NCBI GenBank assembly: GCA_964655175.1
Contig: CAZZLY010000001.1
Coordinates: 95,049 to 159,048, forward strand
Reading direction: 5' to 3'
Length of the DNA stretch: 64,000 nucleotides
Origin: an uncultured bacterium
GTDB lineage: Bacteria > Eisenbacteria > RBG-16-71-46
Shown here: one piece after another, positions 1-64,000 of the stretch
Layout of the letters: every line of letters begins with the position of its first letter
Position numbering within the stretch: the first letter of the stretch is position 1
Notes under the pieces: generated by a model
The model's input: only the letters and a program-made list of their open reading frames with translations
What the model was told of the DNA's origin: nothing
Databases searched by the model: none
Program-made: the position numbers and the translations under genes

Positions 1-11
1 CCATCGAGCAG

Positions 12-1193
12 GTGTGGCGCACCGCGCGCGCCGAATCACTGGGGGTGCAGTGGGTGTCGCTGGCGCTGCGCATCGTGGGCGGACTCACCGCGTTGCTCGC
101 GTTCATCGAACTGTTCCTGGGGGTGATGGGCACCCGTGAGCTGTCGGGCGCCTACTGGCTGTGGCGCAAGTCGAGTGCGCGCGTCGACCTGTGGAGCACG
201 CAGCTCGATCTGACCTGCTGGGCGGTGCTCGCGCTCGTGGGTCTGGTGACGTTGCTCGTCTCGCGCCGGCTCGCGCGCGATCTGGACCGCCGCATGCAGG
301 GCGGGGACCCGGCCGCGCTGCAACAGCGGCTGGGACGGGTCGCGCTCACCGCGGCGCTGTTGCACGTGGGGGTCTGGATCATGGGCTGGCCGTGGCCGCA
401 TCGCTTCTCGGCGGCCATGGTGCTGCTGCTCGCGCTCGCGTGGCTCGCCGGTCGACCGGGCCGATCGGGGCGCTGGATGCGCGGACTCGCGATCGGACTC
501 ATGCCCGAGACGAGCGGGCGCGGCCTGTGGAACGGGCAGGCGCGTCGGCGCATCCTCGAACGCATCGTCGCCGCCGGGGACGGCCGTTCGCTCGCCGGGC
601 CGGGCACCGCGCTGGTGGTGAGCGCCCTCGCGATCGACTCCGGTCGCATCGGGCATTTCGTGAGTTGGCCCGACCCCGACCCGACGTTCGAGGCGCACCT
701 CGTGCAGGAACTGGGTGAGGTCATCCCGGTGCGCGATGCCGCCGGCATGGTCTCGGCCGCCGTCGCTTCGTCGGCCATCCCCGGTCTGTTCCAGCCCGAA
801 CGCATCGGGGGGCGCGACTTCGTGGACGCGGGAGGCTTCTCGAACCAGCCGCTGCACGTGGCGATCGCCAGCGGGGCGGACGCGGTGCTGGTGGTGCTGC
901 TGTCGCCGAGCGCGGCGCCCACCGACGTCCCGCCGCCGCCCGACGTGGCGACGCTCGGCGGGCGCCTGCTGGAACTGGCGAACTGGCGCGACCTGCAGAC
1001 CGAGTTGCGTCACCTGCCCGAGGGCTGGGGGCGCGAGGGCGTGCCGGCGCGCGTGTGCGTGGTCGAGCCGCCCGCACCGTTGCCCGCGTCGCTGCTGTCG
1101 TTCGATCCCGAGGGGGCCGGGACGCTCATCGAACTGGGCGAACGCGACGCGTGGCGGGCGCTCGCCGAGGCCGGCTGGCTCGAGCGCGCTTGA
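12..1193 (+). CDS. Patatin-like phospholipase with N-terminal membrane segment; may be 5'-truncated by window edge (frame open to position 3)
   Basis: Translated ORF contains patatin signature region (…DFVDAGGFSNQP…, oxyanion/DGG-type motif) and hydrophobic N-terminus; codon usage consistent with GC-rich host. Confidence 0.6.
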   Translation: MWRTARAESLGVQWVSLALRIVGGLTALLAFIELFLGVMGTRELSGAYWLWRKSSARVDLWSTQLDLTCWAVLALVGLVTLLVSRRLARDLDRRMQGGDPAALQQRLGRVALTAALLHVGVWIMGWPWPHRFSAAMVLLLALAWLAGRPGRSGRWMRGLAIGLMPETSGRGLWNGQARRRILERIVAAGDGRSLAGPGTALVVSALAIDSGRIGHFVSWPDPDPTFEAHLVQELGEVIPVRDAAGMVSAAVASSAIPGLFQPERIGGRDFVDAGGFSNQPLHVAIASGADAVLVVLLSPSAAPTDVPPPPDVATLGGRLLELANWRDLQTELRHLPEGWGREGVPARVCVVEPPAPLPASLLSFDPEGAGTLIELGERDAWRALAEAGWLERA

Positions 1194-1224
1194 GGTCCTC
1201 GGCGCGGGCGGTTAGGTTGCGGTC

Positions 1225-1650
1225 ATGACCCCCGACATCCTCGCCGTCTGGACGCTCCGCTGTGACGGAGGCTCGCGTGGCAATCCCGGCCCGGGTGCGC
1301 TCGGTTTCGTGCTGTGCGACGAGACCGGTCGCGAGGTCGAGGCCAAGGGCGAGTTCCTGGGCGTGTGCACCAACAACGTCGCCGAGTACCGCTCGCTCAT
1401 CGCGGGCCTGCACGCGGCGGCGCGTCACGGGGTGCATTCGCTCGTCGTGCGCATGGATTCCGAACTGGTCGTGCGACAGATGCTCGGCCAGTACAAGGTC
1501 AAGAACGAAGGTCTCAAGCCGTTGCACGCCGAGGCCCGCATGGCCGTCATGAAGGTGGGCGCGGTGCGATTCGAGTCCGTTCCCCGCGACGACAACGGTC
1601 GCGCGGACGGGCTGGTGAACGAGGCGCTCGACCAGGCGCTTCGCAGGTAG
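1225..1650 (+). CDS. rnhA: Ribonuclease HI (RNase H-like, 141 aa)
   Basis: Motifs VWTLRCDGGSRGNPGPGALGFVL…TNNVAEYRSLIAGL…VRMDSELVV match RNase HI catalytic DEDD fold (DGG…E…D). Confidence 0.75.
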   Translation: MTPDILAVWTLRCDGGSRGNPGPGALGFVLCDETGREVEAKGEFLGVCTNNVAEYRSLIAGLHAAARHGVHSLVVRMDSELVVRQMLGQYKVKNEGLKPLHAEARMAVMKVGAVRFESVPRDDNGRADGLVNEALDQALRR

Positions 1651-1651
1651 T

Positions 1652-2063
1652 CCCGAGTTCCACAGGTGATCGCGCGGAGTGTCCCGACGATCGTGCCGCA
1701 AGGTGCTGTCCGAGGGCGCTTCGTGAGGAAAGTCCGAACTCCATAGGGCAGGACGCCGGGTAACCCCCGGGGGGCGTGAGTCCACGGAAAGTGGAACAGA
1801 GAGCAGACCGCCAACGGGCGGCGCCGCGAGGCGCCGCTGCGGGCAAGGGTGAAACGGTGAGGTAAGAGCTCACCAGCGGTGACGGCAACGCCACCGGCTC
1901 GCTAAACCCCGTCCGGAGCAAGACCGCATAGAGGGGGAGGGGTGTGTCCCGCCCCGCCATCACCCCAGGGTCGGTCGCATCGAGGCGATGGGAGACCATC
2001 GCCCCAGACAAATGATCATCACGGAGCGATCCGTACAGAATTCGGCTTACGGGGAACTCGGGA
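1652..2063 (+). ncRNA. rnpB: RNase P RNA (bacterial type A)
   Basis: Conserved blocks GAGGAAAGTCCG…(P4 5' strand), GGTGAAACGGTGAGGTAAGAGCTCACCAG, ACAGAATTCGGCTTAC (P4 3' strand); 5' CCCGAGTTCC (1652-1661) pairs with 3' GGAACTCGGG (2053-2062) forming P1. Confidence 0.85.
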
Positions 2064-2213
2064 TGCAGTCGTGGCGCCCGCCGACGATTCGTCGGCGGGC
2101 GTTCGCGTGTCCGGTCGTCGCGCCATGAGCCGTACCTTGCCGCAGGGCGCGGCGCACCCGTAGACTGCGGGTTCTCGCCTCCGCCCACGCGTCCCCTCCG
2201 ACCCGGGAACCCC

Positions 2214-4001
2214 ATGTCGCCCAGCACGACCGCCTCCTCCAAGAAGTGGGAGAGCCTCCAGCGGGAGGGCTCGGAGGCTGCCGCCGAGCGGCTCGCCGGG
2301 GCCACGGAACTCAAGCTGGCGATGGCCCAGGTCCTCGTGAACCGCGGCATCCGCACCGCGGACCAGGCGAAGCAGTTCCTCGACCCGCACGAGGGGGACC
2401 TGCACAAGCCGTCCGAGATGCTGGGACTCGAGCGCGCCGCGCAGCGCATCCTCGCGGCCATCGATCGCGGTGAGCGCATCTTCATCCAGGGCGATTACGA
2501 CGTGGACGGCATCACCTCCACGTTCCTGCTCTACCGCGTGTTGCAGCGCGAGCTCGGGGCCACGGTCGAGTACCGCATCCCGAACCGGCTCACCGACGGC
2601 TACGGCCTTTCCATCGAGGCGGTCGACCAGGCCGTCGAGAAGGGCTGTCGGCTCATCGTGACCGTGGACTGCGGCATCACCGCGAACGAGGCGGTGGACT
2701 ACGCCGCCACGCGCGGCATCGACGTCGTGGTCACCGACCACCACGAGCCGCCCGAGGTGCTGCCGGCGGCACACGCGATCGTGAACCCGCTCCAGCCGGG
2801 TTGTTCGTATCCGTTCAAGCACCTCGCCGGCGTGGGCGTGACGTTCAAGCTCGTGCAGCAGCTGCTCGACGCCCGTCAGGGCGAACTCGCGTTCGATCTG
2901 GGCGAGGACGCGAAGACCTACCTCGACGTGGTCGCGCTCGGCACGATCGCCGACGTCGTGCCGCTGGTGGGCGAGAACCGCGTGCTCGCGCGTCTGGGCC
3001 TCGACCGCCTGGGCCTGAACACGCGGCTCGGGCTCAAGGCGCTGCTCGACGAGTCGCCCAAGCGCTTCACCGCGCGCAACGGTTCGGCGGCGAAGCCGCT
3101 CAACAGCACGCACGTGGCGTTCGTGCTCGCGCCGCGCATCAACGCCGCCGGGCGCATGGGTAAGGCCGAGCGCGGTCTCGAGCTGCTGCTCGCCGAGCAG
3201 CCCGACGAGGCCAAGCGCCTCGCCAAGGAGCTCGAGGGCCTCAACGACGATCGTCGCGTGCGCGACGGTGCGGTGCGCGAGGCGGCCAACCAGATCGCCG
3301 ACGGGCAGCTCACCGCGCATCCCGAGCAGCGCAGTCTCGTGCTCTGGGACGAGGCCTGGCATCAGGGCGTCATCGGCATCGTGGCCTCGCGGCTGGTCGA
3401 GCGCCTGCACCGGCCCACGGTGTTGATCTCGCTCCACGACGGCATCGGACGCGGTTCGGGCCGCAGCATCCCGGGCGTCGATCTCACGCGCATCCTGCAG
3501 GACTGCGACGACCTGCTGGTGACCCACGGTGGTCACGCGTTCGCCGCGGGGCTCACGGTGGAGCGTGACAAACTCGAGGCGTTCAAGGCGAGGTTCGAGC
3601 AGCTCGTGGCGGAGGCGCTGGAGGGTCGCGACGCGCTGCCTCCGATCGAGTACGAGGCCGAGCTCACGCCCGAGGACTGCGACCTCGATCTGGTCGAGCA
3701 GCTCGAACGCCTGGCCCCGTTCGGCCTGCGCAACACCGAGCCGGTGTTCCGCATGAACCAGGTCCGCATCCTCCACGCCAAGGAGGTCGGGCAGGGCAAG
3801 CACATCCGCTTCGACGTCGTCTCGGCGCGCGAGGAGCGTGGCAGCAGCCTCGAGGCGATCGGCTTCGGTCTGGCCGAGCATCACAGCCTCGACCACTTCC
3901 GGTCCGGCCGCAGCGCCGACCTGCTCGTCGTGCCCACGCGCAACGACTATCGCGACCAGACGCGCGTGCAGCTCAAGGTCCGCGACATCAAGTTCAACTG
4001 A
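2214..4001 (+). CDS. recJ: Single-stranded-DNA-specific exonuclease RecJ (DHH/DHHA1)
   Basis: DHH-family motifs IFIQGDYDVDGITS…, …VVVTDHHEPPE…; length 595 aa typical of RecJ. Confidence 0.9.
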   Translation: MSPSTTASSKKWESLQREGSEAAAERLAGATELKLAMAQVLVNRGIRTADQAKQFLDPHEGDLHKPSEMLGLERAAQRILAAIDRGERIFIQGDYDVDGITSTFLLYRVLQRELGATVEYRIPNRLTDGYGLSIEAVDQAVEKGCRLIVTVDCGITANEAVDYAATRGIDVVVTDHHEPPEVLPAAHAIVNPLQPGCSYPFKHLAGVGVTFKLVQQLLDARQGELAFDLGEDAKTYLDVVALGTIADVVPLVGENRVLARLGLDRLGLNTRLGLKALLDESPKRFTARNGSAAKPLNSTHVAFVLAPRINAAGRMGKAERGLELLLAEQPDEAKRLAKELEGLNDDRRVRDGAVREAANQIADGQLTAHPEQRSLVLWDEAWHQGVIGIVASRLVERLHRPTVLISLHDGIGRGSGRSIPGVDLTRILQDCDDLLVTHGGHAFAAGLTVERDKLEAFKARFEQLVAEALEGRDALPPIEYEAELTPEDCDLDLVEQLERLAPFGLRNTEPVFRMNQVRILHAKEVGQGKHIRFDVVSAREERGSSLEAIGFGLAEHHSLDHFRSGRSADLLVVPTRNDYRDQTRVQLKVRDIKFN

Positions 4002-4003
4002 CG

Positions 4004-6199
4004 ATGTCGAACGGCAGCCCGCACCCCGAACTCCGCGCCGCGCTGATGAGCGCGTTGGTCGAGAAGGCGCCCAAGGTGGACCGGGATCGGATCGGCGCGT
4101 GCTTCGACTTCGCGGGGCACGCGCACGGGGAGCAGCGGCGCGACTCCGGGCAGCCGTTCTTCAGCCACGTCGTCGAGGTCTGCCGGATCCTCGTGGACCT
4201 GTTCGAGGCACGCCTCGACACGACGTTGGCCTGCGCGGCGCTGCTGCACGACGTCGTCGAGGACACCGACGTCACGCTCGCGGACGTCGAGAAGCACTTC
4301 GGCAAGGAGGTCGCCTCGCTCGTCGAGGGCGTCACCAAGCTGTCGGGGTTGCACTTCGACAGCCGCGAGGAGGCGCAGGCCGAGAACTTCCGCAAGATGC
4401 TGCTGTCCATGTCGCGCGACCTGCGGGTCATCTTCATCAAGCTCGCCGATCGGCTGCACAACATGCGCACGATCGAGTTCCTCAAGGGCGACCGCGCCCG
4501 GCGCATCGCCGAGGAGACGCGCGACATCTACGCGCCGCTCGCGCATCGACTGGGTATGGCCGGGATCAAGCGCGAGCTCGAGGACCGCGCCCTCAAGGTG
4601 CTCGAGCCCGAGGCCTACGCCGAGCTCGCCAAGCGCATCCAGATCCGCATCGCCGAACGCGACGCGTTCCTGGCCGGGGTGAGCGAGCGGCTGCGCGACG
4701 CGCTCAAGGCCGTCGGGCTCAAGGCCGAGGTCATCGGGCGCCCCAAGCACTTCTACTCGATCTTCAACAAGATGAAGTCGCGCCCGCTCGAGGAGATCTA
4801 CGACCTGTTCGGGCTGCGCGTGCTGCTGCATTCGCGCAACGATTGCTATCGCGCGCTGGGCGTGGTCCACGACCAGTTCAGCCCGGTGCCCGAGCGGTTC
4901 AAGGACTACATCGCGACGCCCAAGAGCAATCTGTACCAGTCGCTGCACACGACCGTGCTCACCGAGACCGGTGAGATGGTCGAGGTCCAGATCCGCACGT
5001 GGGAGATGCACCGCATCGCCGAGACCGGCGTCGCGGCGCACTACGTGTACAAGCAGGGCGGCCGCGTCGACGAGGAACTCGATCGCCGGCTGGGCGGGTT
5101 CGTGACCCAGATCGCCGATTGGCAGAACGAGGCGACCAACGACGAGTACATGGACTACCTCCGCACCGCGCTGCACCAGGAGGAGGTGTTCGTCTACACG
5201 CCGCGCCGCGAGCTCAAGCGGCTCGCCAAGGGCGCCACGCCGCTCGACTTCGCGTTCCTCATCCACACCAAGGTCGGCGAGCGCACGGTGGGCGCACGCG
5301 TCAACGGCGAACTCGTGCCGCTGCGGCACGAGCTGCGCAACGGCGACATGGTCGAGATCATCACCTCGCCGCAGGCGCAGCCGCACGAGGACTGGCTCAA
5401 GATCGCGCGCACGACGCAGGCCAAGACCAAGATCCGGCATTGGCTGCGGCAGAAGCGCCTCACCGACAGCGTGCAGTTGGGCCGCGAGATGCTGTTGCGC
5501 GAGCTCAAGCGCCTGCGCGTGAAGGCCGGCGACGCCGAACTGCAGCCGATCGCCAAGGACGAGGACTGTCCCGACCTCGAGACGCTGTACGCGCGCATCG
5601 CGGAAGGACAGATCTCGCTCGCGAGCATCGCGCGGCGTTTCACGCCCGAGAAGGAGGGCCTCGCCGAACGGTTGGTCAAGGGCCCGCTCGAAGCGCTCGG
5701 CGTCGGCCGCAAGCCCACCGGCGGGGTGCGCATCCAGGGCATCGACAACGTCATGGTGACCTACGCCCGATGCTGCCAGCCGGTCCCCGGCGACCCCGTC
5801 GTCGGACTCATCACCGTGGGCCGCGGCGTGTCGGTGCATCGGCAGGACTGCCCCAACACGTTCGGCGACAAGGCCGCGCCCGAGCGACGCATCCCGGTGG
5901 ATTGGGACGCGCGCCCGCAGGACACGTTCCCGGTGCGGCTGGTGATCTCGGGGCAGGACCGACCCTCGCTGCTCGCCGACATCGCCAAGGTGCTGTCGGG
6001 TGCGGGCGTCAACGTGCGCACCGCCGGCATGCAGTCCGAGCATCACATGGTGCGCGGCGTGTTCGTCATCGAGGTGCCCAACGCCGGCCGGCTCGTCGAG
6101 GTCATGAACGCGCTGCGCAAGCTGCCCGGTGTCTCGCGCGTCGAGCGGCGCCTGCGACTGCTCAAGCCCTCCAAGCGCGGTTCGAGCGACCGCTCATGA
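4004..6199 (+). CDS. rel: Bifunctional (p)ppGpp synthetase/hydrolase Rel (HD + RelA/SpoT + TGS + ACT)
   Basis: HD hydrolase motif (LLHDVVEDT), synthetase domain (…YQSLHTTV…), TGS and C-terminal ACT-like region; 731 aa. Confidence 0.9.
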   Translation: MSNGSPHPELRAALMSALVEKAPKVDRDRIGACFDFAGHAHGEQRRDSGQPFFSHVVEVCRILVDLFEARLDTTLACAALLHDVVEDTDVTLADVEKHFGKEVASLVEGVTKLSGLHFDSREEAQAENFRKMLLSMSRDLRVIFIKLADRLHNMRTIEFLKGDRARRIAEETRDIYAPLAHRLGMAGIKRELEDRALKVLEPEAYAELAKRIQIRIAERDAFLAGVSERLRDALKAVGLKAEVIGRPKHFYSIFNKMKSRPLEEIYDLFGLRVLLHSRNDCYRALGVVHDQFSPVPERFKDYIATPKSNLYQSLHTTVLTETGEMVEVQIRTWEMHRIAETGVAAHYVYKQGGRVDEELDRRLGGFVTQIADWQNEATNDEYMDYLRTALHQEEVFVYTPRRELKRLAKGATPLDFAFLIHTKVGERTVGARVNGELVPLRHELRNGDMVEIITSPQAQPHEDWLKIARTTQAKTKIRHWLRQKRLTDSVQLGREMLLRELKRLRVKAGDAELQPIAKDEDCPDLETLYARIAEGQISLASIARRFTPEKEGLAERLVKGPLEALGVGRKPTGGVRIQGIDNVMVTYARCCQPVPGDPVVGLITVGRGVSVHRQDCPNTFGDKAAPERRIPVDWDARPQDTFPVRLVISGQDRPSLLADIAKVLSGAGVNVRTAGMQSEHHMVRGVFVIEVPNAGRLVEVMNALRKLPGVSRVERRLRLLKPSKRGSSDRS

Positions 6200-6666
6200 G
6201 GGCCCTCGTGCAGCGGGTCACGCACGCCCGCGTCACCGTGGACGCGCGGGTCACGGGGGAGATCGGCACGGGCCTGCTCGTGCTGCTCGGGGCGACGCAC
6301 ACCGACGGCGAGGCCGAGGTCTCGTGGCTCGCGGCCAAGGTCGCGGGGCTGCGCGTGTTCGCCGACGACGCCGGCAAGATGAACCGCGACGTGCGCGAGG
6401 CGGGCGGCGGCGTGCTGGTGGTGCCGCAGTTCACGCTGTACGGCGACGCGCGTCACGGCCGCCGGCCCGAGTTCACCGCGGCGGCGCGCCCCGAGGTGGC
6501 CGAACCGTTGTTCGAGCGCTTCTGTCGGGCGCTCGCGGACCATGGGGTGACCGTGGCGCGCGGCGTCTTCCGCGCGCACATGGCGGTCGAGCTGCTCAAC
6601 GACGGACCGGTGACGATCGCGATCGAGACGCCGGGAGCCACGGCGGGCGAGGGGACTGCATCATGA
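6196..6666 (+). CDS. dtd: D-aminoacyl-tRNA deacylase
   Basis: MRALVQRVTHARVTVDARVTGEIGTGLLVLLG… and C-terminal SNDGPVT motif characteristic of Dtd; start ATG at 6196 overlaps rel stop (only the C-terminal 156 aa of listed ORF 4999..6666 is real). Confidence 0.85.
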   Translation: MRALVQRVTHARVTVDARVTGEIGTGLLVLLGATHTDGEAEVSWLAAKVAGLRVFADDAGKMNRDVREAGGGVLVVPQFTLYGDARHGRRPEFTAAARPEVAEPLFERFCRALADHGVTVARGVFRAHMAVELLNDGPVTIAIETPGATAGEGTAS

Positions 6667-7256
6667 AGGCGTCGCGTGCGCGACTGTTCTGGCGGGGACG
6701 CGCCCCGCTCGTGCTGGCGTCCGCCTCGCCACGACGCGTGGCGCTGCTGCGGCAGGCGGGGGCGGAGTTCACCGTCGTCGATCCGGGGCCCGATCGCGAG
6801 TGGCCCGGGCAGGCCGCCCCGCGGCACGGCGTGCGCGCGCTGGCGCTCGACAAGGCGCAGCGCGTCGCCGCGAAGCGTCCCGACGCGGTGGTGCTGGGCG
6901 CGGACACGGTCGTCGTGGTGCGCGGCGAACGCCTGGGCAAGCCCGCGAACGTGGCCGAGGCGCGCCGCATGCTGCAGCGCCTGCACGGGCGGCGGCACGA
7001 GGTCTGGACCGGACTCGCGGTGATCCACGGCCGCGAGCACCGCACGACCGCCGAGTGCACGGTGGTGCGCATGGCCCGGCTGAGCGAGCAGGACCTGGAG
7101 GCGTACCTCGCCACGGGGGAGTCGCTCGACAAGGCCGGTGCCTACGGCATCCAGGGGCTGGCGGGCCAGTTCGTGAAGGGGATCGAGGGCGATTACACCA
7201 ACGTGGTGGGGCTGCCGCTCCATCGCCTGCGCGGCCTGCTCGACGAGTTCGTCTGA
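6663..7256 (+). CDS. maf: Maf-like nucleoside triphosphate pyrophosphatase / septum formation protein
   Basis: LVLASASPRR…LL…, GADTVV…, KAGAYGIQG motifs of Maf family; ATG at 6663 overlaps dtd stop (ATGA). Confidence 0.8.
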   Translation: MKASRARLFWRGRAPLVLASASPRRVALLRQAGAEFTVVDPGPDREWPGQAAPRHGVRALALDKAQRVAAKRPDAVVLGADTVVVVRGERLGKPANVAEARRMLQRLHGRRHEVWTGLAVIHGREHRTTAECTVVRMARLSEQDLEAYLATGESLDKAGAYGIQGLAGQFVKGIEGDYTNVVGLPLHRLRGLLDEFV

Positions 7257-7377
7257 CCCCCTGCGGGCGCCGCCGCCGCGGCGGGCGCGGCCGCCGCACG
7301 CCTCGGGGGCGGTCCGGAACGGCGACAGCGGTACCGAATCCGCGGTCCCCCAAGGGGTTGCCCGGGGCCCGGCCGTC

Positions 7378-7407
7378 TTGACACCGACCGCCGCCACGGG
7401 CTATTTT
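7378..7407 (+). promoter_or_regulatory. Putative sigma70-type promoter for rplM-rpsI (TTGACA-N18-TATTTT)
   Basis: TTGACA at 7378-7383 and TATTTT at 7402-7407, ~110 nt upstream of rplM start; AT-richer than surroundings. Confidence 0.3.
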
Positions 7408-7514
7408 CCAGCGCTTCCTGTACACGGGTCCGGGCCGCTCGTCTCGGATCCTCACGACCGCATGACCCCGCGTGGGGCTCGAACGCGGTCGTTTCGGCCA
7501 TCATCGGAGGACGG

Positions 7515-7949
7515 ATGAAGACGTATTCCGCCCGCGAGAGTGACATCCAGCGGCGCTGGCTCGTCGTGGACGCTGAGGGTAAGACCCTCGGTCGTCTGGC
7601 GGCCCAGATCGCGACGGTCCTCAAGGGCAAGCACAAGCCGATCTACACCCCGCACATGGACACGGGTGACTTCGTCATCGTGGTCAATGCGGAAAAGGTC
7701 CGGCTGACCGGCACCAAGCCGGAGCAGAAGAAGTACTTCCACCACACCATGTACCCGGGCGGTGCCACGTGGACGCGGCTCACCGAGCTGCTCGCGAAGC
7801 ACCCTGAGCGCGTCATCGAGAAGGCGGTCAAGGGCATGGTCCCGCGCAATCGTCTCGGTCGCGCCATGGTCAAGAAGCTGAAGGTGTACGCGGGCCCGCA
7901 GCATCCGCACGCCGCTCAGCAGCCCGAGACCTGGACCATCGAGGCCTGA
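7515..7949 (+). CDS. rplM: 50S ribosomal protein L13
   Basis: Strong family similarity ([29 protein letters not shown]…). Confidence 0.95.
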
Positions 7950-7960
7950 AAGGGGATCCC

Positions 7961-8353
7961 ATGACGACGACGACGAAGCCCCTGACCGGCCGGCGTAAGG
8001 AAGCGGTGGCGCGTGTGCGCCTCGTTCCGGGCACGGGTCAGCGGATGGTGAATGGTAAGACCGCGTTGGACTACCTGAAGCGCGAGACGCTGGTGCTGCA
8101 CGCGTATCAGGCCCTCGTGGTGACGAATCTGACGGAGAAGTACGACGTCCACGCCCGCTGCATGGGCGGTGGTCTGACGGGGCAGGCCGGCGCCATCCGC
8201 ATGGCGATCGCGCGCGCGCTCGTTCGGCTCGACGAGTCCCTCAAGGGACAGCTCGGCCGCGAGGGCTTCCTCACGCGCGACTCGCGCATGAAGGAGCGCA
8301 AGAAGTACGGCCAGCCGGGCGCCCGCAAGCGCTTCCAGTTCAGCAAGCGCTAA
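7961..8353 (+). CDS. rpsI: 30S ribosomal protein S9
   Basis: C-terminal …[18 protein letters not shown] signature of S9. Confidence 0.95.
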
Positions 8354-8478
8354 CGCGCCGACGTCCACGCTTCACCGAACGACATCTCACACGTCCCCTC
8401 GCCGCGCCGGGGTCCCTGCACAGGGAGTGGCGCGACGAGCGCGAGGGGGCGGAGGAAGAACCCCACAGGAGGTCATCC

Positions 8479-9237
8479 GTGGCCGAGATCACGATGAAGG
8501 AACTGCTCGAAGCCGGTGTGCACTTCGGGCATCAGACGCGACGCTGGAACCCGCAGATGAAGAAGTTCATCTTCATGGAGCGGAACGGCATCTACATCAT
8601 CGACCTGCAGAAGACGCTCAAGTGCATCCAGGATGCGCGTGCGGCGATCGTCAAGGTCGCGCGCAACGGCGGGCACGTGCTGTTCGTCGGTACCAAGAAG
8701 CAGGCCAAGCAGATCGTGGGCGAGGACGCCGGCCGTTGCGGCATGTACCACGTCACCGAGCGCTGGCTGGGCGGCATGCTGACCAACTTCAAGACCATCA
8801 AGACGAGCATCAAGCGCTTGAAGGAGCTCGATGGCATGGTCGCCGACGGCACGATGGACAAGCTGTCCAAGAAGGAGGTCTCGCGCCTCACTCGTGAGCG
8901 CGTGCGCCTCGAGTTCGCCTTCTCGGGCATCAAGGACATGCCGGGTCTGCCGTCGCTGGTGTTCATCGTGGACACCAAGAAGGAGAAGATCGCGGTCGCC
9001 GAGGCCAACCGTCTGGGCATCCCGATCGTCGGCGTCGTGGACACGAACTGCGATCCGACCCTGATCAACTTCCCCATCCCGGGCAACGACGACGCGCTCC
9101 GCGCGATCAAGTTGTTCTCGGGCATGGTGGCGGACACCGTCACCGAGGCGCGCTCGATGTCCCGCGAAGGGGCCGATCAGGCGACCGTCTCGTTCGGTGG
9201 TGATGCCGCCGAGGCCGAGGCCGCTGCCCGCGGCTGA
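8479..9237 (+). CDS. rpsB: 30S ribosomal protein S2
   Basis: [32 protein letters not shown]… S2 signature; AGGAGG RBS upstream. Confidence 0.95.
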
Positions 9238-9264
9238 CCGCTGAAACCCTGAATCGAACATCCG

Positions 9265-9295
9265 CGCCCGCCCGCATCGAACGTGTGGGCGGGCG
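9265..9295 (+). terminator. Stem-loop (9-bp perfect stem CGCCCGCCC/GGGCGGGCG) in rpsB-tsf intergenic region; possible attenuator/partial terminator
   Basis: Perfect inverted repeat 9265-9273 / 9287-9295 with 13-nt loop; no strong U-tract. Confidence 0.3.
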
Positions 9296-9321
9296 TTCCA
9301 ACACGCAGGAGAGACGACGAC

Positions 9322-9915
9322 ATGACGATCACCGCGCAGATGGTGCAGCAGCTCCGTGAGATGTCCGGGGCGGGCATGATGGAGTGCAAGAAGGCCCTCG
9401 TGGAGACGAGTGGCGACCTGCAGAAGGCCATGGACACCCTTCGCAAGGCCGGCATCGCCAAGGCCGAGAAGCGTGCCGACCGCGCCGCGTCGCAGGGCCG
9501 CATCGAGTCGTACATCCACGACAGCCGCATCGGCGTGCTGATCGAGGTGAACTGCGAGACGGACTTCGTCGCGCGCACCGACGACTTCGCGAAGCTCGTG
9601 CGTGACCTCGCGATGCAGGCGGCCGCCGCGAACGCCGACTACGTGCGTCGCGAGGAGGTGCCCGCGGATCGCGTCGAGCGCGAGCGCGCCATCTACGCCG
9701 ACCAGCTCAAGAACGAGGGCAAGCCCGCGAACATGATCGACAAGATCACCGAGGGTAAGCTCAACAAGTTCTACTCCGAGGTCTGCCTCATGGAGCAGCC
9801 CTTCATCAAGGACGACAAGAAGTCGATCGGCGACCTGGTGAAGGAGACCTCCTCCAAGTGCGGCGAGAACATCGTCGTGCGCCGCTTCGTCCGCTTCCGC
9901 CTCGGCGCGGAGTGA
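9322..9915 (+). CDS. tsf: Elongation factor Ts (short form)
   Basis: [29 protein letters not shown]…; ATG at 9322 preceded by AGGAGAG RBS (listed ORF begins earlier at 9283). Confidence 0.9.
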
Positions 9916-9919
9916 CGGA

Positions 9920-10633
9920 GTGACGCGGAAGCCGCAGCGCATCCTGCTCAAGCTCTCCGGCGAGTTGCTCGCCGGGGAGGGCGGTCAGGGCATCGACGAG
10001 GCGATCCTCGCGGGGCTCGCCGATGAGGTCCGGGACGTGCACGCCCTCGGCGTGCAGATCGGCATCGTGCTGGGTGGGGGCAACATCTTCCGTGGCGTCG
10101 CGGGCAGCGCCCGCGGCATGGACCGCGTCTCCGCGGACCACATGGGCATGCTCGCCACGGTGATCAACGCGCTGTCGCTGCAGGACGCGCTCGAGAAGCG
10201 CGGGCTGTTCACGCGCGTGCTCTCGGCCATCCGCATGGATCAGGTCGCGGAACCCTGGATCCGCCGCCGCGCGGTGCGCCACCTCGAGAAGGGGCGCATC
10301 GTCGTCATGGCGGCCGGCACGGGGAATCCGTACTTCACGACCGACACGGCGGCCGTCCTGCGCGCCGTCGAGATCGGCGCCGACGTGGTCCTCAAGGGGA
10401 CCAAGGTGGACGGCGTGTACTCGGGCGACCCCAAGAAGGACGCGTCCGCGACCTTCTTCCCTCGCATCGGCTACATGGATATCCTGAACAAGGACCTCAA
10501 GGTCATGGACGCGACCGCGATCTCGCTGTGTCGTGACAACAAGCTCCCGCTCATCGTCTTCAACGTCGGCGTGCGCGGGAACCTGGTCCGGATCGTCAAC
10601 GGTGAATCGGTGGGCACGACGGTAGGGGAGTGA
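9920..10633 (+). CDS. pyrH: Uridylate kinase
   Basis: RILLKLSGE…, amino-acid-kinase fold motifs; conserved tsf-pyrH-frr order. Confidence 0.95.
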
Positions 10634-10637
10634 CACG

Positions 10638-11195
10638 ATGGCCTCCAAGACGCTGACTGAAGCCGAAGACCGCATGAAGAAGGCGGTGGATCACGTCCGC
10701 CACGAGTTCGTCGGGATCCGCACCGGCAAGGCGAGCCCGCAGCTGCTCGACACGGTGAAGGTCGATGCCTACGGCAGCATGGTGCCGATCCAGCAGGTCG
10801 GCAGCGTGAGCGCGCCCGAGGCCCGGCTGCTCGTCGTGCAGCCCTGGGACAAGAGCCTCATCAAGGCCATCTGCAAGGGCGTGAACGAGGCCAAGCTCGG
10901 GCTCAACCCGACCGACGACGGCAACGTCGTGCGCATCCCGATCCCGACGCTGACCGAGGAGCGCCGCAAGGACCTCGTCAAGCTGATCGCCAAGTTCGCC
11001 GAGGAGGGCCGCGTGGCCATCCGCCAGATCCGTCAGGACGCGAACAAGGATCTCAAGGCGCAGGAGGACGCCGGCACGCTGCCCGCCGACGACTCCAAGC
11101 GTCAGACGGCCGAGGTCCAGAAGCTGACGGACAAGTACACCGGCACGGTGGACGAGATGCTCAAGAAGAAGACCGCCGAGGTCATGGAGGTCTGA
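10638..11195 (+). CDS. frr: Ribosome recycling factor
   Basis: 185 aa, typical RRF sequence (…VRIPIPTLTEERRKDLVK…). Confidence 0.95.
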   Translation: MASKTLTEAEDRMKKAVDHVRHEFVGIRTGKASPQLLDTVKVDAYGSMVPIQQVGSVSAPEARLLVVQPWDKSLIKAICKGVNEAKLGLNPTDDGNVVRIPIPTLTEERRKDLVKLIAKFAEEGRVAIRQIRQDANKDLKAQEDAGTLPADDSKRQTAEVQKLTDKYTGTVDEMLKKKTAEVMEV

Positions 11196-11252
11196 CGTGG
11201 TGCCGCGCCGTGGGGATCCCGCGGCGCCCCCGTCCTTCCTCCCGAGTGCTCC

Positions 11253-11993
11253 GTGGCGACCCGATCCGGTCCCGAGGCGCTGATCGCGCGCGGCAACGTG
11301 CCGCGTCACATCGCGATCATCATGGATGGCAACGGCCGCTGGGCGAAGGCCCGCGGCGTGCCGCGTGTCATGGGGCATCGGGCGGCCCGTGAGGCCGTCC
11401 GTGAGGCGGTGCGCGGCTGCACCGCGTTGGGCGTCGAGGTGCTCACGCTGTACACGTTCTCGGTCGAGAACTGGCAGCGTCCCGCGCGCGAGGTCAGCGC
11501 GCTCATGACGATCCTGCGCGAGACCCTGCGCGCCGAGCGCAAGGAGCTCGACGCGAACAACGTCCGCCTCCAGGTCATCGGCCGCATCGACGACCTGCCG
11601 GCCGCGGCGCGCGCCACCATCGCCGAGACGCAGGAGTACCTCGCCGACAACACCGGCCTGCAGTTGAACCTCGCGCTCTCGTACAGCGGGCGGGCCGAAC
11701 TCGTGGACGCCGCGCGCCGTCTCATGCGCGACGCGCTCACGATGGGCCTCGATCCGGCCAAGGTCGACGAGGAGTTCCTGGGCAGCTATCTGTACACCGC
11801 GGGCCTGCCCGACCCCGACCTGCTCATCCGCACGAGCGGCGAGATGCGGCTGTCGAACTTCATGCTCTGGCAACTCGCGTACACCGAGCTGTGGATCACC
11901 GACATCCTGTGGCCCGACTTCCGCCGGCAGCACCTGTACGACGCGGTCGCCGACTTCCAGGGCCGCGAGCGCCGCTTCGGGCGTTCGGACTGA
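11253..11993 (+). CDS. uppS: Undecaprenyl diphosphate synthase (cis-prenyltransferase)
   Basis: HIAIIMDGNGRWAK…, …TLYTFSVENW… signature motifs. Confidence 0.9.
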   Translation: MATRSGPEALIARGNVPRHIAIIMDGNGRWAKARGVPRVMGHRAAREAVREAVRGCTALGVEVLTLYTFSVENWQRPAREVSALMTILRETLRAERKELDANNVRLQVIGRIDDLPAAARATIAETQEYLADNTGLQLNLALSYSGRAELVDAARRLMRDALTMGLDPAKVDEEFLGSYLYTAGLPDPDLLIRTSGEMRLSNFMLWQLAYTELWITDILWPDFRRQHLYDAVADFQGRERRFGRSD

Positions 11994-12037
11994 GCCGGGG
12001 GGACGCACTGGACGCCACGCCGCCACCCGCCGGTCCC

Positions 12038-12919
12038 GTGACCCCGACCCCGCCCGCGAAGCGCACGCAGTGGGCGCTGCGCCTGCGTGTCGTGAGCGGC
12101 GTCCTGTTCGTGCCGCTGCTGATCCTGCTCGCGCGTGCGGGCGGCATGGCGTGGCTGGGCTTCGTCGCGCTGCAGACCTTCCTCGGGCTCGAGGAGTTCT
12201 TCCGCATGGCGCGCTCGAAGGCGCTCGTGCCCGTGCGTGCGCTGGGGCTCGTGACCGGACTCGCGCTGCTGGGGCTGGCGTACCGACCGCAGACGCCGTA
12301 CGCGTCGCTGCTCGCCACCGCGGTGTTCCTGCTGCTGCTCGCCTGGTCGCTGCGCCGCGCCGGACAGCCGCGCATCCTCGAGAGCGCGGCCGTGACCGTG
12401 TTCGGCGTGCTGTACGTGGGCGGACTCTCGGCGCACTTCGTGCTGCTGCGTGAACTGCCGTGGCAGGCGGGGCTCGCGTATCGCGACGGTGCCTCGCTCG
12501 TGCTGTACACCTTCCTCGTGACCTGGGCGTGCGACACCGGCGCGTATCTGACCGGGCGGGCGTTCGGACGCACCCGGCCCTGGGCGAGCATCTCGCCGCG
12601 CAAGACCCTCGAGGGCTCGCTCGGTGGATTCGTGTTCGCGCTCGTGGCCTCGTTCATCGCTTCGCGCACGTTCCTGCACGCGCAGGGGGGCGGGCCGTTG
12701 CTGACGGGCGTGCATCCGTGGCTGCTGGGCGCGCTCGTCGGCGTGTTCGGGCAGGTGGGCGACCTGGTCGAGTCGCTGTTCAAGCGCGATGCGGCGAGTG
12801 GCGATTCGTCGGATCTGATCCCCGGTCACGGCGGTGTGCTCGACCGCTTCGACAGCCTCTATTTCGGCGCGCCGATCGTGTACCACTACCTGCGCGCCGT
12901 GATCCTGCAGGTCCCGTGA
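12038..12919 (+). CDS. cdsA: Phosphatidate cytidylyltransferase (CDP-diglyceride synthase); start codon uncertain (GTG 12038 chosen just downstream of uppS stop)
   Basis: Multi-TM protein with C-terminal CdsA signature …SxxKRxxGVKDxGxxIPGHGGxLDRxDS… (KRDAASGDSSDLIPGHGGVLDRFDS). Confidence 0.75.
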   Translation: MTPTPPAKRTQWALRLRVVSGVLFVPLLILLARAGGMAWLGFVALQTFLGLEEFFRMARSKALVPVRALGLVTGLALLGLAYRPQTPYASLLATAVFLLLLAWSLRRAGQPRILESAAVTVFGVLYVGGLSAHFVLLRELPWQAGLAYRDGASLVLYTFLVTWACDTGAYLTGRAFGRTRPWASISPRKTLEGSLGGFVFALVASFIASRTFLHAQGGGPLLTGVHPWLLGALVGVFGQVGDLVESLFKRDAASGDSSDLIPGHGGVLDRFDSLYFGAPIVYHYLRAVILQVP

Positions 12920-14076
12920 GCGACGTCCGCACGCTGGCGGTGCTCGGCTCGACCGGGTCGATCGGCGAGCAGACGCTCGACGTCGCCTCGCGCGAGCGTG
13001 AGCGCCTGCGCGTCGTCGCCCTGGCGGCGGGCCGTTCGCTCGTGAAGCTCACCGAGCAGGTGATCGCCTGGCAGCCGTCGTACGTGGCGCTGGAGCAGGC
13101 CGAGGATCCGATCGCCGCACGGGCGCAGTTGCAGGCCGCCGCGCCCGGGGCGGACGTCGAGGTGGGCGAGGGCGCGGCCGCGCGTCTGGCCGCGCGCTGC
13201 GGCGCCGACGTCGTCGTCAACGGCATCGTCGGCGCGGCCGGTCTTGCGGCCTCGCTCGCGGTTCTGGAACGCGGGGCCGCTCTCGCGCTCGCCAACAAGG
13301 AGACGTTGGTCATCGGCGCGCCGCTCGTGCACGCGGCGCTCGCTCGGCACGGCGGGAGCATGTTGCCGATCGACAGCGAGCATTCCGCCTCCCTGCAGTG
13401 CCTGCTCGGACGCCCGAGCGCCGAGGTGGCGAAGCTCACGCTCACCGCTTCGGGCGGTCCGCTGCGACGGCATCCCGATTGGCGGCGCGCCACGCCCGCC
13501 GAGGTGCTGGCGCATCCGGTCTGGGCCATGGGCCCGCGCATCACCACGGACTCGGCCACGCTCTTCAACAAGGGGCTCGAGATCCTCGAGGCGCACGCGT
13601 TGTTCGGACTCGGCTTCGACCAGCTGGATGCCGTCATCCAGCCGGGCGCCGTGCTGCACGCGATCGTCACGTTCCGCGACGGCTCGTTGATCGCGCAGGC
13701 GGCGCATCCCGACATGCGGTTGCCGATCCAGTTGGCGTTGTCGTGGCCCGAGCGTTGGGGCCCGGCGGTGCCCGCGATCCCCGTGACCGCGCTCGCAGGG
13801 CTGACGATCGAGCCGATCGAGGCCGGCCGGTTCCCCGCCTACGACTGCGCACTCGCGGCCGGTCGGGCCGGAGGCACCGCACCGTGCGTGCTCAACGCCG
13901 CCGACGAGGTCGCCGTGCAGGCGTTCCTGGACGGGGCGATCCCGTTGGGTCGCGTCCCCGAGGTGCTCGCCCGCGTGCTCGACGCGCACACGGTCGAGCC
14001 GGTCACGTCGTTCGAGCAGTTGCGCGGGGTGGACGCCTGGGCGCGCGCGGCGGCCCGGGAGGCGGTGCGCGCGTGA
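12916..14076 (+). CDS. dxr: 1-deoxy-D-xylulose 5-phosphate reductoisomerase
   Basis: LAVLGSTGSIGEQTLDV… NADPH-binding motif, …LANKE…, full-length Dxr similarity; GTG 12916 overlaps cdsA stop (GTGA). Confidence 0.9.
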   Translation: MSDVRTLAVLGSTGSIGEQTLDVASRERERLRVVALAAGRSLVKLTEQVIAWQPSYVALEQAEDPIAARAQLQAAAPGADVEVGEGAAARLAARCGADVVVNGIVGAAGLAASLAVLERGAALALANKETLVIGAPLVHAALARHGGSMLPIDSEHSASLQCLLGRPSAEVAKLTLTASGGPLRRHPDWRRATPAEVLAHPVWAMGPRITTDSATLFNKGLEILEAHALFGLGFDQLDAVIQPGAVLHAIVTFRDGSLIAQAAHPDMRLPIQLALSWPERWGPAVPAIPVTALAGLTIEPIEAGRFPAYDCALAAGRAGGTAPCVLNAADEVAVQAFLDGAIPLGRVPEVLARVLDAHTVEPVTSFEQLRGVDAWARAAAREAVRA

Positions 14077-15083
14077 GCGCGCCGATCGTCGCCGTGCGTC
14101 TGCGGGCGCTCGGCGATCTCGTGCTGAGCACGGCCGCGTTCCGTTCGCTCGCCGAAGGACATCCCGGTTCGCCGCTCCACGTGGTGACCGACGCGCGCTT
14201 CGCGCCGCTGCTCGAGGGGCAGCCGGGCATCGCCCGCGTGTGGCCCGTCGCGCGCACCCATCGCGCCACGTTCGCCACCGCGTGGGGGCTGCGTGCGCTC
14301 GCGCCCGCGCTGGCGGTGGATTTCTTCGGGAACTCGCGCAGTGCGCTCATCGCCCGCGGTTCGGGGGCGGGCACCGTGTGGGGCTACGACATGCGCGGTC
14401 GTGGGCGGCTGTACCACCGCACCGTGCCGCGTGTCGCGCACACCGACGACGATCGTCGTGAATACGCGGCCGCCTCGCTCGTGCGGCTGGCGCGTGCCGC
14501 CGGTGGGGCGGACGTCCCCGCGTTCCCGCGTCTCGTGCTCACCGACGCGATGCGCCGTGCGGGGGAGGCGGTGCTCGAGCGAGCCGGCGTGACCGACCCG
14601 GCGCGCACGGTGGCCTTGGTCGCAGCCGGCTCTTGGCCCAGCAAGACCTGGCCGCTCGCGAACTCGGCGCAGTTGGCGCTCGCGCTGCGTGCGGCCGGTC
14701 ACCCGGTGGTCGCCATCGGTGGGCCCGGCGAGGAGGGCGTGCTCGCGCGACTCGCCGCGCTGGCGCCCGGCACGCCGGTGCTCACCGCGCCGGACGTGGC
14801 CGCACTCGCGGGTGCGATCGCGCCCCTGCGCGCTCTGGTGGGCACCGACAGCGGACCGCGACATCTGGCGATCGCGTTCGGGCGACCGACCTTCACGTGG
14901 TTCGGTCCCGCGCATCCGGCCGCCTGGACCCCCGACGATCCGCGTCACGGGCTGTGGCGCACGAGCTTGCCCTGCCGCGCCTGCGAGCGCACCGTGTGTC
15001 CGCATTGGAACTGTCTGCCCGGGCTCTCGGCCCGCGCGGCCACCGCGCTCGTGCTCGAGCATCTGGAGCGTCATGGACGATAG
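14073..15083 (+). CDS. ADP-heptose:LPS heptosyltransferase (GT9 family)
   Basis: GT9 features: N-terminal …RLRALGDLVLSTAAFRSL…, C-terminal …GTDSGPRHLAIAFGRPTFTWFGP…; GTG start overlaps dxr stop (GTGA). Confidence 0.75.
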   Translation: MSAPIVAVRLRALGDLVLSTAAFRSLAEGHPGSPLHVVTDARFAPLLEGQPGIARVWPVARTHRATFATAWGLRALAPALAVDFFGNSRSALIARGSGAGTVWGYDMRGRGRLYHRTVPRVAHTDDDRREYAAASLVRLARAAGGADVPAFPRLVLTDAMRRAGEAVLERAGVTDPARTVALVAAGSWPSKTWPLANSAQLALALRAAGHPVVAIGGPGEEGVLARLAALAPGTPVLTAPDVAALAGAIAPLRALVGTDSGPRHLAIAFGRPTFTWFGPAHPAAWTPDDPRHGLWRTSLPCRACERTVCPHWNCLPGLSARAATALVLEHLERHGR

Positions 15084-15846
15084 GCTGCCCCTGAGCGTGC
15101 TGCTGCTCGTGCGCGACGAGGTCGCGGACGTGGAGGCCCTGCTGCCGACGCTGTCGTTCGCGCGTCAGGTGGTCGTGGTCTGGGATCCGCGTGGCGATCG
15201 CGCGGCCCGTGCTGCCGCCGAACGGCTCGGCGCCGAGGTCCATGAACGCGTCTTCGACGGCTTCGGGCCACAGCGCGCGGCCGCGCTCGCGGCCTGTCGC
15301 GAGGACTGGGTGCTGTGGCTCGACGCCGACGAGCGTCTCGATGCGCGCGCCGTCACGGCCCTGCGCACGGCCCTCGCCACCCGGTCGAGCACGACGCACT
15401 TCCGGTTCGCGCGTGCGACCTGGTTCCTGGGGCGTCGCATCCGCTTCTGCGGCTGGCAGGGCGAGCGGCTCGTGCGGCTGTTCCGCCGTGCCGAGGCGCG
15501 TTTCGACGATGCGCCGGTGCACGAGCGTGTCCACGTCGCGGGGGAGGGGCCCGGGGAACTGCCCGGGACGATCGAGCACCTGAGTTATCGCACGTGGGAC
15601 GATTGCGTGGCCAAGATGCTGCGCTACGCCCCCGCCAACGCGGACAAGGCGTACGCCCTCGGGCGCCGCGCGGGGCTGCTCGACGTGATGCTGCGGCCAC
15701 CGTTGCGATTCCTGCGGCAGTACGTCCTGCAGGGGGGTGTGCTCGACGGTGCGCACGGGTTCGTGCTGTGTGCGCTCGCGTCCACGCAGGTGCTCCTCAA
15801 GTACGCGGCGTTGTGGCAGCGCTCACGCGAGGAGCGTGGCGCATGA
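15073..15846 (+). CDS. Family 2 glycosyltransferase (LPS-core type, WaaE/KdtX-like)
   Basis: LSVLLLVRDE…, …WVLWLDADERL… (DxD-type), 257 aa; overlaps upstream gene by 11 nt. Confidence 0.75.
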   Translation: MDDRLPLSVLLLVRDEVADVEALLPTLSFARQVVVVWDPRGDRAARAAAERLGAEVHERVFDGFGPQRAAALAACREDWVLWLDADERLDARAVTALRTALATRSSTTHFRFARATWFLGRRIRFCGWQGERLVRLFRRAEARFDDAPVHERVHVAGEGPGELPGTIEHLSYRTWDDCVAKMLRYAPANADKAYALGRRAGLLDVMLRPPLRFLRQYVLQGGVLDGAHGFVLCALASTQVLLKYAALWQRSREERGA

Positions 15847-16922
15847 CGCGGATCGCGCTCCTCGGCGCGTGGGATCCGGCCTATCCGCGCAATCGCGTCG
15901 TGCGCGACGGCCTGCGGCTCGCGGGGCACACGGTGCTCGAGGCGCGCGTGCGCGATCGGCGTGCGTTCCGTCGCTATCCGGCGCTGTTGCGGGCGTGGTC
16001 GCGCGTGGCGCGTCACAGCGATGCGATCCTCGTCCCCGAGTTCCGGCACAAGGACGTCCCGTTGGCGCGCCTCGTGGCCGGTCGCCGTCCGTTGCTCTTC
16101 GATCCGCTCGTGTCGCGGTGGGACACGCTGGTCGGGGACTGGCGTCTGCACGCCGAGCGCTCCGCGCAGGCGAGGTGGAATCGTGGGATCGACCGCTGGG
16201 TGTTCCGTGCCGCCGACCGCATCCTGTGCGACACGTGGGCGCACGGCGAGTTGTTCGTCGAGTTGGGGGCCGCCCGCGAACGCTTGAGTCGCGTGCTCGT
16301 GGGTGCCGAAGCGGTGTTCTTCGACGTGCCGTCGCCGCCCCCCGACGGTCCGGTGCGCATCCTGTACGTGGGTGGTTTCCTGCCGCTGCACGGGGTGGGC
16401 ACCATGCTCGAGGCGTTCGCCCGACTGGAGCGCGACCCGCTCCTGCGCGATCGCTACCAGGTGCAGTTGGTGGGCACCGGCATCGAGTACGCCGAGGCGC
16501 GCGCGTTCGTCGAGCGCGAGGGCCTCGAGCGCGTCGGGTTCACCGGGCGACTGTCGTACACCGACCTGCCGCGCGTGCTCGAGGACGCGCACGTCGTCCT
16601 CGGTGCGTTCGGCCGCGGCGCCAAGACGGGCCGCGTCATCCCGCACAAGCTGTGGCAGGGACTCGCCGCCGGACGCGCGGTGGTCACCGGCGATGGTCCG
16701 GGGCCGCGCGAATTGTTCACCGACGGCCGTGAACTGCGTCTCGTCCCGCGTGGGGACGCGGCCGCGTTGGCGGAGGCGTTGGCAGGCCTCATCGTGGAGC
16801 CCGCGCAGCGCACCGCGCTCGGCGAAGCGGGCCGCGCGGCGGCGCGCGCCCATGGTCATCCCGAGGCGATCGGCCGCCAGCTCGACGAGGCGCTGCGAGC
16901 CTGTGCGCGGGAGGGACGTTGA
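15843..16922 (+). CDS. Glycosyltransferase family 1 (GT4-like)
   Basis: C-terminal GT-B Rossmann region (…ILYVGGFLPLHGVG…, …E…E motif GTGIEYAEA); ATG overlaps GT2 stop (ATGA). Confidence 0.7.
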   Translation: MTRIALLGAWDPAYPRNRVVRDGLRLAGHTVLEARVRDRRAFRRYPALLRAWSRVARHSDAILVPEFRHKDVPLARLVAGRRPLLFDPLVSRWDTLVGDWRLHAERSAQARWNRGIDRWVFRAADRILCDTWAHGELFVELGAARERLSRVLVGAEAVFFDVPSPPPDGPVRILYVGGFLPLHGVGTMLEAFARLERDPLLRDRYQVQLVGTGIEYAEARAFVEREGLERVGFTGRLSYTDLPRVLEDAHVVLGAFGRGAKTGRVIPHKLWQGLAAGRAVVTGDGPGPRELFTDGRELRLVPRGDAAALAEALAGLIVEPAQRTALGEAGRAAARAHGHPEAIGRQLDEALRACAREGR

Positions 16923-18028
16923 TGCGGATCGCCCATCTCGACACCGGTCGCACCTGGCGCGGCGGGCAGGGACAGTGCCTGTTGCTCATGCGCGAGCTGC
17001 GAGCCCGCGGTCACGAGCAGTGGTTGTTGGCCCCCGCAGGGCCGTTGCTCGATCGCGCGCGCGCCGAGGGCTTCCAGGTGCAGGCGTGGCGACCGCACGG
17101 CGAGCTCGACGTGTTCGCGATGCTCGCGGCCGCACGGGGCCTTCGGCAGGCGGGTGTCGAGGTCGTGCACGCGCACAGCGCGCACGCCCACGCGGTGGGC
17201 GTGCCCGCGGCCCGGTGGGCGGGGGTGCCCGCCGTGTTCGTGTCGCGTCGCGTGGATTTCAAGGTGCGCACCAACCCGTTCAGCGCCCTCAAGTACGCGC
17301 TGCCGGTGGACCGTTACCTGTGCATCAGTGAAGGCGTGCGCGCCGCGATGCTCGCCTCCGGGGTGCCCGACGCCCGTCTGCGGCTGGTGCCGAGCGGGGT
17401 GGACTTCGTCGAGGTGCGCGCGGCGGGAGCGCGCCCCGCTCCGTCCCTGCGCGAGTGGTTGGGGCTGCCCGCCGACGCCGAGATCGTGGGCACGGTCGCT
17501 TCGCTGGCGCCGCACAAGAACCACGCCCTGTTGCTCGAGGCGGTACCCGCGGTGCTGCGCACCCGACCGCGAGCGCACTTCGTGTGGCTCGGCGAGGGCG
17601 AGACGCGCACGGCCCTCGAGCGCCGTCGTGCCGAACTCGGGCTCGAGCGTCACGTGCACCTGCCGGGCTTCCACGCCGAGGCCCGCGCGCTCATGCGGCA
17701 GTTCGACCTGTTCGTGCTGTCGAGTCACCTCGAGGGGCTGTGCACGTCGCTGCTCGACGCGCAGGTGCTGCACGTGCCGATCGTGGCGACCGCGGTGGGT
17801 GGGGTGCCCGAGGTGGTGCGCGACGGTGTCACCGGTCGGCTCGTGCACGAGCTCGCGCCCGCACCGCTGGCGGCCGCGATCGTCGAGGCGCTGGCCGACC
17901 CGGCCCTGCGCGGCGAATGGGTGGCGCAGGGCGTGCGTGCGGTCGAGGCGTTCGGCATCGGGAACACCGCGGAACGCACGCTCGAGGCCTATCGCGAGGT
18001 CCTTCGGGAGCAGGCCCCGAAGGCTTGA
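16919..18028 (+). CDS. Glycosyltransferase family 1 (GT4-like)
   Basis: …HAHSAHAH…, …LPGFHAEARALMRQFDLFVLSSHLEGLCTSLLDAQVLHVPIVATAVGGVPEVV… typical GT4 EX7E region. Confidence 0.8.
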   Translation: MMRIAHLDTGRTWRGGQGQCLLLMRELRARGHEQWLLAPAGPLLDRARAEGFQVQAWRPHGELDVFAMLAAARGLRQAGVEVVHAHSAHAHAVGVPAARWAGVPAVFVSRRVDFKVRTNPFSALKYALPVDRYLCISEGVRAAMLASGVPDARLRLVPSGVDFVEVRAAGARPAPSLREWLGLPADAEIVGTVASLAPHKNHALLLEAVPAVLRTRPRAHFVWLGEGETRTALERRRAELGLERHVHLPGFHAEARALMRQFDLFVLSSHLEGLCTSLLDAQVLHVPIVATAVGGVPEVVRDGVTGRLVHELAPAPLAAAIVEALADPALRGEWVAQGVRAVEAFGIGNTAERTLEAYREVLREQAPKA

Positions 18029-18146
18029 CGGGTTCGTCACGAAAGCGGCGCTCCCGGGGTGCCGATGCCAAGACCCAAGTGTTTGACGCACAACGAGTCA
18101 CGCGGTTAGCCTCACGCGTCGTCCGACATCCTTCCCGGGGGTCCCC

Positions 18147-19550
18147 GTGGCATTCCCGTTGTTCCACAGCATCGTGAGCTTCTGGCCCGTGATCCCGCTG
18201 TTGGGGATCGTCATCTTCTTCCATGAACTCGGGCACTTCCTCGCGGCCAAGTGGCGCGGCGTGACGGTGATCAAGTTCTCGCTGGGCATGGGTCCGGAGA
18301 TGATCGGATTCAGCCACGCCGGCACGCGTTATTCGCTGTCCTGGGTGCCGCTCGGCGGCTTCGTCCAGATGGCCGGCGACCAGTTGCAGGAGGACGGCAC
18401 GTTGCCGCCGGGCGGCCCCGAGCAGTTCCTCACGCATCCGTGGTACGGCCGTGTGATCATCGCGCTGGCGGGTCCGGCCGCGAACCTCGTGACCGCGTGG
18501 GTCGTGGTCATCCTCACGCTGGTGATCGGTTTCTCGCGCCCCGACTTCCCCAACGTCATCGGCGCGGTGCGTGAGGACGGTCCCGCCTGGGCCGCCGGGG
18601 TCCGCGAGGGCGACCGGTTCGTCGCGGCCGAGGGCGTCACGGTCGAGAACTGGCACGGGCTGGTGGACGTGCTCGAGGCGGCCGACTCCACGAAGGCGGT
18701 CACGGTCGCGTTCGAGCGCGCCCAGGGTCACGAGCGCTACGACGTGCAGGTGGCGCCCGGGCAGGCGGCGGCGTGGATGGTGGGCTTGGAGCCCGTGGGC
18801 CTGCGCGCCATCGTCGGCGCGGTCACGCCGGGCATGCCCGCCTATCGTGCGGGGGTCAAGGAGGGCGACCGCTTCGTCGCCATCGATGGCCTCCCGGTGC
18901 AGTGGTTCCACGAGGTCCACGAGCGGCTCAAGGGCCGCGCCGATCGCCGCGTGGTGTTCACGATCGAGCGCGAGGGCCGGCGCTTCGATCTCGCGATCAC
19001 GCCCATGCGCGCCGATCCCGAGCAGCCCGACAGCCCCGACGGAGCGATCGGCGTCATGGCGCCGCGCGAGATGGTCTACACCGAGCGCATGTCGTTCCCG
19101 CGCGCCTTCTCGTCGTCGTTCCCGCAGATCGGCAGCATGGTCGTCACCGTGTTCAAGAACCTCGGTCTCACCCTGACGCGACCGCTCTACTACAAGGGCG
19201 CCGTCGGCGGTCCCATCCTGATCGCGCAGATGGCGCGCGAGTCCGCCAAGCAGGGGCTCGACAGCTGGCTGTGGTTCCTCGCCATGATCAACCTCGCCAT
19301 CATGGCCTTCAATCTGCTGCCGGTGCCGCTGCTCGACGGCGGTCACGTGGTGCTGGCCTGCCTCGAGGGCATCCGTCGTCGTCCGGTCTCGGGCAACGCC
19401 TACATCAACTTCCAGAAGGTGGGGTTGGTGCTGGTCGGGTCGTTGTTCCTCTTCATCGTCTCGCAGGACATCCTGCGTCCGATCCTGCGCGCGCGTGCGG
19501 TCGAGCAGGCCCCCCGGGAGAGCACCACGGTTGCGCCACCGTCCCACTGA
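18147..19550 (+). CDS. rseP: RIP metalloprotease RseP (site-2 protease, M50 with PDZ domains)
   Basis: HELGHFLAAKWRGV (HExxH in TM1), PDZ regions, C-terminal LLPVPLLDGGHV motif. Confidence 0.9.
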   Translation: MAFPLFHSIVSFWPVIPLLGIVIFFHELGHFLAAKWRGVTVIKFSLGMGPEMIGFSHAGTRYSLSWVPLGGFVQMAGDQLQEDGTLPPGGPEQFLTHPWYGRVIIALAGPAANLVTAWVVVILTLVIGFSRPDFPNVIGAVREDGPAWAAGVREGDRFVAAEGVTVENWHGLVDVLEAADSTKAVTVAFERAQGHERYDVQVAPGQAAAWMVGLEPVGLRAIVGAVTPGMPAYRAGVKEGDRFVAIDGLPVQWFHEVHERLKGRADRRVVFTIEREGRRFDLAITPMRADPEQPDSPDGAIGVMAPREMVYTERMSFPRAFSSSFPQIGSMVVTVFKNLGLTLTRPLYYKGAVGGPILIAQMARESAKQGLDSWLWFLAMINLAIMAFNLLPVPLLDGGHVVLACLEGIRRRPVSGNAYINFQKVGLVLVGSLFLFIVSQDILRPILRARAVEQAPRESTTVAPPSH

Positions 19551-21528
19551 TCGCATCGGGGTCCTGCTCGGGGCCCTGATCCTCGCACTCGCCCTGCTGT
19601 TCCCCGGGATCGCGTCCGCACAGGGCGGCGGGGAACTGCCGGATCAGTTGCGCGTGATCGCGGGGGTGCGCTTCGAGGGCGTGCGACACCTGCGCGTCAA
19701 GGACCTGCGCGCGGCGAACCTCAAGACGCGCCGTCCGTCGCGTCTGCCGTGGGTGGGGCGCCCCTCGCTGCGGCTCGACTACCTGCGTGCCGACACGGCG
19801 ACGATCGTGGCGACCTATCGGCACTACGGTTTCCTCGATGCCCGCGCGAGCTGGCGGTTCGAGACCACGCGTGACCCCGAGGCCGTGCGCATCGTGTTCG
19901 TCGTCGACGAGGGCCCGAGGTCCCGCATCGCCTCGGTGGCGCTCGACGGCGTGACCGAGTTCCACGACCGCGAGCTGCGTCGCGTCCTGCTCGCGCGCGT
20001 GGGGGAGCCGTTCGACCCCGCGTTCCTACCGCTCGACACGCTGCGTCTGAGCTCGATGTACCAGGAGCGCGGACGTCGCCCGCACACGGCACCGACCGCG
20101 GCCCGCGGCGATTCGGATTCGACGCAGGTCGCGGTCCGCTACCTCATCACGGAGGGGCCCCGGTACCGCATCGGCCGCATCGACATCGAGAGCAACGGGT
20201 CGTTGCGTGAATCGCTCGCGCGGCGCGAACTCCTGTTCCACACCGGCGATCTGTATCGCCGCACCCGACTCGAGGAGTCGGTGCAGCGCCTCTACGACAC
20301 CGGGCTCTACAGTCAGGTGCAGGTCTCGACCGTGCCCGACACGACGGAGGCCACGTTGGGTCTGGCGCTGCGTGTCGCCGAACGGCGGCCGCGTTGGGTG
20401 GACCTGGGCATCGGATCGGGCACGGCCGAGCTGTTCCGATTCACCGGTGAGTGGGGACATCGCAACCTCGACACGCGCGCCCTGCGGGGGTCGCTCGCGG
20501 GCGAGTTGTCGATCGATCGCCAGCGGCGCGACGCCACCTCCGACGTCAAGGTGCTGCGCACGCGTACGCTGCGCACGAGCGCCAATCTGGTCGAGCCGTG
20601 GCTGTTGGGACTCCGGCTGCAGGGGCAGGCGTCCCTGTTCTACGAGCAGTCCAACGATGATCGCGATTTCCGTTTCCTGCACCGCCGCGACAGCCGTGGC
20701 GTCGAACTGGCGCTCGTGCGCGAGTTCTCGCGGTTGTTCCGCGGCAGCGTGACCGGTCACTTCGCGCAGGTGCATCAGAGCTACGACATCTTCCTGGACA
20801 CCGACGAGGCCACGCGCGATTCGCTGGCGCAGGTGCTGCCCAGCTACTTCGACAACGCGGTCGGGCTGGCGCTGACGCGTGACACCCGCGACGACCGGGT
20901 CACCCCCAATCGGGGTTCGATCCAGACGCTGCTCGGCGAGGTCGCGGGTGGTCCGCTGCGTGGGGCGAGCAGCTACCAGAAGATCCAATTCGTCTCGAGC
21001 TGGTACAGCCCGCGGTCCAACGGCACGCAGTGGGCGTTCCGTTTCATGGGCGGCGTCATGTCGCCGGTCGGCACGCCGTCGGAGGCGTTCTCGCCCGGTG
21101 CGGTGGACGCGCAGGTGGCGCGCGTCCCCAAGGAACGTCGGTTCTTCGTGGGCGGCGTGAACAGTCTGCGCGGCTTCGGTGAGAACTCGATCACCGGTGA
21201 CGGTGGTCTCGCGATGCTGCTCGCGAACCTCGAATGGCGCATCCCCTTGCGCGGCCCGCTCGGCCTCGAGGCGTTCGTCGACGCCGGTAACGTCTGGTCG
21301 CGGCCGACGCAGGTGCGGCTCTCGAACTTCGTCGCCCCGTGGGACGCGCGTCGTGGGCGCCCCGGCGATCTGCGCTACAGCTACGGTGTCGGTGCGCGAT
21401 TCATGCTGCCGTTCGGACCGCTGCGCATGGATCTCGCGTGGAGCCAGCACCCCGAGTTCTCGAGCGGCAAGGTGTTCGGCCGCCGCCAGCCGTTCGTGTA
21501 CCAGTTCGCCATCGGCCCGAGCTTCTGA
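19495..21528 (+). CDS. bamA: Outer membrane protein assembly factor BamA (POTRA repeats + Omp85 barrel); alternative TTG start at 19531
   Basis: Signal peptide …LLFPGIASAQ, POTRA-like repeats, C-terminal …FFVGGVNSLRGFGENSI…AIGPSF Omp85 signature ending in F. Confidence 0.85.
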   Translation: MRSSRPPGRAPRLRHRPTDRIGVLLGALILALALLFPGIASAQGGGELPDQLRVIAGVRFEGVRHLRVKDLRAANLKTRRPSRLPWVGRPSLRLDYLRADTATIVATYRHYGFLDARASWRFETTRDPEAVRIVFVVDEGPRSRIASVALDGVTEFHDRELRRVLLARVGEPFDPAFLPLDTLRLSSMYQERGRRPHTAPTAARGDSDSTQVAVRYLITEGPRYRIGRIDIESNGSLRESLARRELLFHTGDLYRRTRLEESVQRLYDTGLYSQVQVSTVPDTTEATLGLALRVAERRPRWVDLGIGSGTAELFRFTGEWGHRNLDTRALRGSLAGELSIDRQRRDATSDVKVLRTRTLRTSANLVEPWLLGLRLQGQASLFYEQSNDDRDFRFLHRRDSRGVELALVREFSRLFRGSVTGHFAQVHQSYDIFLDTDEATRDSLAQVLPSYFDNAVGLALTRDTRDDRVTPNRGSIQTLLGEVAGGPLRGASSYQKIQFVSSWYSPRSNGTQWAFRFMGGVMSPVGTPSEAFSPGAVDAQVARVPKERRFFVGGVNSLRGFGENSITGDGGLAMLLANLEWRIPLRGPLGLEAFVDAGNVWSRPTQVRLSNFVAPWDARRGRPGDLRYSYGVGARFMLPFGPLRMDLAWSQHPEFSSGKVFGRRQPFVYQFAIGPSF

Positions 21529-21529
21529 C

Positions 21530-24500
21530 ATGAGCGACGACACCCCGACCCCGACCCCGAACCCGAATCCGAACCCGGATCCCGCGCCGAACGACGAGCC
21601 CCACGGGGTCGTCGAGACGTTGCGCGAGGAGATCACGGAGGCGGTCGAACACGTCCCGCAGCCCATTCGCTGGACGGTCGGGAAGTTGTTCCGACTCGCG
21701 GGACTCATCACCGCCGGTGTGCTCCTGCTGGCGCTCGTGAGCACGGTCCTGTACTTCATGAACCGCACCGAGCTCGTGGCGCGCGAGATCACGCTGCTGC
21801 TCAATCGCACGCTCAAGGATCACAGCGACGTCGTGCTCGACCTGCGGGACATCCGCGGCAACCCGTTCACGGGCTTCCGTGCGATCGAGCCGCGCGTGCG
21901 GTTCACCGATGGCTCGCCGCTGCTGGCCGCGACCGAGATGCGGGTCAACTACTCGGCGTGGAGCCTGATCACCGGGGGCGACGGCAGCCTCGAGGTCGTG
22001 CTCGAGCGACCCCGCGTGCAGCTTCGCGGCCCGGACGGGGGCTGGCGTCTGCCCAGCTGGCATGGCGCCGAGCGTGCGCCCTCGGCGCAGCCCGCCCGTG
22101 CGCTGCAGGTGCGTCTGCACGTGCGCGGGGCGGAACTCATCGCGCCCTCGCCCTGCGACACGGTGCGCGGGGTGGAGTTCGACGTCATCGCCAACACGGG
22201 CAGTGAGACGCGGATCAGCCTGCAGCACATGCGTTATCAGCAGGGTCCGTGGCACACCCGGCTGCAGGAGTTGAACGCCGATCTGGTCGCCGATCGCAAG
22301 GGCGTGCGCCTGCGGGTCGGGGAACTGCGCACGGGGGACGTCGAGTTGCGCGCCGAGGCCTCGTGGGCCCATGCCGATTCGATCAAGCACGTCCACCTGA
22401 CCCTGGGGCGGGTCCGTTTCGCGTGGCTCGCCGAGGTGTTCGACAACAAGACCTTCGCCGTGCCGGGCGAGGGCGCGTTCGTGGTCGACGCGAAGGGCGA
22501 CGAGGACTGGACCGGTCGCTTCCGCACGACGCTCTCGTGGGACGGTCTGCCCGCCGAGGGGTCGGGGCTCGCGTCGTGGGCGCACGGCGAGCTGCGGCTG
22601 GATTCGCTGCTGGCGCGGTCCGATGCCGGCGACGTGCGTGGTTCGCTGCGCTGGGCCGAGTCGGGGTGGGAGATCCGGGCCGCGGTCGAGGACGCCGATC
22701 CCTCGGATTGGCACCTCCTGCATCTCGACGGTTGGCCGGCCGGCAGTCTGAACGGGCAGGTGCGTTACACCGAGGACACGCGCGTGAAGGATCGTGCGGT
22801 GGGTCTGCTCGTGGCCGAACTCGGACCGTCCGAACTCATGGGTTGGCGCGTGGACAGTGCCATGGTGCGCGTGGACCTGCCGCCCTCGAAGGCCGATTCG
22901 TTCCAGGTCGTGGGGCTGCGGCGAGGCGGGCGCTTCACGTTGCGCGGTGGCAGCCATGCCAAGGGCTGGGGTGGTGTCTACACGATCCGCGAACTGCCTC
23001 TCGAGGAGTGGCCGGACGGTCGTGCGACCGGGCTCACGGGCATGCTCGAGCGCGGCGAGGGCACGATCGAGGACCGCGACGGGCAGCTGCGCGTCACCGG
23101 CGATCTCGAGGGCCGTGGGACGCATTGGGCGTCGGCGTCGTTCGCGCGTTGGTCGCTGGCGAACCTCGAGGGGCGCATGTTGCCGACCCCCGATCTCGCG
23201 GCCGATGCCTCGGTCGAGGACGGGTTCTTCACCGGGCTCCATCTCGATCGCGCGTCCGGTCCCATCGTGCTCGGCGAGCAGCTCGTGCGTTTCGAGCCGC
23301 TCACCGTCGAGGCCGGGGACACCACCGTGGTGCTGCGCGGCGTGGCGACCTACGACGAGAAGAACTGGGCCATGACGCTGAGCCACGCCGAACTCTCGAG
23401 CCGGCAGTTCCATTTCGTGGCCGATCCGCCGCTGCGTCTGGCCGGCGATGCGCAGGGGACGATCATGGAGCGCGTCATCGCCGAGGACCGTGGCGCCCGC
23501 ATCGAGGCCCACGGGCGCTGGGCGGCTCCCGGCGGTCCCTACGACTTCCGCTTCACCGGGCGCGGGCTCGATCTATCGCGCGTCGGCATGGATCCGGAAC
23601 TCGGCCTCGGCGGACGGGCCGACGTGGACCTGACCGTGACCGGGCGTTCGGGGCGTCCCGATTGGCGTTTCGAGGCCCGCACGCACGCGCCCGCGTTCGG
23701 GGGGCACGTCGCGGACTCCCTGGCGCTGACGCTGCACGGCGGGCCGCATCGTCTGGAGCTCGAGGATGGCGTGTTCCGTCTGGGCCGGGGGACCGTACGT
23801 GCCTCGTTGCTCGTGGACCGCGCGGGCCACGCGTTCCCGGACTCGCTCTCGCCGACCGCGGTCGTGCGTTGGTTGCAGGACGCGGGGGAATGGCGGGGGC
23901 AGGCGACCGCGGATGCCCTGCCGCTCGGCCGCATCACCGGGATCGTGGCCGAGGCGAAGGGCTGGGATGGGAACCTGTTCGGTTCGATCGCGTTGTCCGG
24001 GCGACCGTCGGCCCCGATCGTCGAGGTGCGCACCCAGGCCGATCAGTTCGGCTGGCGCGACATCCGCACCGATTACCTGACCGTGAAGGCGCACTACGAG
24101 GACGGGCGGCTCGAGGTGCAGGACGCCCGTGCGCGCATGCGTGACGTGGAGTCGCGCGCGAACCTGTCGGTGCCGCTGCGGATCGCGCTCGGTCGCGAGA
24201 CGGTCGTGCCCGATGAGCCGCTGCGGGGGCGTGTCGACATCCCGTCGGGCGATCTCAAGGTGCTGCCCATGATGGTGCCGCAGCTGCAGTACGCGCGCGG
24301 ACGCTTCGAGCTCGCGGCCGAAGTGGGGGGCACGGCACGGGCCCCCCGGCTCGCCGGCAAGGGACGCATCCGGGACGGCGTCGTGCGGCCGGTCAATCGC
24401 AGCGAGGTCATCGAGGGGCTGTACGCCGATCTGCACTTCGATCAGGACCGCATCACGCTCGACACGCTCTCGGCGCGTCAGGGGCGCACCGGTCGGCTGT

Positions 24501-25582
24501 GGTCGCGCGGGGTCGTCAACCTCGAGGGCGCGCTGCCGCGCAACTACCGCTTCGATCTCGGTATGCGCAACTTCGCCGCGTCCGAGGAGGGCATGTACGC
24601 CGTGCTCTTCGATGGCGACTTCGTGGTGAGCGACGGTCCCAAGCTGGCCGGCGAGCCGGCGCCTTACGTGACCGGGCGCGCCCGGCTCAAGAAGGGCGTC
24701 GTCGAGTTCGACTTCGCCAACCAGAGCGAGGTTCAGCGTCGCGCCGCCACGACGCAGCCGCTGTTCTGGACCTATCGCATCAAGGCCGATGCCAAGAGCA
24801 ACATGCGCTGGCGCACGCAGGATGCCGACATGGAGTTCGACTGCGACGTCGATCTGCAGCAGACGGCCGACTCGCTGCTCATCTACGGCGAGATGCACCT
24901 GCTGCGCGGGCAGTACTGGTTCCTGGGCAGTCGCTTCCGCATGTCGCGGGCCGACCTCGTGTTCGACAACCAGCAGGGGGTCGATCCGCTCGTGGACATC
25001 GCGGCCGAGACGCGCCTGCCGTCGGCGCCGGGCGCGCCGCTCGAGACGATCACCGCCCAGCTCACGGGACGGGCGAGCAAGCCGGTCATCCTGCTCACGA
25101 GTTCCGCCAACTCGGACCAGCGGACCATCCTCGCGGCCATCACGCGCGGTGCGGTCACCGACGAGCAGGATCGCGTCTCCGTCTCGAGTCCGCTCGACAA
25201 CTACGTCACCCGGCAGCTCAACGCGCAGCTGAGCGCCAGCCTGTCGCAGTTCTTCCGCGGTGCCATCGACGAGTGGGAGCTGCGCCGCGATCGCGGTGGC
25301 CTGCTCACCGGCGAGGGCGGCATCGTCGTCGGAGTGGGTTCGCAGGTCACCAACAACCTCGCGTTCCGGTACCGGCAGCGACTGCCCATGAACGAGCGCC
25401 CGGTCAATTACGGGCGTGTCGATCCGACCGACCTGTTCGACCAGAACATCGAGGCGGAGTACCGCCTCAATCGCTTCATCTACTTCACGAGCGGTGTCTC
25501 GCGGCGACACATCGGGCAGGGTGGGCCGACGCCCATCAACACCGATTACAACGTCAATCTCAAGGCGCGCTGGGAGTACTGA
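21530..25582 (+). CDS. tamB: TamB-like translocation and assembly module protein (AsmA-like, DUF490 C-terminus), ~1350 aa
   Basis: N-terminal TM anchor (…LAGLITAGVLLLALVSTVLYF…), long beta-rich body, C-terminal DUF490-like …FIYFTSGVSRRHIGQG…NLKARWEY; ATG at 21530 immediately after bamA stop (N-terminal 117 aa of listed ORF 21179.. is out-of-gene overlap). Confidence 0.8.
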   Translation: MSDDTPTPTPNPNPNPDPAPNDEPHGVVETLREEITEAVEHVPQPIRWTVGKLFRLAGLITAGVLLLALVSTVLYFMNRTELVAREITLLLNRTLKDHSDVVLDLRDIRGNPFTGFRAIEPRVRFTDGSPLLAATEMRVNYSAWSLITGGDGSLEVVLERPRVQLRGPDGGWRLPSWHGAERAPSAQPARALQVRLHVRGAELIAPSPCDTVRGVEFDVIANTGSETRISLQHMRYQQGPWHTRLQELNADLVADRKGVRLRVGELRTGDVELRAEASWAHADSIKHVHLTLGRVRFAWLAEVFDNKTFAVPGEGAFVVDAKGDEDWTGRFRTTLSWDGLPAEGSGLASWAHGELRLDSLLARSDAGDVRGSLRWAESGWEIRAAVEDADPSDWHLLHLDGWPAGSLNGQVRYTEDTRVKDRAVGLLVAELGPSELMGWRVDSAMVRVDLPPSKADSFQVVGLRRGGRFTLRGGSHAKGWGGVYTIRELPLEEWPDGRATGLTGMLERGEGTIEDRDGQLRVTGDLEGRGTHWASASFARWSLANLEGRMLPTPDLAADASVEDGFFTGLHLDRASGPIVLGEQLVRFEPLTVEAGDTTVVLRGVATYDEKNWAMTLSHAELSSRQFHFVADPPLRLAGDAQGTIMERVIAEDRGARIEAHGRWAAPGGPYDFRFTGRGLDLSRVGMDPELGLGGRADVDLTVTGRSGRPDWRFEARTHAPAFGGHVADSLALTLHGGPHRLELEDGVFRLGRGTVRASLLVDRAGHAFPDSLSPTAVVRWLQDAGEWRGQATADALPLGRITGIVAEAKGWDGNLFGSIALSGRPSAPIVEVRTQADQFGWRDIRTDYLTVKAHYEDGRLEVQDARARMRDVESRANLSVPLRIALGRETVVPDEPLRGRVDIPSGDLKVLPMMVPQLQYARGRFELAAEVGGTARAPRLAGKGRIRDGVVRPVNRSEVIEGLYADLHFDQDRITLDTLSARQGRTGRLWSRGVVNLEGALPRNYRFDLGMRNFAASEEGMYAVLFDGDFVVSDGPKLAGEPAPYVTGRARLKKGVVEFDFANQSEVQRRAATTQPLFWTYRIKADAKSNMRWRTQDADMEFDCDVDLQQTADSLLIYGEMHLLRGQYWFLGSRFRMSRADLVFDNQQGVDPLVDIAAETRLPSAPGAPLETITAQLTGRASKPVILLTSSANSDQRTILAAITRGAVTDEQDRVSVSSPLDNYVTRQLNAQLSASLSQFFRGAIDEWELRRDRGGLLTGEGGIVVGVGSQVTNNLAFRYRQRLPMNERPVNYGRVDPTDLFDQNIEAEYRLNRFIYFTSGVSRRHIGQGGPTPINTDYNVNLKARWEY

Positions 25583-25673
25583 GTCGGGGACAGCGGGAAC
25601 GACCGCCACCTCGACGGTGTAGACTGGTGGAGTCGCGAGGGTCGTGGTGGACCGGGAAGAAAGGACCTGCGGG

Positions 25674-28600
25674 ATGTCACGTCGAGGGTGGAGCGCCATG
25701 CGGTTGGTGGGGGCGCTGCTGTGCTCGTGTCTGGCGACGGTCGCCCATGCCCAGTACTTCGGCCAGAACAAGGTCCAGTACCGGGACCACGACTGGAAGA
25801 CGATCCGCTCGGATCACTTCGAGGTGTTCTTCGACGCCGGTGCCGACAGTCTGGCCATGCGCACGCTGGATCTGTCCGAGAAGACCCAGGCGCTGTTCCA
25901 GACCCGCACCGGGCACCGCCTCAGCAAGCGCATCCCGATCATCCTGTACGCCTCGCACCAGGAGTTCGCGCAGACCAACATCACCAGCGAACTCATCGAT
26001 GGCTCCACGGGCGGCTTCACGGAGGCCCTGCGCGACCGGGTCGTGGTGCCGTTCTCGGGATCCTACGAGGACTTCCGCCACGTCCTCGTGCACGAACTCG
26101 TGCACGCGTTCCAGTTCGACATCTTCTACAACTCCCCCGGGGTCTCGCTGCTCTCGGGGCAGGGCTTGTTCGGGGTGCCGCTCTGGTTCGCCGAGGGCAT
26201 GGCCGAGTACTTCTCGCTCGGCATGGAGCCGAACGCCGAGATGTACGTGCGCGATGGCACCCTGACGGGGTATCTGCCGCCGCTCGAGTACGCGGGCGGT
26301 TACCTCGTCTACAAGATGGGCCAGTCCGCCCTCCAGCACCTGATCGAACGCTATGGCGAGGACCGCTTCCGCGAGGTGCTCAAGCGCGTGCGGCAGCAGC
26401 GCAACTTCGAGCGCGCCTTCCAGCGCACCTATGGCATGTCGACGCGGCGCTTCGACGAGCAGTGGCGCGAACACCTGCGCAAGACCTATTGGCCCACGGT
26501 GGCGCACCTCGACCACCCGGAGCGGTTCGCACGCCGGCTCACCGATCATCGTCGGGACGAGAGCGTGCTCAACTTCTGGCCCTCGATCTCGCCGGACGGC
26601 GACCGCGTCGCCTACTTCAGCGATCGCCGGCAGTACAACGACGTGTACGTGATGTCGGCCTTCGACGGCCGGGTGCTCAAGCGCGTCCTGCGTGCCGAGC
26701 GCAACGTCATGTTCGAGGCCATCCCGCTGCTGCGCACCTCGATCGCATGGTCGCCCGAGGGCGATCGTCTGGCGCTCGTGGCCTCGAGCGGGGGACGGGA
26801 CCGCCTCTACGTGGTGGACGCCGACGATGGTCGTCTGCTCCAGCAGTTCGAGATCCCGGCGTCCGAACTGTCGTTCCCGGCCTGGTCGCCGGTGTCGGAC
26901 TCCATCGTCGTGTCGGGCCTTTCGGGCGGGCGCTCCGACCTGTATCTGGTGGATGCCAAGACGAGCCGGGTCGAGCGGCTGACGAACGACGCCTGGGACG
27001 AGAAGGAACCCACGTGGTCGCCGGACGGCCGCCAGCTGGCGTTCGCCTCGGATCGGCTGGCCCCGGTGGTGCTGGAACCCCTCAAGCGCCGCGACGGGTT
27101 CGGACGCTACGGTCTGTATTCGATGGACGTGGCCTCGCGCGAGATCCACTTCATCCTCGACACCTTCGGGGAGGACCACGCGCCGGCGTGGTCGCCGGAT
27201 GGCCGCAAGTTGGCGTTCATCACCGACGCGTCGGGCGCCTCGAACCTCGCGCTCTACGACCTCGACGACAGCACGATCACGCAGCTGACCGACCTGACCG
27301 GCGGCGTCATGTCGCTGTCGTGGTCGCGGCGCAACGACCGGCTCGTGTTCGCGGCCTTCGATCGCGGCGGCTACGACCTGTTCGCGGTGCAGGAGCCGCT
27401 CACCTCCTCGAGCATGCTGCAGCGCCTCAAGCAGCACGTTCCCATGGCCGTGACCCCGCTCGCCGTCGCGCCGCTCGAGGTCGAACGGGTCGCCCACGAG
27501 GCTCGCGGTCGCGGGGCGCTCCTGGGTAATTGGCCCGATTCGACCACCACGCCGGACACGACCACCGCGATGGGCGGGCGTCGAGGACGCGCCGGGCGCG
27601 GCGCGGATCCGATGCTGGGCGAGATGCCGCTGTGGGGCTCGCGCGGCGGCTATCCGCAGCCCCTCGCCGACGTGGGTGCGGACACGGCGCGTGCGGCGGA
27701 GCCCGTGCTCACGCCCCTGCTCGATCGCGGGGGCGCGTTCGCGCTCTCGGATTCCGTCCTCGGACAGGAGCCGCGGCCCTACCGGTGGAGGCTCGCGCCC
27801 GAAGCGGTGCAGGTCGGCGCGATCGCCGCGAGCAGCTTCGGATTCGCGGGTTCGACGCAGTTGGTGTTCAGCGATTTCCTGGGTGACCACAGCCTGTATC
27901 TGGCCGGCGACGTGTTCTCCAACTCGATCTCCGACGCCAACGTGATCGGCATCTACAGTGTGCTGCCTCGCCGCACCGACTGGAGCGTGGGCGCGTTCCA
28001 CCTCAAGAACTACTACCAGTCGCGCGTCACCACGCTCGGCGAGCAGCTCTCGGGCGCCAAGCTGTTCTCGGAGCGGTCCTTCGGCGCGCTCGGGGGCCTG
28101 AGCCATCCGTTCGATCGCTTCCGTCGCGTCGAGATGCAGTTCACGCAGATGTTCGTGGACCTGCAGTTCTACGAGGAGCGTCCGAACGGCGATTTCGTGC
28201 GCACGACGCGCGACTATCGGGCCGTGTCGTCCCCGTCCGTGTCGCTGGTCGGTGACAACTCCCTCTTCGGCGAGTTCGGCCCCGTCAACGGGGGCCGTTG
28301 GAACCTCACGTACAGCCCGGCGTTCGCGCTGTTCCCCAAGAGCCTCGCGTACCACACGGTCACGTTCGACCGCCGCCGCTACGTCGATCTGACGCACGGT
28401 TACTCGCTCGGCGTGCGGACCTTGGCGGGGGTGAGCACGGGCCGTGACGCGCAGGCCTTCCGCGTGGGCGGGTACTCGACGATCCGGGGGTACCGCGATT
28501 TCGACCTCATCGGGACGCGCCTGCTCATGGGCAACGTCGAGCTTCGCTTCCCGTTCATCGACCAGCTGGGCATCGTGGGCCCGCTGCCGCTCGGCACGCT

Positions 28601-28835
28601 GCGTCTGCGTGGCGCGCTGTTCGCGGATCTCGGGGCGATCTGGGACCGCGGGGAGAGTCCGAGGTTCTGGGTGAATCGCAACGGCCGCCGTCTGCAGGAC
28701 CCGTACTTCAGCTTCGGCACCGGCATCCGCTCGTGGTTGTTCGGCCTGCCCATGAAGCTCGACGTCGCCTGGGCGAGCGACCTGCAGGATGCGCGCCGTC
28801 CGCGCTGGCACTTCAGCATCGGACCCGAGTTCTAG
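25674..28835 (+). CDS. Omp85-family outer membrane protein with N-terminal gluzincin (peptidase MA-like, HExxH…E) domain and PD40/TolB-type beta-propeller repeats
   Basis: Signal peptide (…CLATVAHAQ); HVLVHELVHAFQFD…LWFAEGMAEYFS (HExxH + downstream E); repeated …SPDGxxxAF/…WSPDG… PD40 motifs; C-terminus …GGYSTIRGYRDFDLIGTRLLMGNVELRFPF…WHFSIGPEF matches bacterial surface antigen (D15) barrel. Confidence 0.7.
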   Translation: MSRRGWSAMRLVGALLCSCLATVAHAQYFGQNKVQYRDHDWKTIRSDHFEVFFDAGADSLAMRTLDLSEKTQALFQTRTGHRLSKRIPIILYASHQEFAQTNITSELIDGSTGGFTEALRDRVVVPFSGSYEDFRHVLVHELVHAFQFDIFYNSPGVSLLSGQGLFGVPLWFAEGMAEYFSLGMEPNAEMYVRDGTLTGYLPPLEYAGGYLVYKMGQSALQHLIERYGEDRFREVLKRVRQQRNFERAFQRTYGMSTRRFDEQWREHLRKTYWPTVAHLDHPERFARRLTDHRRDESVLNFWPSISPDGDRVAYFSDRRQYNDVYVMSAFDGRVLKRVLRAERNVMFEAIPLLRTSIAWSPEGDRLALVASSGGRDRLYVVDADDGRLLQQFEIPASELSFPAWSPVSDSIVVSGLSGGRSDLYLVDAKTSRVERLTNDAWDEKEPTWSPDGRQLAFASDRLAPVVLEPLKRRDGFGRYGLYSMDVASREIHFILDTFGEDHAPAWSPDGRKLAFITDASGASNLALYDLDDSTITQLTDLTGGVMSLSWSRRNDRLVFAAFDRGGYDLFAVQEPLTSSSMLQRLKQHVPMAVTPLAVAPLEVERVAHEARGRGALLGNWPDSTTTPDTTTAMGGRRGRAGRGADPMLGEMPLWGSRGGYPQPLADVGADTARAAEPVLTPLLDRGGAFALSDSVLGQEPRPYRWRLAPEAVQVGAIAASSFGFAGSTQLVFSDFLGDHSLYLAGDVFSNSISDANVIGIYSVLPRRTDWSVGAFHLKNYYQSRVTTLGEQLSGAKLFSERSFGALGGLSHPFDRFRRVEMQFTQMFVDLQFYEERPNGDFVRTTRDYRAVSSPSVSLVGDNSLFGEFGPVNGGRWNLTYSPAFALFPKSLAYHTVTFDRRRYVDLTHGYSLGVRTLAGVSTGRDAQAFRVGGYSTIRGYRDFDLIGTRLLMGNVELRFPFIDQLGIVGPLPLGTLRLRGALFADLGAIWDRGESPRFWVNRNGRRLQDPYFSFGTGIRSWLFGLPMKLDVAWASDLQDARRPRWHFSIGPEF

Positions 28836-28849
28836 GAGGTCGCGAGCGC

Positions 28850-30547
28850 ATGGACGCGTTCGATCACGCCTCGCGACTCGAGGCGCGCGAGGTTCCCGGC
28901 TTCGCCACGCCCGAATGGGCCAAGCACGCGGTCTGGTACCAGATCATGGTGGACCGATTCCGCCGCGGTGCCGGCGCTCCGCCGCGCGCACACGTGCGCG
29001 ACTGGCGTCAGGCGTGGGACGAGCCGAGCCCGTGGGAGGCCGCCGACCCGCGCGATCCGTATCGCGGCTGGATCTGGGAGCGGCAGTTGGGCGGCGACCT
29101 CGCGGGGTTGCGTGAGGCGTTCCCGTACCTGCGCGAGCTCGGGGTGAACGCGCTCTACCTGCTGCCCGTGTTCCAGGCCGAGAGCCCGCACAAATACAAC
29201 GCCACGAACTACCTGCACATCGACGAGCGCTATGGCACCGGCGCGCCCTATGCGGCGAACGAGGCGGTCGAGGACCTGCTCGATCCATCGACGTGGCGAT
29301 TCGATGCGAACGACCGGTTGTTCCTCGAGGTGCTGCGCGACGCCAAGCGCGCCGGCTTCCGCGTGATCCTCGACGGGGTGTTCAACCACGTCGGGACCGC
29401 GCACCCGGCGTTCCGGGACGTGCGCGAGAAGGGCCCCGCCAGCCGCTACGCGGATTGGTTCGAGATCGAGTCGTGGGAGCCGTTCCGCTATCGCGGCTGG
29501 TTCGGGCACGGCTCGCTGCCGCAGTTCGCCAAGGACGAGGAGCACGGCCTCGCCAGTGCGAGCCTGCGTCAGCACGTGTTCGACGTGACCCGGCGCTGGA
29601 TGGATCCCGACGGGGATGGCGATCCGTCGGATGGCATCGACGGGTGGCGTCTGGACGTGCCCAACGAGGTCCCGATCGCGTTCTGGCAGGAGTGGCGTCG
29701 ACTCGTGAAGTCCATCAATCCGGAGGCCTACATCACCGGCGAGATCTGGACCCCGGCGCAGCCGTGGCTGCAGGGCGACGCCTTCGACGCGGTCATGAAC
29801 TACGAGTTCGCCACGCCGGTCGTGGCGTGGGTGTTCGACCGTCGTCTGCGCATCCGGGCGCGCGAGTTCGACCGGCGACTGCACGAGGTGCGCGACCGGC
29901 ATCCGAGCGAGTCCACTTACGTGATGCAGAATCTGCTCGACAGTCATGACACCGATCGCGCGGTGAGCATGGCGCGCAATCCCGACCGCGTGTACAACAA
30001 GCTCAATCGCGTGCAGGACACGCCCGAATACGTCGGGGCCAAGCCCGGACCCGAGGAGTACCGACGGCTGCGGCTCGCGGCGCTCATCCAGATGACCTAC
30101 GTGGGTGCGCCCATGATCTGGTACGGCACCGAGGTCGGCATGTGGGGCGCCAACGATCCGCACAATCGCCGTCCCATGCTGTGGCCGGAACTCGAGCCCT
30201 ACGGCGACGCGCCGGACAACGCGATCATGCCCGACCTGCTCGCGTGGTACCGCCGCGTCATCGCCCTGCGCAACGCGCATCCCGCGCTGCGCATCGGCAG
30301 CTTCCGCACGGTGTTCGTGGACGACGTGCTGGACGTGTGGGCCTTCGTCCGCGAGTCGCAGGGCGAGGAACTCCTGGTCGTCACCAGCATGGCCGAGCGC
30401 GCGCAGCGCGTGCCGCTGCCCATCGAACTCGGGGGCGGGTGGACGCCGGTGTTCGGCGAGGAGCCCGCCGGCATGGTCGATCGCTTCCCCGACGTCGTCG
30501 TGGGACCGATCACCGGCCGCGTCTGGCATCGCGGCGGCGAGCGATGA
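28850..30547 (+). CDS. Cytoplasmic GH13 alpha-amylase family enzyme (neopullulanase/cyclomaltodextrinase-like)
   Basis: GH13 regions I-IV (…VILDGVFNHVGTAH…, …GWRLDVPNEV…, …ITGEIW…, …LLDSHDT…); no signal peptide; AGGAGG RBS at 28835-28840. Confidence 0.85.
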   Translation: MDAFDHASRLEAREVPGFATPEWAKHAVWYQIMVDRFRRGAGAPPRAHVRDWRQAWDEPSPWEAADPRDPYRGWIWERQLGGDLAGLREAFPYLRELGVNALYLLPVFQAESPHKYNATNYLHIDERYGTGAPYAANEAVEDLLDPSTWRFDANDRLFLEVLRDAKRAGFRVILDGVFNHVGTAHPAFRDVREKGPASRYADWFEIESWEPFRYRGWFGHGSLPQFAKDEEHGLASASLRQHVFDVTRRWMDPDGDGDPSDGIDGWRLDVPNEVPIAFWQEWRRLVKSINPEAYITGEIWTPAQPWLQGDAFDAVMNYEFATPVVAWVFDRRLRIRAREFDRRLHEVRDRHPSESTYVMQNLLDSHDTDRAVSMARNPDRVYNKLNRVQDTPEYVGAKPGPEEYRRLRLAALIQMTYVGAPMIWYGTEVGMWGANDPHNRRPMLWPELEPYGDAPDNAIMPDLLAWYRRVIALRNAHPALRIGSFRTVFVDDVLDVWAFVRESQGEELLVVTSMAERAQRVPLPIELGGGWTPVFGEEPAGMVDRFPDVVVGPITGRVWHRGGER

Positions 30548-31965
30548 GCCGTCCACCCGGGTTGTTCGATCGTCGTCGTGCGGGCGTGCTGCTCCACCTG
30601 TCGAGTCTGCCCGGCCCGCACGGGATCGGGGGGCTCGGGCCCGAGGCGCTGCGCTTCGTCGACTGGTGCGCGACGGCGGGGCTGTCGCTCTGGCAGATGC
30701 TGCCGATCGGACCCGTCGGGGGCGGCGAGAGTCCGTACTCGGCCACCAGCAGCTTCGCCGGCGAGCCGTTGTTCGTGAGCCTCGAATGGCTCGCCGACGA
30801 CGGCCTGCTGCCGCGGGCGCGCCTCGCGGCGCCGGTCGCGTTCGGCCGCGGCCCGGTGCGCTATGCGGCCGCGCGAGCCTTCAAGTGGGCCCGCTTCACC
30901 GAAGCGCACGAGCGGTTCGAGCGCAAGGGCGGCCCCTCGTCGCGGACCTACCGTGCGTTCACCCGCACGCACGCCTCGTGGCTGCCGGGTTGGTCGCGCT
31001 TCTCGGCCCAGCGTCACGGCGGCTCCGAGGCGCTGCAGGCGTTCGTGCAGTACGTGTTCGCCACGCAATGGGAGCGCCTGCGCGTGCACGCCGGGCTGCA
31101 GGGCGTGCATCTGGTCGGGGATCTGCCGATCTTCGTCACGCAGGATTCCGCCGACGTGCAGGACCGCCCCGAACTGTTCCGGCTGGGCAAGGGAGGGCGA
31201 CCGCGCGTGGTGACCGGGGTGCCGCCGGACTGCTTCTCGGCCGACGGCCAGCTCTGGGGGCATCCGCACTACGCCTGGGCCGCGCATCGGCGCGAGCGGT
31301 TCCACTGGTGGATCGAACGCGTGCGTTTGGCGCTCGAGCGCTTCGATGCGTTGCGCATCGATCATTTCGTGGGGTTCGTCCACGCCTACGAGATCCCCGG
31401 CGATGCGACCTCGGCGCGGATCGGTCGTTGGCGGCCCACGCCGGGTCGTGAACTGCTCACCGCGGTACGTCGTGCGCTCGGGCCGCTGCCGCTCATCGCC
31501 GAGGACCTGGGCAACGTGACGCGCGAGGTGGTGCGTCTGCGCGAGGATTTCGGGTTGCCCGGCATGAAGCTGCTGCACAACGCGTTCTACGACCCCGACC
31601 ATCCCGACCTGCCGCATCACCATCCGCTCGATGCCGTGGTCTATCCGGGCACGCACGACAACGACACCTCGCGCGGTTGGGTGAGGGGGCTGTCGCGCGA
31701 GGTGCGGGAGCGGTTCGTACGTGTGGCGGGTGGGGACGTGCGCCGTCCCGAGGAGGCCCTCGTGCGCATGGCCTGGGGCAGTACCGCCCGCACCGCGATC
31801 GCCTCGATGCAGGACCTGCTCGGGCTGGGCCCGGAAGCCCGGCTCAACGTGCCCGGGGTGGCCGAGGGCAACTGGGTCTGGCGCATGGCTCCGGGGGCGC
31901 CCACAGGGCCTCTGGCGGCCCGTCTGCGGGCTCTGACGGCCGATACCGGCCGGCTGCCCGGCTGA
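30544..31965 (+). CDS. malQ: 4-alpha-glucanotransferase (amylomaltase, GH77)
   Basis: MSRPPGLFDRRRAGVLLHLSSLPGPHGIGGLGPEALRFVDW…SPYSATSSFAGEPLFVSLE… GH77 N-terminal signature; ATGA overlap with upstream GH13. Confidence 0.85.
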   Translation: MSRPPGLFDRRRAGVLLHLSSLPGPHGIGGLGPEALRFVDWCATAGLSLWQMLPIGPVGGGESPYSATSSFAGEPLFVSLEWLADDGLLPRARLAAPVAFGRGPVRYAAARAFKWARFTEAHERFERKGGPSSRTYRAFTRTHASWLPGWSRFSAQRHGGSEALQAFVQYVFATQWERLRVHAGLQGVHLVGDLPIFVTQDSADVQDRPELFRLGKGGRPRVVTGVPPDCFSADGQLWGHPHYAWAAHRRERFHWWIERVRLALERFDALRIDHFVGFVHAYEIPGDATSARIGRWRPTPGRELLTAVRRALGPLPLIAEDLGNVTREVVRLREDFGLPGMKLLHNAFYDPDHPDLPHHHPLDAVVYPGTHDNDTSRGWVRGLSREVRERFVRVAGGDVRRPEEALVRMAWGSTARTAIASMQDLLGLGPEARLNVPGVAEGNWVWRMAPGAPTGPLAARLRALTADTGRLPG

Positions 31966-32025
31966 GGCCCCGTCGGCGCGCCTGCGGGCGTGCTGGCGCG
32001 TTCAGACCGCGGCCCAGAGGAAACA

Positions 32026-32062
32026 GGACGGCCCCCGTCGGGATCCCGACGGGGGCCGTTCC
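32026..32062. terminator. Bidirectional rho-independent-type hairpin between convergent malQ and GH13 genes
   Basis: GGACGGCCCCCGTCGGG-ATC-CCGACGGGGGCCGTTCC near-perfect 17-bp inverted repeat. Confidence 0.6.
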
Positions 32063-32076
32063 GTGATGCGGTGACG

Positions 32077-34614
32077 TCAGAGGCGAACGAGCCGGGCGGT
32101 ACGCAGGCCCTCGGGGGTGCGCAGCTGCACGAAGTAAAGGCCCGGGGCGCTCGTGTGACCGCGGCCGTCGCGGCCGTCCCACGCCAGCAGGTGGTCGCCG
32201 CTCTCGTACACGCCGTCCGCGACCACCGCGACCTCACGGCCGGACACGTCGTGCACCGACAGGCGGACCGCCGCGCGGGTCGGGAGCGTGAACGACAGCG
32301 CCGAGGCGCGGTTCGTCGGGTTGGGCCACGGCGCGGCCAGCGCGAGCGTGGACGCCCGCGGGGCCGGGGGCGCGACACCGACGAACGAGTTCGGAGCGAG
32401 CACGATGAACGCCATCTTCGGCACCTTGAGCGTGATCGACTGATTGAAGCCGTCGTACGCACCGCCGTTGGCGAGCAGCGTGCCGGCGTTGGACGGACCC
32501 GAACCGCCGTAGCGCGTGTCCTGGCTGTTCACCAGTTCGGTCCACGTGCCGCCCTGCGGCATACCGATCTGGTAGATGGGGTAGTCGGTGTTCGACCAGT
32601 TGGCCAGGATCACGATCGGGTTGCCGCTCCCGTCCGTGCGGCGCCAGCCGATGACGTTGCCGGCCTCGTTGACGTGGAACACGTGCGTCGCACTGTTCGC
32701 GAACAGCGGCGCGAGCGACGTGCGCAGCGAGATGAGGCGGCTGAAGAACGCGTACACGCCCGCGCCCACGGTGCCCGTCTTCTTGGACCAGTCGAGACGG
32801 CCGGTGTTGTCGGGGGCGGGGTTGAACGGGTTGGACTCGAGCCATTCGTCGCCCTGCAGCATGGCCGGCACGCCCATCGAGGTGAGCGTGGTGCCGAGCG
32901 CCAGCAGCGTGCGGCCGCGCGCCCAGACGTCGTCGTGCGGTGCGGTCGAGTCGATGGTCTTGCACAGGCGCTGGCCACCGGTGGACGGCCACGCCTCGTC
33001 GTGCAACTGCACGTAGTGGTACGCGCGCTGCTGCTGCACGTAGTACCCGGCACCCAGGAGCGCGGTGCGGACGTCGTTCATGCTCGGATCGCCGAAGGCG
33101 GCCGCGAACACGGCGTTCCGGATGTTGTCGCGGAACTGCATGCTGTACTGGCTGTCGAAGCCGGCGCCGCCCAGGCTCGTGGGCGTCGAGACGGCGGCTT
33201 CGGTGGGCAGGTTCTCGGCGATCGTGACCTTGTCCACGAAGCGCTGGTTCTTCTCGTTGTTGAACCGCTGCATGATGGACCAGCCCGACGAGACGTTGGG
33301 GCCGACCTTCATGAACGCGGTGCCGTCCATGCGGAAGCCGTCGAGGTGGTACTCGTTCATCCAGACGTGCGCGCTGTGCGCGATCTGCTCGGCGACGGCG
33401 GGGCGGCTGAAGTTGGGCTGCGAACCCCAGGGCGTCGAGGCGTCCGGCGTGCAGAACCACGACTGCGTACCGTCGTAGTTCCACAGGTAGTTGTCGGTCG
33501 GCGAGTAGTGGTTCCAGACGAGGTCGAGCAGCACCGCGATGCCGTTGCGGTGGAGCGTGTTCACCATGGCCTTGAACTCGTCCGGCGTGCCGTAGCTGCC
33601 CTCGGGCGCGAAGAACGTCACCGGGTTGTAGCCGGCCGAGATGTTGGACGGGTACTCGGTGATCGGACACAGCTGCACCGCGTTCACGCCGAGCGCCTTG
33701 AGGTGCGCCACGCGCGCCGTCACGTCGGCGAAGCGCGACGGGTTGGGCGTCGTGCCCGCCGGGTCGTTGAGGCCGGCGAACGTGCCCACGTGCATCTGGT
33801 AGATGACCATGCGGTCGAGCGACGGCGTCGTCCAGCTCGTGTCGGTCCACGTGTAGCGGAACGGGTTCTCGACGATCGAGTTGTAGCCCGCCGGGGCGTT
33901 GAATGCGCGCGCGATCGGGTCCGGCGCGTAGCCGCCGTCGGCGGTGCGCGTCGGGAAGTAGAACTTGTACTCCGAGCGGTCGGTGACGTTGAGCCCGCGC
34001 GCGGTGAACCACTCGCCGGTCTTGGTCATGGCGAGCGTGTTCCAGTTGTTGAACGCGCCGCGCACGTAAGCCGTCGCGACGTCGGGCGCCCAGACCTTGA
34101 ACACGGCGGCGCCGCCGTTGACGAGGGTGGCACCCGGCGGCGCGTGCTCGAACGTCGTGAAGTTGATGCCGAAGCCTGCGGCATCGGCGGGCACGGTGGC
34201 GGTGATGCCGTTCGTGCTCAGGTAGGCGTTGTTGGCGCCGTCCGTGTACTGGATCCAGTACCGCTCGGTGGTGGAGGCCGTGGCCGGGATCTGCGCGGCC
34301 CACAGGTCGTAGGGCCCACGCGTGCCGATGCGCGAGGCCGCGATCGTGGAGGAGGTCGCGCCGACGATCAGGCGCACCGAGGCGGACGTGAGGTCGTTGC
34401 GATACGACTGGAAGCGCACCTGGAACGATTCGCCGTTCACAGGACACAGGGGCCGACGATCCTGCCAGGGGTAGTGCGAGAGGCCGTTCCACTCGACGTT
34501 CCCATCCGCGGACGCGGCGAACGACGAACCGACCGACAGGCACAGCAGGAGGCCCGTGAGGACCGAGGTCATTCTCTGGTGCAGGCGCATGCATCCTCCA
34601 TGGAGTGGCTTCAA
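32077..34614 (-). CDS. Secreted GH13 enzyme with CBM48 module (branching/debranching-enzyme-like, GlgB-type catalytic core) and C-terminal FlgD-Ig/T9SS-type sorting domain
   Basis: Signal peptide; CBM48 (…VFKVWAPDVATAYVRGAFNNWN…YKFYF); GH13 core (…MHVGTF…, …AVLLDLVWNHYS…, …YHLDGFRMDGTAFM…); C-terminal …VRLSVHDVSGREVAVV…LAWDGRDGRG…GLYFVQL… CTD. Confidence 0.8.
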   Translation of the reverse strand: MKPLHGGCMRLHQRMTSVLTGLLLCLSVGSSFAASADGNVEWNGLSHYPWQDRRPLCPVNGESFQVRFQSYRNDLTSASVRLIVGATSSTIAASRIGTRGPYDLWAAQIPATASTTERYWIQYTDGANNAYLSTNGITATVPADAAGFGINFTTFEHAPPGATLVNGGAAVFKVWAPDVATAYVRGAFNNWNTLAMTKTGEWFTARGLNVTDRSEYKFYFPTRTADGGYAPDPIARAFNAPAGYNSIVENPFRYTWTDTSWTTPSLDRMVIYQMHVGTFAGLNDPAGTTPNPSRFADVTARVAHLKALGVNAVQLCPITEYPSNISAGYNPVTFFAPEGSYGTPDEFKAMVNTLHRNGIAVLLDLVWNHYSPTDNYLWNYDGTQSWFCTPDASTPWGSQPNFSRPAVAEQIAHSAHVWMNEYHLDGFRMDGTAFMKVGPNVSSGWSIMQRFNNEKNQRFVDKVTIAENLPTEAAVSTPTSLGGAGFDSQYSMQFRDNIRNAVFAAAFGDPSMNDVRTALLGAGYYVQQQRAYHYVQLHDEAWPSTGGQRLCKTIDSTAPHDDVWARGRTLLALGTTLTSMGVPAMLQGDEWLESNPFNPAPDNTGRLDWSKKTGTVGAGVYAFFSRLISLRTSLAPLFANSATHVFHVNEAGNVIGWRRTDGSGNPIVILANWSNTDYPIYQIGMPQGGTWTELVNSQDTRYGGSGPSNAGTLLANGGAYDGFNQSITLKVPKMAFIVLAPNSFVGVAPPAPRASTLALAAPWPNPTNRASALSFTLPTRAAVRLSVHDVSGREVAVVADGVYESGDHLLAWDGRDGRGHTSAPGLYFVQLRTPEGLRTARLVRL

Positions 34615-34746
34615 GGATAGCGATGCGAACGGGTCCGCAGCAAGGGCCGACCGCGGTCGGGCACGGCCATAAGGGATGCGATAACCTATTCAGCGTCGGT
34701 AAGATACGGCAATCCGGCAAGTGCACCCGAACAGGAGGGCTCCGCC

Positions 34747-35937
34747 ATGCGCGCAAGGTACGGTTGGGCGATCGGTGCGGTGGTCTGCGGCGTCGTGGGC
34801 CTCTCGTCGGGCGCCGCCGCCGCGGTCCGGTTCGAGGTCCGCGTGCCGGCGAGCACGCCGCCCGACGCGGTGCTGCAGATCTGCGGGGACCGGACCGAGC
34901 TGGGGATGTGGAGCGGCCGCGGCGTGCGGCTGACGCGACTCGAGGACGGCCGGCACGTGGGCGAGGTCGAGCTGCCCGCGGGGACCCCGTTCCAGTTCAA
35001 GGTGACCCGGGGCGGCTGGGACACGGTCGAGAAATCGGCCACGGGCGAGGAGATCGCCAATCGTCAGGCCGTCGCCACCGGTGGGGCCGATACGATCGCG
35101 ATCGTGGTCGCCGGATGGCGCGACGGACTCGAGAAGCCGGTGGTGCGCCGCAGTACGATCACCGGGGACGTCCGCCGTCATGCCGCGTTCCCGTCCCGGT
35201 TCGTGTCCGCGCGCGACGTGCTCGTGTGGTTACCGCCGGGCTACGACGCCCAGCCGCGCCGCCGTTACCCCGTGGTGCTGTTCCACGACGGGCAGAACGT
35301 GTTCGACGGCGCGACGAGTTTCCTGCCGGGCTTGGAGTGGGGCGCCGACGAGACCGCCGACCATCTGATCCGCAGCGGTCGCATGGCCCCGTGCATCGTG
35401 GTGGCGGTCGCCAACTCGCCGCAGCGGCGCGACGACTACACGTTCGAGGTGGACGGCCGATACGGTGGCGGTCGGTCGGCCGAGTACGCGCGCTTCCTGA
35501 TCGAGGAACTGTTGCCGTTCCTGGATCGCACCTATCGCACGCGCACGCAGGCCGCCGATCGTACGGTGATCGGTTCGTCGCTCGGCGGGCTCGTCTCGCT
35601 CGACCTGGGATTGCAGCATCCCGAGGTGTTCGGCCGGGTGGGCGTGATCTCGCCGGCCGTGTGGTGGGCCGATCGCGCGATCGTCGCGCGCGTGACGGCC
35701 ACCGGGCATCGGCCGCTGCGCGTCTGGCTCGACGTCGGGACCGAGGAGAGCACGCCGACCGCCGATGGGCATCGCGAGTGGCTCGAGAGTGCGGAGGCGT
35801 TGCGGGCCGCGCTCGTGGGTGCGGGCTGGCGGGAGGGACGGGACCTGCATTACGAGGTCGTCGAGGGCGCCCGGCATCAGGAGCCCGCGTGGGCGGCACG
35901 GCTCGAGCGCGTCCTGGAGTGGCTGCAGGCTCGGTGA
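34747..35937 (+). CDS. CBM20-like starch-binding module fused to alpha/beta-hydrolase 'putative esterase' (PF00756-like) domain
   Basis: Signal peptide; N-terminal …VRFEVRVPA…LQICGDRTELGMWSGRGVRL…FQFKVTRGGWDTVEK…NRQ (CBM20 hallmarks LGxW, YKF-like, W-E…NR); esterase motifs …YPVVLFHDGQNVFD…, …GSSLGG…. Confidence 0.7.
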   Translation: MRARYGWAIGAVVCGVVGLSSGAAAAVRFEVRVPASTPPDAVLQICGDRTELGMWSGRGVRLTRLEDGRHVGEVELPAGTPFQFKVTRGGWDTVEKSATGEEIANRQAVATGGADTIAIVVAGWRDGLEKPVVRRSTITGDVRRHAAFPSRFVSARDVLVWLPPGYDAQPRRRYPVVLFHDGQNVFDGATSFLPGLEWGADETADHLIRSGRMAPCIVVAVANSPQRRDDYTFEVDGRYGGGRSAEYARFLIEELLPFLDRTYRTRTQAADRTVIGSSLGGLVSLDLGLQHPEVFGRVGVISPAVWWADRAIVARVTATGHRPLRVWLDVGTEESTPTADGHREWLESAEALRAALVGAGWREGRDLHYEVVEGARHQEPAWAARLERVLEWLQAR

Positions 35938-35963
35938 CCGGGGCCGGGGGGCGGACGCGACAA

Positions 35964-35992
35964 GGCCCCGCGGGTCGGTGACCCGCGGGGCC
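35964..35992. terminator. Bidirectional hairpin terminator between convergent genes
   Basis: GGCCCCGCGGGT-CGGTG-ACCCGCGGGGCC perfect 12-bp stem. Confidence 0.6.
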
Positions 35993-36011
35993 TCGCGTGT
36001 GTTCGAGCCGC

Positions 36012-38672
36012 TCAGCGCGTGATGCGGTAGATGCGTCCCGTGCTCGCCGGGAGGTCCAGCTTCACGGTGCCGCTCCACGACTGCGCCGCGCCACCCTCGA
36101 GGGCGTCCACCGCGCGGACCGTGCCGCCCAGCACGCTCGCGTCGAAGCTCACCTGCGCGGGACCGCGGCCGGCGTTGAGCACCACGACGAACTGCGACTG
36201 CGCGTCACGACGCAGGAACGCGAACGTCTGGCCCTGCGTGGCGAGGGTGCGGAACTCGCCCGTGCGCAGCGCCGCGTTCTGCAGGCGCAGGTTGGCGGCC
36301 TTCGTGTAGTAGGCGTGCACCGCCACGCGCTTGGGATCCTTCTCCCAGTCCCACGGGAACGGGCGCCGGCAGTCGGGGTCGCGCTGACCCTCGAGCGCGA
36401 CCTCATCGCCGTAGTAGATCGCCGGGGCGCCCACGTAGGTCATCTGGAACAGGGCCGCCAGCAGCAGGCGGCTCACGTCACCGTTCGCCTGCGTCAGGTA
36501 GCGCACCGTGTCGTGGCTGTCGATCAGGTTCATCTGCACCGCGACCGACTGGCGCGGGTACGTCAGACGGCCGGTGGCGAGCGCCGCATCGAACTCGGCC
36601 GCCGTGCCCTGGCCGTTGCACAGGAACTTGAGCACCGGGTCACGGAAGAAGGCGTAGTTCATGACCGCGTCGTACATGCCGGGCTTCACGTAGTCCGAGG
36701 CGTTGCCCCACAGCTCGCCCACGATGTAGGCGTCGGGCTTGACCTTCTTGACGCGCTTGTTGAACAGCTTCCAGAACCAGAAGGGCACCTCGTTCGGCAC
36801 GTCGAGGCGCACGCCGTCGGCGTCGGCCTCCTTGAGCCAGTACTCGGTGGCGTCGAGCAGGTAGTTGACCAGTGCGACGTTGGGCTGCGCGTCCTTCACG
36901 TCGCGGACCGGGATCTCGGCCTTGTCGTCGCGCGACAGGTCGAAGTTCAGGTCGGGCAGATCGCCGAAGCCCCACCAGCAGTTGTAGTAGTCGCCGGGCT
37001 TCCAGGCGTAGCCCACGTTGGGCCAGCCCTGCGGGAGCGGATACTGCTTGAAGGTGAACCAGCTGTAGTAGGGCGAGGCGGGCCCCTTCTCGACGGCGTC
37101 CTTGAACGCCCAGTGGGCGTTGCCGCTGTGGTTGAACACGATGTCGAGGATGATGCGGATGCCGCGCGCCTTGGCCTCCTTCGCGAACGTCTTGAACTCC
37201 TCGTTCGTGCCGAAGTGCGGGTCGATCTTGCGGTAATCCGCCGCGTCGTACTTGTGCGTCGACTTGGCCTCGAACAGCGGATTGAAATAGATGATGGTCA
37301 CGCCGAGCGACTGCAGGTAATCGAGCTTCTGGCGGACGCCCTCGAGGTCGCCACCGTAGAAGGCCATCCAGTCGCGGCGATCGTTCGTGTGCGGCGCCTG
37401 CGTGAGCGCGGCGACATCGTCCCACTTCACGAGGTGGTAGTACTCCTGGAAGTCGGTGTTGATGCGACCCGAGGCGGGCAGGGTGCGCTTGCCCTCGTAG
37501 TACCACTCCTTGAAGTCGGGGTCGTTCGCCGGGTTCCCGTTGCGGAACCGGTCGGGGAAGATCTGGTAGATGATGCCGTTCTTGACCCAGTCCGGCGTGA
37601 CGAACGCGGGGAAGCGGCTGCTGTCGTAGGTGAACGCCTCGCCCTTGGCGCGCGTCGTCGACAGACCCTTGGGGCCCAGCCACGGCCCCGGCGTGCCGTC
37701 CTGATACTGGAACACGTACTGCGCGCCCTCGGGCAGCTTCACCTCGGTGCGGAAGTAGTCGTACACGCGATCGCGCTCGACCGGCGTCATCGCCACGCGC
37801 GTCTCGGTGCCCCCCGGCGCCCACCAGATCAGGTCCACGCCGGTCACGTCGTCGAGGTGCGCGCGCGTGGTGAGCTCCACCAAGCCGCCGCCGAGCGCGT
37901 TGAGTTCCTGCGCGCCCTGCGTGTGCTCGACGCCGTCGGGGAAGACCTTGCCGTCGCCGCGCTTCACTTCGATCGCGGCGAAGCGCTCGTCCACGTTCTT
38001 GATCGAGTTCTTGCCGCCGAAGCCGTCCTCGGCCTCCGCGTCCTGCCCGGCGGTGTCCTGCGTCCAGCCGTTGGAGTTCACCACGAACTTGTACTGGTAC
38101 GACCCCGGCGCGAGCAGCAGGGTGGCCGTCCACACGCCGTCGCCATCGGCGTCGCTCATGGGCGTCTTGCCCACGGTCCAGTCGTTGAACGTGCCCGCGA
38201 CGCACAGCGCATCGGGCTTACCCGTGGGGCGGAACGAGAACGTCACGGTGCGCAGGCCCAGCTTGGGCGCATCGGCCTTCTTGAGCGTGGTGCCCTGGCC
38301 CAGCGTGACCGGCTGGTCCTTGAGCGTGGCGACGGCGTTCTGGCCGCCGAAGCCGTCGGACGAGGTCTCGACGGCGTTGTCATCGGTGAACCACTGATCG
38401 CCGTTGACGACGAACTTGTACTCGATGCGGCCGGCCGGCAACTCGAACGTGGCCGACCAGATGCCGTCCTTGTCGGCATCGGCGAGCGGGTTCGCGGTCG
38501 CGTTCCAGCCGTTGAAGCTACCGGCCACTGAAACGGCGTTCACGCCGCCGATGACGGGCTGATAGCGGAACGTGACCTTGGCCGCCGAAGCGAGGCCCGT
38601 CATGCACGCGAGCAGCACGGGCACGAGGGCGAGGGCGAGGCGCGCGAGGCGCTTGGGGGTGCTGGACCGCAT
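36012..38672 (-). CDS. Secreted multi-domain GH13 alpha-amylase/neopullulanase-like enzyme with several N-terminal glycogen-binding (CBM48/AMPK-GBD-like) modules
   Basis: Start ATG at 38672 (AGGAGA RBS) with signal peptide MRSSTPKRLARLALALVPVLLACMTGLASA; repeated …GSFNGWN…YKFVVNG…W..D..N…DGFGG.N modules; GH13 core …GGDLEGV…LDYLQSLGVTIIYFNPLFEA…, …RIILDIVFNHSG…, …GVRLDVPNEV…. Confidence 0.85.
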   Translation of the reverse strand: MRSSTPKRLARLALALVPVLLACMTGLASAAKVTFRYQPVIGGVNAVSVAGSFNGWNATANPLADADKDGIWSATFELPAGRIEYKFVVNGDQWFTDDNAVETSSDGFGGQNAVATLKDQPVTLGQGTTLKKADAPKLGLRTVTFSFRPTGKPDALCVAGTFNDWTVGKTPMSDADGDGVWTATLLLAPGSYQYKFVVNSNGWTQDTAGQDAEAEDGFGGKNSIKNVDERFAAIEVKRGDGKVFPDGVEHTQGAQELNALGGGLVELTTRAHLDDVTGVDLIWWAPGGTETRVAMTPVERDRVYDYFRTEVKLPEGAQYVFQYQDGTPGPWLGPKGLSTTRAKGEAFTYDSSRFPAFVTPDWVKNGIIYQIFPDRFRNGNPANDPDFKEWYYEGKRTLPASGRINTDFQEYYHLVKWDDVAALTQAPHTNDRRDWMAFYGGDLEGVRQKLDYLQSLGVTIIYFNPLFEAKSTHKYDAADYRKIDPHFGTNEEFKTFAKEAKARGIRIILDIVFNHSGNAHWAFKDAVEKGPASPYYSWFTFKQYPLPQGWPNVGYAWKPGDYYNCWWGFGDLPDLNFDLSRDDKAEIPVRDVKDAQPNVALVNYLLDATEYWLKEADADGVRLDVPNEVPFWFWKLFNKRVKKVKPDAYIVGELWGNASDYVKPGMYDAVMNYAFFRDPVLKFLCNGQGTAAEFDAALATGRLTYPRQSVAVQMNLIDSHDTVRYLTQANGDVSRLLLAALFQMTYVGAPAIYYGDEVALEGQRDPDCRRPFPWDWEKDPKRVAVHAYYTKAANLRLQNAALRTGEFRTLATQGQTFAFLRRDAQSQFVVVLNAGRGPAQVSFDASVLGGTVRAVDALEGGAAQSWSGTVKLDLPASTGRIYRITR

Positions 38673-38743
38673 GCTTCGTCTCCTGCTCGCAGGGGGGCGG
38701 CGAGTCTGGCTCGGGGAGGTCCCGGCGGGTGCCGGGGCCGGGT

Positions 38744-40132
38744 TCACTTCACGACGAGGACGGAGTTGAGACCGCCGAAGTCGTCCTCTTGAGTGGTCTT
38801 GTTCGCGACGTCCGTCTTCCAGGTCTTGCCGTCGATGAGGAACTTGTACGTGTGCGTGCCGGCGGGCAGCTTGCGGGTGACCGTCCAGGTGCCGTCGGAC
38901 TGCTGCGTCATGGGGTCGGTGTTGATCGCCCAGTCGTTGAACGAACCGCACAGGGCCACCGACGAGCCGGGACCGGCATACGTGAACGTCACACCCGCGG
39001 CGGCGATCTGCGGCGCGCGCGGGCTGCCCGTGACCTTGATCGCGCTCGCGACGGGCGCCGCACCGGCCCCTGCGGTACCCGCGACGACCATGATGGCGTT
39101 CTTGCCGCCGAAGCCGTCGTCCACGGTCTCCTTGGCGGTGGGGTCTTCCTTCCAGTTCGAGCCGTCCACCACGAACTTATAGGCGTAGCGGCCGGGCGCG
39201 AGCTTCTTGGTGATCGACCAGACACCGTCGGCGCCCTTGGTGAGCGCATCGGCGCTGGTGCTCCAGCTGTTGAACTCGCCGGCGAGGTTCACCGAGTTGG
39301 CGGCCCCCGCGTAGCGGAACGTCACGCCGTCGCCGGTGACGGTGGAGCCCGCCGACTTGGCGGCTGCGGGCGCGGCCGCGGCGGGAGCGGCGGTGCCGCC
39401 CACGACGACGATGGCGTTCTTGCCGCCGAAGCCGTCGTCCACGGTCTCCTTGGCGGCGGGGTCTTCCTTCCAGTTCGAGCCGTCCACGACGAACTTGTAG
39501 GCGTAGCGACCGGGCGACAGCTTCTTGGTGATCGACCACGTGCCATCGGCGCCCTTGGTGAGCGCATCGGCGCTGGTGCTCCAGCTGTTGAACTCGCCGG
39601 CGAGGTTCACCGAGTTGGCGGCCCCCGCGTAGCGGAACGTCACGCCGTCGCCGGTGACGGTGGAGCCCGCCGACTTGGCGGCTGCGGGCGCGGCCGCGGC
39701 GGGAGCGGCGGTGCCGCCCACGACGACGATGGCGTTCTTGCCGCCGAAGCCGTCGTCCACGGTCTCCTTGGCGGCGGGGTCTTCCTTCCAGTTCGAGCCG
39801 TCCACGACGAACTTGTAGGCGTAGCGACCGGGCGACAGCTTCTTGGTGATCGACCACGTGCCATCGGCGCCCTTGGTGAGCGCATCGGCACTGGTGCTCC
39901 AGCTGTTGAACTCGCCGGCCACGTTCACCGCGTTGCCCTCGCCCTTGTAGCGGAACGTCACGCCATCGGCGGACACCGCCGAGCCAGCGGCAGGGGCTGC
40001 CGCGGTCGCCGTCGGGGACGCGACGTCGTCACCGGCCCACTGCGGCGGGACACCGTTCCGCCAGCCACCGGCGCAACCCAGGGCGGGCAGGAGGAGGGCG
40101 ACGAGAGCGAGGGAGCGGAACGCGCGGGTCAT
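38744..40132 (-). CDS. Probable lipoprotein composed of four tandem glycogen/starch-binding (CBM48/AMPK-GBD-like) domains
   Basis: Signal/lipobox-like MTRAFRSLALVALLLPALGC; four repeats of …GVTFRY.G…V.LAGEFNSWS…YAYKFVVDGSNWKEDP…DDGFGGKNA…, three of them nearly identical. Confidence 0.8.
   Translation of the reverse strand: MTRAFRSLALVALLLPALGCAGGWRNGVPPQWAGDDVASPTATAAAPAAGSAVSADGVTFRYKGEGNAVNVAGEFNSWSTSADALTKGADGTWSITKKLSPGRYAYKFVVDGSNWKEDPAAKETVDDGFGGKNAIVVVGGTAAPAAAAPAAAKSAGSTVTGDGVTFRYAGAANSVNLAGEFNSWSTSADALTKGADGTWSITKKLSPGRYAYKFVVDGSNWKEDPAAKETVDDGFGGKNAIVVVGGTAAPAAAAPAAAKSAGSTVTGDGVTFRYAGAANSVNLAGEFNSWSTSADALTKGADGVWSITKKLAPGRYAYKFVVDGSNWKEDPTAKETVDDGFGGKNAIMVVAGTAGAGAAPVASAIKVTGSPRAPQIAAAGVTFTYAGPGSSVALCGSFNDWAINTDPMTQQSDGTWTVTRKLPAGTHTYKFLIDGKTWKTDVANKTTQEDDFGGLNSVLVVK
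39092..40069. repeat. Tandem direct repeat, period 318 bp (106 codons), three near-identical copies plus a diverged fourth copy (38747-39091), all in-frame within the 4xGBD lipoprotein gene
   Basis: Nucleotides 39322-39567 are identical to 39640-39885 (overlapping antisense-frame ORFs give identical peptides); protein repeats identical over ~100 aa. Confidence 0.8.
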
Positions 40133-40989
40133 GGCAGTCTCCTGGTCGGGATCGACCGAGCCGGTGCGGCGGCACGCAGGGCCGCGACGCCGGGGGCGTG
40201 GTACTCGGTGATGCTGATGCTGAGGCGGCGCTCGTCGAAGACGAACGCGAACGTGTCGGTCGTGGCGAAGTGCACCACGAGGTCGGTGGCGGGCGTGGTG
40301 CCGAAGCGGGCCGGTGCGTCGGTGAACGGCGCGGACAGCGTCTGCGAACCGTCACCGCCCCAGCCGATCAGGTTCCCGATCGTCGAGGAGGCGTCGGTCA
40401 CGAACTTGAGGCGATAGGTGCCCGCGGCGATCGTCGGCATGGGGGAGGCGTACAGGTTGTAGTCGTTGTCGAGCCGCCACAGGCCCGCCGACGTGCCGAT
40501 GCACAGCGTCGTGAACGTGAGGAGCTCGTCGGGCGAGTAGCCCGGCATGGTGCCGATGACGAACACGTTCGAGGCGAGCGAGTCGGCCGTGTTGGCGATG
40601 AGCTTGAGGTCGCCGGCGTCCCGCGTGCGATCCACGACGCGGAACGGCCCGTACGCGCGCGGCGAGAACGCGTGCGAGCGCGCCACCAGCCCGTAGTCGC
40701 CGGGCTTGAGGCGGGCGAACGTGAACGCGGGCGAACCGGGCGTCGTGAGGGTCTCGGCCACCACGAGGCCCCCCTGCGTCATCTGGACGCGCACGGGCGG
40801 GAACGGGGCGCGGTCGAGCCCGGGGTAGGCCGTCGTGTCGAACACCACGACCCCGGTGAGTCCCCCGGTCGGCACCGCGGGCGCGGGGCGGATCCCGGTG
40901 GGCACGAGCACCTGACCCTTCTCGTTGCGACCGCAGCCGACGAGAGCGACGAGCAGGGGGAGCGTGAGCCACAGCGAACGTGCACGCAT
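40129..40989 (-). CDS. Lipoprotein of unknown function (candidate surface glucan-binding protein); true start at ATG 40989
   Basis: MRARSLWLTLPLLVALVGC lipobox; co-directional and overlapping (ATGA-type) with neighbouring glucan-binding genes; no recognisable catalytic motifs. Confidence 0.6.
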   Translation of the reverse strand: MRARSLWLTLPLLVALVGCGRNEKGQVLVPTGIRPAPAVPTGGLTGVVVFDTTAYPGLDRAPFPPVRVQMTQGGLVVAETLTTPGSPAFTFARLKPGDYGLVARSHAFSPRAYGPFRVVDRTRDAGDLKLIANTADSLASNVFVIGTMPGYSPDELLTFTTLCIGTSAGLWRLDNDYNLYASPMPTIAAGTYRLKFVTDASSTIGNLIGWGGDGSQTLSAPFTDAPARFGTTPATDLVVHFATTDTFAFVFDERRLSISITEYHAPGVAALRAAAPARSIPTRRLP

Positions 40990-41003
40990 GGTCGGACTCG
41001 ACC

Positions 41004-41408
41004 TCACCGGACGTCCAGCAGCGAGTTGAAGCCGCCGAAGCCGTCGTTGGTGCGGTTGGGGTTGTTCGGGTCTTCCTTCCAGTTCACGCGATCGATGACG
41101 AACTTGTACTGGTAACGCCCCGCCGGGAGCCGCTCGGTGCGCGTCCAGATGCCGTCGCCATCCTCGTCCTTCATCTCGCCGACGAGGAACGACCCCGTCT
41201 GGGCCTGGCCCGCGAGCCACTTGTTCTCCGGCCAGTCGCCCGCCACCTGCACGACCTTGGCGCTCGGGGCCTCGAAGCGGAACGTCACGCCCTCGGGACC
41301 GGCGGTCGGCGGCGGGAGGCGGCGCTTGATGAAGTTGAGCGTGCTGCAGCCCGCGACCAGCGCCAGCAGCGCGAGCGCGGTGAGGATCGGACCGAGGGGA
41401 CGACGCAT
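41004..41408 (-). CDS. Small lipoprotein with single glycogen-binding (CBM48/AMPK-GBD-like) domain
   Basis: MRRPLGPILTALALLALVAGC lipobox; …GVTFRFEAPSAKVVQVAGDWPENKW…YQYKFVIDRVNWKEDPNN…DGFGGFNS…. Confidence 0.7.
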   Translation of the reverse strand: MRRPLGPILTALALLALVAGCSTLNFIKRRLPPPTAGPEGVTFRFEAPSAKVVQVAGDWPENKWLAGQAQTGSFLVGEMKDEDGDGIWTRTERLPAGRYQYKFVIDRVNWKEDPNNPNRTNDGFGGFNSLLDVR

Positions 41409-41439
41409 GTCGGGACTCCTTGGCGGCGGTGCGTGAGAA

Positions 41440-43749
41440 CTAGAAGTGGACGATCGCCTGGATCTGGATGCGCTTCTCGTTCATGAGTGCGCGCTCGGCG
41501 GCGGCGATCTGCGGGGCGAGGGACAGGTAGTCGGTCTCGGCGACGAAGCCGTTGGCGTTGCGCGCCTCGAGGTAACGCTCGCGTCCGAGCGGCGCGTACT
41601 CGTTGGTGATCGGGTCGAGCACGTTCGGGTCCACGCCGAAGCCCAGCGACAGTTCGATGCCGGGCGCCCAGCGATAGGTCGCGTCGGTGAAGAAGTCCAG
41701 ATAACCGCGTCCCAGCCCCAGCTCGGGCGTGTCGTACTTGACCCAACGCAGGTCGTGCTCGATGCGGATGGGGCGATTGAGGTCCCAGCCCAGCGTGAAC
41801 ACGGACTCGGCGTAACGGGGCTGCGTGCCCAGATGCACGCCGGTGAAGTTGCCCTTCCAGGCGAACGAGCCCTTGCGACGGGGCGCGAACGGGATCTCGA
41901 GCGAGGGGCGCACGCGCACCACGTCGGACTGTCCGAGCACGGTGAGGCGATCGGGGCCGACCAGCGAGCGCCCGCTCTCGAGCCAGAAGTTCCCGGTCGG
42001 GAACCACATCTGATACTCCCACGCGGTGCGCGGGTCGTACTCGAAGTGCGTCACCTCGAGGTCGAGCGTGGTCTTGACCTCACGGTCGAGGTAATACCGC
42101 CAGTTGCGATCCCAGCCCAGCGTGAACGTCGTGCGGGCGTTGTCGAGCTGCAGGAACGGGTCGTCCACCTGCGCGCGCTGGAACTCGACGTTGAGCACGC
42201 GCGGATGGTCGTCGGGCGGCAGGCCCGCCGGGATGATCGGCGACTGCGCCCACGCGGGATAGCGGTGCGTCTCGCGCTCGATCGTCGCACGCAGGCCGAT
42301 GTCGCCCTGCGCCAGCGTCCACGCGGCACCCAGATGCAGCTTGTCGCTCGCATCGGTGGTGAAGTGCTGCCCGTCGGCGAGCGTCGAGCCGAGACTCGAG
42401 AAGCCCGTCGCCCCGGTGGCGGCGATCGCGGACGCCTTCCAGCGCTCCTCGGTCGCGCCGTTCACCAGGTTCAGGCGACGCGCGCCGAACAGCGCTTCGG
42501 CGTCCAGACGCAGCGTGCTCGACGGCTGCCAGCGGAGCGTGCCGCCGAGGCCGTACCACTGCTGCGTCGTCTGGCCGCTGCGCACGCGGACGACGCTGTC
42601 CGAGACAGGCTCGGCGAGGACGAGCCGACCCAGCTGGAAGCCTCGATCGGTGCGCCCCAGCACGCTCGCGCGCAGGCCGCGACCGAGGTCGCGCGCCACG
42701 CGCAGGGCGAACGTGTTCTCGTTGCCGTCGCCGTACCCGAACGCCTTACCGTTGTCGCCGAAGTCGGTCGCCGACACCTTGGCGAGCTGCTGCGTGCCGA
42801 GCCGGAACCCGGTCGTGCCGCGCTCGGCGGCGAGCAGGGCGAGCGCCTTGGCGGTCGCATCCCCCTCGAACACGAAGTCGGGCAGGGGCTGGCGCGTCAC
42901 GGTGAAGCCGGGGAACGTCGTACCGCCGGCCTCGAAGTTGTCCGTGTAGAGCAGTTCCGTCTCGAAGCCCGCCTGCGGCGTGCGGAACTGGAACCCCTGG
43001 CGCTGGTAGCCGAACGGCCGCGCGTACGGTCCGATGGCGCCGACCAGATGGAACGGGTCGTCCCAGTCCGCGATCGTCTCGCTGTCGAACGCGTACAGGG
43101 ACATGCCCGGCGTGGTCATGGTCAGGCTCCCGCGCTTGAAGTTGAGGCGGCTGCGGAAGTCCTGCCCCGTCTCGTTGCGCGGATTCAGATTGGTGAGCAT
43201 GTGACCCGTGAGTGCATCCGAGAACCGCACGCCGAAGCCCAGGTCCACGTCCATCTCGGGACGACGCAGTTCGTAGCGCGAGTAGGCGGGCGTGTAGAAG
43301 CTCTGGTACAGGCCGATGATGCGCCCGTCGATGAGCACCTTGGGGCTGTAGGGGGTGTTCGAGGTGGCCTTCTGCGTGACGAGTTCGCCCTTGGCGTCCA
43401 CCGTCACCACGCTGTTGCCGAACTCGCCCTTGGTGGCGCCGTTCTCGGGATCGGCGAACCACTGGCCGTCGACGACGAACTTGTAGGTGTGCTCACCCGC
43501 CGGAAGCGCGAGCGTCACGCTCCACAGGTCCCCCGTCTTCTTCATGGGGTTCGCGCTCGAGTTCCAACCGTTGAACTCGCCGGCCCACGCCACACTGCCG
43601 GCGTTGGCGTCGCGATAGGTGAAGCGGATGCCGCCCGCGGCCTTCTCGGGGGCCGCGTGCGCAGGGGAGGCGAGGGCGAGCGCCACGAGGGCGGCCGAGA
43701 GCGTCGCCGCGAGACGACGGAGCGGACGGACGAGGACGTGGGCGCGCAT
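41440..43749 (-). CDS. Outer-membrane beta-barrel protein with N-terminal glycogen-binding (CBM48-like) domain
   Basis: Signal peptide MRAHVLVRPLRRLAATLSAALVALALASPAHA; …GIRFTYRDANAGSVAWAGEFNGWNS…HTYKFVVDGQWFADP… GBD; >650 aa of alternating beta-strand-like sequence rich in G/Y/F/W/N, C-terminal …QIQAIVHF (terminal aromatic). Listed 1293-aa ORF 41440..45321 is two genes; ATG 43747-43749 shares its A with the upstream gene's TGA stop. Confidence 0.7.
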   Translation of the reverse strand: MRAHVLVRPLRRLAATLSAALVALALASPAHAAPEKAAGGIRFTYRDANAGSVAWAGEFNGWNSSANPMKKTGDLWSVTLALPAGEHTYKFVVDGQWFADPENGATKGEFGNSVVTVDAKGELVTQKATSNTPYSPKVLIDGRIIGLYQSFYTPAYSRYELRRPEMDVDLGFGVRFSDALTGHMLTNLNPRNETGQDFRSRLNFKRGSLTMTTPGMSLYAFDSETIADWDDPFHLVGAIGPYARPFGYQRQGFQFRTPQAGFETELLYTDNFEAGGTTFPGFTVTRQPLPDFVFEGDATAKALALLAAERGTTGFRLGTQQLAKVSATDFGDNGKAFGYGDGNENTFALRVARDLGRGLRASVLGRTDRGFQLGRLVLAEPVSDSVVRVRSGQTTQQWYGLGGTLRWQPSSTLRLDAEALFGARRLNLVNGATEERWKASAIAATGATGFSSLGSTLADGQHFTTDASDKLHLGAAWTLAQGDIGLRATIERETHRYPAWAQSPIIPAGLPPDDHPRVLNVEFQRAQVDDPFLQLDNARTTFTLGWDRNWRYYLDREVKTTLDLEVTHFEYDPRTAWEYQMWFPTGNFWLESGRSLVGPDRLTVLGQSDVVRVRPSLEIPFAPRRKGSFAWKGNFTGVHLGTQPRYAESVFTLGWDLNRPIRIEHDLRWVKYDTPELGLGRGYLDFFTDATYRWAPGIELSLGFGVDPNVLDPITNEYAPLGRERYLEARNANGFVAETDYLSLAPQIAAAERALMNEKRIQIQAIVHF

Positions 43750-45314
43750 CAGAAGTTCCCCTTGAGGATGAATTTGATCTGGTCGAACTGGTCGCCGTTG
43801 CCGTTGAGGTTGCCCTCGTCGACGGGCGTCGAGCCACCACCGATGTAGTCCGGGCCGTACTGCAGGAACATCTCCATGTTCCCCGTGGGCCGGTACTGGA
43901 GCTGGGTGAACAGCCCCTTGCGCAGGATGCTGGCGTCGTTGCCGAACACGAAGCGGTTGTAGACCTTCATCTTGGGCGTCAGGTTGAGCGAGTTCTCGAT
44001 CGAGAACAGCTGCTTGCGCTCGGGCTTGCCGATGTCGCGCAGCTTGCTCTGCACGCGCAGCCATGCCAGACGGCTCTCGACCTGGAGCTCGTTGAACCAG
44101 TCCAGGTGCGACTCCTTGCGCAGGATGCCGCCGCTGGGGGAGTAGACGTCGCGGCGACGGTACGAGGTCTTGCCCGTGAACCCGTTCACGAACTCGATGT
44201 AGAGCTCGTTGTACATCTCGCGCGTCGCGTTGCGGCTGAACGTCTTGTTGGAGTACGCGAGGAACTGGTTCGAGTAGGTGATCGCCCGCTCCGGCAGCAT
44301 GTAGTAGGACTGCAGGATGAAGCCGGTCTCGTCGCTCGTGGGCCCGCCGAGGGCGTTGCGGTAGCGCGGGCCGCGGCTCCACCAGCCGGGCGCGAAGTTG
44401 AGGTAGCCGACGCGCGGGTGGCCGACCTTGAGACTGCGGATCTCGGCGTGCAGCACCGAGCGGTCCGAAAGTCGGAACGGGGTCGGGGTCTTGCCGATCG
44501 TGATCGGGCCGCGGACACCGTTGCCGTTGTGCAGCGTCGGCATGCTCTCGGCGTATTCCAGCGACAGGTCGGTGTGGCCCCAGCGGTAGCGCGAATCGAT
44601 CGCCATCACGCTCGTCCAGGGCGCGGGGCCGCTGATGCTGTCGCGGCCGGTCCAGCCCTCGAAGCGGTTGTAGGTCATCCCCAAACGCAGGCGGTCGTCG
44701 CGGAAGAAGTTGCGACGCAGGCGCATGACGTACATGTCGTCCGTGCGCAGCTCGCGCTGCGCCGCGATCGAGTCGCGCGGGATGACCGGATCGCTGCCGC
44801 TGAAGTCCTGCGGATTGAACTGACTCGACTGGTCCGCGACGATGAACGTGGCGTTGGTCTTGAAGAAACCCCACGTGTCGAGTCGCACGCCCTGCCCGTC
44901 GCCGCGGCCGTTGGTGATGTTGATGAGGTAGGAGTCCACCCAGAAGCGGTCCTGCCGCGAGAACAGATAAGCGTCGAGGCCGCGCTTGCCCATCTCCTTG
45001 CGGAATCGCAGATGCGATTCGCGGTACTGGAACTCGGGGCGCGCGCCGTTGTTGTCGTTGGGATGCCACTCGGCCTCGACCTTGAGGAACGCCTCGACGC
45101 CGCCGCGGGGCTGCGTGAACAGGCGCAACTGCGCGTTGTCGAAGTTGTCGTACGAGTTCGAGTCGAAGTTCCACGGATAGGCGCGGTTGTTCTTGCGCAT
45201 CTCCGCCATGAGCTGGTACTCGCCCTCGAGCTTGGTGACCGCGCGCGCGACCGTCGGCCATGCCGACAGCACCGCGAGGGCGAGCAGGGCGAGGGCCTTC
45301 CGACGCCGGATCAA
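43749..45314 (-). CDS. Outer-membrane beta-barrel protein (porin-like, ~520 aa)
   Basis: Signal peptide MIRRRKALALLALAVLSAWPTVARA; beta-barrel-type composition, C-terminal …IKFILKGNF; no TonB-box/plug motifs evident. Confidence 0.65.
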   Translation of the reverse strand: MIRRRKALALLALAVLSAWPTVARAVTKLEGEYQLMAEMRKNNRAYPWNFDSNSYDNFDNAQLRLFTQPRGGVEAFLKVEAEWHPNDNNGARPEFQYRESHLRFRKEMGKRGLDAYLFSRQDRFWVDSYLINITNGRGDGQGVRLDTWGFFKTNATFIVADQSSQFNPQDFSGSDPVIPRDSIAAQRELRTDDMYVMRLRRNFFRDDRLRLGMTYNRFEGWTGRDSISGPAPWTSVMAIDSRYRWGHTDLSLEYAESMPTLHNGNGVRGPITIGKTPTPFRLSDRSVLHAEIRSLKVGHPRVGYLNFAPGWWSRGPRYRNALGGPTSDETGFILQSYYMLPERAITYSNQFLAYSNKTFSRNATREMYNELYIEFVNGFTGKTSYRRRDVYSPSGGILRKESHLDWFNELQVESRLAWLRVQSKLRDIGKPERKQLFSIENSLNLTPKMKVYNRFVFGNDASILRKGLFTQLQYRPTGNMEMFLQYGPDYIGGGSTPVDEGNLNGNGDQFDQIKFILKGNF

Positions 45315-46243
45315 CGGTCACCTCCGGGAAGCGGTGCGCGCAGGGTGATGCGATAGGAGGCGCCCAGATCGTGGTCCGTGGTCGCGGTGGCGTCCACGTG
45401 ATAGCCCCGGTGGAAGACGCCGAAGCCGCCGTTGAAATCGAGTTCGTTGGGAGAGCCCTGCGTGTCCACGATGTTCGACAGGTTCGAGACGCTCGAACGG
45501 ATCGCGAACACGTTGAAGAACGTCACCTCGATCCCGGCGCTCAGCGAGGTGCGTCCACCCGCCAGCTGCGACCAGCCCAGCGAGATGGTGGATTCACGGT
45601 TCCACCGTACCGAGGCGGCGAGTTCCTGGCGTGCCGCGAGGCGCTGGCCGCCGGTGCCGGGGATGAACTCGTAGCGCGGCTCGAGCAGGTCGCGACCGAC
45701 CCACGCCAGATCCACGCGCCACGGCGTCTCATAGAGGAGCGAGGCGTCGAGCGAGGTGCGCGACTGCCGACCGTAGTCGATCGCGGTCGCGGGCGCCGAC
45801 GGGTCGGCGAACGGCGTGAAGCCGATCCGGCCCACCTTGCCCGCCAGACCCACCGACAACGTCCCGCCGTGCGGCATGAAGTCCGGGCTCATGCGGTGCG
45901 CGACGGCCAGCGTGAACAGGTCCTCGGCGTAGCTGTCCGACAGCCCCAGATGGTGCCAGCCGGCGCCGAGGCTCACCGGGCCCACCGGAGCGGCCACCGC
46001 GATGCCACCGACGTTGAGATCCGCCAGCCCATAGGGCTTGGCGTAGTCCACCGAGGCCTCGCCGCGCGTGAGGCGGGTGAGGGCGGCCGCGTTCCAGTAG
46101 TGTGCCGAGACGTCGGACACGCTCGCGATGGAACCGAATCCCATGGCGAGTCCGCGTGCCCCGACCGCGACCTCCTCGAAGTAGGCGTGGGCGGTGGCGG
46201 CCCACAGCAGCGTCAGCGCGAGTGCCCGCGACAGCGCCTTCAT
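45311..46243 (-). CDS. Small outer-membrane beta-barrel protein (310 aa), possibly PorP/SprF- or FadL-like; function unknown
   Basis: Signal peptide MKALSRALALTLLWAATAHA; alternating hydrophobic beta-strand pattern; overlaps both neighbours by 4 nt. Confidence 0.55.
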   Translation of the reverse strand: MKALSRALALTLLWAATAHAYFEEVAVGARGLAMGFGSIASVSDVSAHYWNAAALTRLTRGEASVDYAKPYGLADLNVGGIAVAAPVGPVSLGAGWHHLGLSDSYAEDLFTLAVAHRMSPDFMPHGGTLSVGLAGKVGRIGFTPFADPSAPATAIDYGRQSRTSLDASLLYETPWRVDLAWVGRDLLEPRYEFIPGTGGQRLAARQELAASVRWNRESTISLGWSQLAGGRTSLSAGIEVTFFNVFAIRSSVSNLSNIVDTQGSPNELDFNGGFGVFHRGYHVDATATTDHDLGASYRITLRAPLPGGDR

Positions 46244-47625
46244 CGCACCACCACCACGGAACGGAGCGCACGGCTCAGATTGGGCTCGATCACGGTGCGG
46301 ATCACGTAGATGCCGGGCGGTACGATGCGGCCGCGCTCGTCACGGCCGTCCCACGCATCGCGCAGGTCGGTCTCGGAGGCCGCATCCCAGAACGAATCCC
46401 CGGGCTGGCCGCGCACGACGTTGCGCGTCTGGCCCTGATACAGCGCACGCACGAACCTTCCGCGCAGGTCGTAGACGTTCGCGGTGAGGTTGTACTGCCG
46501 CACCTTGGCGATCGGATCGGTGGGATCCAGCTTCTTGTCGAGTTCGACCCGGAACGACACCTTGTCACCGGCGTCGGGTGAGAACGCGGGGCGATCGAGG
46601 TGCACTTGGTCCGCCGCGAAGCGCAGCGCCACGACGGGCGGCTGGAACCGGAACGTGATGCGATCCTTGGGCGAGACGTTCCAGTCGGCCACGCCATCGG
46701 GGCCGGGCGCACCGTTGTTCAGCCCCGTGTCGTTGTTGCGGTCCAGATCGAGGATCGCCCAGTTGTCCAGGAACACGAGGTCGCCCGAGTTGTCCGTGTG
46801 CCCGCGCAGGTTGTCCGGGGCCGAATCGGGCCCACCGGTGCCGTCGCCGCCGGCGGTCACGACCGCGCACACCTTGATCTTGGTCCCCGGCGGGAACAGG
46901 CGGAAGGTGTCCGCGACGCCGGCCACGGTGAGGAACGTGTCGCGCGTGCCCACGCCGGCCGAGCCCAGGAACAGCGAGCGCCAGGGGATGCGCAACTCCA
47001 TGGCGCGCTCGGGATTCCCCTGCAGGAAGGTGGCGGCGGCGTTGAACGTGGCGCCGACGCGCTGATCGTCCACCTGGTTGCCCGCGATCTGGACGATGAG
47101 GCGCGGCGAGGTGTTGCCATCCCACGTGGCCGCGAACAGGTCGGGGGCGAAGCCCTTGCCCTGCGCGGTGCCGGTGGTGTCGAAGTCGAAGTTGCGCTTC
47201 CACGAGTTGAGCTGCGTCATGGACGTCAGACCACGATTGGGCACGGTGTCGAACAGCAGCACCATGTTGTTGTCCCAGATGCGGCCCTCGCCGGCGACGT
47301 ACAGGAACTGCGCGTCCCAGGTGATGCGGATCTGGTTGACGTCCTCGTTCACGCCCCAGCGCGAATCATCGGGCGCTTCCTCTGGGGCGTTGGCGGCGTT
47401 GTTGAAGCCGAACATGGCCTCGTCGGTCTGATAGTCCGTCGTGAAGCCGTCCACGCGGATGCGCGCGGACAGATCGCGCGCGGTCACGGCGTGACCGATG
47501 CCGGGCAGCGCGAGGACGAGCGGCAGTGCGAGACAGAGGGAGCGCAGACGCACGGGAGCCCACCGGGATTGGGGAGGGAACGTGACGAACAAAGTCCAGG
47601 ACGGTGCGCATACTCGCCGTGTCAC
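46240..47625 (-). CDS. Secreted protein with CBM9/DOMON-like N-terminal carbohydrate-binding-type domain and C-terminal FlgD-Ig/T9SS-type sorting domain; start codon uncertain (signal peptide begins ~24 codons into listed ORF)
   Basis: …RLRSLCLALPLVLALPGIGHA signal; N-domain …IRVDGFTTDYQTDEAMF…QFLYVAGEG… paralogous to 48086 and 50677 proteins; C-terminal …NVYDLRGRFVRALYQG…DAWDGRDERGRIVPPGIYVIRT… CTD. Confidence 0.65.
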   Translation of the reverse strand: MTRRVCAPSWTLFVTFPPQSRWAPVRLRSLCLALPLVLALPGIGHAVTARDLSARIRVDGFTTDYQTDEAMFGFNNAANAPEEAPDDSRWGVNEDVNQIRITWDAQFLYVAGEGRIWDNNMVLLFDTVPNRGLTSMTQLNSWKRNFDFDTTGTAQGKGFAPDLFAATWDGNTSPRLIVQIAGNQVDDQRVGATFNAAATFLQGNPERAMELRIPWRSLFLGSAGVGTRDTFLTVAGVADTFRLFPPGTKIKVCAVVTAGGDGTGGPDSAPDNLRGHTDNSGDLVFLDNWAILDLDRNNDTGLNNGAPGPDGVADWNVSPKDRITFRFQPPVVALRFAADQVHLDRPAFSPDAGDKVSFRVELDKKLDPTDPIAKVRQYNLTANVYDLRGRFVRALYQGQTRNVVRGQPGDSFWDAASETDLRDAWDGRDERGRIVPPGIYVIRTVIEPNLSRALRSVVVVR

Positions 47626-47711
47626 GCGATGGGGTCAAGGCTCCCGCACCTCACCATGAGCGGCGCGTGTTCCGGCGTCCGATGGCGTGTTGAGCCCTCG
47701 CCCTGAGGTTG

Positions 47712-47742
47712 CTTGAATGCATAGATATTGCGTTGATTCAAG
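47712..47742. promoter_or_regulatory. AT-rich inverted repeat CTTGAAT-N17-ATTCAAG in divergent promoter region (candidate operator)
   Basis: Perfect 7-bp inverted repeat at 47712-47718/47736-47742 inside the only AT-rich stretch (…tgcatagatattgcgttgattcaa…) of a 460-bp intergenic region between divergently transcribed secreted-protein genes. Confidence 0.25.
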
Positions 47743-48085
47743 GACCTGCTGAACACGTCCTCGGGCTCGGAAGGACGGGCTCCCCCGCGGATCGCACAGG
47801 GCTCGCCGGCGGAACCGAGGGATGCGGGGCGGGGGGCGTCCACAGCGCGGCTTGAGCCGATGTCCGTCGCAGCGTCGCCCGCCGTGAAGGGCGGGCGAGC
47901 GGGTCCGGGTTGCCGATGCGAACCTGCAATCGGGCATTGAATCCCGGTCCTCGTCCTCTTTATTATCGGGGGCGGACTTTGTTCGTAGCACCCTCCGGCA
48001 CACTGCTCCTCGCTCATGCGCGCCCGGCCGGGCCCTGGTCGCGTCATGCTCCGTTCCATGCACGGCCCCCGGGAGACCCGCATCC

Positions 48086-50551
48086 ATGAAGAGGCTACTC
48101 GCCCTCCTTCTCGTCGCGCTGGCGTGTTCGTTCGCCGCTCAGGCGCAGGCCGCGACGCCGCAGACCATCGTCGTGGACGGTGTCAACGACTTCCTGCCGG
48201 GCAACCTGCTCAAGGACGATCGAGCGGACACGCAGAGCAACTGCGGCGTCGGCATCTACCCGATGGATCTGGGTCGCGTGTACGTCACGAACGACGCCAA
48301 CTTCCTGTACGTCGGCATCGAGTTCTCGAAGACGTGCTACTGCGACATGAACCTCGGTATGGCGATCGACGTCGGCACCGCGACCGGCGGCACCACGGAT
48401 GCCTTCGGTCGCAAGATCGGTTGGGCCAACGTGCCGTTCAAGCCGGATTGGTACCTCTACGACGTGACGCCGACGAACTGCAACTCGTTCAACTACGAGG
48501 CGATCTACCGCGACACGCTCGGCACGTGGCAGAACCGCTCGAGCCTGTTCAACCCCTCGTACAGCACCGGTGCCAACGGTCTGGGCATCGTGGACTCGCT
48601 CAACTTCAAGGAGTTCAAGCTCCCGCTCGCCACGCTCGGGGCGCCCGCGGGCACGGCGATGCACCTGGAGTTCTGGGTCACGCAGGACAGCCCCACGAAG
48701 GGCCCGCTCGACGCGCTGAGCAGCGACAACGTCCAGATGTCGCGTGCGACGACGACCACTTACGACACGACCGCTGTGGTGCAGATGACGAGCATGATCA
48801 CCTACACCGTGCTCAACGCCACCGACAACGCGCCGCCGACGCTGCTCTCGGCGGAGGCGGTGGGCTTCGCGGTGCAGGCCAACAAGCAGTTCGGCCTGCT
48901 CACCACCAAGGTGGACGTCAAGTTCAGCGAGCCCGTCGATCTGACGAGCGCCCAGACCGCGGCCAACTACGCGTACTCCGGTCCGGCGCCCGCGCGCACG
49001 ATCACGAGCGCGGTGCGTGATGCCGCCGCGCCGGACATCGTGCATCTCACGCTGAGCACGCCGATCACCGCCAACGCCGCCGCGTTCGGGATCACGGCGT
49101 CGAACGTGAAGGACGTCGCCAACAACACGATCGTGGCGAACGGCGTGACCAACAAGGCGCAGTTCTTCCTGCAGAACCTGCAGTTCAACGGCAACTTCGC
49201 GCTGGGCCTGTGCAGCGGTGCGTTCACGGCCGCCGACACGTTCGCGGTCGAGGGTAGCCTCGCGCCGCTCACGTTCGGCCTCTGCGACAACGGCCTCATG
49301 TACGACGCCAACGCGGACTCGGTCTACACGCTGTCGGTGCCGTTCTCGCTGTCGCTCAACCGGGCGACGGGCAAGGGCGAGGCCGATCTCGAGTGGAAGT
49401 TCAGCAACAAGTGCACCACCTACGAGTCGCTCGCCGGTAACCGCTTCTTCCACCTCACCAGCGACAGCGGCTCGACCGCCCGCATCACGGCCGCCTGGAA
49501 CAACGACGACCCCGCGAACTACACCTCGCGTGCGGTGGACGTGATCTTCAAGGTCAACGCGGCGCTGCGGAACCCCGGTCCCGCCGACGTCATCACGCTG
49601 CTGGGGGATCGCGGTCCGCTGTCGTTCAACCAGCCCGGCGTGGCGATGCTCGACAACGGCGTCGCGCCGGATGCGGTCGCGGGCGACAAGATCTACACGG
49701 CCCGCGTCACGTTCCCCAAGTGCTCGTTCCGCACCGTGGGCTGGAAGGTCGATTTCAACGGTTCGTTCGAGTGCGCCGGCCAGGGCAACCGCACCGTGTA
49801 TCTGAACGACGCGCTCTACAGCACGACGACGCCGATCGTGCTGCCCGCGCGCGGCATCGATCGCTGCGAGGTCACGGACAAGGCGCTCACCGTGGTGTTC
49901 TCGGTGCGGGCCGACCAGTTCTACCCGCCGTCGGGCCCCACGGACACGCTGTCCATCCGGGGTGACGTGGCGCCGCTCGACTTCGGGACGGACGCGGTGA
50001 TCATGAAGGACGACGGTGCGGGTTACGACGCCCGCGCCAACGACGGCGTGTTCACCAAGGCCGTGACGTTCCCCGACTCGTCGCGCTTCAACGTCTCGTT
50101 CAAGTACTTCACGCTCGGTAACTTCGAGTGCGCGGGCTTCGGCAACCGCACGCTGACGCTCAACGACGTCACGATGGCGACGGCCACGCCGCTCGTTCGT
50201 CTGCAGGACGTGTTCGACTACTGTTCGGACCTCGCGGGCGTGGGCCCGGGCGTGCGCCCCGGCGATGCCGCGTCGTTCGCGGTGCTCCGTCCGGTGATGC
50301 CGAACCCGATCCGCCGCTCGGCGCGGTTCTCGTTCGAGCTCCACCGTCAGGGACGCGTCGCGCTCGACGTCTACGACGTCACCGGTCGTCGCGTGGCGCG
50401 CGTCGCCGAGATGGAACTGGCGCCGGGCGTGCACACCGTGGCGTGGGACGGCCGTGATTCCCGTGGCGTCCGCCTCGGAGCCGGCCTGTACGTCTACCAG
50501 CTGTCCATGGGCGGGGAGCGCGTCTCGAGCCGCCTGATCGTCACCCAGTGA
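48086..50551 (+). CDS. Secreted protein with CBM9/DOMON-like N-domain, three CBM20-like starch-binding repeats and C-terminal FlgD-Ig/T9SS-type sorting domain
   Basis: Signal peptide MKRLLALLLVALACSFAAQAQA; three repeats containing …G(D/S)..PL.FG…DG…D…YT…V.F…W/FKx.F…E(C/S)…GNR… (CBM20-like); C-terminal …VALDVYDVTGRRVARV…VAWDGRDSRG…GLYVYQL…. Confidence 0.75.
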   Translation: MKRLLALLLVALACSFAAQAQAATPQTIVVDGVNDFLPGNLLKDDRADTQSNCGVGIYPMDLGRVYVTNDANFLYVGIEFSKTCYCDMNLGMAIDVGTATGGTTDAFGRKIGWANVPFKPDWYLYDVTPTNCNSFNYEAIYRDTLGTWQNRSSLFNPSYSTGANGLGIVDSLNFKEFKLPLATLGAPAGTAMHLEFWVTQDSPTKGPLDALSSDNVQMSRATTTTYDTTAVVQMTSMITYTVLNATDNAPPTLLSAEAVGFAVQANKQFGLLTTKVDVKFSEPVDLTSAQTAANYAYSGPAPARTITSAVRDAAAPDIVHLTLSTPITANAAAFGITASNVKDVANNTIVANGVTNKAQFFLQNLQFNGNFALGLCSGAFTAADTFAVEGSLAPLTFGLCDNGLMYDANADSVYTLSVPFSLSLNRATGKGEADLEWKFSNKCTTYESLAGNRFFHLTSDSGSTARITAAWNNDDPANYTSRAVDVIFKVNAALRNPGPADVITLLGDRGPLSFNQPGVAMLDNGVAPDAVAGDKIYTARVTFPKCSFRTVGWKVDFNGSFECAGQGNRTVYLNDALYSTTTPIVLPARGIDRCEVTDKALTVVFSVRADQFYPPSGPTDTLSIRGDVAPLDFGTDAVIMKDDGAGYDARANDGVFTKAVTFPDSSRFNVSFKYFTLGNFECAGFGNRTLTLNDVTMATATPLVRLQDVFDYCSDLAGVGPGVRPGDAASFAVLRPVMPNPIRRSARFSFELHRQGRVALDVYDVTGRRVARVAEMELAPGVHTVAWDGRDSRGVRLGAGLYVYQLSMGGERVSSRLIVTQ

Positions 50552-50676
50552 TCCACCCGGCGTCGTCCGGGGCCGCGTGCCCCGGACGGCGTTCCGGTTC
50601 ATGCCGCACCGCTGTACGACCACGGCGGCCCGCTCGAGGTGGGCAGGCCGCTTCTTCGGACGAGGAGAACCCCATC

Positions 50677-51570
50677 ATGCGCAATGCGACCACGATCCTC
50701 GCGACCGGCCTGTTGCTGGCCTTCGCGGGCTCGGCGCTCGCGGCGACCGTCGACGGCACGCTCGACGGGGCCTACGGTGCCGCGCTGTCCACGCAGACCA
50801 CGCAGACCCAGTTCGGGGATGCCAACATCAGCCTGACCGACTACGCGAACGGCTCGGAGCTCGATGCCGCCTACGGTTACATCAGCGGCGGCGTGCTCTA
50901 CCTGTTCCTCGCGGGCAACCTCGAGTCGAACTTCAACAAGCTCGAGCTGTTCCTCGACACCAAGACGGGTGGGCAGAACCAGCTGCGCAGCGACAATCCG
51001 AACGTCGACTTCAACGGTCTCAACCGTCTCGCCGGCCTCAAGTTCGATGCCGCGTTCAGCCCGGATTACTACATCGGCTGGAGCGGTGGCTACGACGGCA
51101 GCGGCTACCGTCTGTTCGCCAACTGGGCCGAGCTCCTGACGGCCGGTGGCGGCGCGGGCAACTACCTCGGCAGCAACACCGCCGCGACCTCGGGCCCGCT
51201 GTCGGGCGGCACGAACCCGGACGGCATCGAGATCACGATCAACAACAGCAACGCCGGTGGCGTGGGCGGTGGCTGCTCGGCCGCCAGCGGCGCGGGCGTG
51301 AGCACGGGCGCGGAGTACGCGATCCCGCTGTCGGCGATCGGCAGCCCGTCGAGCGGCTGCATCAAGGTGCTCGCCGCCGTCAACGGCAGCGGTCACGACT
51401 ACTTCTCGAACCAGTTCGCGGCGCCGCTGCCGGCGGGCACCTGCAATCTGGGCGAGCCGTCGGTCGTGGACCTGTCGCAGATCGCGGGGGACCAGTACTT
51501 CCAGATCTGTCTGCAGACGGTGTCGGCCAAGAAGAGCACCTGGGGCAACGTGAAGTCGCTCTATCGGTGA
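50677..51570 (+). CDS. Secreted protein paralogous to N-terminal domain of 46240 and 48086 proteins (CBM9/DOMON-like); start ATG at 50677
   Basis: Signal peptide MRNATTILATGLLLAFAGSALA; …TVDGTLDGAYGAAL…GVLYLFLAGNLE…; GGAGAA RBS upstream; listed ORF begins earlier (50548) in non-coding leader. Confidence 0.6.
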   Translation: MRNATTILATGLLLAFAGSALAATVDGTLDGAYGAALSTQTTQTQFGDANISLTDYANGSELDAAYGYISGGVLYLFLAGNLESNFNKLELFLDTKTGGQNQLRSDNPNVDFNGLNRLAGLKFDAAFSPDYYIGWSGGYDGSGYRLFANWAELLTAGGGAGNYLGSNTAATSGPLSGGTNPDGIEITINNSNAGGVGGGCSAASGAGVSTGAEYAIPLSAIGSPSSGCIKVLAAVNGSGHDYFSNQFAAPLPAGTCNLGEPSVVDLSQIAGDQYFQICLQTVSAKKSTWGNVKSLYR

Positions 51571-51592
51571 TCGACGTCGTTGGAACGTTAGA

Positions 51593-51621
51593 GCCCCCGG
51601 CGAGCGCGACTCGCCGGGGGC
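51593..51621. terminator. Bidirectional hairpin terminator between convergent genes
   Basis: GCCCCCGGCGAG-CGCGA-CTCGCCGGGGGC perfect 12-bp stem followed by TTCGTGTTG. Confidence 0.6.
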
Positions 51622-51646
51622 TTCGTGTTGCCGGGCGTCGTCCGGG

Positions 51647-52486
51647 TCAGCCCTTCACGGAGCCCAGGGACAGGCCGCTCACGATGGCCCGATTGAGCAC
51701 CACGAACAGCACCATCACCGGCACGCACACGATGAGCGAACCCGCCGCGTAGTTGGCCCATTCCGTCTGGAACTGGCCCGCCAGACTCTCGAGCCCGAGC
51801 GGCAGCGTGTACATGGGCTGCCGCGAGATGACGATGCGCGCGACCATGAACTCGCTCCAGGCGGCCATGAACGAGAACAGTGCGGTGATCGCGAGCGCGG
51901 GCGCCGCGAGCGGCAGCGTCACCTTGGTGAACGCCTGCCACGGGGTGCAGCCGTCCAGGAGCGCCGCCTGCTCGAGTTCGACGGGGATCGTCCGGTAGTA
52001 GCCGCGCATGGTCATGACGCAGAACGGCAGTGCGGTGGCGGTGTACGCCAGCGCCAGACCCGCGAACTGGTCCAACAGGTGCAGGGCGCGCAGCAGGACG
52101 TACAGCGGCAGCATGGTCATGGTGGCGGGGAACATCTGCGTGAGCAGGAACACGCTGATCATGGCGTTGCGGCCGCGGAACGAGAACCGGCTCAGCGCGT
52201 AAGCGGCCGTCGACGCGAGCGTGACCCCGAACAGCGTCACCGCGGCCGAGATCACGAACGAGTTGAACAGCCAGCGCAGGAACGGCTTCTCGAACAGCAT
52301 GACGCGATAGGCGTTGAGCGAGGCCCCGTTCGGGAGGAGCGCCAGCGAGGTCGAGTAGAGCTGGTCGTTGGGCCGCAGCGACACGGTCACGATCTGCAGG
52401 ATCGGGTACACGGTCGCGAACGTGAACAGGATCAGGAACGCGTGGACGAGCACGCGTCCGGGCGTCCAGCGCATGCGGTCGCTCAT
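51647..52486 (-). CDS. ABC sugar transporter permease (CUT1 family, MalG/UgpE-like)
   Basis: 6-TM permease with EAA-like loop (…QAALLDGCTPWQAFTKVTLPLAAPAL…); ATG at 52486 overlaps upstream permease stop (ATGA). Confidence 0.85.
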   Translation of the reverse strand: MSDRMRWTPGRVLVHAFLILFTFATVYPILQIVTVSLRPNDQLYSTSLALLPNGASLNAYRVMLFEKPFLRWLFNSFVISAAVTLFGVTLASTAAYALSRFSFRGRNAMISVFLLTQMFPATMTMLPLYVLLRALHLLDQFAGLALAYTATALPFCVMTMRGYYRTIPVELEQAALLDGCTPWQAFTKVTLPLAAPALAITALFSFMAAWSEFMVARIVISRQPMYTLPLGLESLAGQFQTEWANYAAGSLIVCVPVMVLFVVLNRAIVSGLSLGSVKG

Positions 52487-53370
52487 CGGGCCTCCGCGTC
52501 GTCGCCGGTGCGTCGCATGACGTACAGGACGAAGCCCAGCAGCAGCACGAACACGACCACGGACAGCGCGGCCGCGTAGGAATAGCGCGAGTAGGTGAAC
52601 GCCGCCTTGTAGATGTACGTCACCAGGATGTGCGTGTGGTCGGCCGGCATGCCGCCGTTCGAGACCAACCACACGACCAGCATGGAGTTGAACGTCCACA
52701 CCGTGCCCAGCAGGATCGCCGGCGTCATCGTGGGGGCGAGGCCCGGCAGCGTGATGCGCACCAGCTTGTCCCAGCCGCTCGCGCCGTCGAGTTCGGCCGC
52801 CTCGTACTGGTCGCGGGGGATGGCGGTGAGCCCGCCCAGGGCCACGACCATCATGAACGGGAAGCCCAGCCACAGGTTGGTGAGGATCGGCGCCACGAAC
52901 GCCCAGAACGGGTCCGAGAGCCATGGCACGGGCGGCAGGTGGAACCACTGCTGCAGGATCAGGTTCACCGCGCCGTACTCGTAGTTGAACATGCCGCGCC
53001 AGGTGAGTGCCGAGATGTACTGCGGCATGGCCCACGGCAGGATGAGCAGCGTGCGGAACCACGTGCGCCCCACGACGCGGCCGTTCAGCAGCAGCGCCAG
53101 CGCCACGCCCACGACCACGTGCCCGACCACGTTGACCACGGTCCAGACGAGCGACTTGCCCAACAGCTCGTAGAACACGGGCTCGCGCAGGATGGTCGCG
53201 AACTGCTGCAGACCCACGAACGTGTGGTCGCGGAACCGGTACAGGCTCATGTTCCGGAACGCGAGATGGAAGTTGTAGAGCAGGGGGAACAGCACGACGC
53301 CGAGCAGCACCAGTAGCGCGGGTGCCAGCAGCAACCACGGGAACCGCTTCGGCGCGCGCAGCAGACTCAC
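52483..53370 (-). CDS. ABC sugar transporter permease (CUT1 family, MalF/UgpA-like)
   Basis: …YEAAELDGASGWDKLVRITLPGLAPTM… EAA motif; GTG at 53370 overlaps SBP stop (GTGA); N-terminal 148 aa of listed ORF 52483..53817 are spurious. Confidence 0.85.
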   Translation of the reverse strand: MSLLRAPKRFPWLLLAPALLVLLGVVLFPLLYNFHLAFRNMSLYRFRDHTFVGLQQFATILREPVFYELLGKSLVWTVVNVVGHVVVGVALALLLNGRVVGRTWFRTLLILPWAMPQYISALTWRGMFNYEYGAVNLILQQWFHLPPVPWLSDPFWAFVAPILTNLWLGFPFMMVVALGGLTAIPRDQYEAAELDGASGWDKLVRITLPGLAPTMTPAILLGTVWTFNSMLVVWLVSNGGMPADHTHILVTYIYKAAFTYSRYSYAAALSVVVFVLLLGFVLYVMRRTGDDAEAR

Positions 53371-54596
53371 TGCTTCATCCCCGCGATCTGGGTGACGGCC
53401 GACGTCTGCATCTCCTTCGCGGCGGCAGCCGCGGTCGCCGAGCCGTTCATGACCTTCTGCAGACCCGGTCGCATGGTGTCCCAGATGACGCGCATCTCGG
53501 GGCGCACGGGCATGCGGCGGCCGAGTGCGTAGCCCTCCTGCGACGCCTTGAGCATCGGATCGTTCTGGATCGTCGCGTCGTTCCACGCGTCGCGGTGGCT
53601 CGGCAGGATGCCGAGCGTGGTGGCGTCCTTGAGCGTGGCTTCGGGGCCGGTCAGGTAGGTGACGAGTTCGATCACGGCCGGCAACGCGTCGTCCTTCACG
53701 TTGACGTTGATCGAGTAGCCCTTGCTCGCCGTCATGGGGTGCGCGCGCTCGCCGTTGGGCAGCGTCCAGATCGGGGCGATGCCCAGATCGATACCGGCCG
53801 CGCGATAGCCCGCCCACGACCAGGGCCCGTTGATGATCATCGCCGCCTTGCCCTCCTTGAAGAGCGTCTCGGCGATCTGGTAGTCGGACTCCTTGGGCAT
53901 GATGCCCTCGCGGTTCTTGAGCCCCGCGAGGTACTCGAGCGCCTGCGTCATGCCCGGCGTGTCCAGGGTCGGCGTGCCGTCGGCCGACATCACCCAGCCG
54001 CCGTAGCCCGCGAGGAACGGGGCGAGCCAGTAGGGCTCGGTCACGTTCATGGCGAAGCCGTAGCGCCCGCCGCCGGTGTTCGCCTTGGCGGCCTTGAGGA
54101 ACTCCTCATGTGTGGTGGGAGCGGACGGGACCAACGCCTTGTTGTAGCACAACATGAGGTGGTTCCCGACCTGATCCGGCGCGGCCCAGAGATGGCCGTT
54201 CAGGGTGTCGAGCGCCTGCGGCACGAAGCGCTCGAAGAAGCCCGTCGGCAGGGTCTCGTCGAGCGGCTTGAGCAGCTGCAGGAGCGACAGAGGCCCGACC
54301 TGGTCCGACGGTCCGAAGATCAGGTCGGGGCCCGAGCCGCCGGCCGCTGCGGTCTGGAACTGCTGGCGCAGGTTCTCGGTGTCGTAGGGCACCGCGGTCA
54401 CCTTGAGACCCGGATGGTCGGCCATGTAGCGCACGAGCGTCGAGTCGAGACGCGTGCGCTCGGCCGGGTCCATCTGCATCCACAGCACGATCTCCTGCGG
54501 TCCGGAGGACTTCTTCGGCGCCTTGCTGCACGAGGCGAGGGCGAGCACCGCCAGGGCGAGAACGAGGAGTCGCGGGGAGGGGACGAACGACCGCAT
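53367..54596 (-). CDS. ABC transporter periplasmic sugar-binding lipoprotein (maltose/maltodextrin-binding family)
   Basis: Lipobox …LALASCSKAPKK; family 1 solute-binding protein features. Confidence 0.85.
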   Translation of the reverse strand: MRSFVPSPRLLVLALAVLALASCSKAPKKSSGPQEIVLWMQMDPAERTRLDSTLVRYMADHPGLKVTAVPYDTENLRQQFQTAAAGGSGPDLIFGPSDQVGPLSLLQLLKPLDETLPTGFFERFVPQALDTLNGHLWAAPDQVGNHLMLCYNKALVPSAPTTHEEFLKAAKANTGGGRYGFAMNVTEPYWLAPFLAGYGGWVMSADGTPTLDTPGMTQALEYLAGLKNREGIMPKESDYQIAETLFKEGKAAMIINGPWSWAGYRAAGIDLGIAPIWTLPNGERAHPMTASKGYSINVNVKDDALPAVIELVTYLTGPEATLKDATTLGILPSHRDAWNDATIQNDPMLKASQEGYALGRRMPVRPEMRVIWDTMRPGLQKVMNGSATAAAAAKEMQTSAVTQIAGMKQ

Positions 54597-54696
54597 GGGG
54601 GCCTCCGTGCGGGACGTCGAGTCCCGCGGGGTGTCGTGCGCGGCCGACCGGACGGGGCCGGGACGGGCCCGGAACGTGGTCGACTTCGAGGAATCG

Positions 54697-54721
54697 TGTG
54701 ACGGCGCGGGGCAGGTTCACA
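54697..54721. promoter_or_regulatory. Palindrome TGTGA-N15-TCACA in divergent promoter region between sugar-binding protein gene and glnA(III)
   Basis: Perfect 5-bp inverted half-sites at 54697-54701 and 54717-54721, ~100 nt upstream of the SBP start. Confidence 0.2.
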
Positions 54722-54981
54722 GACGACGCGCGCCCATGCAAGCGGAAGAGGGGGGCCGGATTCCGGCGATGGACCCGGTCGCGGAAGGGGCCCGGCAGGA
54801 GGGCGGGCGGTGCCGGGGGCCGCAACGGGCTCAAGCGGCGCCGTGACCCCGGCCGATGCTTCCGTTACACTGTCCCGGTGGTGGTCGTGCGTGGGTCATT
54901 CCGACTCGCGACGGCCGCGTCCCGAGTCCCGATCCCGAGGGGTGGTTCCCACTCGTCGTGGTCAGAACCCAAGGAGTTCCC

Positions 54982-57198
54982 ATGTCGTCACCGCGCAACG
55001 CGGTGCGCCTCGACGTGAGCGCGCGCCAGCCCCGCACTTTCGACGTCCCGCGCAACCCGGACGGCCATCGCGCCCCGGTGAGCAGCTTCTTCGGCCGGCA
55101 CGTCCTCGACCTCATCAAGCTGCGCGAGAAGCTCCCGCGCGAGGTCTACAACGCCCTCCTCTCGACGCTGCGCAACGGCACGCCGTTGACGCGCGAGGTG
55201 GCCGAGACGGTCGCGTCCGTCGCGCGCGATTGGGCCGTGTCGCACGGCGCGACGCACTTCACGCACTGGTTCCAGCCCATGACCGGCCTGACGGCCGAGA
55301 AGCACGACAGCTTCGCCGATCTCAACGTGCAGATGCAGGGCGAGCTGCGCGTGCTCGAGAAGTTCTCGGGTTCGCAGCTGTGGCAGAGCGAGCCGGACGC
55401 GAGCTCGTTCCCCTCGGGCGGCATGCGCAGCACCTTCGAGGCGCGCGGCTACACGGCGTGGGACCCGAGCAGCCCGATGTTCCTGGTCGAGAGCACGAAC
55501 GGCCGCACGCTGTGCATCCCGAGCGCGTACATCAGCTATCACGGGCATTCGCTCGATCACAAGACGCCGCTGCTGCGTTCGATCGAGGTGCTGAGCAAGC
55601 ACGCGACCGCGTTCCTCAAGCTCCTCGGCGACGTCGACGTGAAGGCGGTCGCCACGACGCTCGGCTGCGAGCAGGAGTACTTCCTCGTGGACCGCTCGCA
55701 CCACGCGCTGCGGCCCGACCTCGTGCTGGGCGATCGCACGCTGCTGGGTGCGGCGTCGGCCCGGCATCAGCAGTTCGAGGACCACTACTTCGGCACGATC
55801 CCGGCGCGCGTGCTCGCGTTCATGGAGGAGATGGAGTACGAGCTCTATCGCCTCGGCATCCCGGTGCGCACGCGGCACAACGAGGTCGCGCCGATGCAGT
55901 TCGAGATGGCGCCGATCTTCGAGGACGTGAACCTCGCCAACGACCACAACGTGCTCGCCATGGACGTGGCGCGCCGCGTGGCGCTGCGGCACGACTTCGT
56001 GTGCGTGCTGCACGAGAAGCCGTTCGCCGGCATCAACGGCAGCGGTAAGCACTGCAACTGGTCCATGGCCACGGACCGTGGCGAGAACCTGCTCGACCCG
56101 GGCAAGACGCCGCACCAGAACCTGCGCTTCCTGGCGTTCCTCGCGGTCTGCCTCAAGGCCGTGCACGATCACTCGGTGGCGCTGCGTTGGTCGGTCTCGG
56201 GCGCGAACAACGACCTGCGTCTGGGCGCGAACGAGGCCCCGCCGGCCATCCTGTCGGCGTTCGTCGGCGCGCAGCTGACCGACATCATCGAGCGCCTCAT
56301 GAAGGGCGAGGCCGCCAAGGACCCCGAGCACTTCATGCTCGAGATGGGCGTGGGCAAGCTGCCGACGCTCGCCAAGGACAACACGGATCGCAACCGCACC
56401 TCGCCGTTCGCGTTCACGGGGAACAAGTTCGAGTTCCGTGCCGTGGGCAGCTCGCAGAACTGCGCCGTGCCCATGACGATCCTGAACGCCGCCGCCTCGG
56501 ACGCGCTGCACCAGATGACCGAGCGCCTCAAGAAGAAGCTCGACGCCAAGCCGGGTCACCGCGATCAGGCCGTGGTCGAACTGCTGCGCGAGGTGTTCAC
56601 CGAGAGCGCCGCGGTGCGCTTCGAGGGCAACGGCTACAGCGAGGAGTGGAAGGCCGAGGCCGCCAAGCGCGGTCTGCCGAACCTGGCCGACACGCCGGCC
56701 GCGATCGCCGAGGTCATGAAGAGCGAGCACCACGCGTTCCTCGTGAGCACCGGCGTCCTGTCGCAGCTCGAGGTGGACGCGCGCTTCAACGTCGCGGCGG
56801 AGCGTTACCTCAAGCAGGTCACGCTCGAGGCCGAGACGCTGGTGGACCTGCTCAACACCGCGGTCATCCCGGCCGTCGAGCGTCAGCTGGCCGCCACCGG
56901 GTCCGCGTGGCGCGTCGTGTCGGAGGCCGCCGGTTCGGCCAAGGGCTCGGCCTACGGCAAGCGGGTCACGGCGCTCGCGAACGGTCTCGAGGCGCTGCAG
57001 GACGGCGTCGCCAAGGTCGAGAAGCTGCTCGCCGGTCTGCACGGTGGTCACGACGAGGTCGCGGCCTGTCGCATGCTGGGTTCGCAGGTCCGTCCGCTCA
57101 TGTCGGAACTGCGCGCCACGGCCGACCATATGGAGTCGTTGATCGACGACGAGACCTGGCCGCTGCCCAAGTACCGCGAGATGCTGTTCGTGAAGTGA
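54982..57198 (+). CDS. glnA: Glutamine synthetase type III (GSIII, ~738 aa)
   Basis: GSIII N-terminal region (…HFTHWFQPMTGLTAEKHDSF…), catalytic region (…VAPMQFEMAPIFE…, …HEKPFAGINGSGKHCNWS…); ATG 54982 with AAGGAG RBS. Confidence 0.9.
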   Translation: MSSPRNAVRLDVSARQPRTFDVPRNPDGHRAPVSSFFGRHVLDLIKLREKLPREVYNALLSTLRNGTPLTREVAETVASVARDWAVSHGATHFTHWFQPMTGLTAEKHDSFADLNVQMQGELRVLEKFSGSQLWQSEPDASSFPSGGMRSTFEARGYTAWDPSSPMFLVESTNGRTLCIPSAYISYHGHSLDHKTPLLRSIEVLSKHATAFLKLLGDVDVKAVATTLGCEQEYFLVDRSHHALRPDLVLGDRTLLGAASARHQQFEDHYFGTIPARVLAFMEEMEYELYRLGIPVRTRHNEVAPMQFEMAPIFEDVNLANDHNVLAMDVARRVALRHDFVCVLHEKPFAGINGSGKHCNWSMATDRGENLLDPGKTPHQNLRFLAFLAVCLKAVHDHSVALRWSVSGANNDLRLGANEAPPAILSAFVGAQLTDIIERLMKGEAAKDPEHFMLEMGVGKLPTLAKDNTDRNRTSPFAFTGNKFEFRAVGSSQNCAVPMTILNAAASDALHQMTERLKKKLDAKPGHRDQAVVELLREVFTESAAVRFEGNGYSEEWKAEAAKRGLPNLADTPAAIAEVMKSEHHAFLVSTGVLSQLEVDARFNVAAERYLKQVTLEAETLVDLLNTAVIPAVERQLAATGSAWRVVSEAAGSAKGSAYGKRVTALANGLEALQDGVAKVEKLLAGLHGGHDEVAACRMLGSQVRPLMSELRATADHMESLIDDETWPLPKYREMLFVK

Positions 57199-57352
57199 CC
57201 CCCGCTGTCCGTGGGCCGGGGGAGGACGTCGCGAGGGCCGTCGGGGCGACCCGACGGCCCTTCGCGTCGGTGGCTGCGCGTTCTGGAGTGACGTCGCGGC
57301 ATGCGATAGATTCGGGGTTCGCACGACCCACCTCCCCGCATCGGAGTCCCTC

Positions 57353-59677
57353 TTGGCCGTCGTCTCCCTGAATCCCGCACAGCTCGAGGCCGTCGAACAC
57401 GAACGCGGTCCCGCCCTCGTCATCGCCGGCGCCGGTTCGGGCAAGACCCGTGTGCTCACCGGTCGCGTGGCGCGATTGCTCGAGCGCGGCGTGCCCGCCG
57501 AGGCCATCCTCGCGTTCACGTTCACGAACCGCGCCGCCAAGGAGATGCGCGAGCGCATCCTGCACCAGCTGGGACCCGGCGCCGCCGGCGTGTGGATCGG
57601 CACCTTCCACGCCACCGCGATGCGCATCCTGCGGCGCGAGGCGGGCACGTTGGGGCTGCCGCCGGGCTTCAGCATCTACGATCGTGACGATCAGGAGGGC
57701 GTGATCCGCCAGCTCGTGCGCGAGTCGGGTCTGCCCGACACCCTGTACAAGACCGGCATCGTGCTCGGCCGCATCTCGGACGCGAAGAACGCACTCGTGC
57801 GTCCCGACGAGATGGCGCGCGTCGCGCTCTCGGACTTCGATCGCAACGTCGCGACCTTCTACGCCAAGTACCAGACCGCGCTGCGCAAGGCGGGCGCGCT
57901 CGACTTCGACGACCTCATCGGCGAGACCGTGCGGCTGTGGATCGACTTCCCGCAGGCGGGCGAGCGCTGGTCGCGGCGATTCCAGCACCTGCTCGTGGAC
58001 GAGTACCAGGACACGAACCACGCGCAGTTCCGGCTCGTGCAGGCGCTGGGCAACGTGCACGGCAACGTCTTCGTGGTCGGCGACGACGACCAGAGCATCT
58101 ACGGCTGGCGCGGTGCGGACCTCGCCAACGTGCTCGATTTCGAGCGCGCGTTCCCGGGCGCGGTCACCATCCGGCTCGAGCAGAACTACCGCAGCACGAG
58201 CAACATCCTCGATGCCGCCAACGCGGTGATCGCGAACAACGTCGCCCGCAAGGGCAAGACGCTGTGGAGCACGCGCGGCGCCGGTGCGCCGATCCAGTTC
58301 GTCCTCACGCCCGATGAGACGTTCGAGGCGCGTCGCATCCGGCATTGGCTGCAGAAGCAGCAGGTGCGCGGGCGGCGGTTGACCGATTGCGCCGTGCTCT
58401 ACCGCACCAACGCCCAGTCGCGCGCCCTCGAAACCGAGATGCGCCAGAACGGCGTGCCCTACGAGATCGTGGGCGGCGTGTCGTTCTTCCAGCGGCGCGA
58501 GGTCAAGGACATGCTCGCGTATCTGCGGCTGGCGGTGAACCCGCTCGACGCGACCTCGTTCTTCCGCGTCTGGAACACGCCGCGCCGCGGCCTCGGGCCC
58601 GCGGTCGAATCGCAGGTGCGTGCCCGGCTCGTGCTGCCCGGCATGGACCCGACCACCGCGTTGCGCGGGCTGCTGCAGGACGGGGCGCTCAAGGGCGCGG
58701 CGCGCGCGGGCGCTGGGCAGTTCCTCGCGCTCATGGACGAGCTGCGCGCGCGTGTGAACGATCCCGTGGATCAGGTCATGGCGCTGCTCCTCGAGAAGAG
58801 CGGCTACCTCGAGCATCTCGATGCGGCCGGTGAGGAGGACCTCGCCGAGCGCCGCTCCAACGTCGAGGAACTCGGCGTGGCCGCCGCGCACTTCGCGGCG
58901 TTGCACGCGGCCGACGACCCGGCGCAGCGCAACCTGCTCGCCTGGTTGTCCGAATGCTCGCTGCTCACCGACGCCGATCGCGTCACCGACGGCGAACGCG
59001 TGCTGCTGCTCACCGTGCACAACGCCAAGGGCCTCGAGTTCGATGCGGTCGCCATCGCCGGACTCGAGGAGGGCCTCATGCCGCACGCCTCGTCGCTCGA
59101 GTCGTCGGACCAGCTCGAGGAGGAGCGGCGACTCTTCTACGTGGCGCTCACGCGCGCGCGTGACGAGGTGCTCCTCACCGCGGCCGCCTATCGCCGTCGC
59201 TACGACGGTGCGTGGGGTTCGGCCGTCTCGCGCTTCGTCTCGGAGATCCCCGACACGCTCGTGGAGCGTGAGGAGGGTGCGGCCGGAACGAGTGATCGTG
59301 TCGGGGCGGGTGCGGGTTCGCGATACGGGGGCGGCGCGAGCGGTGGCCCGCGTCGCGACTGGAGCGATCGCTCCGGCCCGCCGAAGCGCATCCCCGCGGG
59401 CAGCGCGCGACCGTCGTTCGCGCAGCGCGAGGGGGACGAGTGGGACAGCGGGGATCCGGGCGACAAGGAACCCATGATGATCCCGACCGTGGGCGGCGGG
59501 CGCAGCGCCAGCGCCAAGCGCGCGATCGGCAAGCGGGTCATGCACGAGAAGTTCGGCGTCGGCAAGGTCGAGGACGCCGAGGGTGACGGACCGGACATGA
59601 AGCTCACCGTGCGGTTCGCGACCTCGATCAAGAAGGTGCTCGCACGGTTCGTGACGGGGGTGGGCGATGGCGATTGA
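57353..59677 (+). CDS. ATP-dependent DNA helicase, UvrD/PcrA/Rep family
   Basis: LNPAQLEAVEH…ALVIAGAGSGKTRVLTGR (Walker A), …LLVDEYQDTN… (motif II), C-terminal UvrD-like region; TTG-type start. Confidence 0.85.
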   Translation: MAVVSLNPAQLEAVEHERGPALVIAGAGSGKTRVLTGRVARLLERGVPAEAILAFTFTNRAAKEMRERILHQLGPGAAGVWIGTFHATAMRILRREAGTLGLPPGFSIYDRDDQEGVIRQLVRESGLPDTLYKTGIVLGRISDAKNALVRPDEMARVALSDFDRNVATFYAKYQTALRKAGALDFDDLIGETVRLWIDFPQAGERWSRRFQHLLVDEYQDTNHAQFRLVQALGNVHGNVFVVGDDDQSIYGWRGADLANVLDFERAFPGAVTIRLEQNYRSTSNILDAANAVIANNVARKGKTLWSTRGAGAPIQFVLTPDETFEARRIRHWLQKQQVRGRRLTDCAVLYRTNAQSRALETEMRQNGVPYEIVGGVSFFQRREVKDMLAYLRLAVNPLDATSFFRVWNTPRRGLGPAVESQVRARLVLPGMDPTTALRGLLQDGALKGAARAGAGQFLALMDELRARVNDPVDQVMALLLEKSGYLEHLDAAGEEDLAERRSNVEELGVAAAHFAALHAADDPAQRNLLAWLSECSLLTDADRVTDGERVLLLTVHNAKGLEFDAVAIAGLEEGLMPHASSLESSDQLEEERRLFYVALTRARDEVLLTAAAYRRRYDGAWGSAVSRFVSEIPDTLVEREEGAAGTSDRVGAGAGSRYGGGASGGPRRDWSDRSGPPKRIPAGSARPSFAQREGDEWDSGDPGDKEPMMIPTVGGGRSASAKRAIGKRVMHEKFGVGKVEDAEGDGPDMKLTVRFATSIKKVLARFVTGVGDGD

Positions 59678-59966
59678 TCGCGCCGAAGCCGCGCGCATCG
59701 CGGAGCTCGCGCGGATCGAGCTGCCCGAGTCCGAGCAGGACACCGTGGCGCGGCAGTTGTCGCAGGTCCTCGAGTTCGTGGCGACGCTCGACGAACTCGA
59801 TCTGAGCACGCTCGAGCCCACGGTGCTCACGCCCGAGCACGCGGTCCCGCGTGCGGACGCGCCGGACGGCCGGACGCTCGATGCCGACCGCGCCACCGCC
59901 AACGCCCCCGAGTCCGAGCACGGGTTCTTCCTCGTGCCGCCGGTGGTCGAGAGCCTCACGTCGTGA
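59667..59966 (+). CDS. gatC: Asp-tRNA(Asn)/Glu-tRNA(Gln) amidotransferase subunit C
   Basis: 99 aa, …IAELARIELPESEQDTVARQLSQVLEFV… GatC pattern, precedes gatA/gatB. Confidence 0.85.
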   Translation: MAIDRAEAARIAELARIELPESEQDTVARQLSQVLEFVATLDELDLSTLEPTVLTPEHAVPRADAPDGRTLDADRATANAPESEHGFFLVPPVVESLTS

Positions 59967-61432
59967 CCGTCTGGTCGCGTCGTTCGGCCCGGGCCGTCGC
60001 GGCGGGGGTGCGCGCGGGAACGGTCACGCCCGAAGCGGTGGTCGCGGAGGCGTTCGACGGGATCGCGCCGCGCTTCGAGCCGCAGGTGAACGCGGTCGTG
60101 CACACCGACCCCGAGGCGCGTCATGCGAACGCCGTCGCCGCGCGTCGCGACGGCCCGCTCGCCGGTGTGCCGGTGCTGGTGAAGGACAACCTGTGCAGCA
60201 CCGACTTCGCGACCACCTGTGGTTCGCGCATCCTGGGCGACTTCCGCGCGCCCTACGACGCCACCGTGGTGGCGCGGCTGCGCGAGGCCGGCGCGGTGGT
60301 GGTGGGCAAGGCCAACATGGACGAGTTCGCGATGGGCTCGTCCACCGAGTTCAGTGCGCACGGCCCGACCCGCAATCCCTACGACCTCGCGCGCGTGCCC
60401 GGCGGTTCGTCGGGCGGTTCGGCCGCCGCGGTCGCCTACGGCCTCGTGCCGGTGGCGTTGGGGAGCGACACCGGTGGTTCGGTGCGGCAGCCGGCGGCGT
60501 TCTGCGGCGTGTACGGCCTCAAGCCCACCTACGGACGCTTCTCGCGCTACGGTCTGGTCGCGTTCGGCTCCTCGCTCGATCAGGTGGGCGTGTTCGCGCG
60601 TCACGTGGACGACGTCGCGACGATGTTCGAGGTGTTGGCCGGGGAGGATCCTTTCGACGCGAGTTCGCGCACGACGCCCGTCCCCGACGTCTCGGGTTGG
60701 GACTCGGGGGTCGCCGGTCTGCGCTTCGGTTGGCCCGCGAACCTGTGGCGCGAAGGGGTGGACCCCGCGCTCGTCGAGGCGCTCGAACGTGCGGCCGCAT
60801 CGCTCGAACGCGCGGGCGCGGTGCGCGTGCCGTTCGACTTCCTGCCCGGACGCTACGCGGTCGCGGCCTACTACTTGATCGCGACCGCCGAGGCGAGCAG
60901 CAACCTGGCGCGTTTCGACGGCGTGCGTTACGGCGCGCGCGAGGGCGGCGACGACCTCATGTCGCTCTATCGCCGCACGCGCGGCGAGGGCTTCGGGCCC
61001 GAGGTGCGGCGCCGCATCCTGCTCGGGACCTACGCGCTCTCGGCGGGTTATCACGACGCGTACTACGCCAAGGCGCAGCGCGCACGCACGCGCATCGTGC
61101 AGGAGTACCGCGAGGCGTTCGCGCACTGCGACCTCATGCTGCTGCCGACGACGCCGACGCTGCCGTTCAAGATGGGCGAGAAGACCGACGATCCGTTGGC
61201 GATGTACCTGTCCGACGTGTTCACGATCGGCGCCAATCTGGCCGGCATCCCCGGACTCACCGTGCCCATGGGACTCGAGCCCGGCGGGCTGCCGGTGGCG
61301 GTGCAGTTGCTCGCGCCCGCGGACGGCGAACCCGCGTTGCTGCGCGCCGCGCGTGCGCTCGAGATGGACGGCGACACGGCGCGCCTCGCGCGCGGCCCGG
61401 AACGGGAGGTGGCATGGCCTGGGAGGTCGTGA
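59963..61432 (+). CDS. gatA: Asp-tRNA(Asn)/Glu-tRNA(Gln) amidotransferase subunit A (amidase)
   Basis: Amidase signature …GGSSGGSAAAVA…, …LGSDTGGSVRQPAAFCGVYGLKPTYG…. Confidence 0.95.
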   Translation: MTVWSRRSARAVAAGVRAGTVTPEAVVAEAFDGIAPRFEPQVNAVVHTDPEARHANAVAARRDGPLAGVPVLVKDNLCSTDFATTCGSRILGDFRAPYDATVVARLREAGAVVVGKANMDEFAMGSSTEFSAHGPTRNPYDLARVPGGSSGGSAAAVAYGLVPVALGSDTGGSVRQPAAFCGVYGLKPTYGRFSRYGLVAFGSSLDQVGVFARHVDDVATMFEVLAGEDPFDASSRTTPVPDVSGWDSGVAGLRFGWPANLWREGVDPALVEALERAAASLERAGAVRVPFDFLPGRYAVAAYYLIATAEASSNLARFDGVRYGAREGGDDLMSLYRRTRGEGFGPEVRRRILLGTYALSAGYHDAYYAKAQRARTRIVQEYREAFAHCDLMLLPTTPTLPFKMGEKTDDPLAMYLSDVFTIGANLAGIPGLTVPMGLEPGGLPVAVQLLAPADGEPALLRAARALEMDGDTARLARGPEREVAWPGRS

Positions 61433-62874
61433 TCGGGCTGGAGTGCCACATCCAGCTGGCCACCCGCAGCAAGATGTTCTGCGGCTGCCCGGTGGCGTTC
61501 GGCGCGGAGCCGGACACGAACGTGTGCCCGGTCTGTCTGGGCCTGCCCGGGGCGTTGCCGCGCGTGAACGCTCGCGCGATCGAGGCGGCGATCGCGCTGG
61601 GGACGGCGCTCGGTTGTCGCATCGCCGGGACGAGCGTGTTCGCGCGCAAGAACTACTTCTATCCCGACATGCCCAAGAACTATCAGATCACGCAGTACGA
61701 TCGGCCGATCTGCCTGGGCGGTGCGGTGCCGGTCACGCTCGAGGGCGCGGCGCACGAGGTCGTGCTCACGCGCATCCATCTCGAGGAGGACGCGGGCAAG
61801 TCGTTCCATCCCGAACGGCACGGTGATCGACGGCTGTCGCGCGTGGATTACAACCGCGCCGGGGTGCCCCTGCTGGAACTCGTGACCGAGCCGGTGCTGC
61901 GGTCGCCCGCGGAATGCGCCGCGTTCCTCACGCAACTGCGCCGCCTCGTGCGCTGGCTCGGGATCTCCGGCGGCGACATGGAGAAGGGCCAGCTGCGGTG
62001 CGACGCCAACGTGAGCCTGCGCCCCGTGGGCGCGACGACGCTGGGCACCAAGACCGAGCTCAAGAACCTCAACACGATCAAGGGGGTCGAGCGCGGCGTC
62101 ACCGCCGAGATCGCCCGACAGACGGCGTTGCTCGAGGCCGGCGAGCGCATCGTGCAGGCGACGCTGCTGTTCGACGCCGATCGCGATGCGCTCGAGATCA
62201 TGCGCACCAAGGAGCAGGCGCACGATTACCGGTACTTCCCGGATCCCGACCTGCCGCCGGTCGAGGTGAGCGAGGCCGCGTTGTCCGCGGCGCGCGAGAG
62301 CGCCCCCGAATCGCCGTGGGCGCGCGAGGCGCGCTATCGCGAGCAGTGGTCGCTGCCCGCCTACGATGCGCAGGTGCTCACCGAGAACCGGGACGTCTCG
62401 GAGTATTTCGAAGCGTGTCTGCCGTCGAACGACCCGGCGGGTGCCAAGCTCGCCAGCAATTGGGTCATGCGCGACGTCCTCGGGGCCTTGAACACGCGTG
62501 GCTGGAGCATGGCCGACTGGGCGGAGCGCGTGCCCGCGTCGCGATTGCGCGAGATGCTCGTGCGGCTCGCGGCCAGGGAGTTGCCCGGACCCGTCGCGCG
62601 CGAACTGTTCGCGTGGTTGCAGGACGAGGACGGCACCGTCGCGGAACTGCTCGAGCGCCACGGGGTCAAGGTGTCCGGCAGCGCCGACGAACTGCGTCCG
62701 ATCGTGCGCGCGGTGCTCGACGAGAACCCCGGCCCCGTGCAGCAGGTGCTCGAGGGTCGCGAGGCCACGTTCGGGTTCCTCGTGGGTCAGGTCATGAAGC
62801 GCAGCCGCGGCGCCGTACCGCAGGTCGTCAACCAGCTGCTCCGCGAGGAGCTGGCGACGCGGAAGCCGTCGTGA
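61414..62874 (+). CDS. gatB: Asp-tRNA(Asn)/Glu-tRNA(Gln) amidotransferase subunit B
   Basis: MAWEVVIGLECHIQLATRSKMFCGC… GatB N-terminal signature; GGGAGG RBS; overlaps gatA 3' end. Confidence 0.95.
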   Translation: MAWEVVIGLECHIQLATRSKMFCGCPVAFGAEPDTNVCPVCLGLPGALPRVNARAIEAAIALGTALGCRIAGTSVFARKNYFYPDMPKNYQITQYDRPICLGGAVPVTLEGAAHEVVLTRIHLEEDAGKSFHPERHGDRRLSRVDYNRAGVPLLELVTEPVLRSPAECAAFLTQLRRLVRWLGISGGDMEKGQLRCDANVSLRPVGATTLGTKTELKNLNTIKGVERGVTAEIARQTALLEAGERIVQATLLFDADRDALEIMRTKEQAHDYRYFPDPDLPPVEVSEAALSAARESAPESPWAREARYREQWSLPAYDAQVLTENRDVSEYFEACLPSNDPAGAKLASNWVMRDVLGALNTRGWSMADWAERVPASRLREMLVRLAARELPGPVARELFAWLQDEDGTVAELLERHGVKVSGSADELRPIVRAVLDENPGPVQQVLEGREATFGFLVGQVMKRSRGAVPQVVNQLLREELATRKPS

Positions 62875-63515
62875 GCCTGGCGGGCGAGGGGTTCCGCGAG
62901 CGAGTGACCGCTGCGGTGGGCACGCCCATCGACGGCACGTTGGGTTCGCGGTTCGTGGCGCCGCTCGTGACCTGGCTCGTCGCCGACGCGTCGGCCGGCG
63001 ACGAACTCGCGGACGCGCTCGCCGGCACGATGCGCGCACTCGAGCGCGTCGGGGTGTTGCGTGGCCGACAGTTCGTGCTGCTCGGCGGGGAGGCGTCGGC
63101 CTCGGTCGAGGCGCGCGCGCGCGCCCGGGCCCTGCGCGCGATCCTCGGCGTCCCCGTCCTGGTGCACGATCCCGCCCGCGAGGGTTTCGTCGCGGGCACG
63201 TTGGCCGACGGGACCGCGATCGAGCTCGACGACGAACTGCGTGAGGCCGAGGCCATCGTGGTGGTGGCGGGCGGAAGCCCCGAGGCGATCGCCGGTGCGG
63301 TGGTCCCCGGCGTCTCGTGCGCGGGCACGCGCGCCGCCTGTGCGCGCGCCGTTGCGCACGGCGTGGTGGCGCACTGGGCGTTCGTGCGCGCCGCCGAGGC
63401 GCAGGCGCCGATCGACCTGATGGTGTGGTGGGACGCTTCGGGTGCGGTCTCGGCCGCGTCCGGTCGCGAGGCGCTCGCGCGCTTCGCGCAGGCCGGCTCG
63501 CCGGAATCCGCGTGA
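62871..63515 (+). CDS. Hypothetical protein (214 aa), translationally coupled to gatB (GTGA overlap)
   Basis: Open frame with host-like codon usage (third-position GC) filling the gatB-purD gap; no recognisable motifs. Confidence 0.45.
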   Translation: MSLAGEGFRERVTAAVGTPIDGTLGSRFVAPLVTWLVADASAGDELADALAGTMRALERVGVLRGRQFVLLGGEASASVEARARARALRAILGVPVLVHDPAREGFVAGTLADGTAIELDDELREAEAIVVVAGGSPEAIAGAVVPGVSCAGTRAACARAVAHGVVAHWAFVRAAEAQAPIDLMVWWDASGAVSAASGREALARFAQAGSPESA

Positions 63516-63566
63516 ATCGCGTGCGAGGCTTGACCCTCCGCGCGCCGCGCACCTAGATTGCGCGCC

Positions 63567-64000
63567 ATGACCCTGCGCATCCTGGTCCTCGGCTCCGGTG
63601 GTCGTGAACACGCGCTCGCGTGGCGACTCGCCCGCGACCCCGAGCGGCCCGAGGTGATCGTGGCGCCGGGCAACGACGGCATGGCGCAGCAGTTCGCGCG
63701 GCTCGCGGTGTCCGAGACCGATCCGTCCGCGGTGGTCGCGTTGGCGACCCGGGAACGCATCGGCCTCGTCGTCGTCGGCCCCGAGGCTCCGCTCGCCGCC
63801 GGCGTCTCGGATGCACTCGTCGCGGCCGGTATCCCCGTTTCGGGCGCATCGCAGGCGGCCGCGCGACTCGAATCCAGCAAATGGTTCGCCAAGACGGTCA
63901 TGCAGGCGGCCCACGTGCCCACCGCACGCGCCGAGGTGTTCGACCGACTGGCGGACGCGGTCGCCGCACTCGAGGGGTTCGGACCGACGTGGGTGATCAA
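63567..64000 (+). CDS. purD: Phosphoribosylamine--glycine ligase, N-terminal fragment (runs off window end)
   Basis: MTLRILVLGSGGREHALAWRLA… PurD N-domain signature; no stop within window. Confidence 0.85.
   Translation, partial: MTLRILVLGSGGREHALAWRLARDPERPEVIVAPGNDGMAQQFARLAVSETDPSAVVALATRERIGLVVVGPEAPLAAGVSDALVAAGIPVSGASQAAARLESSKWFAKTVMQAAHVPTARAEVFDRLADAVAALEGFGPTWVI

Follow-up and report, generated by a model that had tools for sequence, protein, structure and literature searches.

The DNA between positions 28850 and 54596 of the window (the whole 64,000-nucleotide stretch that was analyzed) is a 26-kb, tightly packed cluster of 17 genes for alpha-glucan catabolism. In our view it is probably a chromosomal alpha-glucan (starch/glycogen/pullulan-type) utilization cluster of a Candidatus Eisenbacteria bacterium, equipped with an outer-membrane apparatus that is different and undescribed. 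The preliminary description had proposed an alpha-glucan utilization locus, and Pfam and NCBIfam, which were used for the domain assignments, bore this out with three GH13 enzymes, a GH77 enzyme, CBM20/CBM48-type modules and MalEFG. It had pointed to Gemmatimonadota/FCB genomes for comparison; the source is Candidatus Eisenbacteria and not Gemmatimonadota.

GC3 frame plots, together with the translations, served to call the genes (Table 1). The bounds of the cluster are exact: G1 begins with its ATG at 28850, and the MalE gene (G17), on the minus strand, starts at 54596. Start/stop overlaps of 4 bp or 1 bp link G12-G11-G10-G9, G7-G6, MalEFG and G1/G2; G1 and G2 share 4 bp, and G11 overlaps both G12 and G10 by 4 bp each. 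G12 is the first gene of the core operon on the minus strand, and a strong 14-bp GC-rich hairpin (32028-32059) separates the convergent G2 and G3. Neither a regulator nor a shared operator was found within the locus. Sequence of 70% G+C yields many spurious ORFs, and one could argue that the genes are chance neighbours and that G10, G12 and G14, ORFs without annotation, are among the spurious ones. However, GC3 periodicity fits every gene call, full-length orthologs of G10 and G12 number in the hundreds, the AlphaFold model of G10 is confident and the gene order is fixed across phyla. We regard this reading as refuted, with next to no probability left to it.

Table 1. Genes of the alpha-glucan cluster, with their positions in the window and assignments
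Gene	Positions	Strand	Assignment
G1	28850-30547	+	Cytoplasmic GH13, cyclomaltodextrinase / maltodextrin glucosidase-like; without signal peptide; Pfam Alpha-amylase E 9.5e-44
G2	30544-31965	+	GH77 4-alpha-glucanotransferase (MalQ); Pfam Glyco_hydro_77 E 1.4e-127
G3	32077-34590	-	Secreted GH13, CBM48-type group (GlgB/TreZ-like), T9SS type A CTD
G4	34747-35937	+	Secreted CBM20 + PF00756 esterase; Esterase E 1e-35, CBM_20 E 2.9e-7, above cutoff
G5	36012-38672	-	Periplasmic GH13, neopullulanase / maltodextrin glucosidase-like; two N-terminal AMPK1_CBM (glycogen-binding) domains
G6	38744-40132	-	Lipoprotein of four glycogen-binding domains; four AMPK1_CBM, E 2.9e-59
G7	40129-40989	-	Lipoprotein, fold unclear; lipobox LVGC; weak CarboxypepD_reg match, E 9e-4
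G8	41004-41408	-	Small lipoprotein, one glycogen-binding domain; AMPK1_CBM + X25 matches; lipobox VAGC; conserved core
G9	41440-43749	-	Signal peptide, AMPK1_CBM, then ~630 residues modelled as plug-less barrel, about 22-24 strands; core
G10	43749-45314	-	24-strand outer-membrane barrel; no extra domain, no known family; core
G11	45311-46243	-	PorV/PorQ-family outer-membrane barrel; core
G12	46240-47553	-	Secreted; uncharacterized N-terminal domain ~300 aa + T9SS-type CTD; core
G13	48086-50551	+	Secreted multidomain: G12-like N-terminal domain, Big_5, three internal repeats, T9SS CTD
G14	50677-51570	+	Small secreted protein, weakly related to G13 N-terminal domain
G15	51647-52486	-	ABC permease, MalG-like; BPD_transp_1; top NCBIfam MalG 1e-47, under equivalog cutoff
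G16	52483-53370	-	ABC permease, MalF-like; BPD_transp_1; top NCBIfam MalF 5.6e-51, under cutoff
G17	53367-54596	-	Lipoprotein solute-binding protein, MalE-like; SBP_bac_8 E 5e-40; top NCBIfam MalE 1.7e-44

The pair of a cytoplasmic GH13 and MalQ was recovered as G1 and G2. The top NCBIfam matches of G1, cyclomaltodextrinase and MalZ, are both under cutoff, and the protein shares 33% identity with the catalytic part of G5; G2 scores 526 bits against NF011080 (cutoff 477). Two secreted GH13 enzymes carrying CBM48 or glycogen-binding domains (GBDs) had been suggested, one of them with a T9SS-type CTD. The GBDs of G5 and the CTD of G3 held up, and the CBM48 of G3 is weak (CBM_48, E 0.003, under cutoff). 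G3 further matches Alpha-amylase, Alpha-amylase_C and FlgD_ig in Pfam; its CTD is that of TIGR04183 Por_Secre_tail (27.6 bits; cutoff 23) and is 41% identical to the CTD of G13. G5, a counterpart of which occurs in 46 of 79 loci, also matches Alpha-amylase_N and Alpha-amylase (E 3e-62), and at its C-terminus the window protein has amylase C-terminal domains and matches no CTD. Most Eisenbacteria orthologs of G5 have an SPase-I type signal peptide (AxA then TKVTF), with a cleavage site devoid of a lipobox Cys, and these signals together with the two GBDs imply a polymer-sized substrate in the periplasm. G4 qualified as the expected CBM20-esterase, both domains exceeding the Pfam cutoffs, and also adjoins the locus in other Eisenbacteria. 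By family matches, G15-G17 form the MalEFG-like ABC importer that had been described; the lipobox Cys is present in most G17 orthologs, and MalK was not found in the window.

Pfam and NCBIfam detected neither SusC nor SusD in the locus, and no TonB-dependent receptor was found among the ORFs above 600 aa of the whole window, in agreement with the claim that the locus does without SusC/SusD or any TonB-dependent transporter. As AlphaFold models and ortholog family matches indicate, the locus has in their stead a barrel fused to a GBD, another large barrel, a barrel of the PorV/PorQ type and T9SS-type CTD proteins, and we infer that the barrels functionally replace SusC/D. The three consecutive outer-membrane barrels predicted earlier, one fused to a GBD, are G9 and G10 (AlphaFold; pLDDT 86 and 84, respectively) and G11 (PorV/PorQ family). 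In the G10 model the first strand begins directly after the signal peptide. A C-terminal Phe, as is typical of barrels in the outer membrane, occurs in 72/75 and 74/76 orthologs of these two proteins, and across 55 G9 orthologs the Trp/Lys motifs with which an AMPK-type GBD binds sugar do not vary. Judging from normal barrel topology, the GBD of G9 should be periplasmic, and it could otherwise lie within the lumen of the barrel or extracellularly. Neither G10 nor G12 belongs to a Pfam family, and their relatives are named only “hypothetical protein”.

The solved folds nearest to G9 and G10, which they resemble in a generic way only, are TonB-dependent transporter barrels of 22 strands and ushers of 24. 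G9 might be seen as a degenerate TonB-dependent transporter that draws its energy from TonB/ExbBD or the T9SS motor, encoded at another site, while the GBD or G8 serves as a plug in trans. We find this improbable: Foldseek TM-scores for G9 are at most 0.43, so that the likeness to TonB-dependent transporters is that of a generic large barrel only. Moreover, Pfam gives neither Plug nor TonB_dep_Rec for G9 and G10 at E<=0.01, a TonB box was not found in them either, and TonB/ExbBD genes are absent from all loci with listed Pfam content.

The G11 protein of the window matches NF052325 PorV2 (3e-11) and NF033709 (2e-7), both under cutoffs (30.7 vs 90 bits), and its family membership emerges from the orthologs, all 35 of which fall into the PorV/PorQ family by their matches (best E 1e-25; PorV 18, PorQ 16). 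T9SS-type CTDs had been assigned to two of the proteins G12-G14. For G13 this is supported by a score of 22.9 bits against TIGR04183 (cutoff 23), by FlgD_ig in the window protein, which also has two choice-of-anchor X matches, by the orthologs (FlgD_ig 17/17, Big_5 14/17, Por_Secre_tail 13/17) and by a match of the CTD profile to PorU (3e-6). The G12 protein of the window has no Pfam match, and its CTD is detectable only at the family level, where the C-terminus of 33 orthologs gave FlgD_ig 14 times, CHU_C 4 times and Por_Secre_tail twice; against the PDB, the G12 profile matches FlgD (1e-6) and the PorU CTD (6za2, 3e-3). The reading of G12-G14 as three paralogous CBM20-repeat proteins survived in part. 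Profile comparison with hhalign revealed kinship of G12 with G13 (99.5%, E 6e-23) and of G13 with G14 (89%, E 2e-6), but BLASTP found no mutual similarity outside the CTD, and Pfam found no CBM20 in any of the three. CBM20-like repeats are weak and limited to G13, whose internal repeats (~365-480, 483-600 and 603-714; 99.7%) include one that aligns to the G4-family CBM20 profile with 79% probability. G14 matches no Pfam or NCBIfam family and is found in just 5 of 79 loci.

Among the three lipoproteins thought to be built from GBDs, G6 and G8 fit that description, but G7 is a lipoprotein with no clear GBD (63% against the GBD profile, hhalign). The G6 lipobox (...GC, followed by AGGWRGG) is kept in orthologs, and the gene contains a tandem repeat of a 318-bp unit (2.8 copies, 95% identity, 39084-39972). 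G7 is restricted to Eisenbacteria, and its longer orthologs match CarboxypepD_reg, with only faint matches to X25, AMPK1_CBM and CBM_1st_SusF. G8 is found in 68 of 79 loci, and the mature N-terminus CS(T)LNFIK(K/R)RLPPP is common to orthologs across phyla. SusE/F/G are surface-exposed lipoproteins, and by analogy G6-G8 could be surface-exposed rather than periplasmic.

The gene set proved conserved in its outer-membrane core: among 79 species genomes, 58 show G12-G11-G10-G9-G8 in full and in this order, and in 15 more it is interrupted by contig ends alone; the order is kept across at least four FCB phyla, carriers being Eisenbacteria, Krumholzibacteriota, Cloacimonadota and Marinimicrobia (Neomarinimicrobiota). 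Since the same order recurs across phyla, the arrangement is not due to chance. The core has GBD/CBM48-type modules as neighbours in nearly every locus, and usually a GH13 gene and MalFG. In Cloacimonadota and Marinimicrobia it is accompanied by MalFG(K), a GBD-bearing GH13, MalQ, phosphorylase, and a GH57 that bears X25 domains together with a CTD or a dockerin, the latter being the Marinimicrobia version. Of the two most distant relatives of G10 that were examined, one retains the whole context (GBD proteins, solute-binding protein/permease); the contig of the other is 5 kb long and shows only G12-like and G11-like genes upstream. Conceivably, the outer-membrane module could export or anchor a cell-made alpha-glucan (capsule, glycogen-like exopolysaccharide), like the AlgE, PelB and BcsC barrels. 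This is highly improbable, as the module is constantly accompanied by hydrolases (GH13, GH57), MalQ, phosphorylase and the MalEFG importer, and glycosyltransferase, synthase and polymerase are absent from this and related loci.

With Pfam and NCBIfam, no further outer-membrane channel beyond G9-G11 was found in the locus, and maltodextrins could pass through a general porin encoded elsewhere in the genome. The five-gene core might then be a surface-display or attachment platform (an outer-membrane “amylosome”) and not a channel, with G11, G10 and G9 anchoring the glucan binders and amylases G12, G13, G3 and G8, and products entering via an unlinked general porin. Barrels of the PorV/PorQ family, to which G11 belongs, are known to tether CTD proteins to the cell surface, retention of the CTD on the cognate PorV-like barrel being the accepted model for PorU/PorV and PorZ/PorQ (PMC10202324), and there are three CTD proteins in the locus. 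The dockerin on the Marinimicrobia GH57 hints at surface assembly, and no gating element was found for the G9/G10 pore, which at 22-24 strands and without a plug would be dangerously wide. Surface exposure of a lipoprotein within a barrel also has precedents, such as LptDE. Yet 22-24 strands are unneeded for anchoring, PorV-type anchors having 14, and the core usually adjoins an ABC importer and a periplasmic GH13. The GBDs and SPase-I signal of G5 also argue that polymer-length substrate enters the periplasm, which a general porin would not allow. We consider the platform rather unlikely.

For the uptake of alpha-glucan that we favour, the following route can be envisaged. Sec and a T9SS-type pathway would place G3 and the non-catalytic G13 and G12 on or outside the cell, as their CTDs suggest. 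G12 would keep its CTD and be held at the surface by its own barrel G11, to judge from family membership and translational coupling, a pairing that would copy PorU-PorV and PorZ-PorQ. G3 would nick the polymer, and the chains may cross the outer membrane through G9 and/or G10 independently of TonB, in keeping with the fold. In the periplasm, chains would be captured by the N-terminal GBD of G9, by G8 and by the four GBDs of G6, and likewise by the two GBDs of G5; such capture could bias their movement inwards in the manner of a ratchet. G5 would then cut them to maltooligosaccharides, which MalEFG would import with an ATPase encoded elsewhere, and G1 and G2 would complete the breakdown. LptE plugs LptD, and it is tempting to speculate that G8 or the GBD of G9 gates the wide barrels in the same fashion.

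Such a system would work similarly to the E. coli mal system and Bacteroides Sus and would differ from them in the apparatus of the outer membrane. The arrangement had not been recognized as a described one, and our literature searches likewise found no published description. An outer-membrane core that is apparently undescribed recurs in several poorly known phyla.

The window has a G+C content of about 70%, which makes raw lists of open reading frames noisy. Genes were called from third-position GC periodicity and frame plots, with starts settled from the translations, and the limits that the preliminary description had set for the alpha-glucan locus agreed exactly with the 17 genes (G1-G17) called between them. 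These genes are arranged in units on both strands. Start and stop codons overlap by 4 bp or 1 bp at G12/G11/G10/G9, G7/G6, MalE/F/G and G1/G2, and the convergent gap between G2 and G3 holds a GC-rich hairpin with a 14-bp stem. A comparison of the three divergent promoter regions for a common operator returned a single 10-mer, CGATGCGAAC, found between G12 and G13 and between G3 and G4, and no longer common motif; the 10-mer may be an operator half-site, or a chance occurrence. The locus is flanked by housekeeping genes (RecJ, RelA/SpoT, S2, EF-Ts, Dxr, RseP, BamA, a TamB-like protein, glutamine synthetase III, UvrD and an amidase). Just upstream lies an unusual outer-membrane biogenesis cluster, in which the genes for BamA and the 1473-aa TamB-like protein are directly followed by a gene for a 1063-aa protein in which a C-terminal Omp85-type barrel is fused to a Peptidase_MA_2 domain and to PD40 beta-propeller repeats.

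Coordinates and strands of the features discussed, in the window and in related loci
Feature	Sequence	Positions	Strand
Alpha-glucan locus, G1-G17	window	28850-54596	
Unit G1-G2	window		+
Unit G3	window		-
Unit G4	window	34747-35937	+
Unit G12 to G5, eight-gene operon	window	47553 to 36012	-
Unit G13-G14	window		+
Unit MalE-F-G	window		-
Tandem repeat within G6	window	39084-39972	
Mature N-terminus of G8	window	41340-41408	
10-mer between G3 and G4	window	~34623	
10-mer between G12 and G13	window	~47905	
BamA gene	window	19288-21528	
TamB-like gene	window	21161-25582	
Omp85-type fusion gene	window	25644-28835	+
Barrel at the G9 position with no detectable GBD, and the small GBD proteins that follow it	L083	11666-13594 and 13902-15080	
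GH57 with X25 domains and dockerin	L061 (Marinimicrobia)	17012-20425	
GH57 with X25 domains and T9SS CTD	L055 (Cloacimonadota)	17594-21232	

The proteins of the locus were compared with Pfam and NCBIfam, and the domain list of the preliminary description was mostly borne out. G1 is a GH13 enzyme without a signal peptide, and G2 is a GH77 MalQ scoring over the curated NCBIfam cutoff. G3 joins a GlgB/TreZ-like GH13 to a T9SS C-terminal sorting domain (CTD), whose 27.6 bits against the TIGR04183 cutoff of 23 mark it as putative T9SS type A cargo, and G5 joins two AMPK-type glycogen-binding domains (GBDs) to a neopullulanase-like GH13. G6 and G8 are lipoproteins with four GBDs and one, respectively; together with G5 and the GBD-barrel fusion G9 they exceed the PF16561 cutoff of 26.8 bits and thus belong to the AMPK-type GBD family. 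An internal tandem repeat in G6 (318 bp, 2.8 copies, 95% identity) encodes near-identical glycogen-binding modules, and since G6 orthologs span 258 to 593 aa, GBD copy number in this protein is evolving fast. In G4 a 'putative esterase' of PF00756 carries a CBM20, and the same type of fusion adjoins the locus in other Eisenbacteria too. G7 gave only a weak CarboxypepD_reg match, and G10, G12 and G14 matched no Pfam or NCBIfam family. The best matches of G15-G17 were MalG, MalF and MalE, the last of these a lipoprotein. Neither a MalK-type ATPase nor a glucan phosphorylase was found in the 64-kb window, so MalEFG must borrow an ATPase encoded elsewhere; both are present inside related loci of other genomes (L001, L061). 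With three GH13 enzymes, a GH77, CBM20 and AMPK1_CBM domains over their cutoffs, and MalEFG as best hits, this is almost certainly an alpha-glucan utilisation locus. Glucan export, as another reading of a locus that holds these enzymes and an importer, seems extremely improbable.

Sus-like utilisation loci of Bacteroidota are defined by an adjacent susC/susD pair, and the preliminary description had held that these TonB-dependent components are lacking here. We agree: no SusC-type transporter (Plug and TonB_dep_Rec, in many cases with an N-terminal CarboxypepD_reg) is encoded by the 17 genes or by any window ORF above 600 aa, and no SusD/RagB Pfam match occurs in the locus or in the related loci with Pfam content listed. 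Maltoporin (LamB) is an 18-strand trimeric sugar porin of family PF02264, and no member of that family was found in the locus or among the long ORFs of the window.

The outer-membrane proteins that the locus does encode were modelled with AlphaFold2, on alignments of 55 orthologs for G9 and 52 for G10. The G9 model (pLDDT 86.4, pTM 0.77) has an Ig-like GBD at residues 35-117 and then a barrel of about 22-24 strands, which start at residue 137; the approximately 630 residues after the GBD matched no Pfam or NCBIfam family. The G10 model (pLDDT 83.6) has 24 strands, the first directly after the signal peptide with no domain ahead of it, and its strands are joined by long loops and two-residue turns in alternation, as is usual for barrels with both termini in the periplasm. 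A C-terminal Phe is found in about 97% of the members of both families, and profile alignment of the two barrels (hhalign 79.5%) suggests that they are distant paralogs. Foldseek TM-scores of G9 did not exceed 0.43, so the likeness to solved barrels is one of size and not of family membership. The G9 GBD aligns to the AMPK beta1/beta2 CBM structures (E 4e-10), and its GxFNxW and YKFxVDGxW motifs, which from what is known of the AMPK beta CBM we take to hold the sugar-stacking Trp and Lys positions, are invariant in the 55 orthologs. Since it stands ahead of strand 1 of a barrel of normal topology, this GBD should be periplasmic. G9 and G10 both lack a plug domain and a TonB box, and neither therefore shows the N-terminal plug and TonB box in a 22-strand barrel that make a TonB-dependent transporter; the likeness of G9 to such transporters is confined to the barrel. 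A candidate TonB box in G9, 'NSVVTVDA', was rejected, because this stretch forms the final, conserved strand of the GBD fold and recurs in G6 and G8. A TonB-dependent system in disguise is very unlikely.

The gene next to G10 encodes a third predicted barrel. The window copy of G11 reaches 30.7 bits against NF033709 (cutoff 90) and matches with its N-terminal part only. All 35 G11 orthologs match the PorV/PorQ family at E<=0.01, the best at 1.2e-25, and many also match PorV, PorQ and PorP models, so that on sequence grounds G11 is probably a divergent member of the PorV/PorQ family. Its neighbour G12 carries a CTD, the evidence for which comes from 33 orthologs (FlgD_ig in 14, CHU_C in 4, Por_Secre_tail in 2) and from a profile match to PorU. 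The G13 CTD scores 22.9 bits against the TIGR04183 cutoff of 23; PF18962 is matched by 13 of the 17 G13 orthologs, and the profile matches the PorU CTD structure (3e-6). Sequence searches of the PDB with G10, G11, G12 and G13 gave no match beyond those of the CTDs to FlgD and PorU. T9SS core genes (SprA/Sov, PorK/L/M/N, PorU/V) are absent from the 64-kb window. T9SS may occur in other phyla of the FCB superphylum (PMC11285876).

G12, G13 and G14 had been described as three paralogous CBM20-repeat proteins. Their kinship holds at the level of profiles (G12-G13 99.5%, G13-G14 89%), through a common unannotated N-terminal domain, but BLASTP finds no paralogy and Pfam no CBM20: PF00686 was matched by none of the three, nor by any of the 33 G12 and 17 G13 orthologs. 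Of the three repeats inside G13, one gives a 79% hhalign match to the G4-family CBM20 profile. The N-terminal domain of G12, about 300 aa long, is without known family, and a profile search with G12 returned orthologs only, all annotated as 'hypothetical'.

How widely this set of genes is kept was assessed by comparative genomics, as the preliminary description had proposed. Databases contain entries identical or nearly identical to G9 and to G10, along with hundreds of full-length orthologs, and wherever a source is given it is Candidatus Eisenbacteria. A survey of one genome per GTDB species with a G10 profile yielded 79 loci from Eisenbacteria, a few Gemmatimonadota-labelled MAGs, Krumholzibacteriota, many Cloacimonadota and Neomarinimicrobiota, at identities to G10 down to 27%. 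When the window proteins were searched against six-frame ORFs of these loci, the order G12-G11-G10-G9-G8 was complete in 58 of the 79 and cut by contig ends only in another 15; of the remaining six, five had a member missed by the single-sequence search and one showed an apparent order anomaly. Chance adjacency of the genes is thereby excluded. A G5-like GH13 was present in 46 of the 79 loci and MalFG in 42. The Cloacimonadota locus L055 and the Marinimicrobia locus L061 read, on one strand, MalF-MalG-(MalK)-CTD proteins-G12-G11-G10-G9 (GBD-barrel)-G8-small CBM48 protein-GH13-GH57, with MalQ and a phosphorylase close by. The GH57 enzyme at the end of these loci has X25 domains, and its mode of surface attachment differs between the two: it ends in a T9SS CTD in Cloacimonadota and in a dockerin in Marinimicrobia. 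In several loci labelled Gemmatimonadota (L036, L037, L042 and L060) G10 is 40-44% identical to the Eisenbacteria protein, and the locus is the same; this points either to misclassified MAGs or to a true occurrence of the locus in Gemmatimonadota.

An exhaustive HMM search of 1.84 billion representative proteins found only 152 G10-family clusters, and two of the most remote members were looked up. In one of them (L083) the entire context is kept, including GBD proteins and a gene for an SBP/permease. The second (L082) lies on a 5-kb contig, where only a gene for a G12-like CTD protein and one of the size of G11 are visible upstream. As far as sampled, the module is thus rare, confined to the FCB lineage and found alongside alpha-glucan genes. 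At the G9 position L083 has a 643-aa barrel without a detectable GBD. Small stand-alone proteins that carry one GBD and two GBDs come after it, which indicates that the GBD can be supplied in trans. The mature N-terminus of the lipoprotein G8, CS(T)LNFIK(K/R)RLPPP, is near-unchanged from Eisenbacteria to Cloacimonadota and Marinimicrobia (orthologs in L053-L074), across which the whole proteins are only about 30% identical. This segment may serve to dock G8 on one of the barrels or to plug it.

We consider it probable that the conserved outer-membrane core, G12 to G8, is a capture and import apparatus. Delivered by a putative T9SS, the proteins G3, G13 and G12 would act at the cell surface, G12 being tethered to G11; glucan chains would cross through G9 and/or G10 without TonB and be trapped by the presumably periplasmic GBDs of the G9 N-terminus, G8, G6 and G5. 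G5 would then trim the chains, MalEFG would take up the products, and G1 and MalQ would complete their breakdown in the cytoplasm. The main competing explanation is that the barrels merely anchor a surface 'amylosome' and that the products enter elsewhere, which we regard as unlikely. No gate was found for barrels as wide as those of G9 and G10. On the other side stands the predicted location of G5: most of its Eisenbacteria orthologs carry an SPase-I signal (AxA then TKVTF) whose cleavage site lacks a lipobox Cys, and G5 itself has no CTD, so it is most simply periplasmic, and two GBDs on a periplasmic enzyme imply a substrate of polymer length in that compartment. A bolder form of the import reading, which is possible and which we put forward tentatively, is that G12-G11-G10-G9-G8 forms a categorically new, previously unrecognised TonB-independent outer-membrane polysaccharide translocon. 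In this reading GBDs would gate the two barrels, which are plug-less, paralogous and of 22-24 strands, both in cis (G9) and in trans (the lipoprotein G8, which might hypothetically serve as plug), and a surface receptor, G12, would be tethered to a dedicated PorV-like barrel. Whole alpha-glucan chains would reach the periplasm, and their binding by periplasmic GBDs would act as a ratchet.

In its logic the locus is, by analogy, closest to the maltose regulon of E. coli and to the Sus system of Bacteroides, the former being the best overall match. The E. coli regulon (LamB, MalS, MalEFGK, MalQ, MalZ, MalP) shares TonB-independent passage of the outer membrane, a periplasmic amylase, a MalEFG importer, and cytoplasmic MalQ with a GH13 glucosidase. 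The Sus of Bacteroides thetaiotaomicron (SusCDEFG with periplasmic SusA/B), also from the FCB superphylum, shares the single locus, surface capture with partial surface hydrolysis, oligosaccharide passage through the outer membrane followed by periplasmic GH13 processing, and several non-catalytic starch-binding lipoproteins. In contrast to Sus, the present locus encodes no SusC or SusD but two plug-less 22-24-strand barrels, one fused to an AMPK-type GBD, and adds a PorV/PorQ-type barrel with a CTD partner, T9SS CTDs on surface proteins and ABC import by MalEFG. Dedicated outer-membrane routes for alpha-glucan oligomers that general porins are too small to pass, linked to an ABC importer or amylases, are also found in the Klebsiella oxytoca cym system and with Caulobacter MalA. 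The cyclodextrin channel CymA is a barrel of 14 strands that has a plug peptide at its N-terminus, and the maltodextrin transporter MalA is of the classical TonB-dependent type; by sequence, G9 and G10 belong to neither family. They also have no sequence relationship to the plug-and-barrel machines LptD-LptE and the FimD/PapC ushers, and G10 has no plug domain. The translational coupling of the CTD protein G12 to G11 resembles the T9SS pairs in which a CTD protein has its cognate PorV-like barrel (PorU-PorV, PorZ-PorQ, SprB-SprF type). PorU and PorZ keep uncleaved CTDs and remain bound to their cognate PorV and PorQ (PMC10202324). Unlike these pairs, G12-G11 is built into a catabolic operon rather than into general secretion or attachment machinery, and its familyless N-terminal domain sets it further apart.

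Much of the locus thus belongs to known families, namely GH13, GH77, CBM20, AMPK-type GBD, MalEFG, T9SS CTD and PorV/PorQ. What sets it apart is the fusion of a GBD to a barrel, the G10 family with its 24 strands, the G12 family and the constant order of the five core genes; for these we found no characterised or named relatives. No description of the module was found in the literature on Eisenbacteria, Cloacimonadota and Marinimicrobia (starch, T9SS, PorV, CBM48); a paper on Cloacimonadota proposes a cellulosome-like starch system and does not mention it (PMC8542988).

Current understanding of how glycans cross the outer membrane rests on two designs, small specific porins (LamB, CymA) and TonB-powered SusCD-type transporters. 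Our findings suggest a third design, in which a locus for glycan utilisation has a new apparatus in the outer membrane. Its core recurs in at least four FCB phyla that are uncultured or little studied (Eisenbacteria, Krumholzibacteriota, Cloacimonadota and Marinimicrobia) and come from soils, sediments, digesters and the ocean. The parts are few, co-encoded and well modelled, which makes the system directly testable. If the translocon exists, it would be the non-Bacteroidota FCB counterpart of 'selfish' SusCD uptake. If the barrels import long chains, this would give a function to G10 and G12, two families now unannotated, it would mean that the PorV-type anchor of T9SS has been reused within a nutrient-uptake machine, and it would tell us how, in the absence of SusCD, these phyla can compete for starch and glycogen.

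What the first reader, a model, noticed from the sequence alone, without database searches (positions are those of the whole stretch)
34747..35937. CBM20-like starch-binding module fused to a putative esterase inside the glucan locus
An N-terminal domain with CBM20 hallmarks (LGxW, FQFKV, W-E…NR) precedes an alpha/beta-hydrolase of the 'putative esterase' type (…VVLFHDGQNVFD…GSSLGG…). Esterases targeted to starch are uncommon. Candidate roles are removal of acyl/phosphate-ester modifications on alpha-glucans, or a CBM48-esterase of the Fes/IroE architecture co-opted for glucan binding.
Basis: partly seen in the sequence, partly recalled or inferred. Interest (0 to 1): 0.55.

Follow-up and report, generated by a model that had tools for sequence, protein, structure and literature searches.

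The report
Secreted CBM20-esterase in an alpha-glucan locus
The gene really does encode a secreted esterase carrying a starch-binding-type (CBM20) module and sits among starch-degrading genes, but it belongs to a very large uncharacterised family found in many phyla, and whether it acts on starch at all is unproven.

Summary
Observation confirmed. Window 34747-35937 (+) is a real 396-aa gene: AGGAGG 8 nt upstream, GC3 0.89, Sec-type signal peptide. Residues ~26-126 are a genuine CBM20 by Pfam, PDB profile search and fold. Residues ~141-396 are a PF00756 alpha/beta-hydrolase. Its Ser278-Glu334-His377 triad aligns residue-for-residue with Ser542/Glu606/His638 of the CBM48-CE1 esterase DmCE1B.

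The gene lies in an alpha-glucan locus: three GH13, GH77, CBM48-repeat proteins and an ABC sugar importer. This placement recurs in about 11 of 14 informative Candidatus Eisenbacteria loci. It is absent in other phyla, where no neighbour family recurs.

The family is large: more than 4,478 close hits and 1,092 50%-identity clusters at E<=1e-30. I found no characterised member. CBM20 is the only recurrent partner of this catalytic clade.

Canonical starch-binding residues are only partly kept. W55, K85 and N105 are present, but the second site-1 Trp aligns to Lys96.

By fold, the catalytic domain is equally close to CE1 feruloyl/acetyl esterases and to siderophore esterases.

Best reading: an accessory secreted carboxyl-esterase of alpha-glucan utilisation, substrate unknown. 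It is a new variant of the CBM-plus-CE1-like esterase theme. Interest is moderate.

The parts
34733..34738 (+). Shine-Dalgarno-like AGGAGG, 8 nt upstream of the ATG
   Evidence: Read directly from the sequence.
34747..35937 (+). Coding sequence of the CBM20-esterase (396 aa plus stop)
   Evidence: ORF list; GC3 0.89; Pfam CBM_20 + Esterase; more than 4,478 homologues, most of the best 120 with the same architecture.
34747..34824 (+). Predicted Sec (SPI-type) signal peptide, aa 1-26 (MRAR / hydrophobic core / SSGAAAA|V)
   Evidence: Inferred from the sequence. Homologues have equivalent hydrophobic N-termini ending in small residues. pLDDT is about 50 over aa 1-20 in the model. No signal-peptide predictor was available.
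34822..35124 (+). CBM20-fold module, aa ~26-126. Invariant W55, K85, T87, G89, W91, V94, E95, N105, W124.
   Evidence: Pfam PF00686 30.7 bits. Profile versus PDB hits only CBM20. AF2 domain model pLDDT 92; Foldseek top hit STBD1 CBM20 8x8k, TM 0.71, rmsd 2.7 A. Conservation.
35125..35166 (+). Interdomain linker, aa ~127-140, with lower model confidence but conserved R134/T137/T139/G140
   Evidence: pLDDT 74-75 for aa 121-140; conservation.
35167..35934 (+). Alpha/beta-hydrolase esterase domain (PF00756, CE1-like), aa ~141-396
35578..35580 (+). Codon of Ser278, the nucleophile in G-S-S-L-G-G
   Evidence: Invariant. Aligns with Ser542 of DmCE1B (chain residue 272 of 7b5v).
35746..35748 (+). Codon of Glu334, the catalytic acid in G-T-x-E after strand beta7
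   Evidence: Invariant across phyla, whereas D329 is not. Aligns with Glu606 of DmCE1B.
35875..35877 (+). Codon of His377, the catalytic base in H-x-E-x-x-W
   Evidence: Invariant among close homologues and nearly invariant across phyla. Aligns with His638 of DmCE1B.
35964..35992 (.). Perfect 13-bp GC-rich stem with a 3-nt loop between the convergent esterase and GH13 genes; probable bidirectional terminator
   Evidence: RNA fold -44.5 kcal/mol, z = -5.9, 0 of 200 shuffles as stable. No T-run, so the consensus terminator scan missed it.
34615..34746 (.). 132-bp intergenic region shared with the divergently transcribed GH13/CBM48/T9SS gene
   Evidence: ORF coordinates. No sigma-70 consensus found. 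Candidate shared motif not conserved.
32077..34614 (-). Neighbour: GH13 enzyme (GlgB/TreZ-like) with a weak sub-threshold CBM48 match and a T9SS-type C-terminal sorting domain
   Evidence: Pfam and NCBIfam.
36012..38951 (-). Neighbour: GH13 neopullulanase/cyclomaltodextrinase-like enzyme with two CBM48. The ORF is shown as listed; the true start is probably internal, near 38.67 kb, at a lipoprotein-like signal.
   Evidence: Pfam and NCBIfam. An orthologue sits next to the esterase in 10 Eisenbacteria loci.
38744..40132 (-). Neighbour: non-catalytic protein made of four CBM48/AMPK1_CBM repeats
   Evidence: Pfam; syntenic in Eisenbacteria loci.

Best explanation
The gene encodes a Sec-exported, two-domain serine carboxyl-esterase. 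An N-terminal CBM20-fold module (aa ~26-126) is joined by a short conserved linker to a PF00756/CE1-like alpha/beta-hydrolase. The hydrolase uses Ser278 as nucleophile, His377 as base and Glu334 as acid.

It belongs to a large, uncharacterised, multi-phylum family in which this catalytic clade is recurrently paired with CBM20. In Candidatus Eisenbacteria, the lineage of this window, the gene is a conserved component of an alpha-glucan utilisation locus.

I therefore infer that it is an accessory enzyme of alpha-glucan use. It would work in the periplasm or outside the cell, removing O-acyl (carboxylic ester) groups, or ester-linked non-sugar material, from starch-, glycogen- or maltodextrin-type substrates. 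This would let the neighbouring GH13/GH77 enzymes and the ABC importer process them.

Shown: the gene, its architecture, its fold, the triad, the family's size and spread, and synteny within Eisenbacteria. Inferred: export, esterase activity, any binding of alpha-glucan by the CBM20, and the substrate.
For: - Gene and architecture.
- CBM20 identity of the N-domain: Pfam above threshold; the profile hits only CBM20 chains in the PDB, best E 1.4e-6; the AF2 domain model (pLDDT 92) has its 46 best Foldseek hits all CBM20.
- Site-1 equivalents W55, K85 and N105 are invariant across phyla.
- Esterase: 124 bits to PF00756. The triad aligns with the annotated Ser542/Glu606/His638 of DmCE1B_ct (PMC8040265). 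Triad motifs are retained in 128-141 of 150 cluster representatives.
- Locus: GH13 x3, GH77, CBM48 proteins, ABC permease and SBP.
- Synteny: GH13c, CBM48-repeat and other locus orthologues lie within 10 kb of the esterase in L002/L008, L003, L004, L006, L010, L011, L012, L014, L015, L016 and L032. Esterase identities are 47-66%, with most loci at 53-66%.
- In one Eisenbacteria clade the esterase is directly followed on the same strand by a MalK-type ATPase (ABC_tran + OB_MalK + TOBE_2).
- CBM20 is the only recurrent appended module in the catalytic clade: 53 of 93 representatives of 330 aa or more.
Against: - Outside Eisenbacteria (Myxococcota, Planctomycetota, Fervidobacterium, Cloacimonadota, Acidobacteriota, Hymenobacter and others) the neighbours show no recurrent family. 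The maximum was 3 of 127 neighbour proteins, and GH57 appeared in 2.
- In the window the gene is on the opposite strand to both flanking GH13 genes, so it is not in their operons.
- The canonical second site-1 tryptophan (W590 of A. niger glucoamylase) aligns to Lys96, and the site-2 tyrosines are absent.
- 47 of 150 representatives of the catalytic clade have no N-domain.
- No fusion of this catalytic domain to a glycoside hydrolase was found among the 10 longest proteins tested.
- In the closest solved two-domain relatives (CBM48-CE1) the starch-type module does not bind starch (PMC8040265).
- I know of no natural acylated alpha-glucan substrate common in soils or sediments.
Confidence: 0.4

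Rival explanations
1. It is a generic CE1-type polysaccharide esterase (acetyl or feruloyl esterase acting on hemicellulose or another acylated glycan). The CBM20-fold module would be a structural or proximity element, as the CBM48 is in CBM48-CE1 enzymes. Its position in the Eisenbacteria glucan locus would be inherited gene order without a direct role in alpha-glucan breakdown.
For: - The best sequence-profile matches of the catalytic domain are CBM48-CE1 feruloyl/acetyl-xylan esterases: 7b5v 105 bits, 6mot/6mou 96, 6rzo 88, 8bbp 87.
- The best Foldseek hits of the whole model are the same two-domain enzymes.
- Those CBM48 modules lack starch binding (PMC8040265).
- Canonical CBM20 binding sites are only partly kept.
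- There is no glucan context outside Eisenbacteria.
- The gene is on the opposite strand to its GH13 neighbours.
Against: - There are no xylanase or other hemicellulase genes in the window or in related loci.
- The N-domain is CBM20, not the CE1-type CBM48 subfamily.
- Synteny with GH13, and in one clade with malK, persists at 53-66% identity in most loci.
- The oxyanion-region motif HDGQN differs from the QHGGG aligned to it in 7b5v.
Confidence: 0.3
2. It is an esterase that trims O-acyl groups from the organism's own or a neighbour's extracellular or capsular polysaccharide. This would resemble KpACE of Klebsiella (signal peptide + CBM48 + esterase), with the CBM binding that polymer.
For: - KpACE has the same overall layout and its closest structural homologue is DmCE1B_ct (PMC11556721).
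- The family occurs in many phyla in unrelated contexts, sometimes next to glycosyltransferases: GT9 in 3 of 127 neighbours.
Against: - There is no EPS or capsule gene cluster around the gene in the window. The GT genes at 16.9-18 kb are about 17 kb away.
- The Eisenbacteria synteny is with catabolic GH13 genes.
Confidence: 0.1
3. It is a lipid-ester hydrolase (for example a lysophospholipase or short/medium-chain carboxylesterase) tethered to starch granules. It would strip granule-bound lipids or amylose-lipid complexes so that amylases can act.
For: - The CBM20 together with the glucan locus would deliver the enzyme to granules.
- That cereal starch carries internal lipids is general knowledge.
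Against: - No lid-like insertion is evident.
- The idea is purely inferential.
Confidence: 0.1
4. It is a siderophore (catecholate trilactone) esterase of the Fes/IroE/BesA type.
For: - The triad uses Glu.
- As I recall it, the DGQN motif resembles the LDGN/LDGE motif of siderophore esterases (from memory, not tested).
- One Eisenbacteria locus (L001) has ExbB/ExbD genes nearby.
Against: - NCBIfam enterochelin esterase scores 48 bits against a cut-off of 222, and only over aa 244-392.
- The N-domain is CBM20, with no Fes N-domain match.
- No TonB-dependent receptor, iron-ABC or NRPS genes recur among 127 neighbours or occur in the window.
Confidence: 0.05

Closest known systems
CBM48-CE1 two-domain esterases of Bacteroidota xylan PULs: DmCE1B_ct (PDB 7B5V/7B6B), Bacint_01033/01039 (6MOT/6MOU/6NE9), wtsFae1A/B (6RZO/6RZN/8BBP)
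   Same: - Signal peptide, then an N-terminal starch-binding-type beta-sandwich, a short linker and a PF00756 alpha/beta-hydrolase, about 350-400 aa in all.
- A Ser-His-Glu triad that aligns residue-for-residue.
- Best sequence-profile and Foldseek matches.
   Different: - The module here is CBM20, not CBM48. PMC8040265 notes that PULDB lists CE1 fused to CBM48 but to no other CBM family.
- Identity is only about 18-22%.
- The global superposition is poor (TM about 0.45-0.5, rmsd about 11 A), so the domain arrangement may differ.
- The genomic context is alpha-glucan genes, not xylan genes.
- The oxyanion-region motif is HDGQN here, where 7b5v has QHGGG at the aligned position.
Canonical CBM20 starch-binding domains: A. 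niger glucoamylase SBD 1AC0, CGTase domain E, B. cereus beta-amylase 1CQY, human STBD1 8X8K, GDE5 2Z0B
   Same: - Same fold (TM about 0.7, rmsd 2.7-3 A) and detectable sequence homology.
- Equivalents of W543, K578, N595 and R596 are kept (W55, K85, N105, R106).
   Different: - W590 aligns to Lys96. There is a 4-residue insertion before N105.
- The site-2 tyrosines Y527 and Y556 align to P39 and T64.
- There is a family-specific invariant motif K-x-T-R-G-x-W-x-T-V-E (W91).
- The module is attached to an esterase rather than an amylolytic or glycogen-related protein.
KpACE, acetylated-capsule esterase of Klebsiella pneumoniae (PMC11556721)
   Same: Signal peptide + starch-type CBM + PF00756-type esterase, about 390 aa. 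It is a secreted deacetylase of a polysaccharide.
   Different: It has CBM48, not CBM20, and a Ser-His-Asp triad. It acts on the producer's own capsule. It was not compared with the query by sequence here.
Siderophore esterases Fes (3MGA, 2B20, 3C87), BES (2QM0), IroE (2GZS), PfeE (6GI0), EstB (6GUN)
   Same: - Fes also has an N-terminal beta-sandwich domain.
   Different: - There is no sequence match to the Fes N-domain.
- NCBIfam enterochelin esterase scores far below its cut-off.
- There is no iron-uptake gene context.
Soil-metagenome esterase 8Z91 and the GTNG_0744 family esterase (NCBIfam NF058612)
   Same: Best single-sequence matches of the catalytic N-terminal half: 49 bits to 8Z91 and 64 bits to NF058612.
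   Different: Both score far below the equivalog cut-off (64 versus 450 bits). The matches cover the catalytic domain only, and no CBM20 is reported for them in these outputs.

Membership tests
CBM20 (Pfam PF00686) | Sequence match to the family model above the curated threshold | tested here: met
   30.7 bits against a cut-off of 23.3, E 2.9e-7, aa 26-109. Most of the best 120 homologues carry precomputed PF00686.
CBM20 (Pfam PF00686) | CBM20-type beta-sandwich fold | tested here: met
   AF2 domain model pLDDT 92. The 46 best Foldseek PDB hits are all CBM20 (STBD1, glucoamylases, CGTases, beta-amylase, GDE5), TM about 0.7. The profile hits only CBM20 chains.
CBM20 (Pfam PF00686) | Starch-binding site 1: two stacking Trp plus Lys/Glu/Asn (W543, K578, W590, E591, N595 in A. 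niger glucoamylase) | tested here: inconclusive
   W55, K85 and N105 align and are invariant. W590 aligns to K96 in the glucoamylase alignment. In the beta-amylase alignment the family-specific W91 aligns to W495.
CBM20 (Pfam PF00686) | Starch-binding site 2 aromatics (Y527, Y556, W563) | tested here: not met
   Y527 aligns to P39, Y556 to T64 and W563 to H71. The H71 position is aromatic in many homologues.
CBM20 (Pfam PF00686) | Measured binding of starch, maltooligosaccharides or cyclodextrin | not testable with these tools
   This needs pull-down, ITC or affinity electrophoresis.
PF00756 'Putative esterase' / CE1-like alpha/beta-hydrolases | Sequence match above the curated threshold, and an alpha/beta-hydrolase fold | tested here: met
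   [not shown]
PF00756 'Putative esterase' / CE1-like alpha/beta-hydrolases | G-x-S-x-G nucleophile elbow and a complete Ser-His-acid triad at canonical positions | tested here: met
   S278, E334 and H377 align with Ser542, Glu606 and His638 of DmCE1B_ct. All three are conserved.
PF00756 'Putative esterase' / CE1-like alpha/beta-hydrolases | Formal CAZy CE1 assignment, and acetyl or feruloyl esterase activity | not testable with these tools
   No CAZy/dbCAN models were available, and activity needs an assay.
CBM48-CE1 esterase subfamily | N-terminal module of the CE1-type CBM48 subfamily | tested here: not met
   There is no PF02922 hit at E<=0.1. The N-domain profile finds no CBM48-CE1 chain at E<=10. 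No CBM48 chain is among the 50 listed Foldseek hits of the domain model.
CBM48-CE1 esterase subfamily | Conserved relative placement of the two domains, with the active site in the interdomain groove | tested here: inconclusive
   Whole-model Foldseek alignments span both domains but with TM 0.45-0.5 and rmsd about 11 A. pTM is 0.72 and linker pLDDT about 75.
Fes/IroE-type siderophore esterases | Match to enterochelin-esterase models and the Fes N-terminal domain | tested here: not met
   NF007758 scores 48 bits against a cut-off of 222, C-terminal part only. No PF11806 hit.
Fes/IroE-type siderophore esterases | Association with iron/siderophore uptake genes | tested here: not met
   None occur in the window. 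None recur among 127 neighbour proteins of 34 loci.

The most novel reading that the evidence does not exclude
This family would be the first carbohydrate esterase dedicated to alpha-glucans. The secreted enzyme's CBM20 would dock it on starch, glycogen or maltodextrin, and it would remove natural O-acyl substituents that otherwise block GH13 enzymes. That would make it effectively a new CE activity, and possibly a new CE family, and would reveal an unrecognised layer of alpha-glucan modification in soils and sediments.
Probability: 0.2. Interest if true: 0.65.

Novelty: new variant of a known kind. Interest (0 to 1): 0.4.

Why it matters
All characterised esterases that carry a starch-type module have CBM48 and act on xylan or capsule. 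No esterase is known as a component of starch or glycogen utilisation.

Here a CBM20-bearing esterase family with thousands of members, and no characterised member in the literature I could search, is a conserved part of the alpha-glucan locus of an uncultured phylum.

If the enzyme acts on alpha-glucans, it would point to natural ester modifications of these polymers and add a missing accessory activity. If it does not, it shows again that starch-type CBMs next to esterases are poor predictors of substrate. Either way the family is a cheap and well-defined target for biochemical characterisation.

Tried and rejected
1. Shared regulatory motif. GATGCGA-containing words occur twice in the 132-bp region upstream of the esterase and again upstream of 48086. 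The 7-mer is common in the window and absent from the equivalent regions of L003 and L004, so I dropped it.

2. Consensus promoter and terminator scan of 34400-36300: nothing found. The hairpin at 35964-35992 was found by eye and by folding.

3. MalK in the window: tblastn with the L002 MalK found none. The esterase-malK pairing therefore belongs to another Eisenbacteria clade.

4. 'Rosetta-stone' fusions. The 10 longest proteins carrying this catalytic domain have extra esterase, beta-lactamase-fold, TPR, CBM20 or AMPK1_CBM parts, but no glycoside hydrolase.

5. Neighbour-family enrichment outside Eisenbacteria: nothing recurrent. The Fervidobacterium and Cloacimonadota neighbours are unrelated or unknown.

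6. Literature. I found no paper describing a CBM20-esterase in the searchable library, and nothing useful on Eisenbacteria starch use.

7. AFDB Foldseek library was unavailable.

8. Model coordinates are not exposed. I could not measure whether W55, W91, K85 and N105 face the active site.
Full report
**1. The observation**

ORF 34747-35937 (+) encodes 396 aa. Several features mark it as a real gene:
- Codon-position GC is 0.74/0.54/0.89.
- An AGGAGG box lies 8 nt upstream of the ATG.
- There are more than 4,478 homologues, the nearest at 95% identity.

Pfam scores both domains above their curated thresholds: CBM_20 at 30.7 bits (cut-off 23.3, aa 26-109) and Esterase PF00756 at 124 bits (aa 155-390). 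No CBM48 hit appears even at E<=0.1.

The N-terminus (MRAR, a hydrophobic core, then SSGAAAA|V) looks like a Sec signal peptide. Homologues have equivalent N-termini. This is read from the sequence; no predictor was available.

**2. The N-terminal domain is a genuine CBM20**

A profile built from 26 N-domains spanning several phyla (A3) matches only CBM20 domains in the PDB. These include beta-amylase 1CQY (E 1.4e-6), glucoamylase 1AC0 (4.4e-6), CGTases, STBD1 and GDE5. No CBM48 chain and no Fes N-domain appears, even at E<=10.

An AF2 model of the domain alone has pLDDT 92.

The ligand sites are less clear. In the alignment to A. niger glucoamylase:
- W55, K85, N105 and R106 correspond to W543, K578, N595 and R596.
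- W590, the second stacking tryptophan of site 1, aligns to Lys96.
- A four-residue insertion precedes N105.
- The site-2 tyrosines Y527 and Y556 align to P39 and T64.

The family has its own invariant motif, K-x-T-R-G-x-W-x-T-V-E (W91). It is conserved from Eisenbacteria to Fervidobacterium and Hymenobacter. In the beta-amylase alignment W91 pairs with W495, so the correspondence is ambiguous. It cannot be settled without coordinates.

From memory, a W590K substitution weakens the glucoamylase starch-binding domain. If Lys96 is the true equivalent, canonical site 1 is degraded.

**3. The catalytic domain**

The full-length AF2 model has pLDDT 89.4 and pTM 0.72, with a less confident linker over aa 121-140.

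A profile of the catalytic domain (A4) matches CBM48-CE1 esterases best:
- 7B5V, 105 bits over the whole domain
- 6MOT/6MOU, 96 bits
- 8Z91, 90 bits
- 6RZO, 88 bits
- 8BBP, 87 bits
- the IroE-like protein 3GFF, 80 bits
- BES, 68 bits
- Fes, about 34 bits

In the 7B5V alignment, Ser278, Glu334 and His377 fall exactly on chain residues 272, 336 and 368. These are Ser542, Glu606 and His638, the triad annotated for DmCE1B_ct (PMC8040265). Glu334 is conserved across phyla whereas Asp329 is not.

NCBIfam equivalogs all score far below their cut-offs: GTNG_0744 esterase 64 of 450, xylanase/feruloyl esterase 51 of 1200, enterochelin esterase 48 of 222. The protein is not a member of any named equivalog.

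**4. Surroundings in the window**

The gene sits in an alpha-glucan locus:
- GH13 at 28733-30547
- GH77 ending at 31965
- GH13 (GlgB/TreZ-like, weak sub-threshold CBM48 match, T9SS-type tail) at 32077-34614 (-)
- the esterase itself (+)
- GH13 (neopullulanase-like, two CBM48) at 36012-38951 (-)
- a 4xCBM48 protein at 38744-40132 (-)
- several genes without family hits, one carrying a CBM48 and one weakly PorV-like
- an ABC permease and sugar-binding protein at 51647-54596 (-)

The esterase is transcribed divergently from the upstream GH13, with a 132-bp spacer. It converges on the downstream GH13. A perfect 13-bp GC hairpin lies between those two genes (-44.5 kcal/mol, z -5.9). The esterase is therefore its own transcription unit.

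**5. Related loci**

A scan of one genome per species returned 80 loci. The nearest are Candidatus Eisenbacteria at 52-66% identity.

Orthologues of the window's GH13c, CBM48-repeat and unknown genes lie within 10 kb of the esterase in L002/L008, L003, L004, L006, L010, L011, L012, L014, L015, L016 and L032. They do not in L001/L005, L033 and L038. Four further loci have too little flanking sequence to judge.

In one clade the esterase is immediately followed, on the same strand, by a MalK-type ATPase. The window itself has no MalK.

Outside Eisenbacteria the family occurs in Myxococcota, Planctomycetota, Krumholzibacteriia, Elusimicrobiota, Fervidobacterium, Cloacimonadota, Gemmatimonadota, Acidobacteriota and Hymenobacter. 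Among 127 proteins flanking 34 such genes, no Pfam family occurs more than three times, and GH57 occurs twice. Gene calls in these loci are my own heuristic, so the counts are approximate.

The link to alpha-glucan genes is therefore real but lineage-restricted.

**6. Family size and modularity**

The catalytic domain alone finds 16,852 50%-identity clusters at E<=1e-3 and 1,092 at E<=1e-30.

Among the best 150 representatives:
- 47 are catalytic-domain-only (under 330 aa).
- 54 carry the N-domain motif.

Of the 93 representatives of 330 aa or more that were scanned, 53 have CBM_20 and no other CBM family recurs.

Longer proteins add second esterase domains, a beta-lactamase-fold domain, TPR repeats, CBM20 or AMPK1_CBM, but no glycoside hydrolase. 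A Phycisphaerae locus carries a tandem paralogue with CBM20 (60 bits) + Esterase + Dockerin.

CBM20 is thus the preferred but dispensable partner of this esterase clade.

**7. Interpretation**

Established:
- The product is an exported two-domain protein.
- It has a true CBM20 fold.
- It has an intact Ser-His-Glu esterase domain of the PF00756/CE1-like type.
- The family is abundant, and I found no characterised member.
- Placement in an alpha-glucan locus is conserved within Eisenbacteria.

Inferred: it serves alpha-glucan utilisation as an accessory carboxyl-esterase (confidence about 0.4).

The main rival (about 0.3) is a generic polysaccharide esterase whose starch-type module is structural or a proximity device, as in CBM48-CE1 enzymes. 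Their CBM48 does not bind starch. Lesser rivals are a KpACE-like exopolysaccharide deacetylase, a starch-lipid esterase and a siderophore esterase.

**8. Comparison with known systems and novelty**

It works like, and is distantly related to, the CBM48-CE1 esterases. It fails their membership test on the defining module, because it carries CBM20 rather than CBM48. It also fails on context, being in an alpha-glucan locus rather than a xylan PUL.

PMC8040265 states that PULDB lists CE1 domains fused to CBM48 but to no other CBM family. I found no paper on a CBM20-esterase in the searchable library. This is weak negative evidence, because much of the literature is not covered.

I rate it a new variant of a known kind, with moderate interest (0.4). 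The most novel reading not excluded is a dedicated alpha-glucan O-acyl esterase family (probability about 0.2, interest about 0.65 if true).

Noticed in passing
window 35964-35992: A perfect 13-bp GC stem with a 3-nt loop lies between the convergent esterase and GH13 genes (-44.5 kcal/mol, z -5.9). It is a probable bidirectional terminator without a T-tract, and the consensus scan missed it.
   Followed up: partly
window 38744-40132 (-): A 462-aa protein consists of four CBM48/AMPK1_CBM repeats and has no catalytic domain. It could be a SusE/F-like starch-binding protein of a non-Bacteroidota lineage. It is syntenic across Eisenbacteria loci.
   Followed up: partly
window 40129-47625 (-): This is a run of genes with no or almost no family hits: 40129-41220, about 41440-43698 with an N-terminal CBM48, 43749-45314, 45311-46243 (weakly PorV/PorQ-like, 43 bits) and 46240-47625. 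Orthologues of four of them (40129-41220, the ~41440-43698 CBM48 protein, 45311-46243 and 46240-47625) stay next to the GH13 gene in many Eisenbacteria loci. They may be an uncharacterised outer-membrane alpha-glucan capture or uptake apparatus. The listed ORF 41440-45321 is really two genes in different frames.
   Followed up: partly
window 25644-28835 (+): A 1063-aa protein combines Peptidase_MA_2, a PD40/DPPIV-type beta-propeller and a C-terminal Omp85 barrel. It lies just downstream of BamA-like and TamB-like genes. This is an unusual fusion.
   Followed up: no
window 32077-34614 (-) and 48086-50551 (+): Both proteins end in FlgD_ig/Por_Secre_tail (T9SS type A sorting) domains. The second also has 'choice-of-anchor X' repeats. 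This suggests T9SS-like export of the extracellular GH13 in this non-Bacteroidota organism.
   Followed up: no
L035 8145-9935 (Phycisphaerae MAG): A tandem paralogue sits directly upstream of the family member. It has CBM20 (60 bits, a much stronger match) + Esterase + Dockerin_1, 597 aa.
   Followed up: no
L002 11332-12426 and equivalents in L006, L007, L010, L011, L013, L014: In one Eisenbacteria clade a MalK-type ABC ATPase (OB_MalK, TOBE_2) directly follows the esterase on the same strand. The two are likely co-transcribed. The window has no MalK.
   Followed up: partly
window 51647-54596 (-): An ABC sugar permease and a solute-binding protein (SBP_bac_1/8) close the glucan locus. A type III glutamine synthetase follows at 54856-57198.
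   Followed up: no
L040 11121-12137 and L045 11109-12104 (Fervidobacterium): In two Fervidobacterium genomes a ~335-aa ORF with no Pfam hit lies directly downstream of the esterase on the same strand. Whether the two ORFs are homologous was not tested.
   Followed up: no

Follow-up and report, generated by a model that had tools for sequence, protein, structure and literature searches.

Tandem CBM48 modules on a predicted lipoprotein of Candidatus Eisenbacteria: a very recent module gain and a proposed role in alpha-glucan capture

A gene at 38744..40132 (minus strand) of a 64-kb stretch of DNA, referred to here as the window, was found to encode a predicted lipoprotein of 462 amino acids with four CBM48 modules. 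The data are best explained by a multivalent outer-membrane lipoprotein for alpha-glucan capture that has gained one of its modules very recently and in a single event, a reading to which we attach a probability of roughly 0.6. A description of this protein family or of its locus was not found in the literature.

The reading frame begins with an ATG that is preceded by AGGAG, 8 nt 5' of the start codon, and its assignment as the coding frame is supported by a GC3 of 0.88 and by Pfam matches. A scan for promoters and terminators gave counts no higher than those in shuffled sequences. The source organism is an uncultured member of Candidatus Eisenbacteria. At a threshold of E<=0.01 two Pfam families matched four stretches of the protein each and scored above their curated cutoffs, namely AMPK1_CBM (PF16561) with 197.7 bits (cutoff, 26.8) and CBM_48 (PF02922) with 113.2 bits (cutoff, 22.4); the remaining matches listed were X25_BaPul_like, CBM53, CBM_20 and a spurious phage match. 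A PDB sequence search with a single module retrieved structures of the AMPK beta1 CBM (E about 1e-6) and of a type II pullulanase (E 2e-8). The four GBD/CBM48 modules that the earlier note had recognized are thus borne out by both Pfam and the AMPK beta1 CBM structures retrieved from the PDB. On the minus strand, module 1 ("unit A") is located at 39713..39967 (aa 56-140), module 2 at 39395..39649 (aa 162-246), module 3 ("unit B") at 39077..39331 (aa 268-352) and the C-terminal module 4 at 38747..38998 (aa 379-462), connected by Ala/Pro-rich linkers. Module 4 is divergent, sharing 62-64% nucleotide identity and about 48% amino acid identity with modules 1-3, and is orthologous across the family.

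Alignment to 1z0m and 4yef placed W, K, W and N of the target at the positions of W100, K126, W133 and N150 of AMPK beta1. These residues were kept in 357-361 of the 362 modules of 120 homologs and are invariant in all four modules of an alignment of 16 four-module homologs (A1). In AMPK beta1, the W100G and K126Q substitutions abolished glycogen binding and W133L partly disrupted it (PMC6274970). Judged by these residues, the modules most likely bind alpha-glucan. At the N-terminus a signal peptide and lipobox (MTRAFRSLALVALLLPALG followed by C; 40073..40132, minus strand) are encoded, with Cys20 as predicted lipidation site. The lipobox sequence is LLLPALG followed by C, and its Pro at position -4 deviates from the strict PROSITE lipoprotein pattern. 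Cys20 is invariant in A1, and lipobox-like contexts ([LTS][AGTSP]G before C) occur in 89/120 homologs. That the protein is a lipoprotein, as claimed earlier, is upheld by this invariant Cys behind a hydrophobic signal peptide, on sequence grounds only, and an outer-membrane lipoprotein with an N-terminal lipid anchor is predicted. Directly after the signal peptide follows a family-specific motif, C-A-G-G-W-R-x-G (40052..40075, minus strand), in which C20, A21, G22, G23, W24 and G27 do not vary across A1; CAGGW[RK] is present in 89/120 homologs. The motif might serve in tethering, sorting or docking.

With Tandem Repeats Finder, one array with a period of 318 nt was detected at 39084-39972 (2.8 copies, 95% matches); the window contains no other long tandem repeat. 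Since 318 nt equals 106 codons, the repeats lie in frame within the 462-aa open reading frame, in agreement with the note. The reported identity of 39322-39567 to 39640-39885 is exact (0 mismatches) and in fact extends further, over 344 nt (39228-39571 = 39546-39889). A 318-nt segment is present in two exact copies on the minus strand, at 39572..39889 and 39254..39571 (0 mismatches), consisting in gene direction of a 26-nt segment S (GCCGATGCGCTCACCAAGGGCGCCGA, gene orientation), the 3' part of unit A, the linker and the 5' part of unit B. Copies of S are located at 39864-39889 and 39546-39571, and a third copy at 39228..39253 (minus strand). Nucleotide identity of at least 95% had been claimed for three modules; over the 255-nt cores this held for modules 1 and 2 (95.7%) but not for modules 2 and 3 (93.3%) or 1 and 3 (89.0%). 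The high identity among modules 1-3 is mosaic and not uniformly spread: differences between units 1 and 2 are confined to unit codons 1-41, those between units 2 and 3 to unit codons 50-105, and units 1 and 3 share 84% identity. Module 2 is a perfect chimera of two pieces: its 5' half equals that of module 3 and its 3' half that of module 1, with zero differences from either and a single switch point, which falls in S. S is the site of crossover or slippage, and the module pattern is that left by a single unequal crossover or slippage after which no mutations have accumulated. One such crossover or replication slippage at S, the 26 nt common to units A and B, would have duplicated 318 nt (106 codons) in frame and created one module very recently. 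The exact chimera would then represent an unusually clean snapshot of module gain via one crossover at a 26-nt identity. A relative, L001, aligned end to end with 97.6% identity to the window minus one 318-nt copy and has exactly the three-module form, i.e. the pre-duplication allele.

Recent duplication and gene conversion had both been put forward earlier; a single recent duplication by unequal crossover or slippage stands, whereas conversion does not as the primary explanation. A long-standing four-module state, in which continuing gene conversion and not a recent duplication keeps the modules alike, would be compatible with the internal modules of 90-100% identity found within proteins of many homologs from different lineages, as concerted evolution gives the same result. 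However, conversion would require two tracts with ends at the same 26 nt, while module 2 switches only once, at S, and the 97.6% identical relative has precisely the form lacking the 318-nt copy. Moreover, a duplicate predating the 2.4% divergence from L001 would be expected to show about 7 differences between its copies, where 0 were observed, and the repeat periods vary between lineages, which points to independent duplications. Conversion was rejected as primary explanation on these grounds and is regarded as quite unlikely. An assembly artefact was weighed as well, either a gene of really three modules (A-B-C) with an extra traversal of the repeat loop, or one of more than four modules that was under-counted. 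If the window assembly was made from short reads, the four modules are a lower bound in view of the 344-nt exact repeat. The region is as prone to assembly problems as had been foreseen: ten short-read (Logan) contigs of 99.3-99.8% identity all stop within the target gene. These terminations and the three modules of L001 are in line with an artefact, and an extra de Bruijn loop traversal would also yield an A-(B5'/A3')-B pattern. Against this, the exact sequence common to A and B at the junction is only 26 nt, below the final k of common assemblers, and for that reason a three-module genome gives no loop at S. In addition, 3/10 Logan contigs end at 39860, exactly 4 nt beyond the S copy at 39864-39889. 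With the Logan k, which we take to be 31, 39860 is a 30-mer node, and an in-branch is expected there only if the novel junction exists. Clean alleles differing by one module (342 nt) also exist in a second lineage, where differences between the units, spaced at most 90 nt apart, preclude a collapse at k=141. A de Bruijn loop was rejected as main explanation in view of the junction length, the contig ends and these indel alleles, and an artefact is considered unlikely, although more than four modules may be present.

The second lineage is represented by L095 and L098, whose four- and three-module alleles are identical save for one indel of 342 nt, at the borders of which an exact 86-nt repeat is found; the flanks show 0 mismatches over 3 kb. 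Alleles of close relatives thus differ by whole units at identical breakpoints, in window and L001 by 318 nt at S and in L095 and L098 by 342 nt at the 86-nt repeat. The 120 homologs contain two modules (29 proteins), three (63), four (25) or five (3). The variability in copy number between strains that had been anticipated is supported by this range, by the 97.6% identical three-module relative and by the 342-nt indel alleles. With relatives carrying between two and five, binding modules are evidently added to and lost from the gene through recombination. Four-module homologs are just 56-74% identical to the window protein, whereas identities of 0.9-1.0 between neighbouring internal modules are seen inside many of the homologs. 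For internal modules of four-module proteins, the closest match resides in the same protein in 24/50 cases; the C-terminal modules are orthologous in 109/117. Repeat periods of 312, 318, 321, 324, 330, 336, 339 and 342 nt were found in different lineages, indicating independent duplications. Near-identical repeats are also present in a complete-chromosome record (L021) and in two assemblies that, judged by contig names or sizes, are apparently long-read or hybrid (L016 and L082). Expansion and contraction would therefore recur across the family, with a module number that is not fixed. In practical terms, the locus flags where short-read assemblies break or mis-count.

The target gene is part of a conserved block of eight genes, all on the minus strand. 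The first of these (46240..47625) encodes up to 461 aa, its start being uncertain, and no family model matched. By eye, the C-terminus of this protein resembles a T9SS/FlgD-Ig-type sorting domain. It is followed by genes for a 310-aa protein (45311..46243) whose N-terminus weakly matches PorV/PorQ, with a score under the curated threshold, a conserved 521-aa protein without family match (43749..45314) that ends in GNF, typical of outer-membrane proteins, and a 769-aa outer-membrane protein (41440..43749) with a signal peptide, an N-terminal CBM48 and a large beta-barrel in which no plug domain was found. Next are a 134-aa lipoprotein with a single CBM48/X25-like module (41004..41408) and a 286-aa lipoprotein (40129..40989), for which a structure model gave a CarboxypepD_reg-like and a CBM-like domain, both beta-sandwiches; the stop codon of the latter gene overlaps the start codon of the target (ATGA). 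Downstream of the target, after 71 nt, lies a gene (36012..38672) for a GH13 enzyme of the neopullulanase/cyclomaltodextrinase/maltodextrin-glucosidase type with a signal peptide, two CBM48, an Alpha-amylase_N and a catalytic domain. No informative family emerged when the barrel portion and the 521-, 310- and 461-aa proteins were compared with Pfam at a low threshold, and no paralogy was found between the CBM48-barrel and its 521-aa neighbour. The gene order (461-aa protein, PorV-like protein, 521-aa protein, CBM48-barrel, small CBM48 lipoprotein, 286-aa lipoprotein, target, GH13) is kept in about 25 Eisenbacteria loci, and in relatives a MalK-type ATPase adjoins the GH13. The operon is located within a 26-kb alpha-glucan utilisation island, the window additionally having genes for a GH77, two further GH13 enzymes, an ABC importer and a CBM20-esterase.

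The genomic context leads us to infer that the target cooperates with its neighbours in glucan use. Four CBM48 modules on flexible Ala/Pro-rich linkers behind a lipid anchor would hold starch, glycogen or large maltodextrins multivalently at the cell surface, where the co-encoded CBM48-bearing GH13 would cut the captured glucan; products would then pass via the CBM48-fused barrel to a MalEFG-type ABC importer and reach cytoplasmic GH13/GH77 enzymes. The CBM48-like modules on some esterases are not known to bind starch, and the PDB sequence matches include such modules of ferulic acid esterases (6rzn and 8bbp, E about 5e-4). A ligand other than alpha-glucan, with a misleading GH13 neighbourhood, is nevertheless very improbable: the AMPK glycogen-contact residues are retained in nearly all 362 modules, and operon and island are alpha-glucan specific (three GH13, GH77 and CBM20, with MalK beside GH13 in relatives). 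The side of the membrane is less certain. The N-terminal domain of an outer-membrane barrel is periplasmic by default, and with its CBM48 in that position the partner barrel is equally compatible with action in the periplasm. The uncharacterised CAGGWRxG motif is unlike the known Bacteroidota lipoprotein export signal, so that the target, on which no known surface-export signal was recognized, could face the periplasm. The modules might therefore bind alpha-glucan for retention of periplasmic maltodextrin, or as an adhesion or biofilm tether to the glucan matrix of the cell itself or its neighbours, and not for surface capture. This is rather unlikely in view of the long Ala/Pro linkers and the multivalency, which fit insoluble or very large extracellular substrates, and of the CBMs borne by neighbouring enzymes. 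Moreover, a model of the T9SS sorting domain is matched by another GH13 close by (32077-34614), which would fit an enzyme acting outside the cell, and SusE and SusF, multi-CBM lipoproteins of known function, are surface exposed (PMC4173775). By analogy, the target is probably surface-exposed as well.

SusE and SusF of Bacteroides thetaiotaomicron are outer-membrane lipoproteins of tandem starch-binding modules (two and three, respectively), whose genes adjoin those of an outer-membrane transporter and of a GH13 amylase at the surface; their redundant, multivalent binding is important for high-molecular-weight starch (PMC4173775). The target resembles them in having a lipobox, four tandem CBMs and a GH13 gene 71 nt downstream, but differs in its modules of CBM48/AMPK-GBD type and in its host. 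No match to the SusE/SusF Pfam families was obtained at E<=0.01, so the likeness is one of analogy and not of family membership; of the SusE/SusF-like binder built of CBM48 modules proposed before, the architecture holds and is plausible from context, while the family match is absent. The locus is also distinct in its partners: no SusC/SusD pair, i.e. no TonB-dependent receptor or SusD family, was found among the scanned window ORFs, and the partner barrel is plug-less. We know of no description of near-identical DNA repeats with varying module number in SusE/SusF. Although the modules belong to the same domain family as the AMPK beta-subunit GBD by Pfam and PDB search, with the W100/K126/W133/N150 equivalents kept, known CBM48 modules are usually single and reside on GH13 enzymes, kinase subunits, phosphatases and plant starch-targeting proteins, whereas here four to five are placed in series on a non-catalytic lipoprotein. 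The amylosome proteins of Ruminococcus bromii (Sas20, X25 modules of Sca5), which assemble through cohesin-dockerin pairs, differ in their Gram-positive organism and other module families. A parallel in copy number is found in the AmyA alpha-amylases of Lactobacillaceae, where the starch-binding domain is required for raw-starch degradation and consists of four to five tandem CBM26, the count differing between relatives with about 98% homologous genes (PMC11980422). Both are tandem-repeat starch-binding regions varying in copy number among close relatives, but the AmyA repeats are CBM26, fused to an enzyme in a Gram-positive host, and no lipoprotein is involved.

It is tentatively proposed, as a possibility we would not yet call probable, that the target gene is part of an undescribed SusC/SusD-free apparatus for alpha-glucan capture and uptake in Eisenbacteria, of which Cloacimonadota, Fibrobacterota, Krumholzibacteriota and Latescibacterota have partial versions. 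It would carry CBM48 on four envelope proteins (the plug-less barrel, two lipoproteins and the GH13), co-encoded with the PorV-like protein and the 461-aa protein with its C-terminus T9SS-like by eye, and the lipoprotein would be its evolvable part, reach and avidity being tuned by frequent module gain and loss. A good understanding of lipoproteins that bind glycans multivalently at the surface exists only for the Sus-like systems of Bacteroidota. The target family would represent an independent realization of this design, with CBM48 modules as building blocks, in a phylum that is uncultured and frequent in soils, sediments and wastewater, and the conserved operon may define a different route of starch and glycogen uptake across the outer membrane. 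The natural variants with two to five modules provide material for relating module number to avidity.

The gene at 38744-40132 (-) is an ATG-started coding frame for a predicted lipoprotein of 462 amino acids (GC3 0.88, genome GC ~69 %). Pfam AMPK1_CBM (2.9e-59) and CBM_48 (7.1e-33) each match it in four stretches, in agreement with the four glycogen-binding modules claimed in an earlier note, and the domain family of these modules is CBM48. The gene divides into 106-codon units within this frame, so the repeats are in-frame coding sequence as had been assumed. Tandem Repeats Finder reported one array in the gene (39084-39972, period 318, 2.8 copies, 95 % matches) and no second long tandem repeat anywhere in the 64-kb window. 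The identity of 39322-39567 and 39640-39885 noted previously is exact and sits within a longer exact match of 344 nt (39228-39571 and 39546-39889). The claim that three modules are at least 95 % identical holds for modules 1 and 2 (95.7 % over the 255-nt module cores), but not for modules 2 and 3 (93.3 %) or 1 and 3 (89.0 %); the C-terminal module shares just 62-64 % nucleotide identity with the other three.

Comparison of the units showed that units 1 and 2 differ only within unit codons 1-41 and units 2 and 3 only within codons 50-105, while units 1 and 3 are 84 % identical with differences throughout. Unit 2 is therefore an exact chimera that joins the 5' part of unit 3 (B) to the 3' part of unit 1 (A), without a mismatch to either. 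The change from one to the other falls within a 26-nt segment, S (GCCGATGCGCTCACCAAGGGCGCCGA), which is present three times (39864-39889, 39546-39571 and 39228-39253). In gene orientation the array reads A5'-[S-A3'-linker-B5']x2-S-B3'-linker-C, where C is the C-terminal module. Such a layout is expected if an A-B-C ancestor underwent one unequal crossover, or one replication slippage, that paired the S of A with the S of B. Gene conversion could also have produced the chimeric unit, but is less economical since two tracts would have to end in the same 26 nt. Crossover or slippage is supported by a 1681-bp ENA short-read contig (L001) encoding a three-module protein of 354 amino acids, which aligns end to end, at 97.6 % identity, with the window sequence minus one 318-nt copy. 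The two 318-nt copies (39572-39889 and 39254-39571) show zero differences, where ~7 would be expected if the duplicate predated the 2.4 % divergence from this contig. The duplication is therefore very recent, the first of the two options (very recent duplication or ongoing gene conversion) that the earlier note had offered.

The same repeat pattern could result from an extra traversal of a graph loop during assembly. However, the exact sequence common to A and B at the joint is 26 nt only, with mismatches on either side. The final k of common assemblers exceeds 26, so a three-module genome would give no loop at S. The ten Logan contigs L085-L094, short-read assemblies of different runs, are 99.3-99.8 % identical to the window and all terminate inside the gene (39891 in six, 39860 in three, 39776 in one), in line with the warning that the region is prone to assembly problems. 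Position 39860 is exactly the S copy at 39864-39889 plus 4 nt. At the Logan k, which we take to be 31, it corresponds to a 30-mer node that would gain a second predecessor only in the presence of the novel junction B5'-S-A3'. The ends at 39860 point to a real B5'-S-A3' junction, which is suggestive rather than decisive, and the six ends at 39891 are ambiguous in this respect. The four-module duplication is probably real; given the 344-nt exact repeat, the copy number in the window assembly can be read only as a lower bound. As a side observation, the locus systematically fragments short-read assemblies of near-identical strains.

Like the repeat anatomy, the evolutionary dynamics of module number are shown by the sequences. 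A search of 5.8 billion proteins yielded 325 relatives; those with a name come almost without exception from MAGs of Candidatus Eisenbacteria, a phylum confirmed by loci in genome collections. Among the best 120 of these 325, two modules are present in 29 proteins, three in 63, four in 25 and five in 3. Adjacent N-terminal or internal modules are 90-100 % identical inside many single homologues; four-module homologues share only 56-74 % identity with the window protein over their whole length. The C-terminal module of the family is always ~45-65 % identical to its neighbour. By nearest-neighbour analysis, orthology across proteins holds for 109 of 117 C-terminal modules and for most first modules; in four-module proteins, 24 of 50 internal modules have their closest relative within their own protein. 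Repeat periods are unlike between lineages (312, 318, 321, 324, 330, 336, 339 and 342 nt), which argues for independent duplications. Larger assemblies have near-identical repeats as well: modules are 98.4 % identical at the nucleotide level in a complete-chromosome record (OY970178.1) and 97.3 % identical in L016, a contig that by its name may come from an OPERA hybrid assembly; a 592-kb contig (L082) carries three units with exact runs of 317, 101, 110 and 128 nt.

In four pairs of close relatives one member has exactly one module more than the other: P0001/P0005 (98.3 % identical), P0002/P0010 (92 %), P0009/P0031 (90 %) and, as the cleanest, P0011/P0040 (100 %). The last pair belongs to another Eisenbacteria lineage (L095-L098), in which 13 assemblies with MEGAHIT-style contig names give one and the same four-module gene, and the three-module allele came from one further sample of the same series. 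The sole difference between the alleles is a 342-nt indel with its ends within an 86-nt exact repeat, and 3 kb of downstream flank aligns with 0 mismatches. Collapse at k=141 is unlikely since the units differ every 90 nt or less, and the two forms look like a real deletion or duplication allele. The suggestion that copy number varies between strains is supported by this indel, the three-module form in L001 and the range of two to five modules among homologues.

The protein starts with a signal peptide and lipobox (LLLPALG|C), its Cys invariant in a 16-sequence alignment. Directly after the lipobox, at 40052-40075 (-), lies a family-specific motif, C-A-G-G-W-R-x-G, invariant in the same alignment, found in 89 of the 120 best homologues and lacking in the operon's two other lipoproteins; it may serve in sorting, tethering or docking. 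A linker of ~35 residues follows, and the modules are joined by Ala/Pro-rich linkers of 21-26 residues. A single module matches structures of the AMPK beta1 carbohydrate-binding module (1z0m, 4yef; E ~1e-6) and the type II pullulanase 5ot1 (E 2e-8). The W, K, W and N of each module align to W100, K126, W133 and N150 of AMPK beta1, and these are kept in 357-361 of 362 family modules. In AMPK beta1, glycogen binding is abolished by W100G and K126Q and partly disrupted by W133L (PMC6274970). With these residues kept, there are good grounds to predict that the modules bind alpha-glucan.

The four-module gene occupies the seventh place in a tight run of eight (-) genes, several of which overlap by 4 nt. 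The first three (461, 310 and 521 aa; 43749-47625 (-)) have no Pfam family: the 461-aa product has a C-terminus that is T9SS/FlgD-Ig-like by eye and no family model matches, the 310-aa product has a weak PorV/PorQ-like N-terminus (NCBIfam, below cutoff), and the 521-aa product ends in ...GNF without any family match. These genes hint at a link between a starch operon and type IX secretion outside Bacteroidota. They are followed by a 769-aa protein with an N-terminal CBM48 module and a large outer-membrane beta-barrel (CBM48-barrel), a 134-aa CBM48 lipoprotein and a 286-aa lipoprotein whose stop overlaps the ATG of the four-module gene. The eighth gene encodes a GH13 enzyme with two CBM48 modules, Alpha-amylase_N and a catalytic domain. 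Gene order is conserved in ~25 Eisenbacteria loci and partly kept in Cloacimonadota, Fibrobacterota, Krumholzibacteriota and Latescibacterota; in relatives the gene after the GH13 encodes a MalK-type ABC ATPase. The surrounding alpha-glucan island holds a GH13 gene (32077-34614 (-)) whose product has a C-terminal match to the T9SS Por_Secre_tail model (27.6 bits against a cutoff of 23), a CBM20-esterase (34747-35937 (+)), a third GH13 with DUF3459 (28733-30547) and a GH77 4-alpha-glucanotransferase (within 30142-31965). The island also includes an ABC importer (one binding protein, two permeases) at 51647-54596 (-). Two divergent genes for secreted proteins (~820-890 and 340 aa; 47888-51570 (+)) match no Pfam family over their N-terminal parts. 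The larger protein has choice-of-anchor X repeats and a C-terminus scoring 22.8 bits against Por_Secre_tail (cutoff 23), and flanks the operon in many Eisenbacteria loci, being 62-66 % identical across many of them.

The evidence supports a glycan-binding lipoprotein of the multivalent surface type that is made up of CBM48 modules, has freshly duplicated one of them and has changed copy number repeatedly across its family. We infer its binding, lipidation, surface exposure and partnership with the neighbouring genes. Its most likely role is to gather starch or glycogen at the outer membrane, as a flexible alpha-glucan binder with four sites and a lipid anchor. The captured glucan would serve the adjacent CBM48-GH13 and the CBM48-barrel, and products would be imported by the ABC system and processed by the GH13 and GH77 enzymes. 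Module number changes by recombination between modules, and reach and avidity may be tuned in this way. Sidedness is the chief uncertainty: against surface action, the N-terminal CBM48 of the CBM48-barrel would by default be periplasmic, and the lipoprotein carries no known surface-export signal.

SusE and SusF, lipoproteins with two and three tandem starch-binding modules that are redundant with SusG on large starch (PMC4173775), are the closest functional analogues. The resemblance put forward earlier, with CBM48-type modules, stands at this level but does not extend to membership, since the protein matches no SusE/SusF profile and a scan of window ORFs revealed neither a SusC nor a SusD family. 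A precedent for tandem starch-binding repeats of varying copy number is the CBM26 array of Lactobacillaceae AmyA (4-5 repeats, genes ~98 % homologous) (PMC11980422). Homologues are annotated as 'isoamylase early set domain-containing protein', 'glycogen-binding domain-containing protein' or, wrongly, 'branching enzyme', and no description of the family or operon was found in the literature. The operon may represent an undescribed outer-membrane alpha-glucan system without SusC/SusD, which would be more novel than the finding on the lipoprotein itself.

Elsewhere in the window, 25644-28835 (+) encodes an unusual fusion protein (1063 aa) with a Peptidase_MA_2 domain, PD40 beta-propeller repeats and, at the C-terminus, an Omp85-type barrel, directly downstream of the gene for a 1467-aa TamB-like protein (21179-25582 (+)). 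No tRNA genes were found in the window, and its only Rfam match is a bacterial class A RNase P RNA at 1654-2064 (+) (248 bits).
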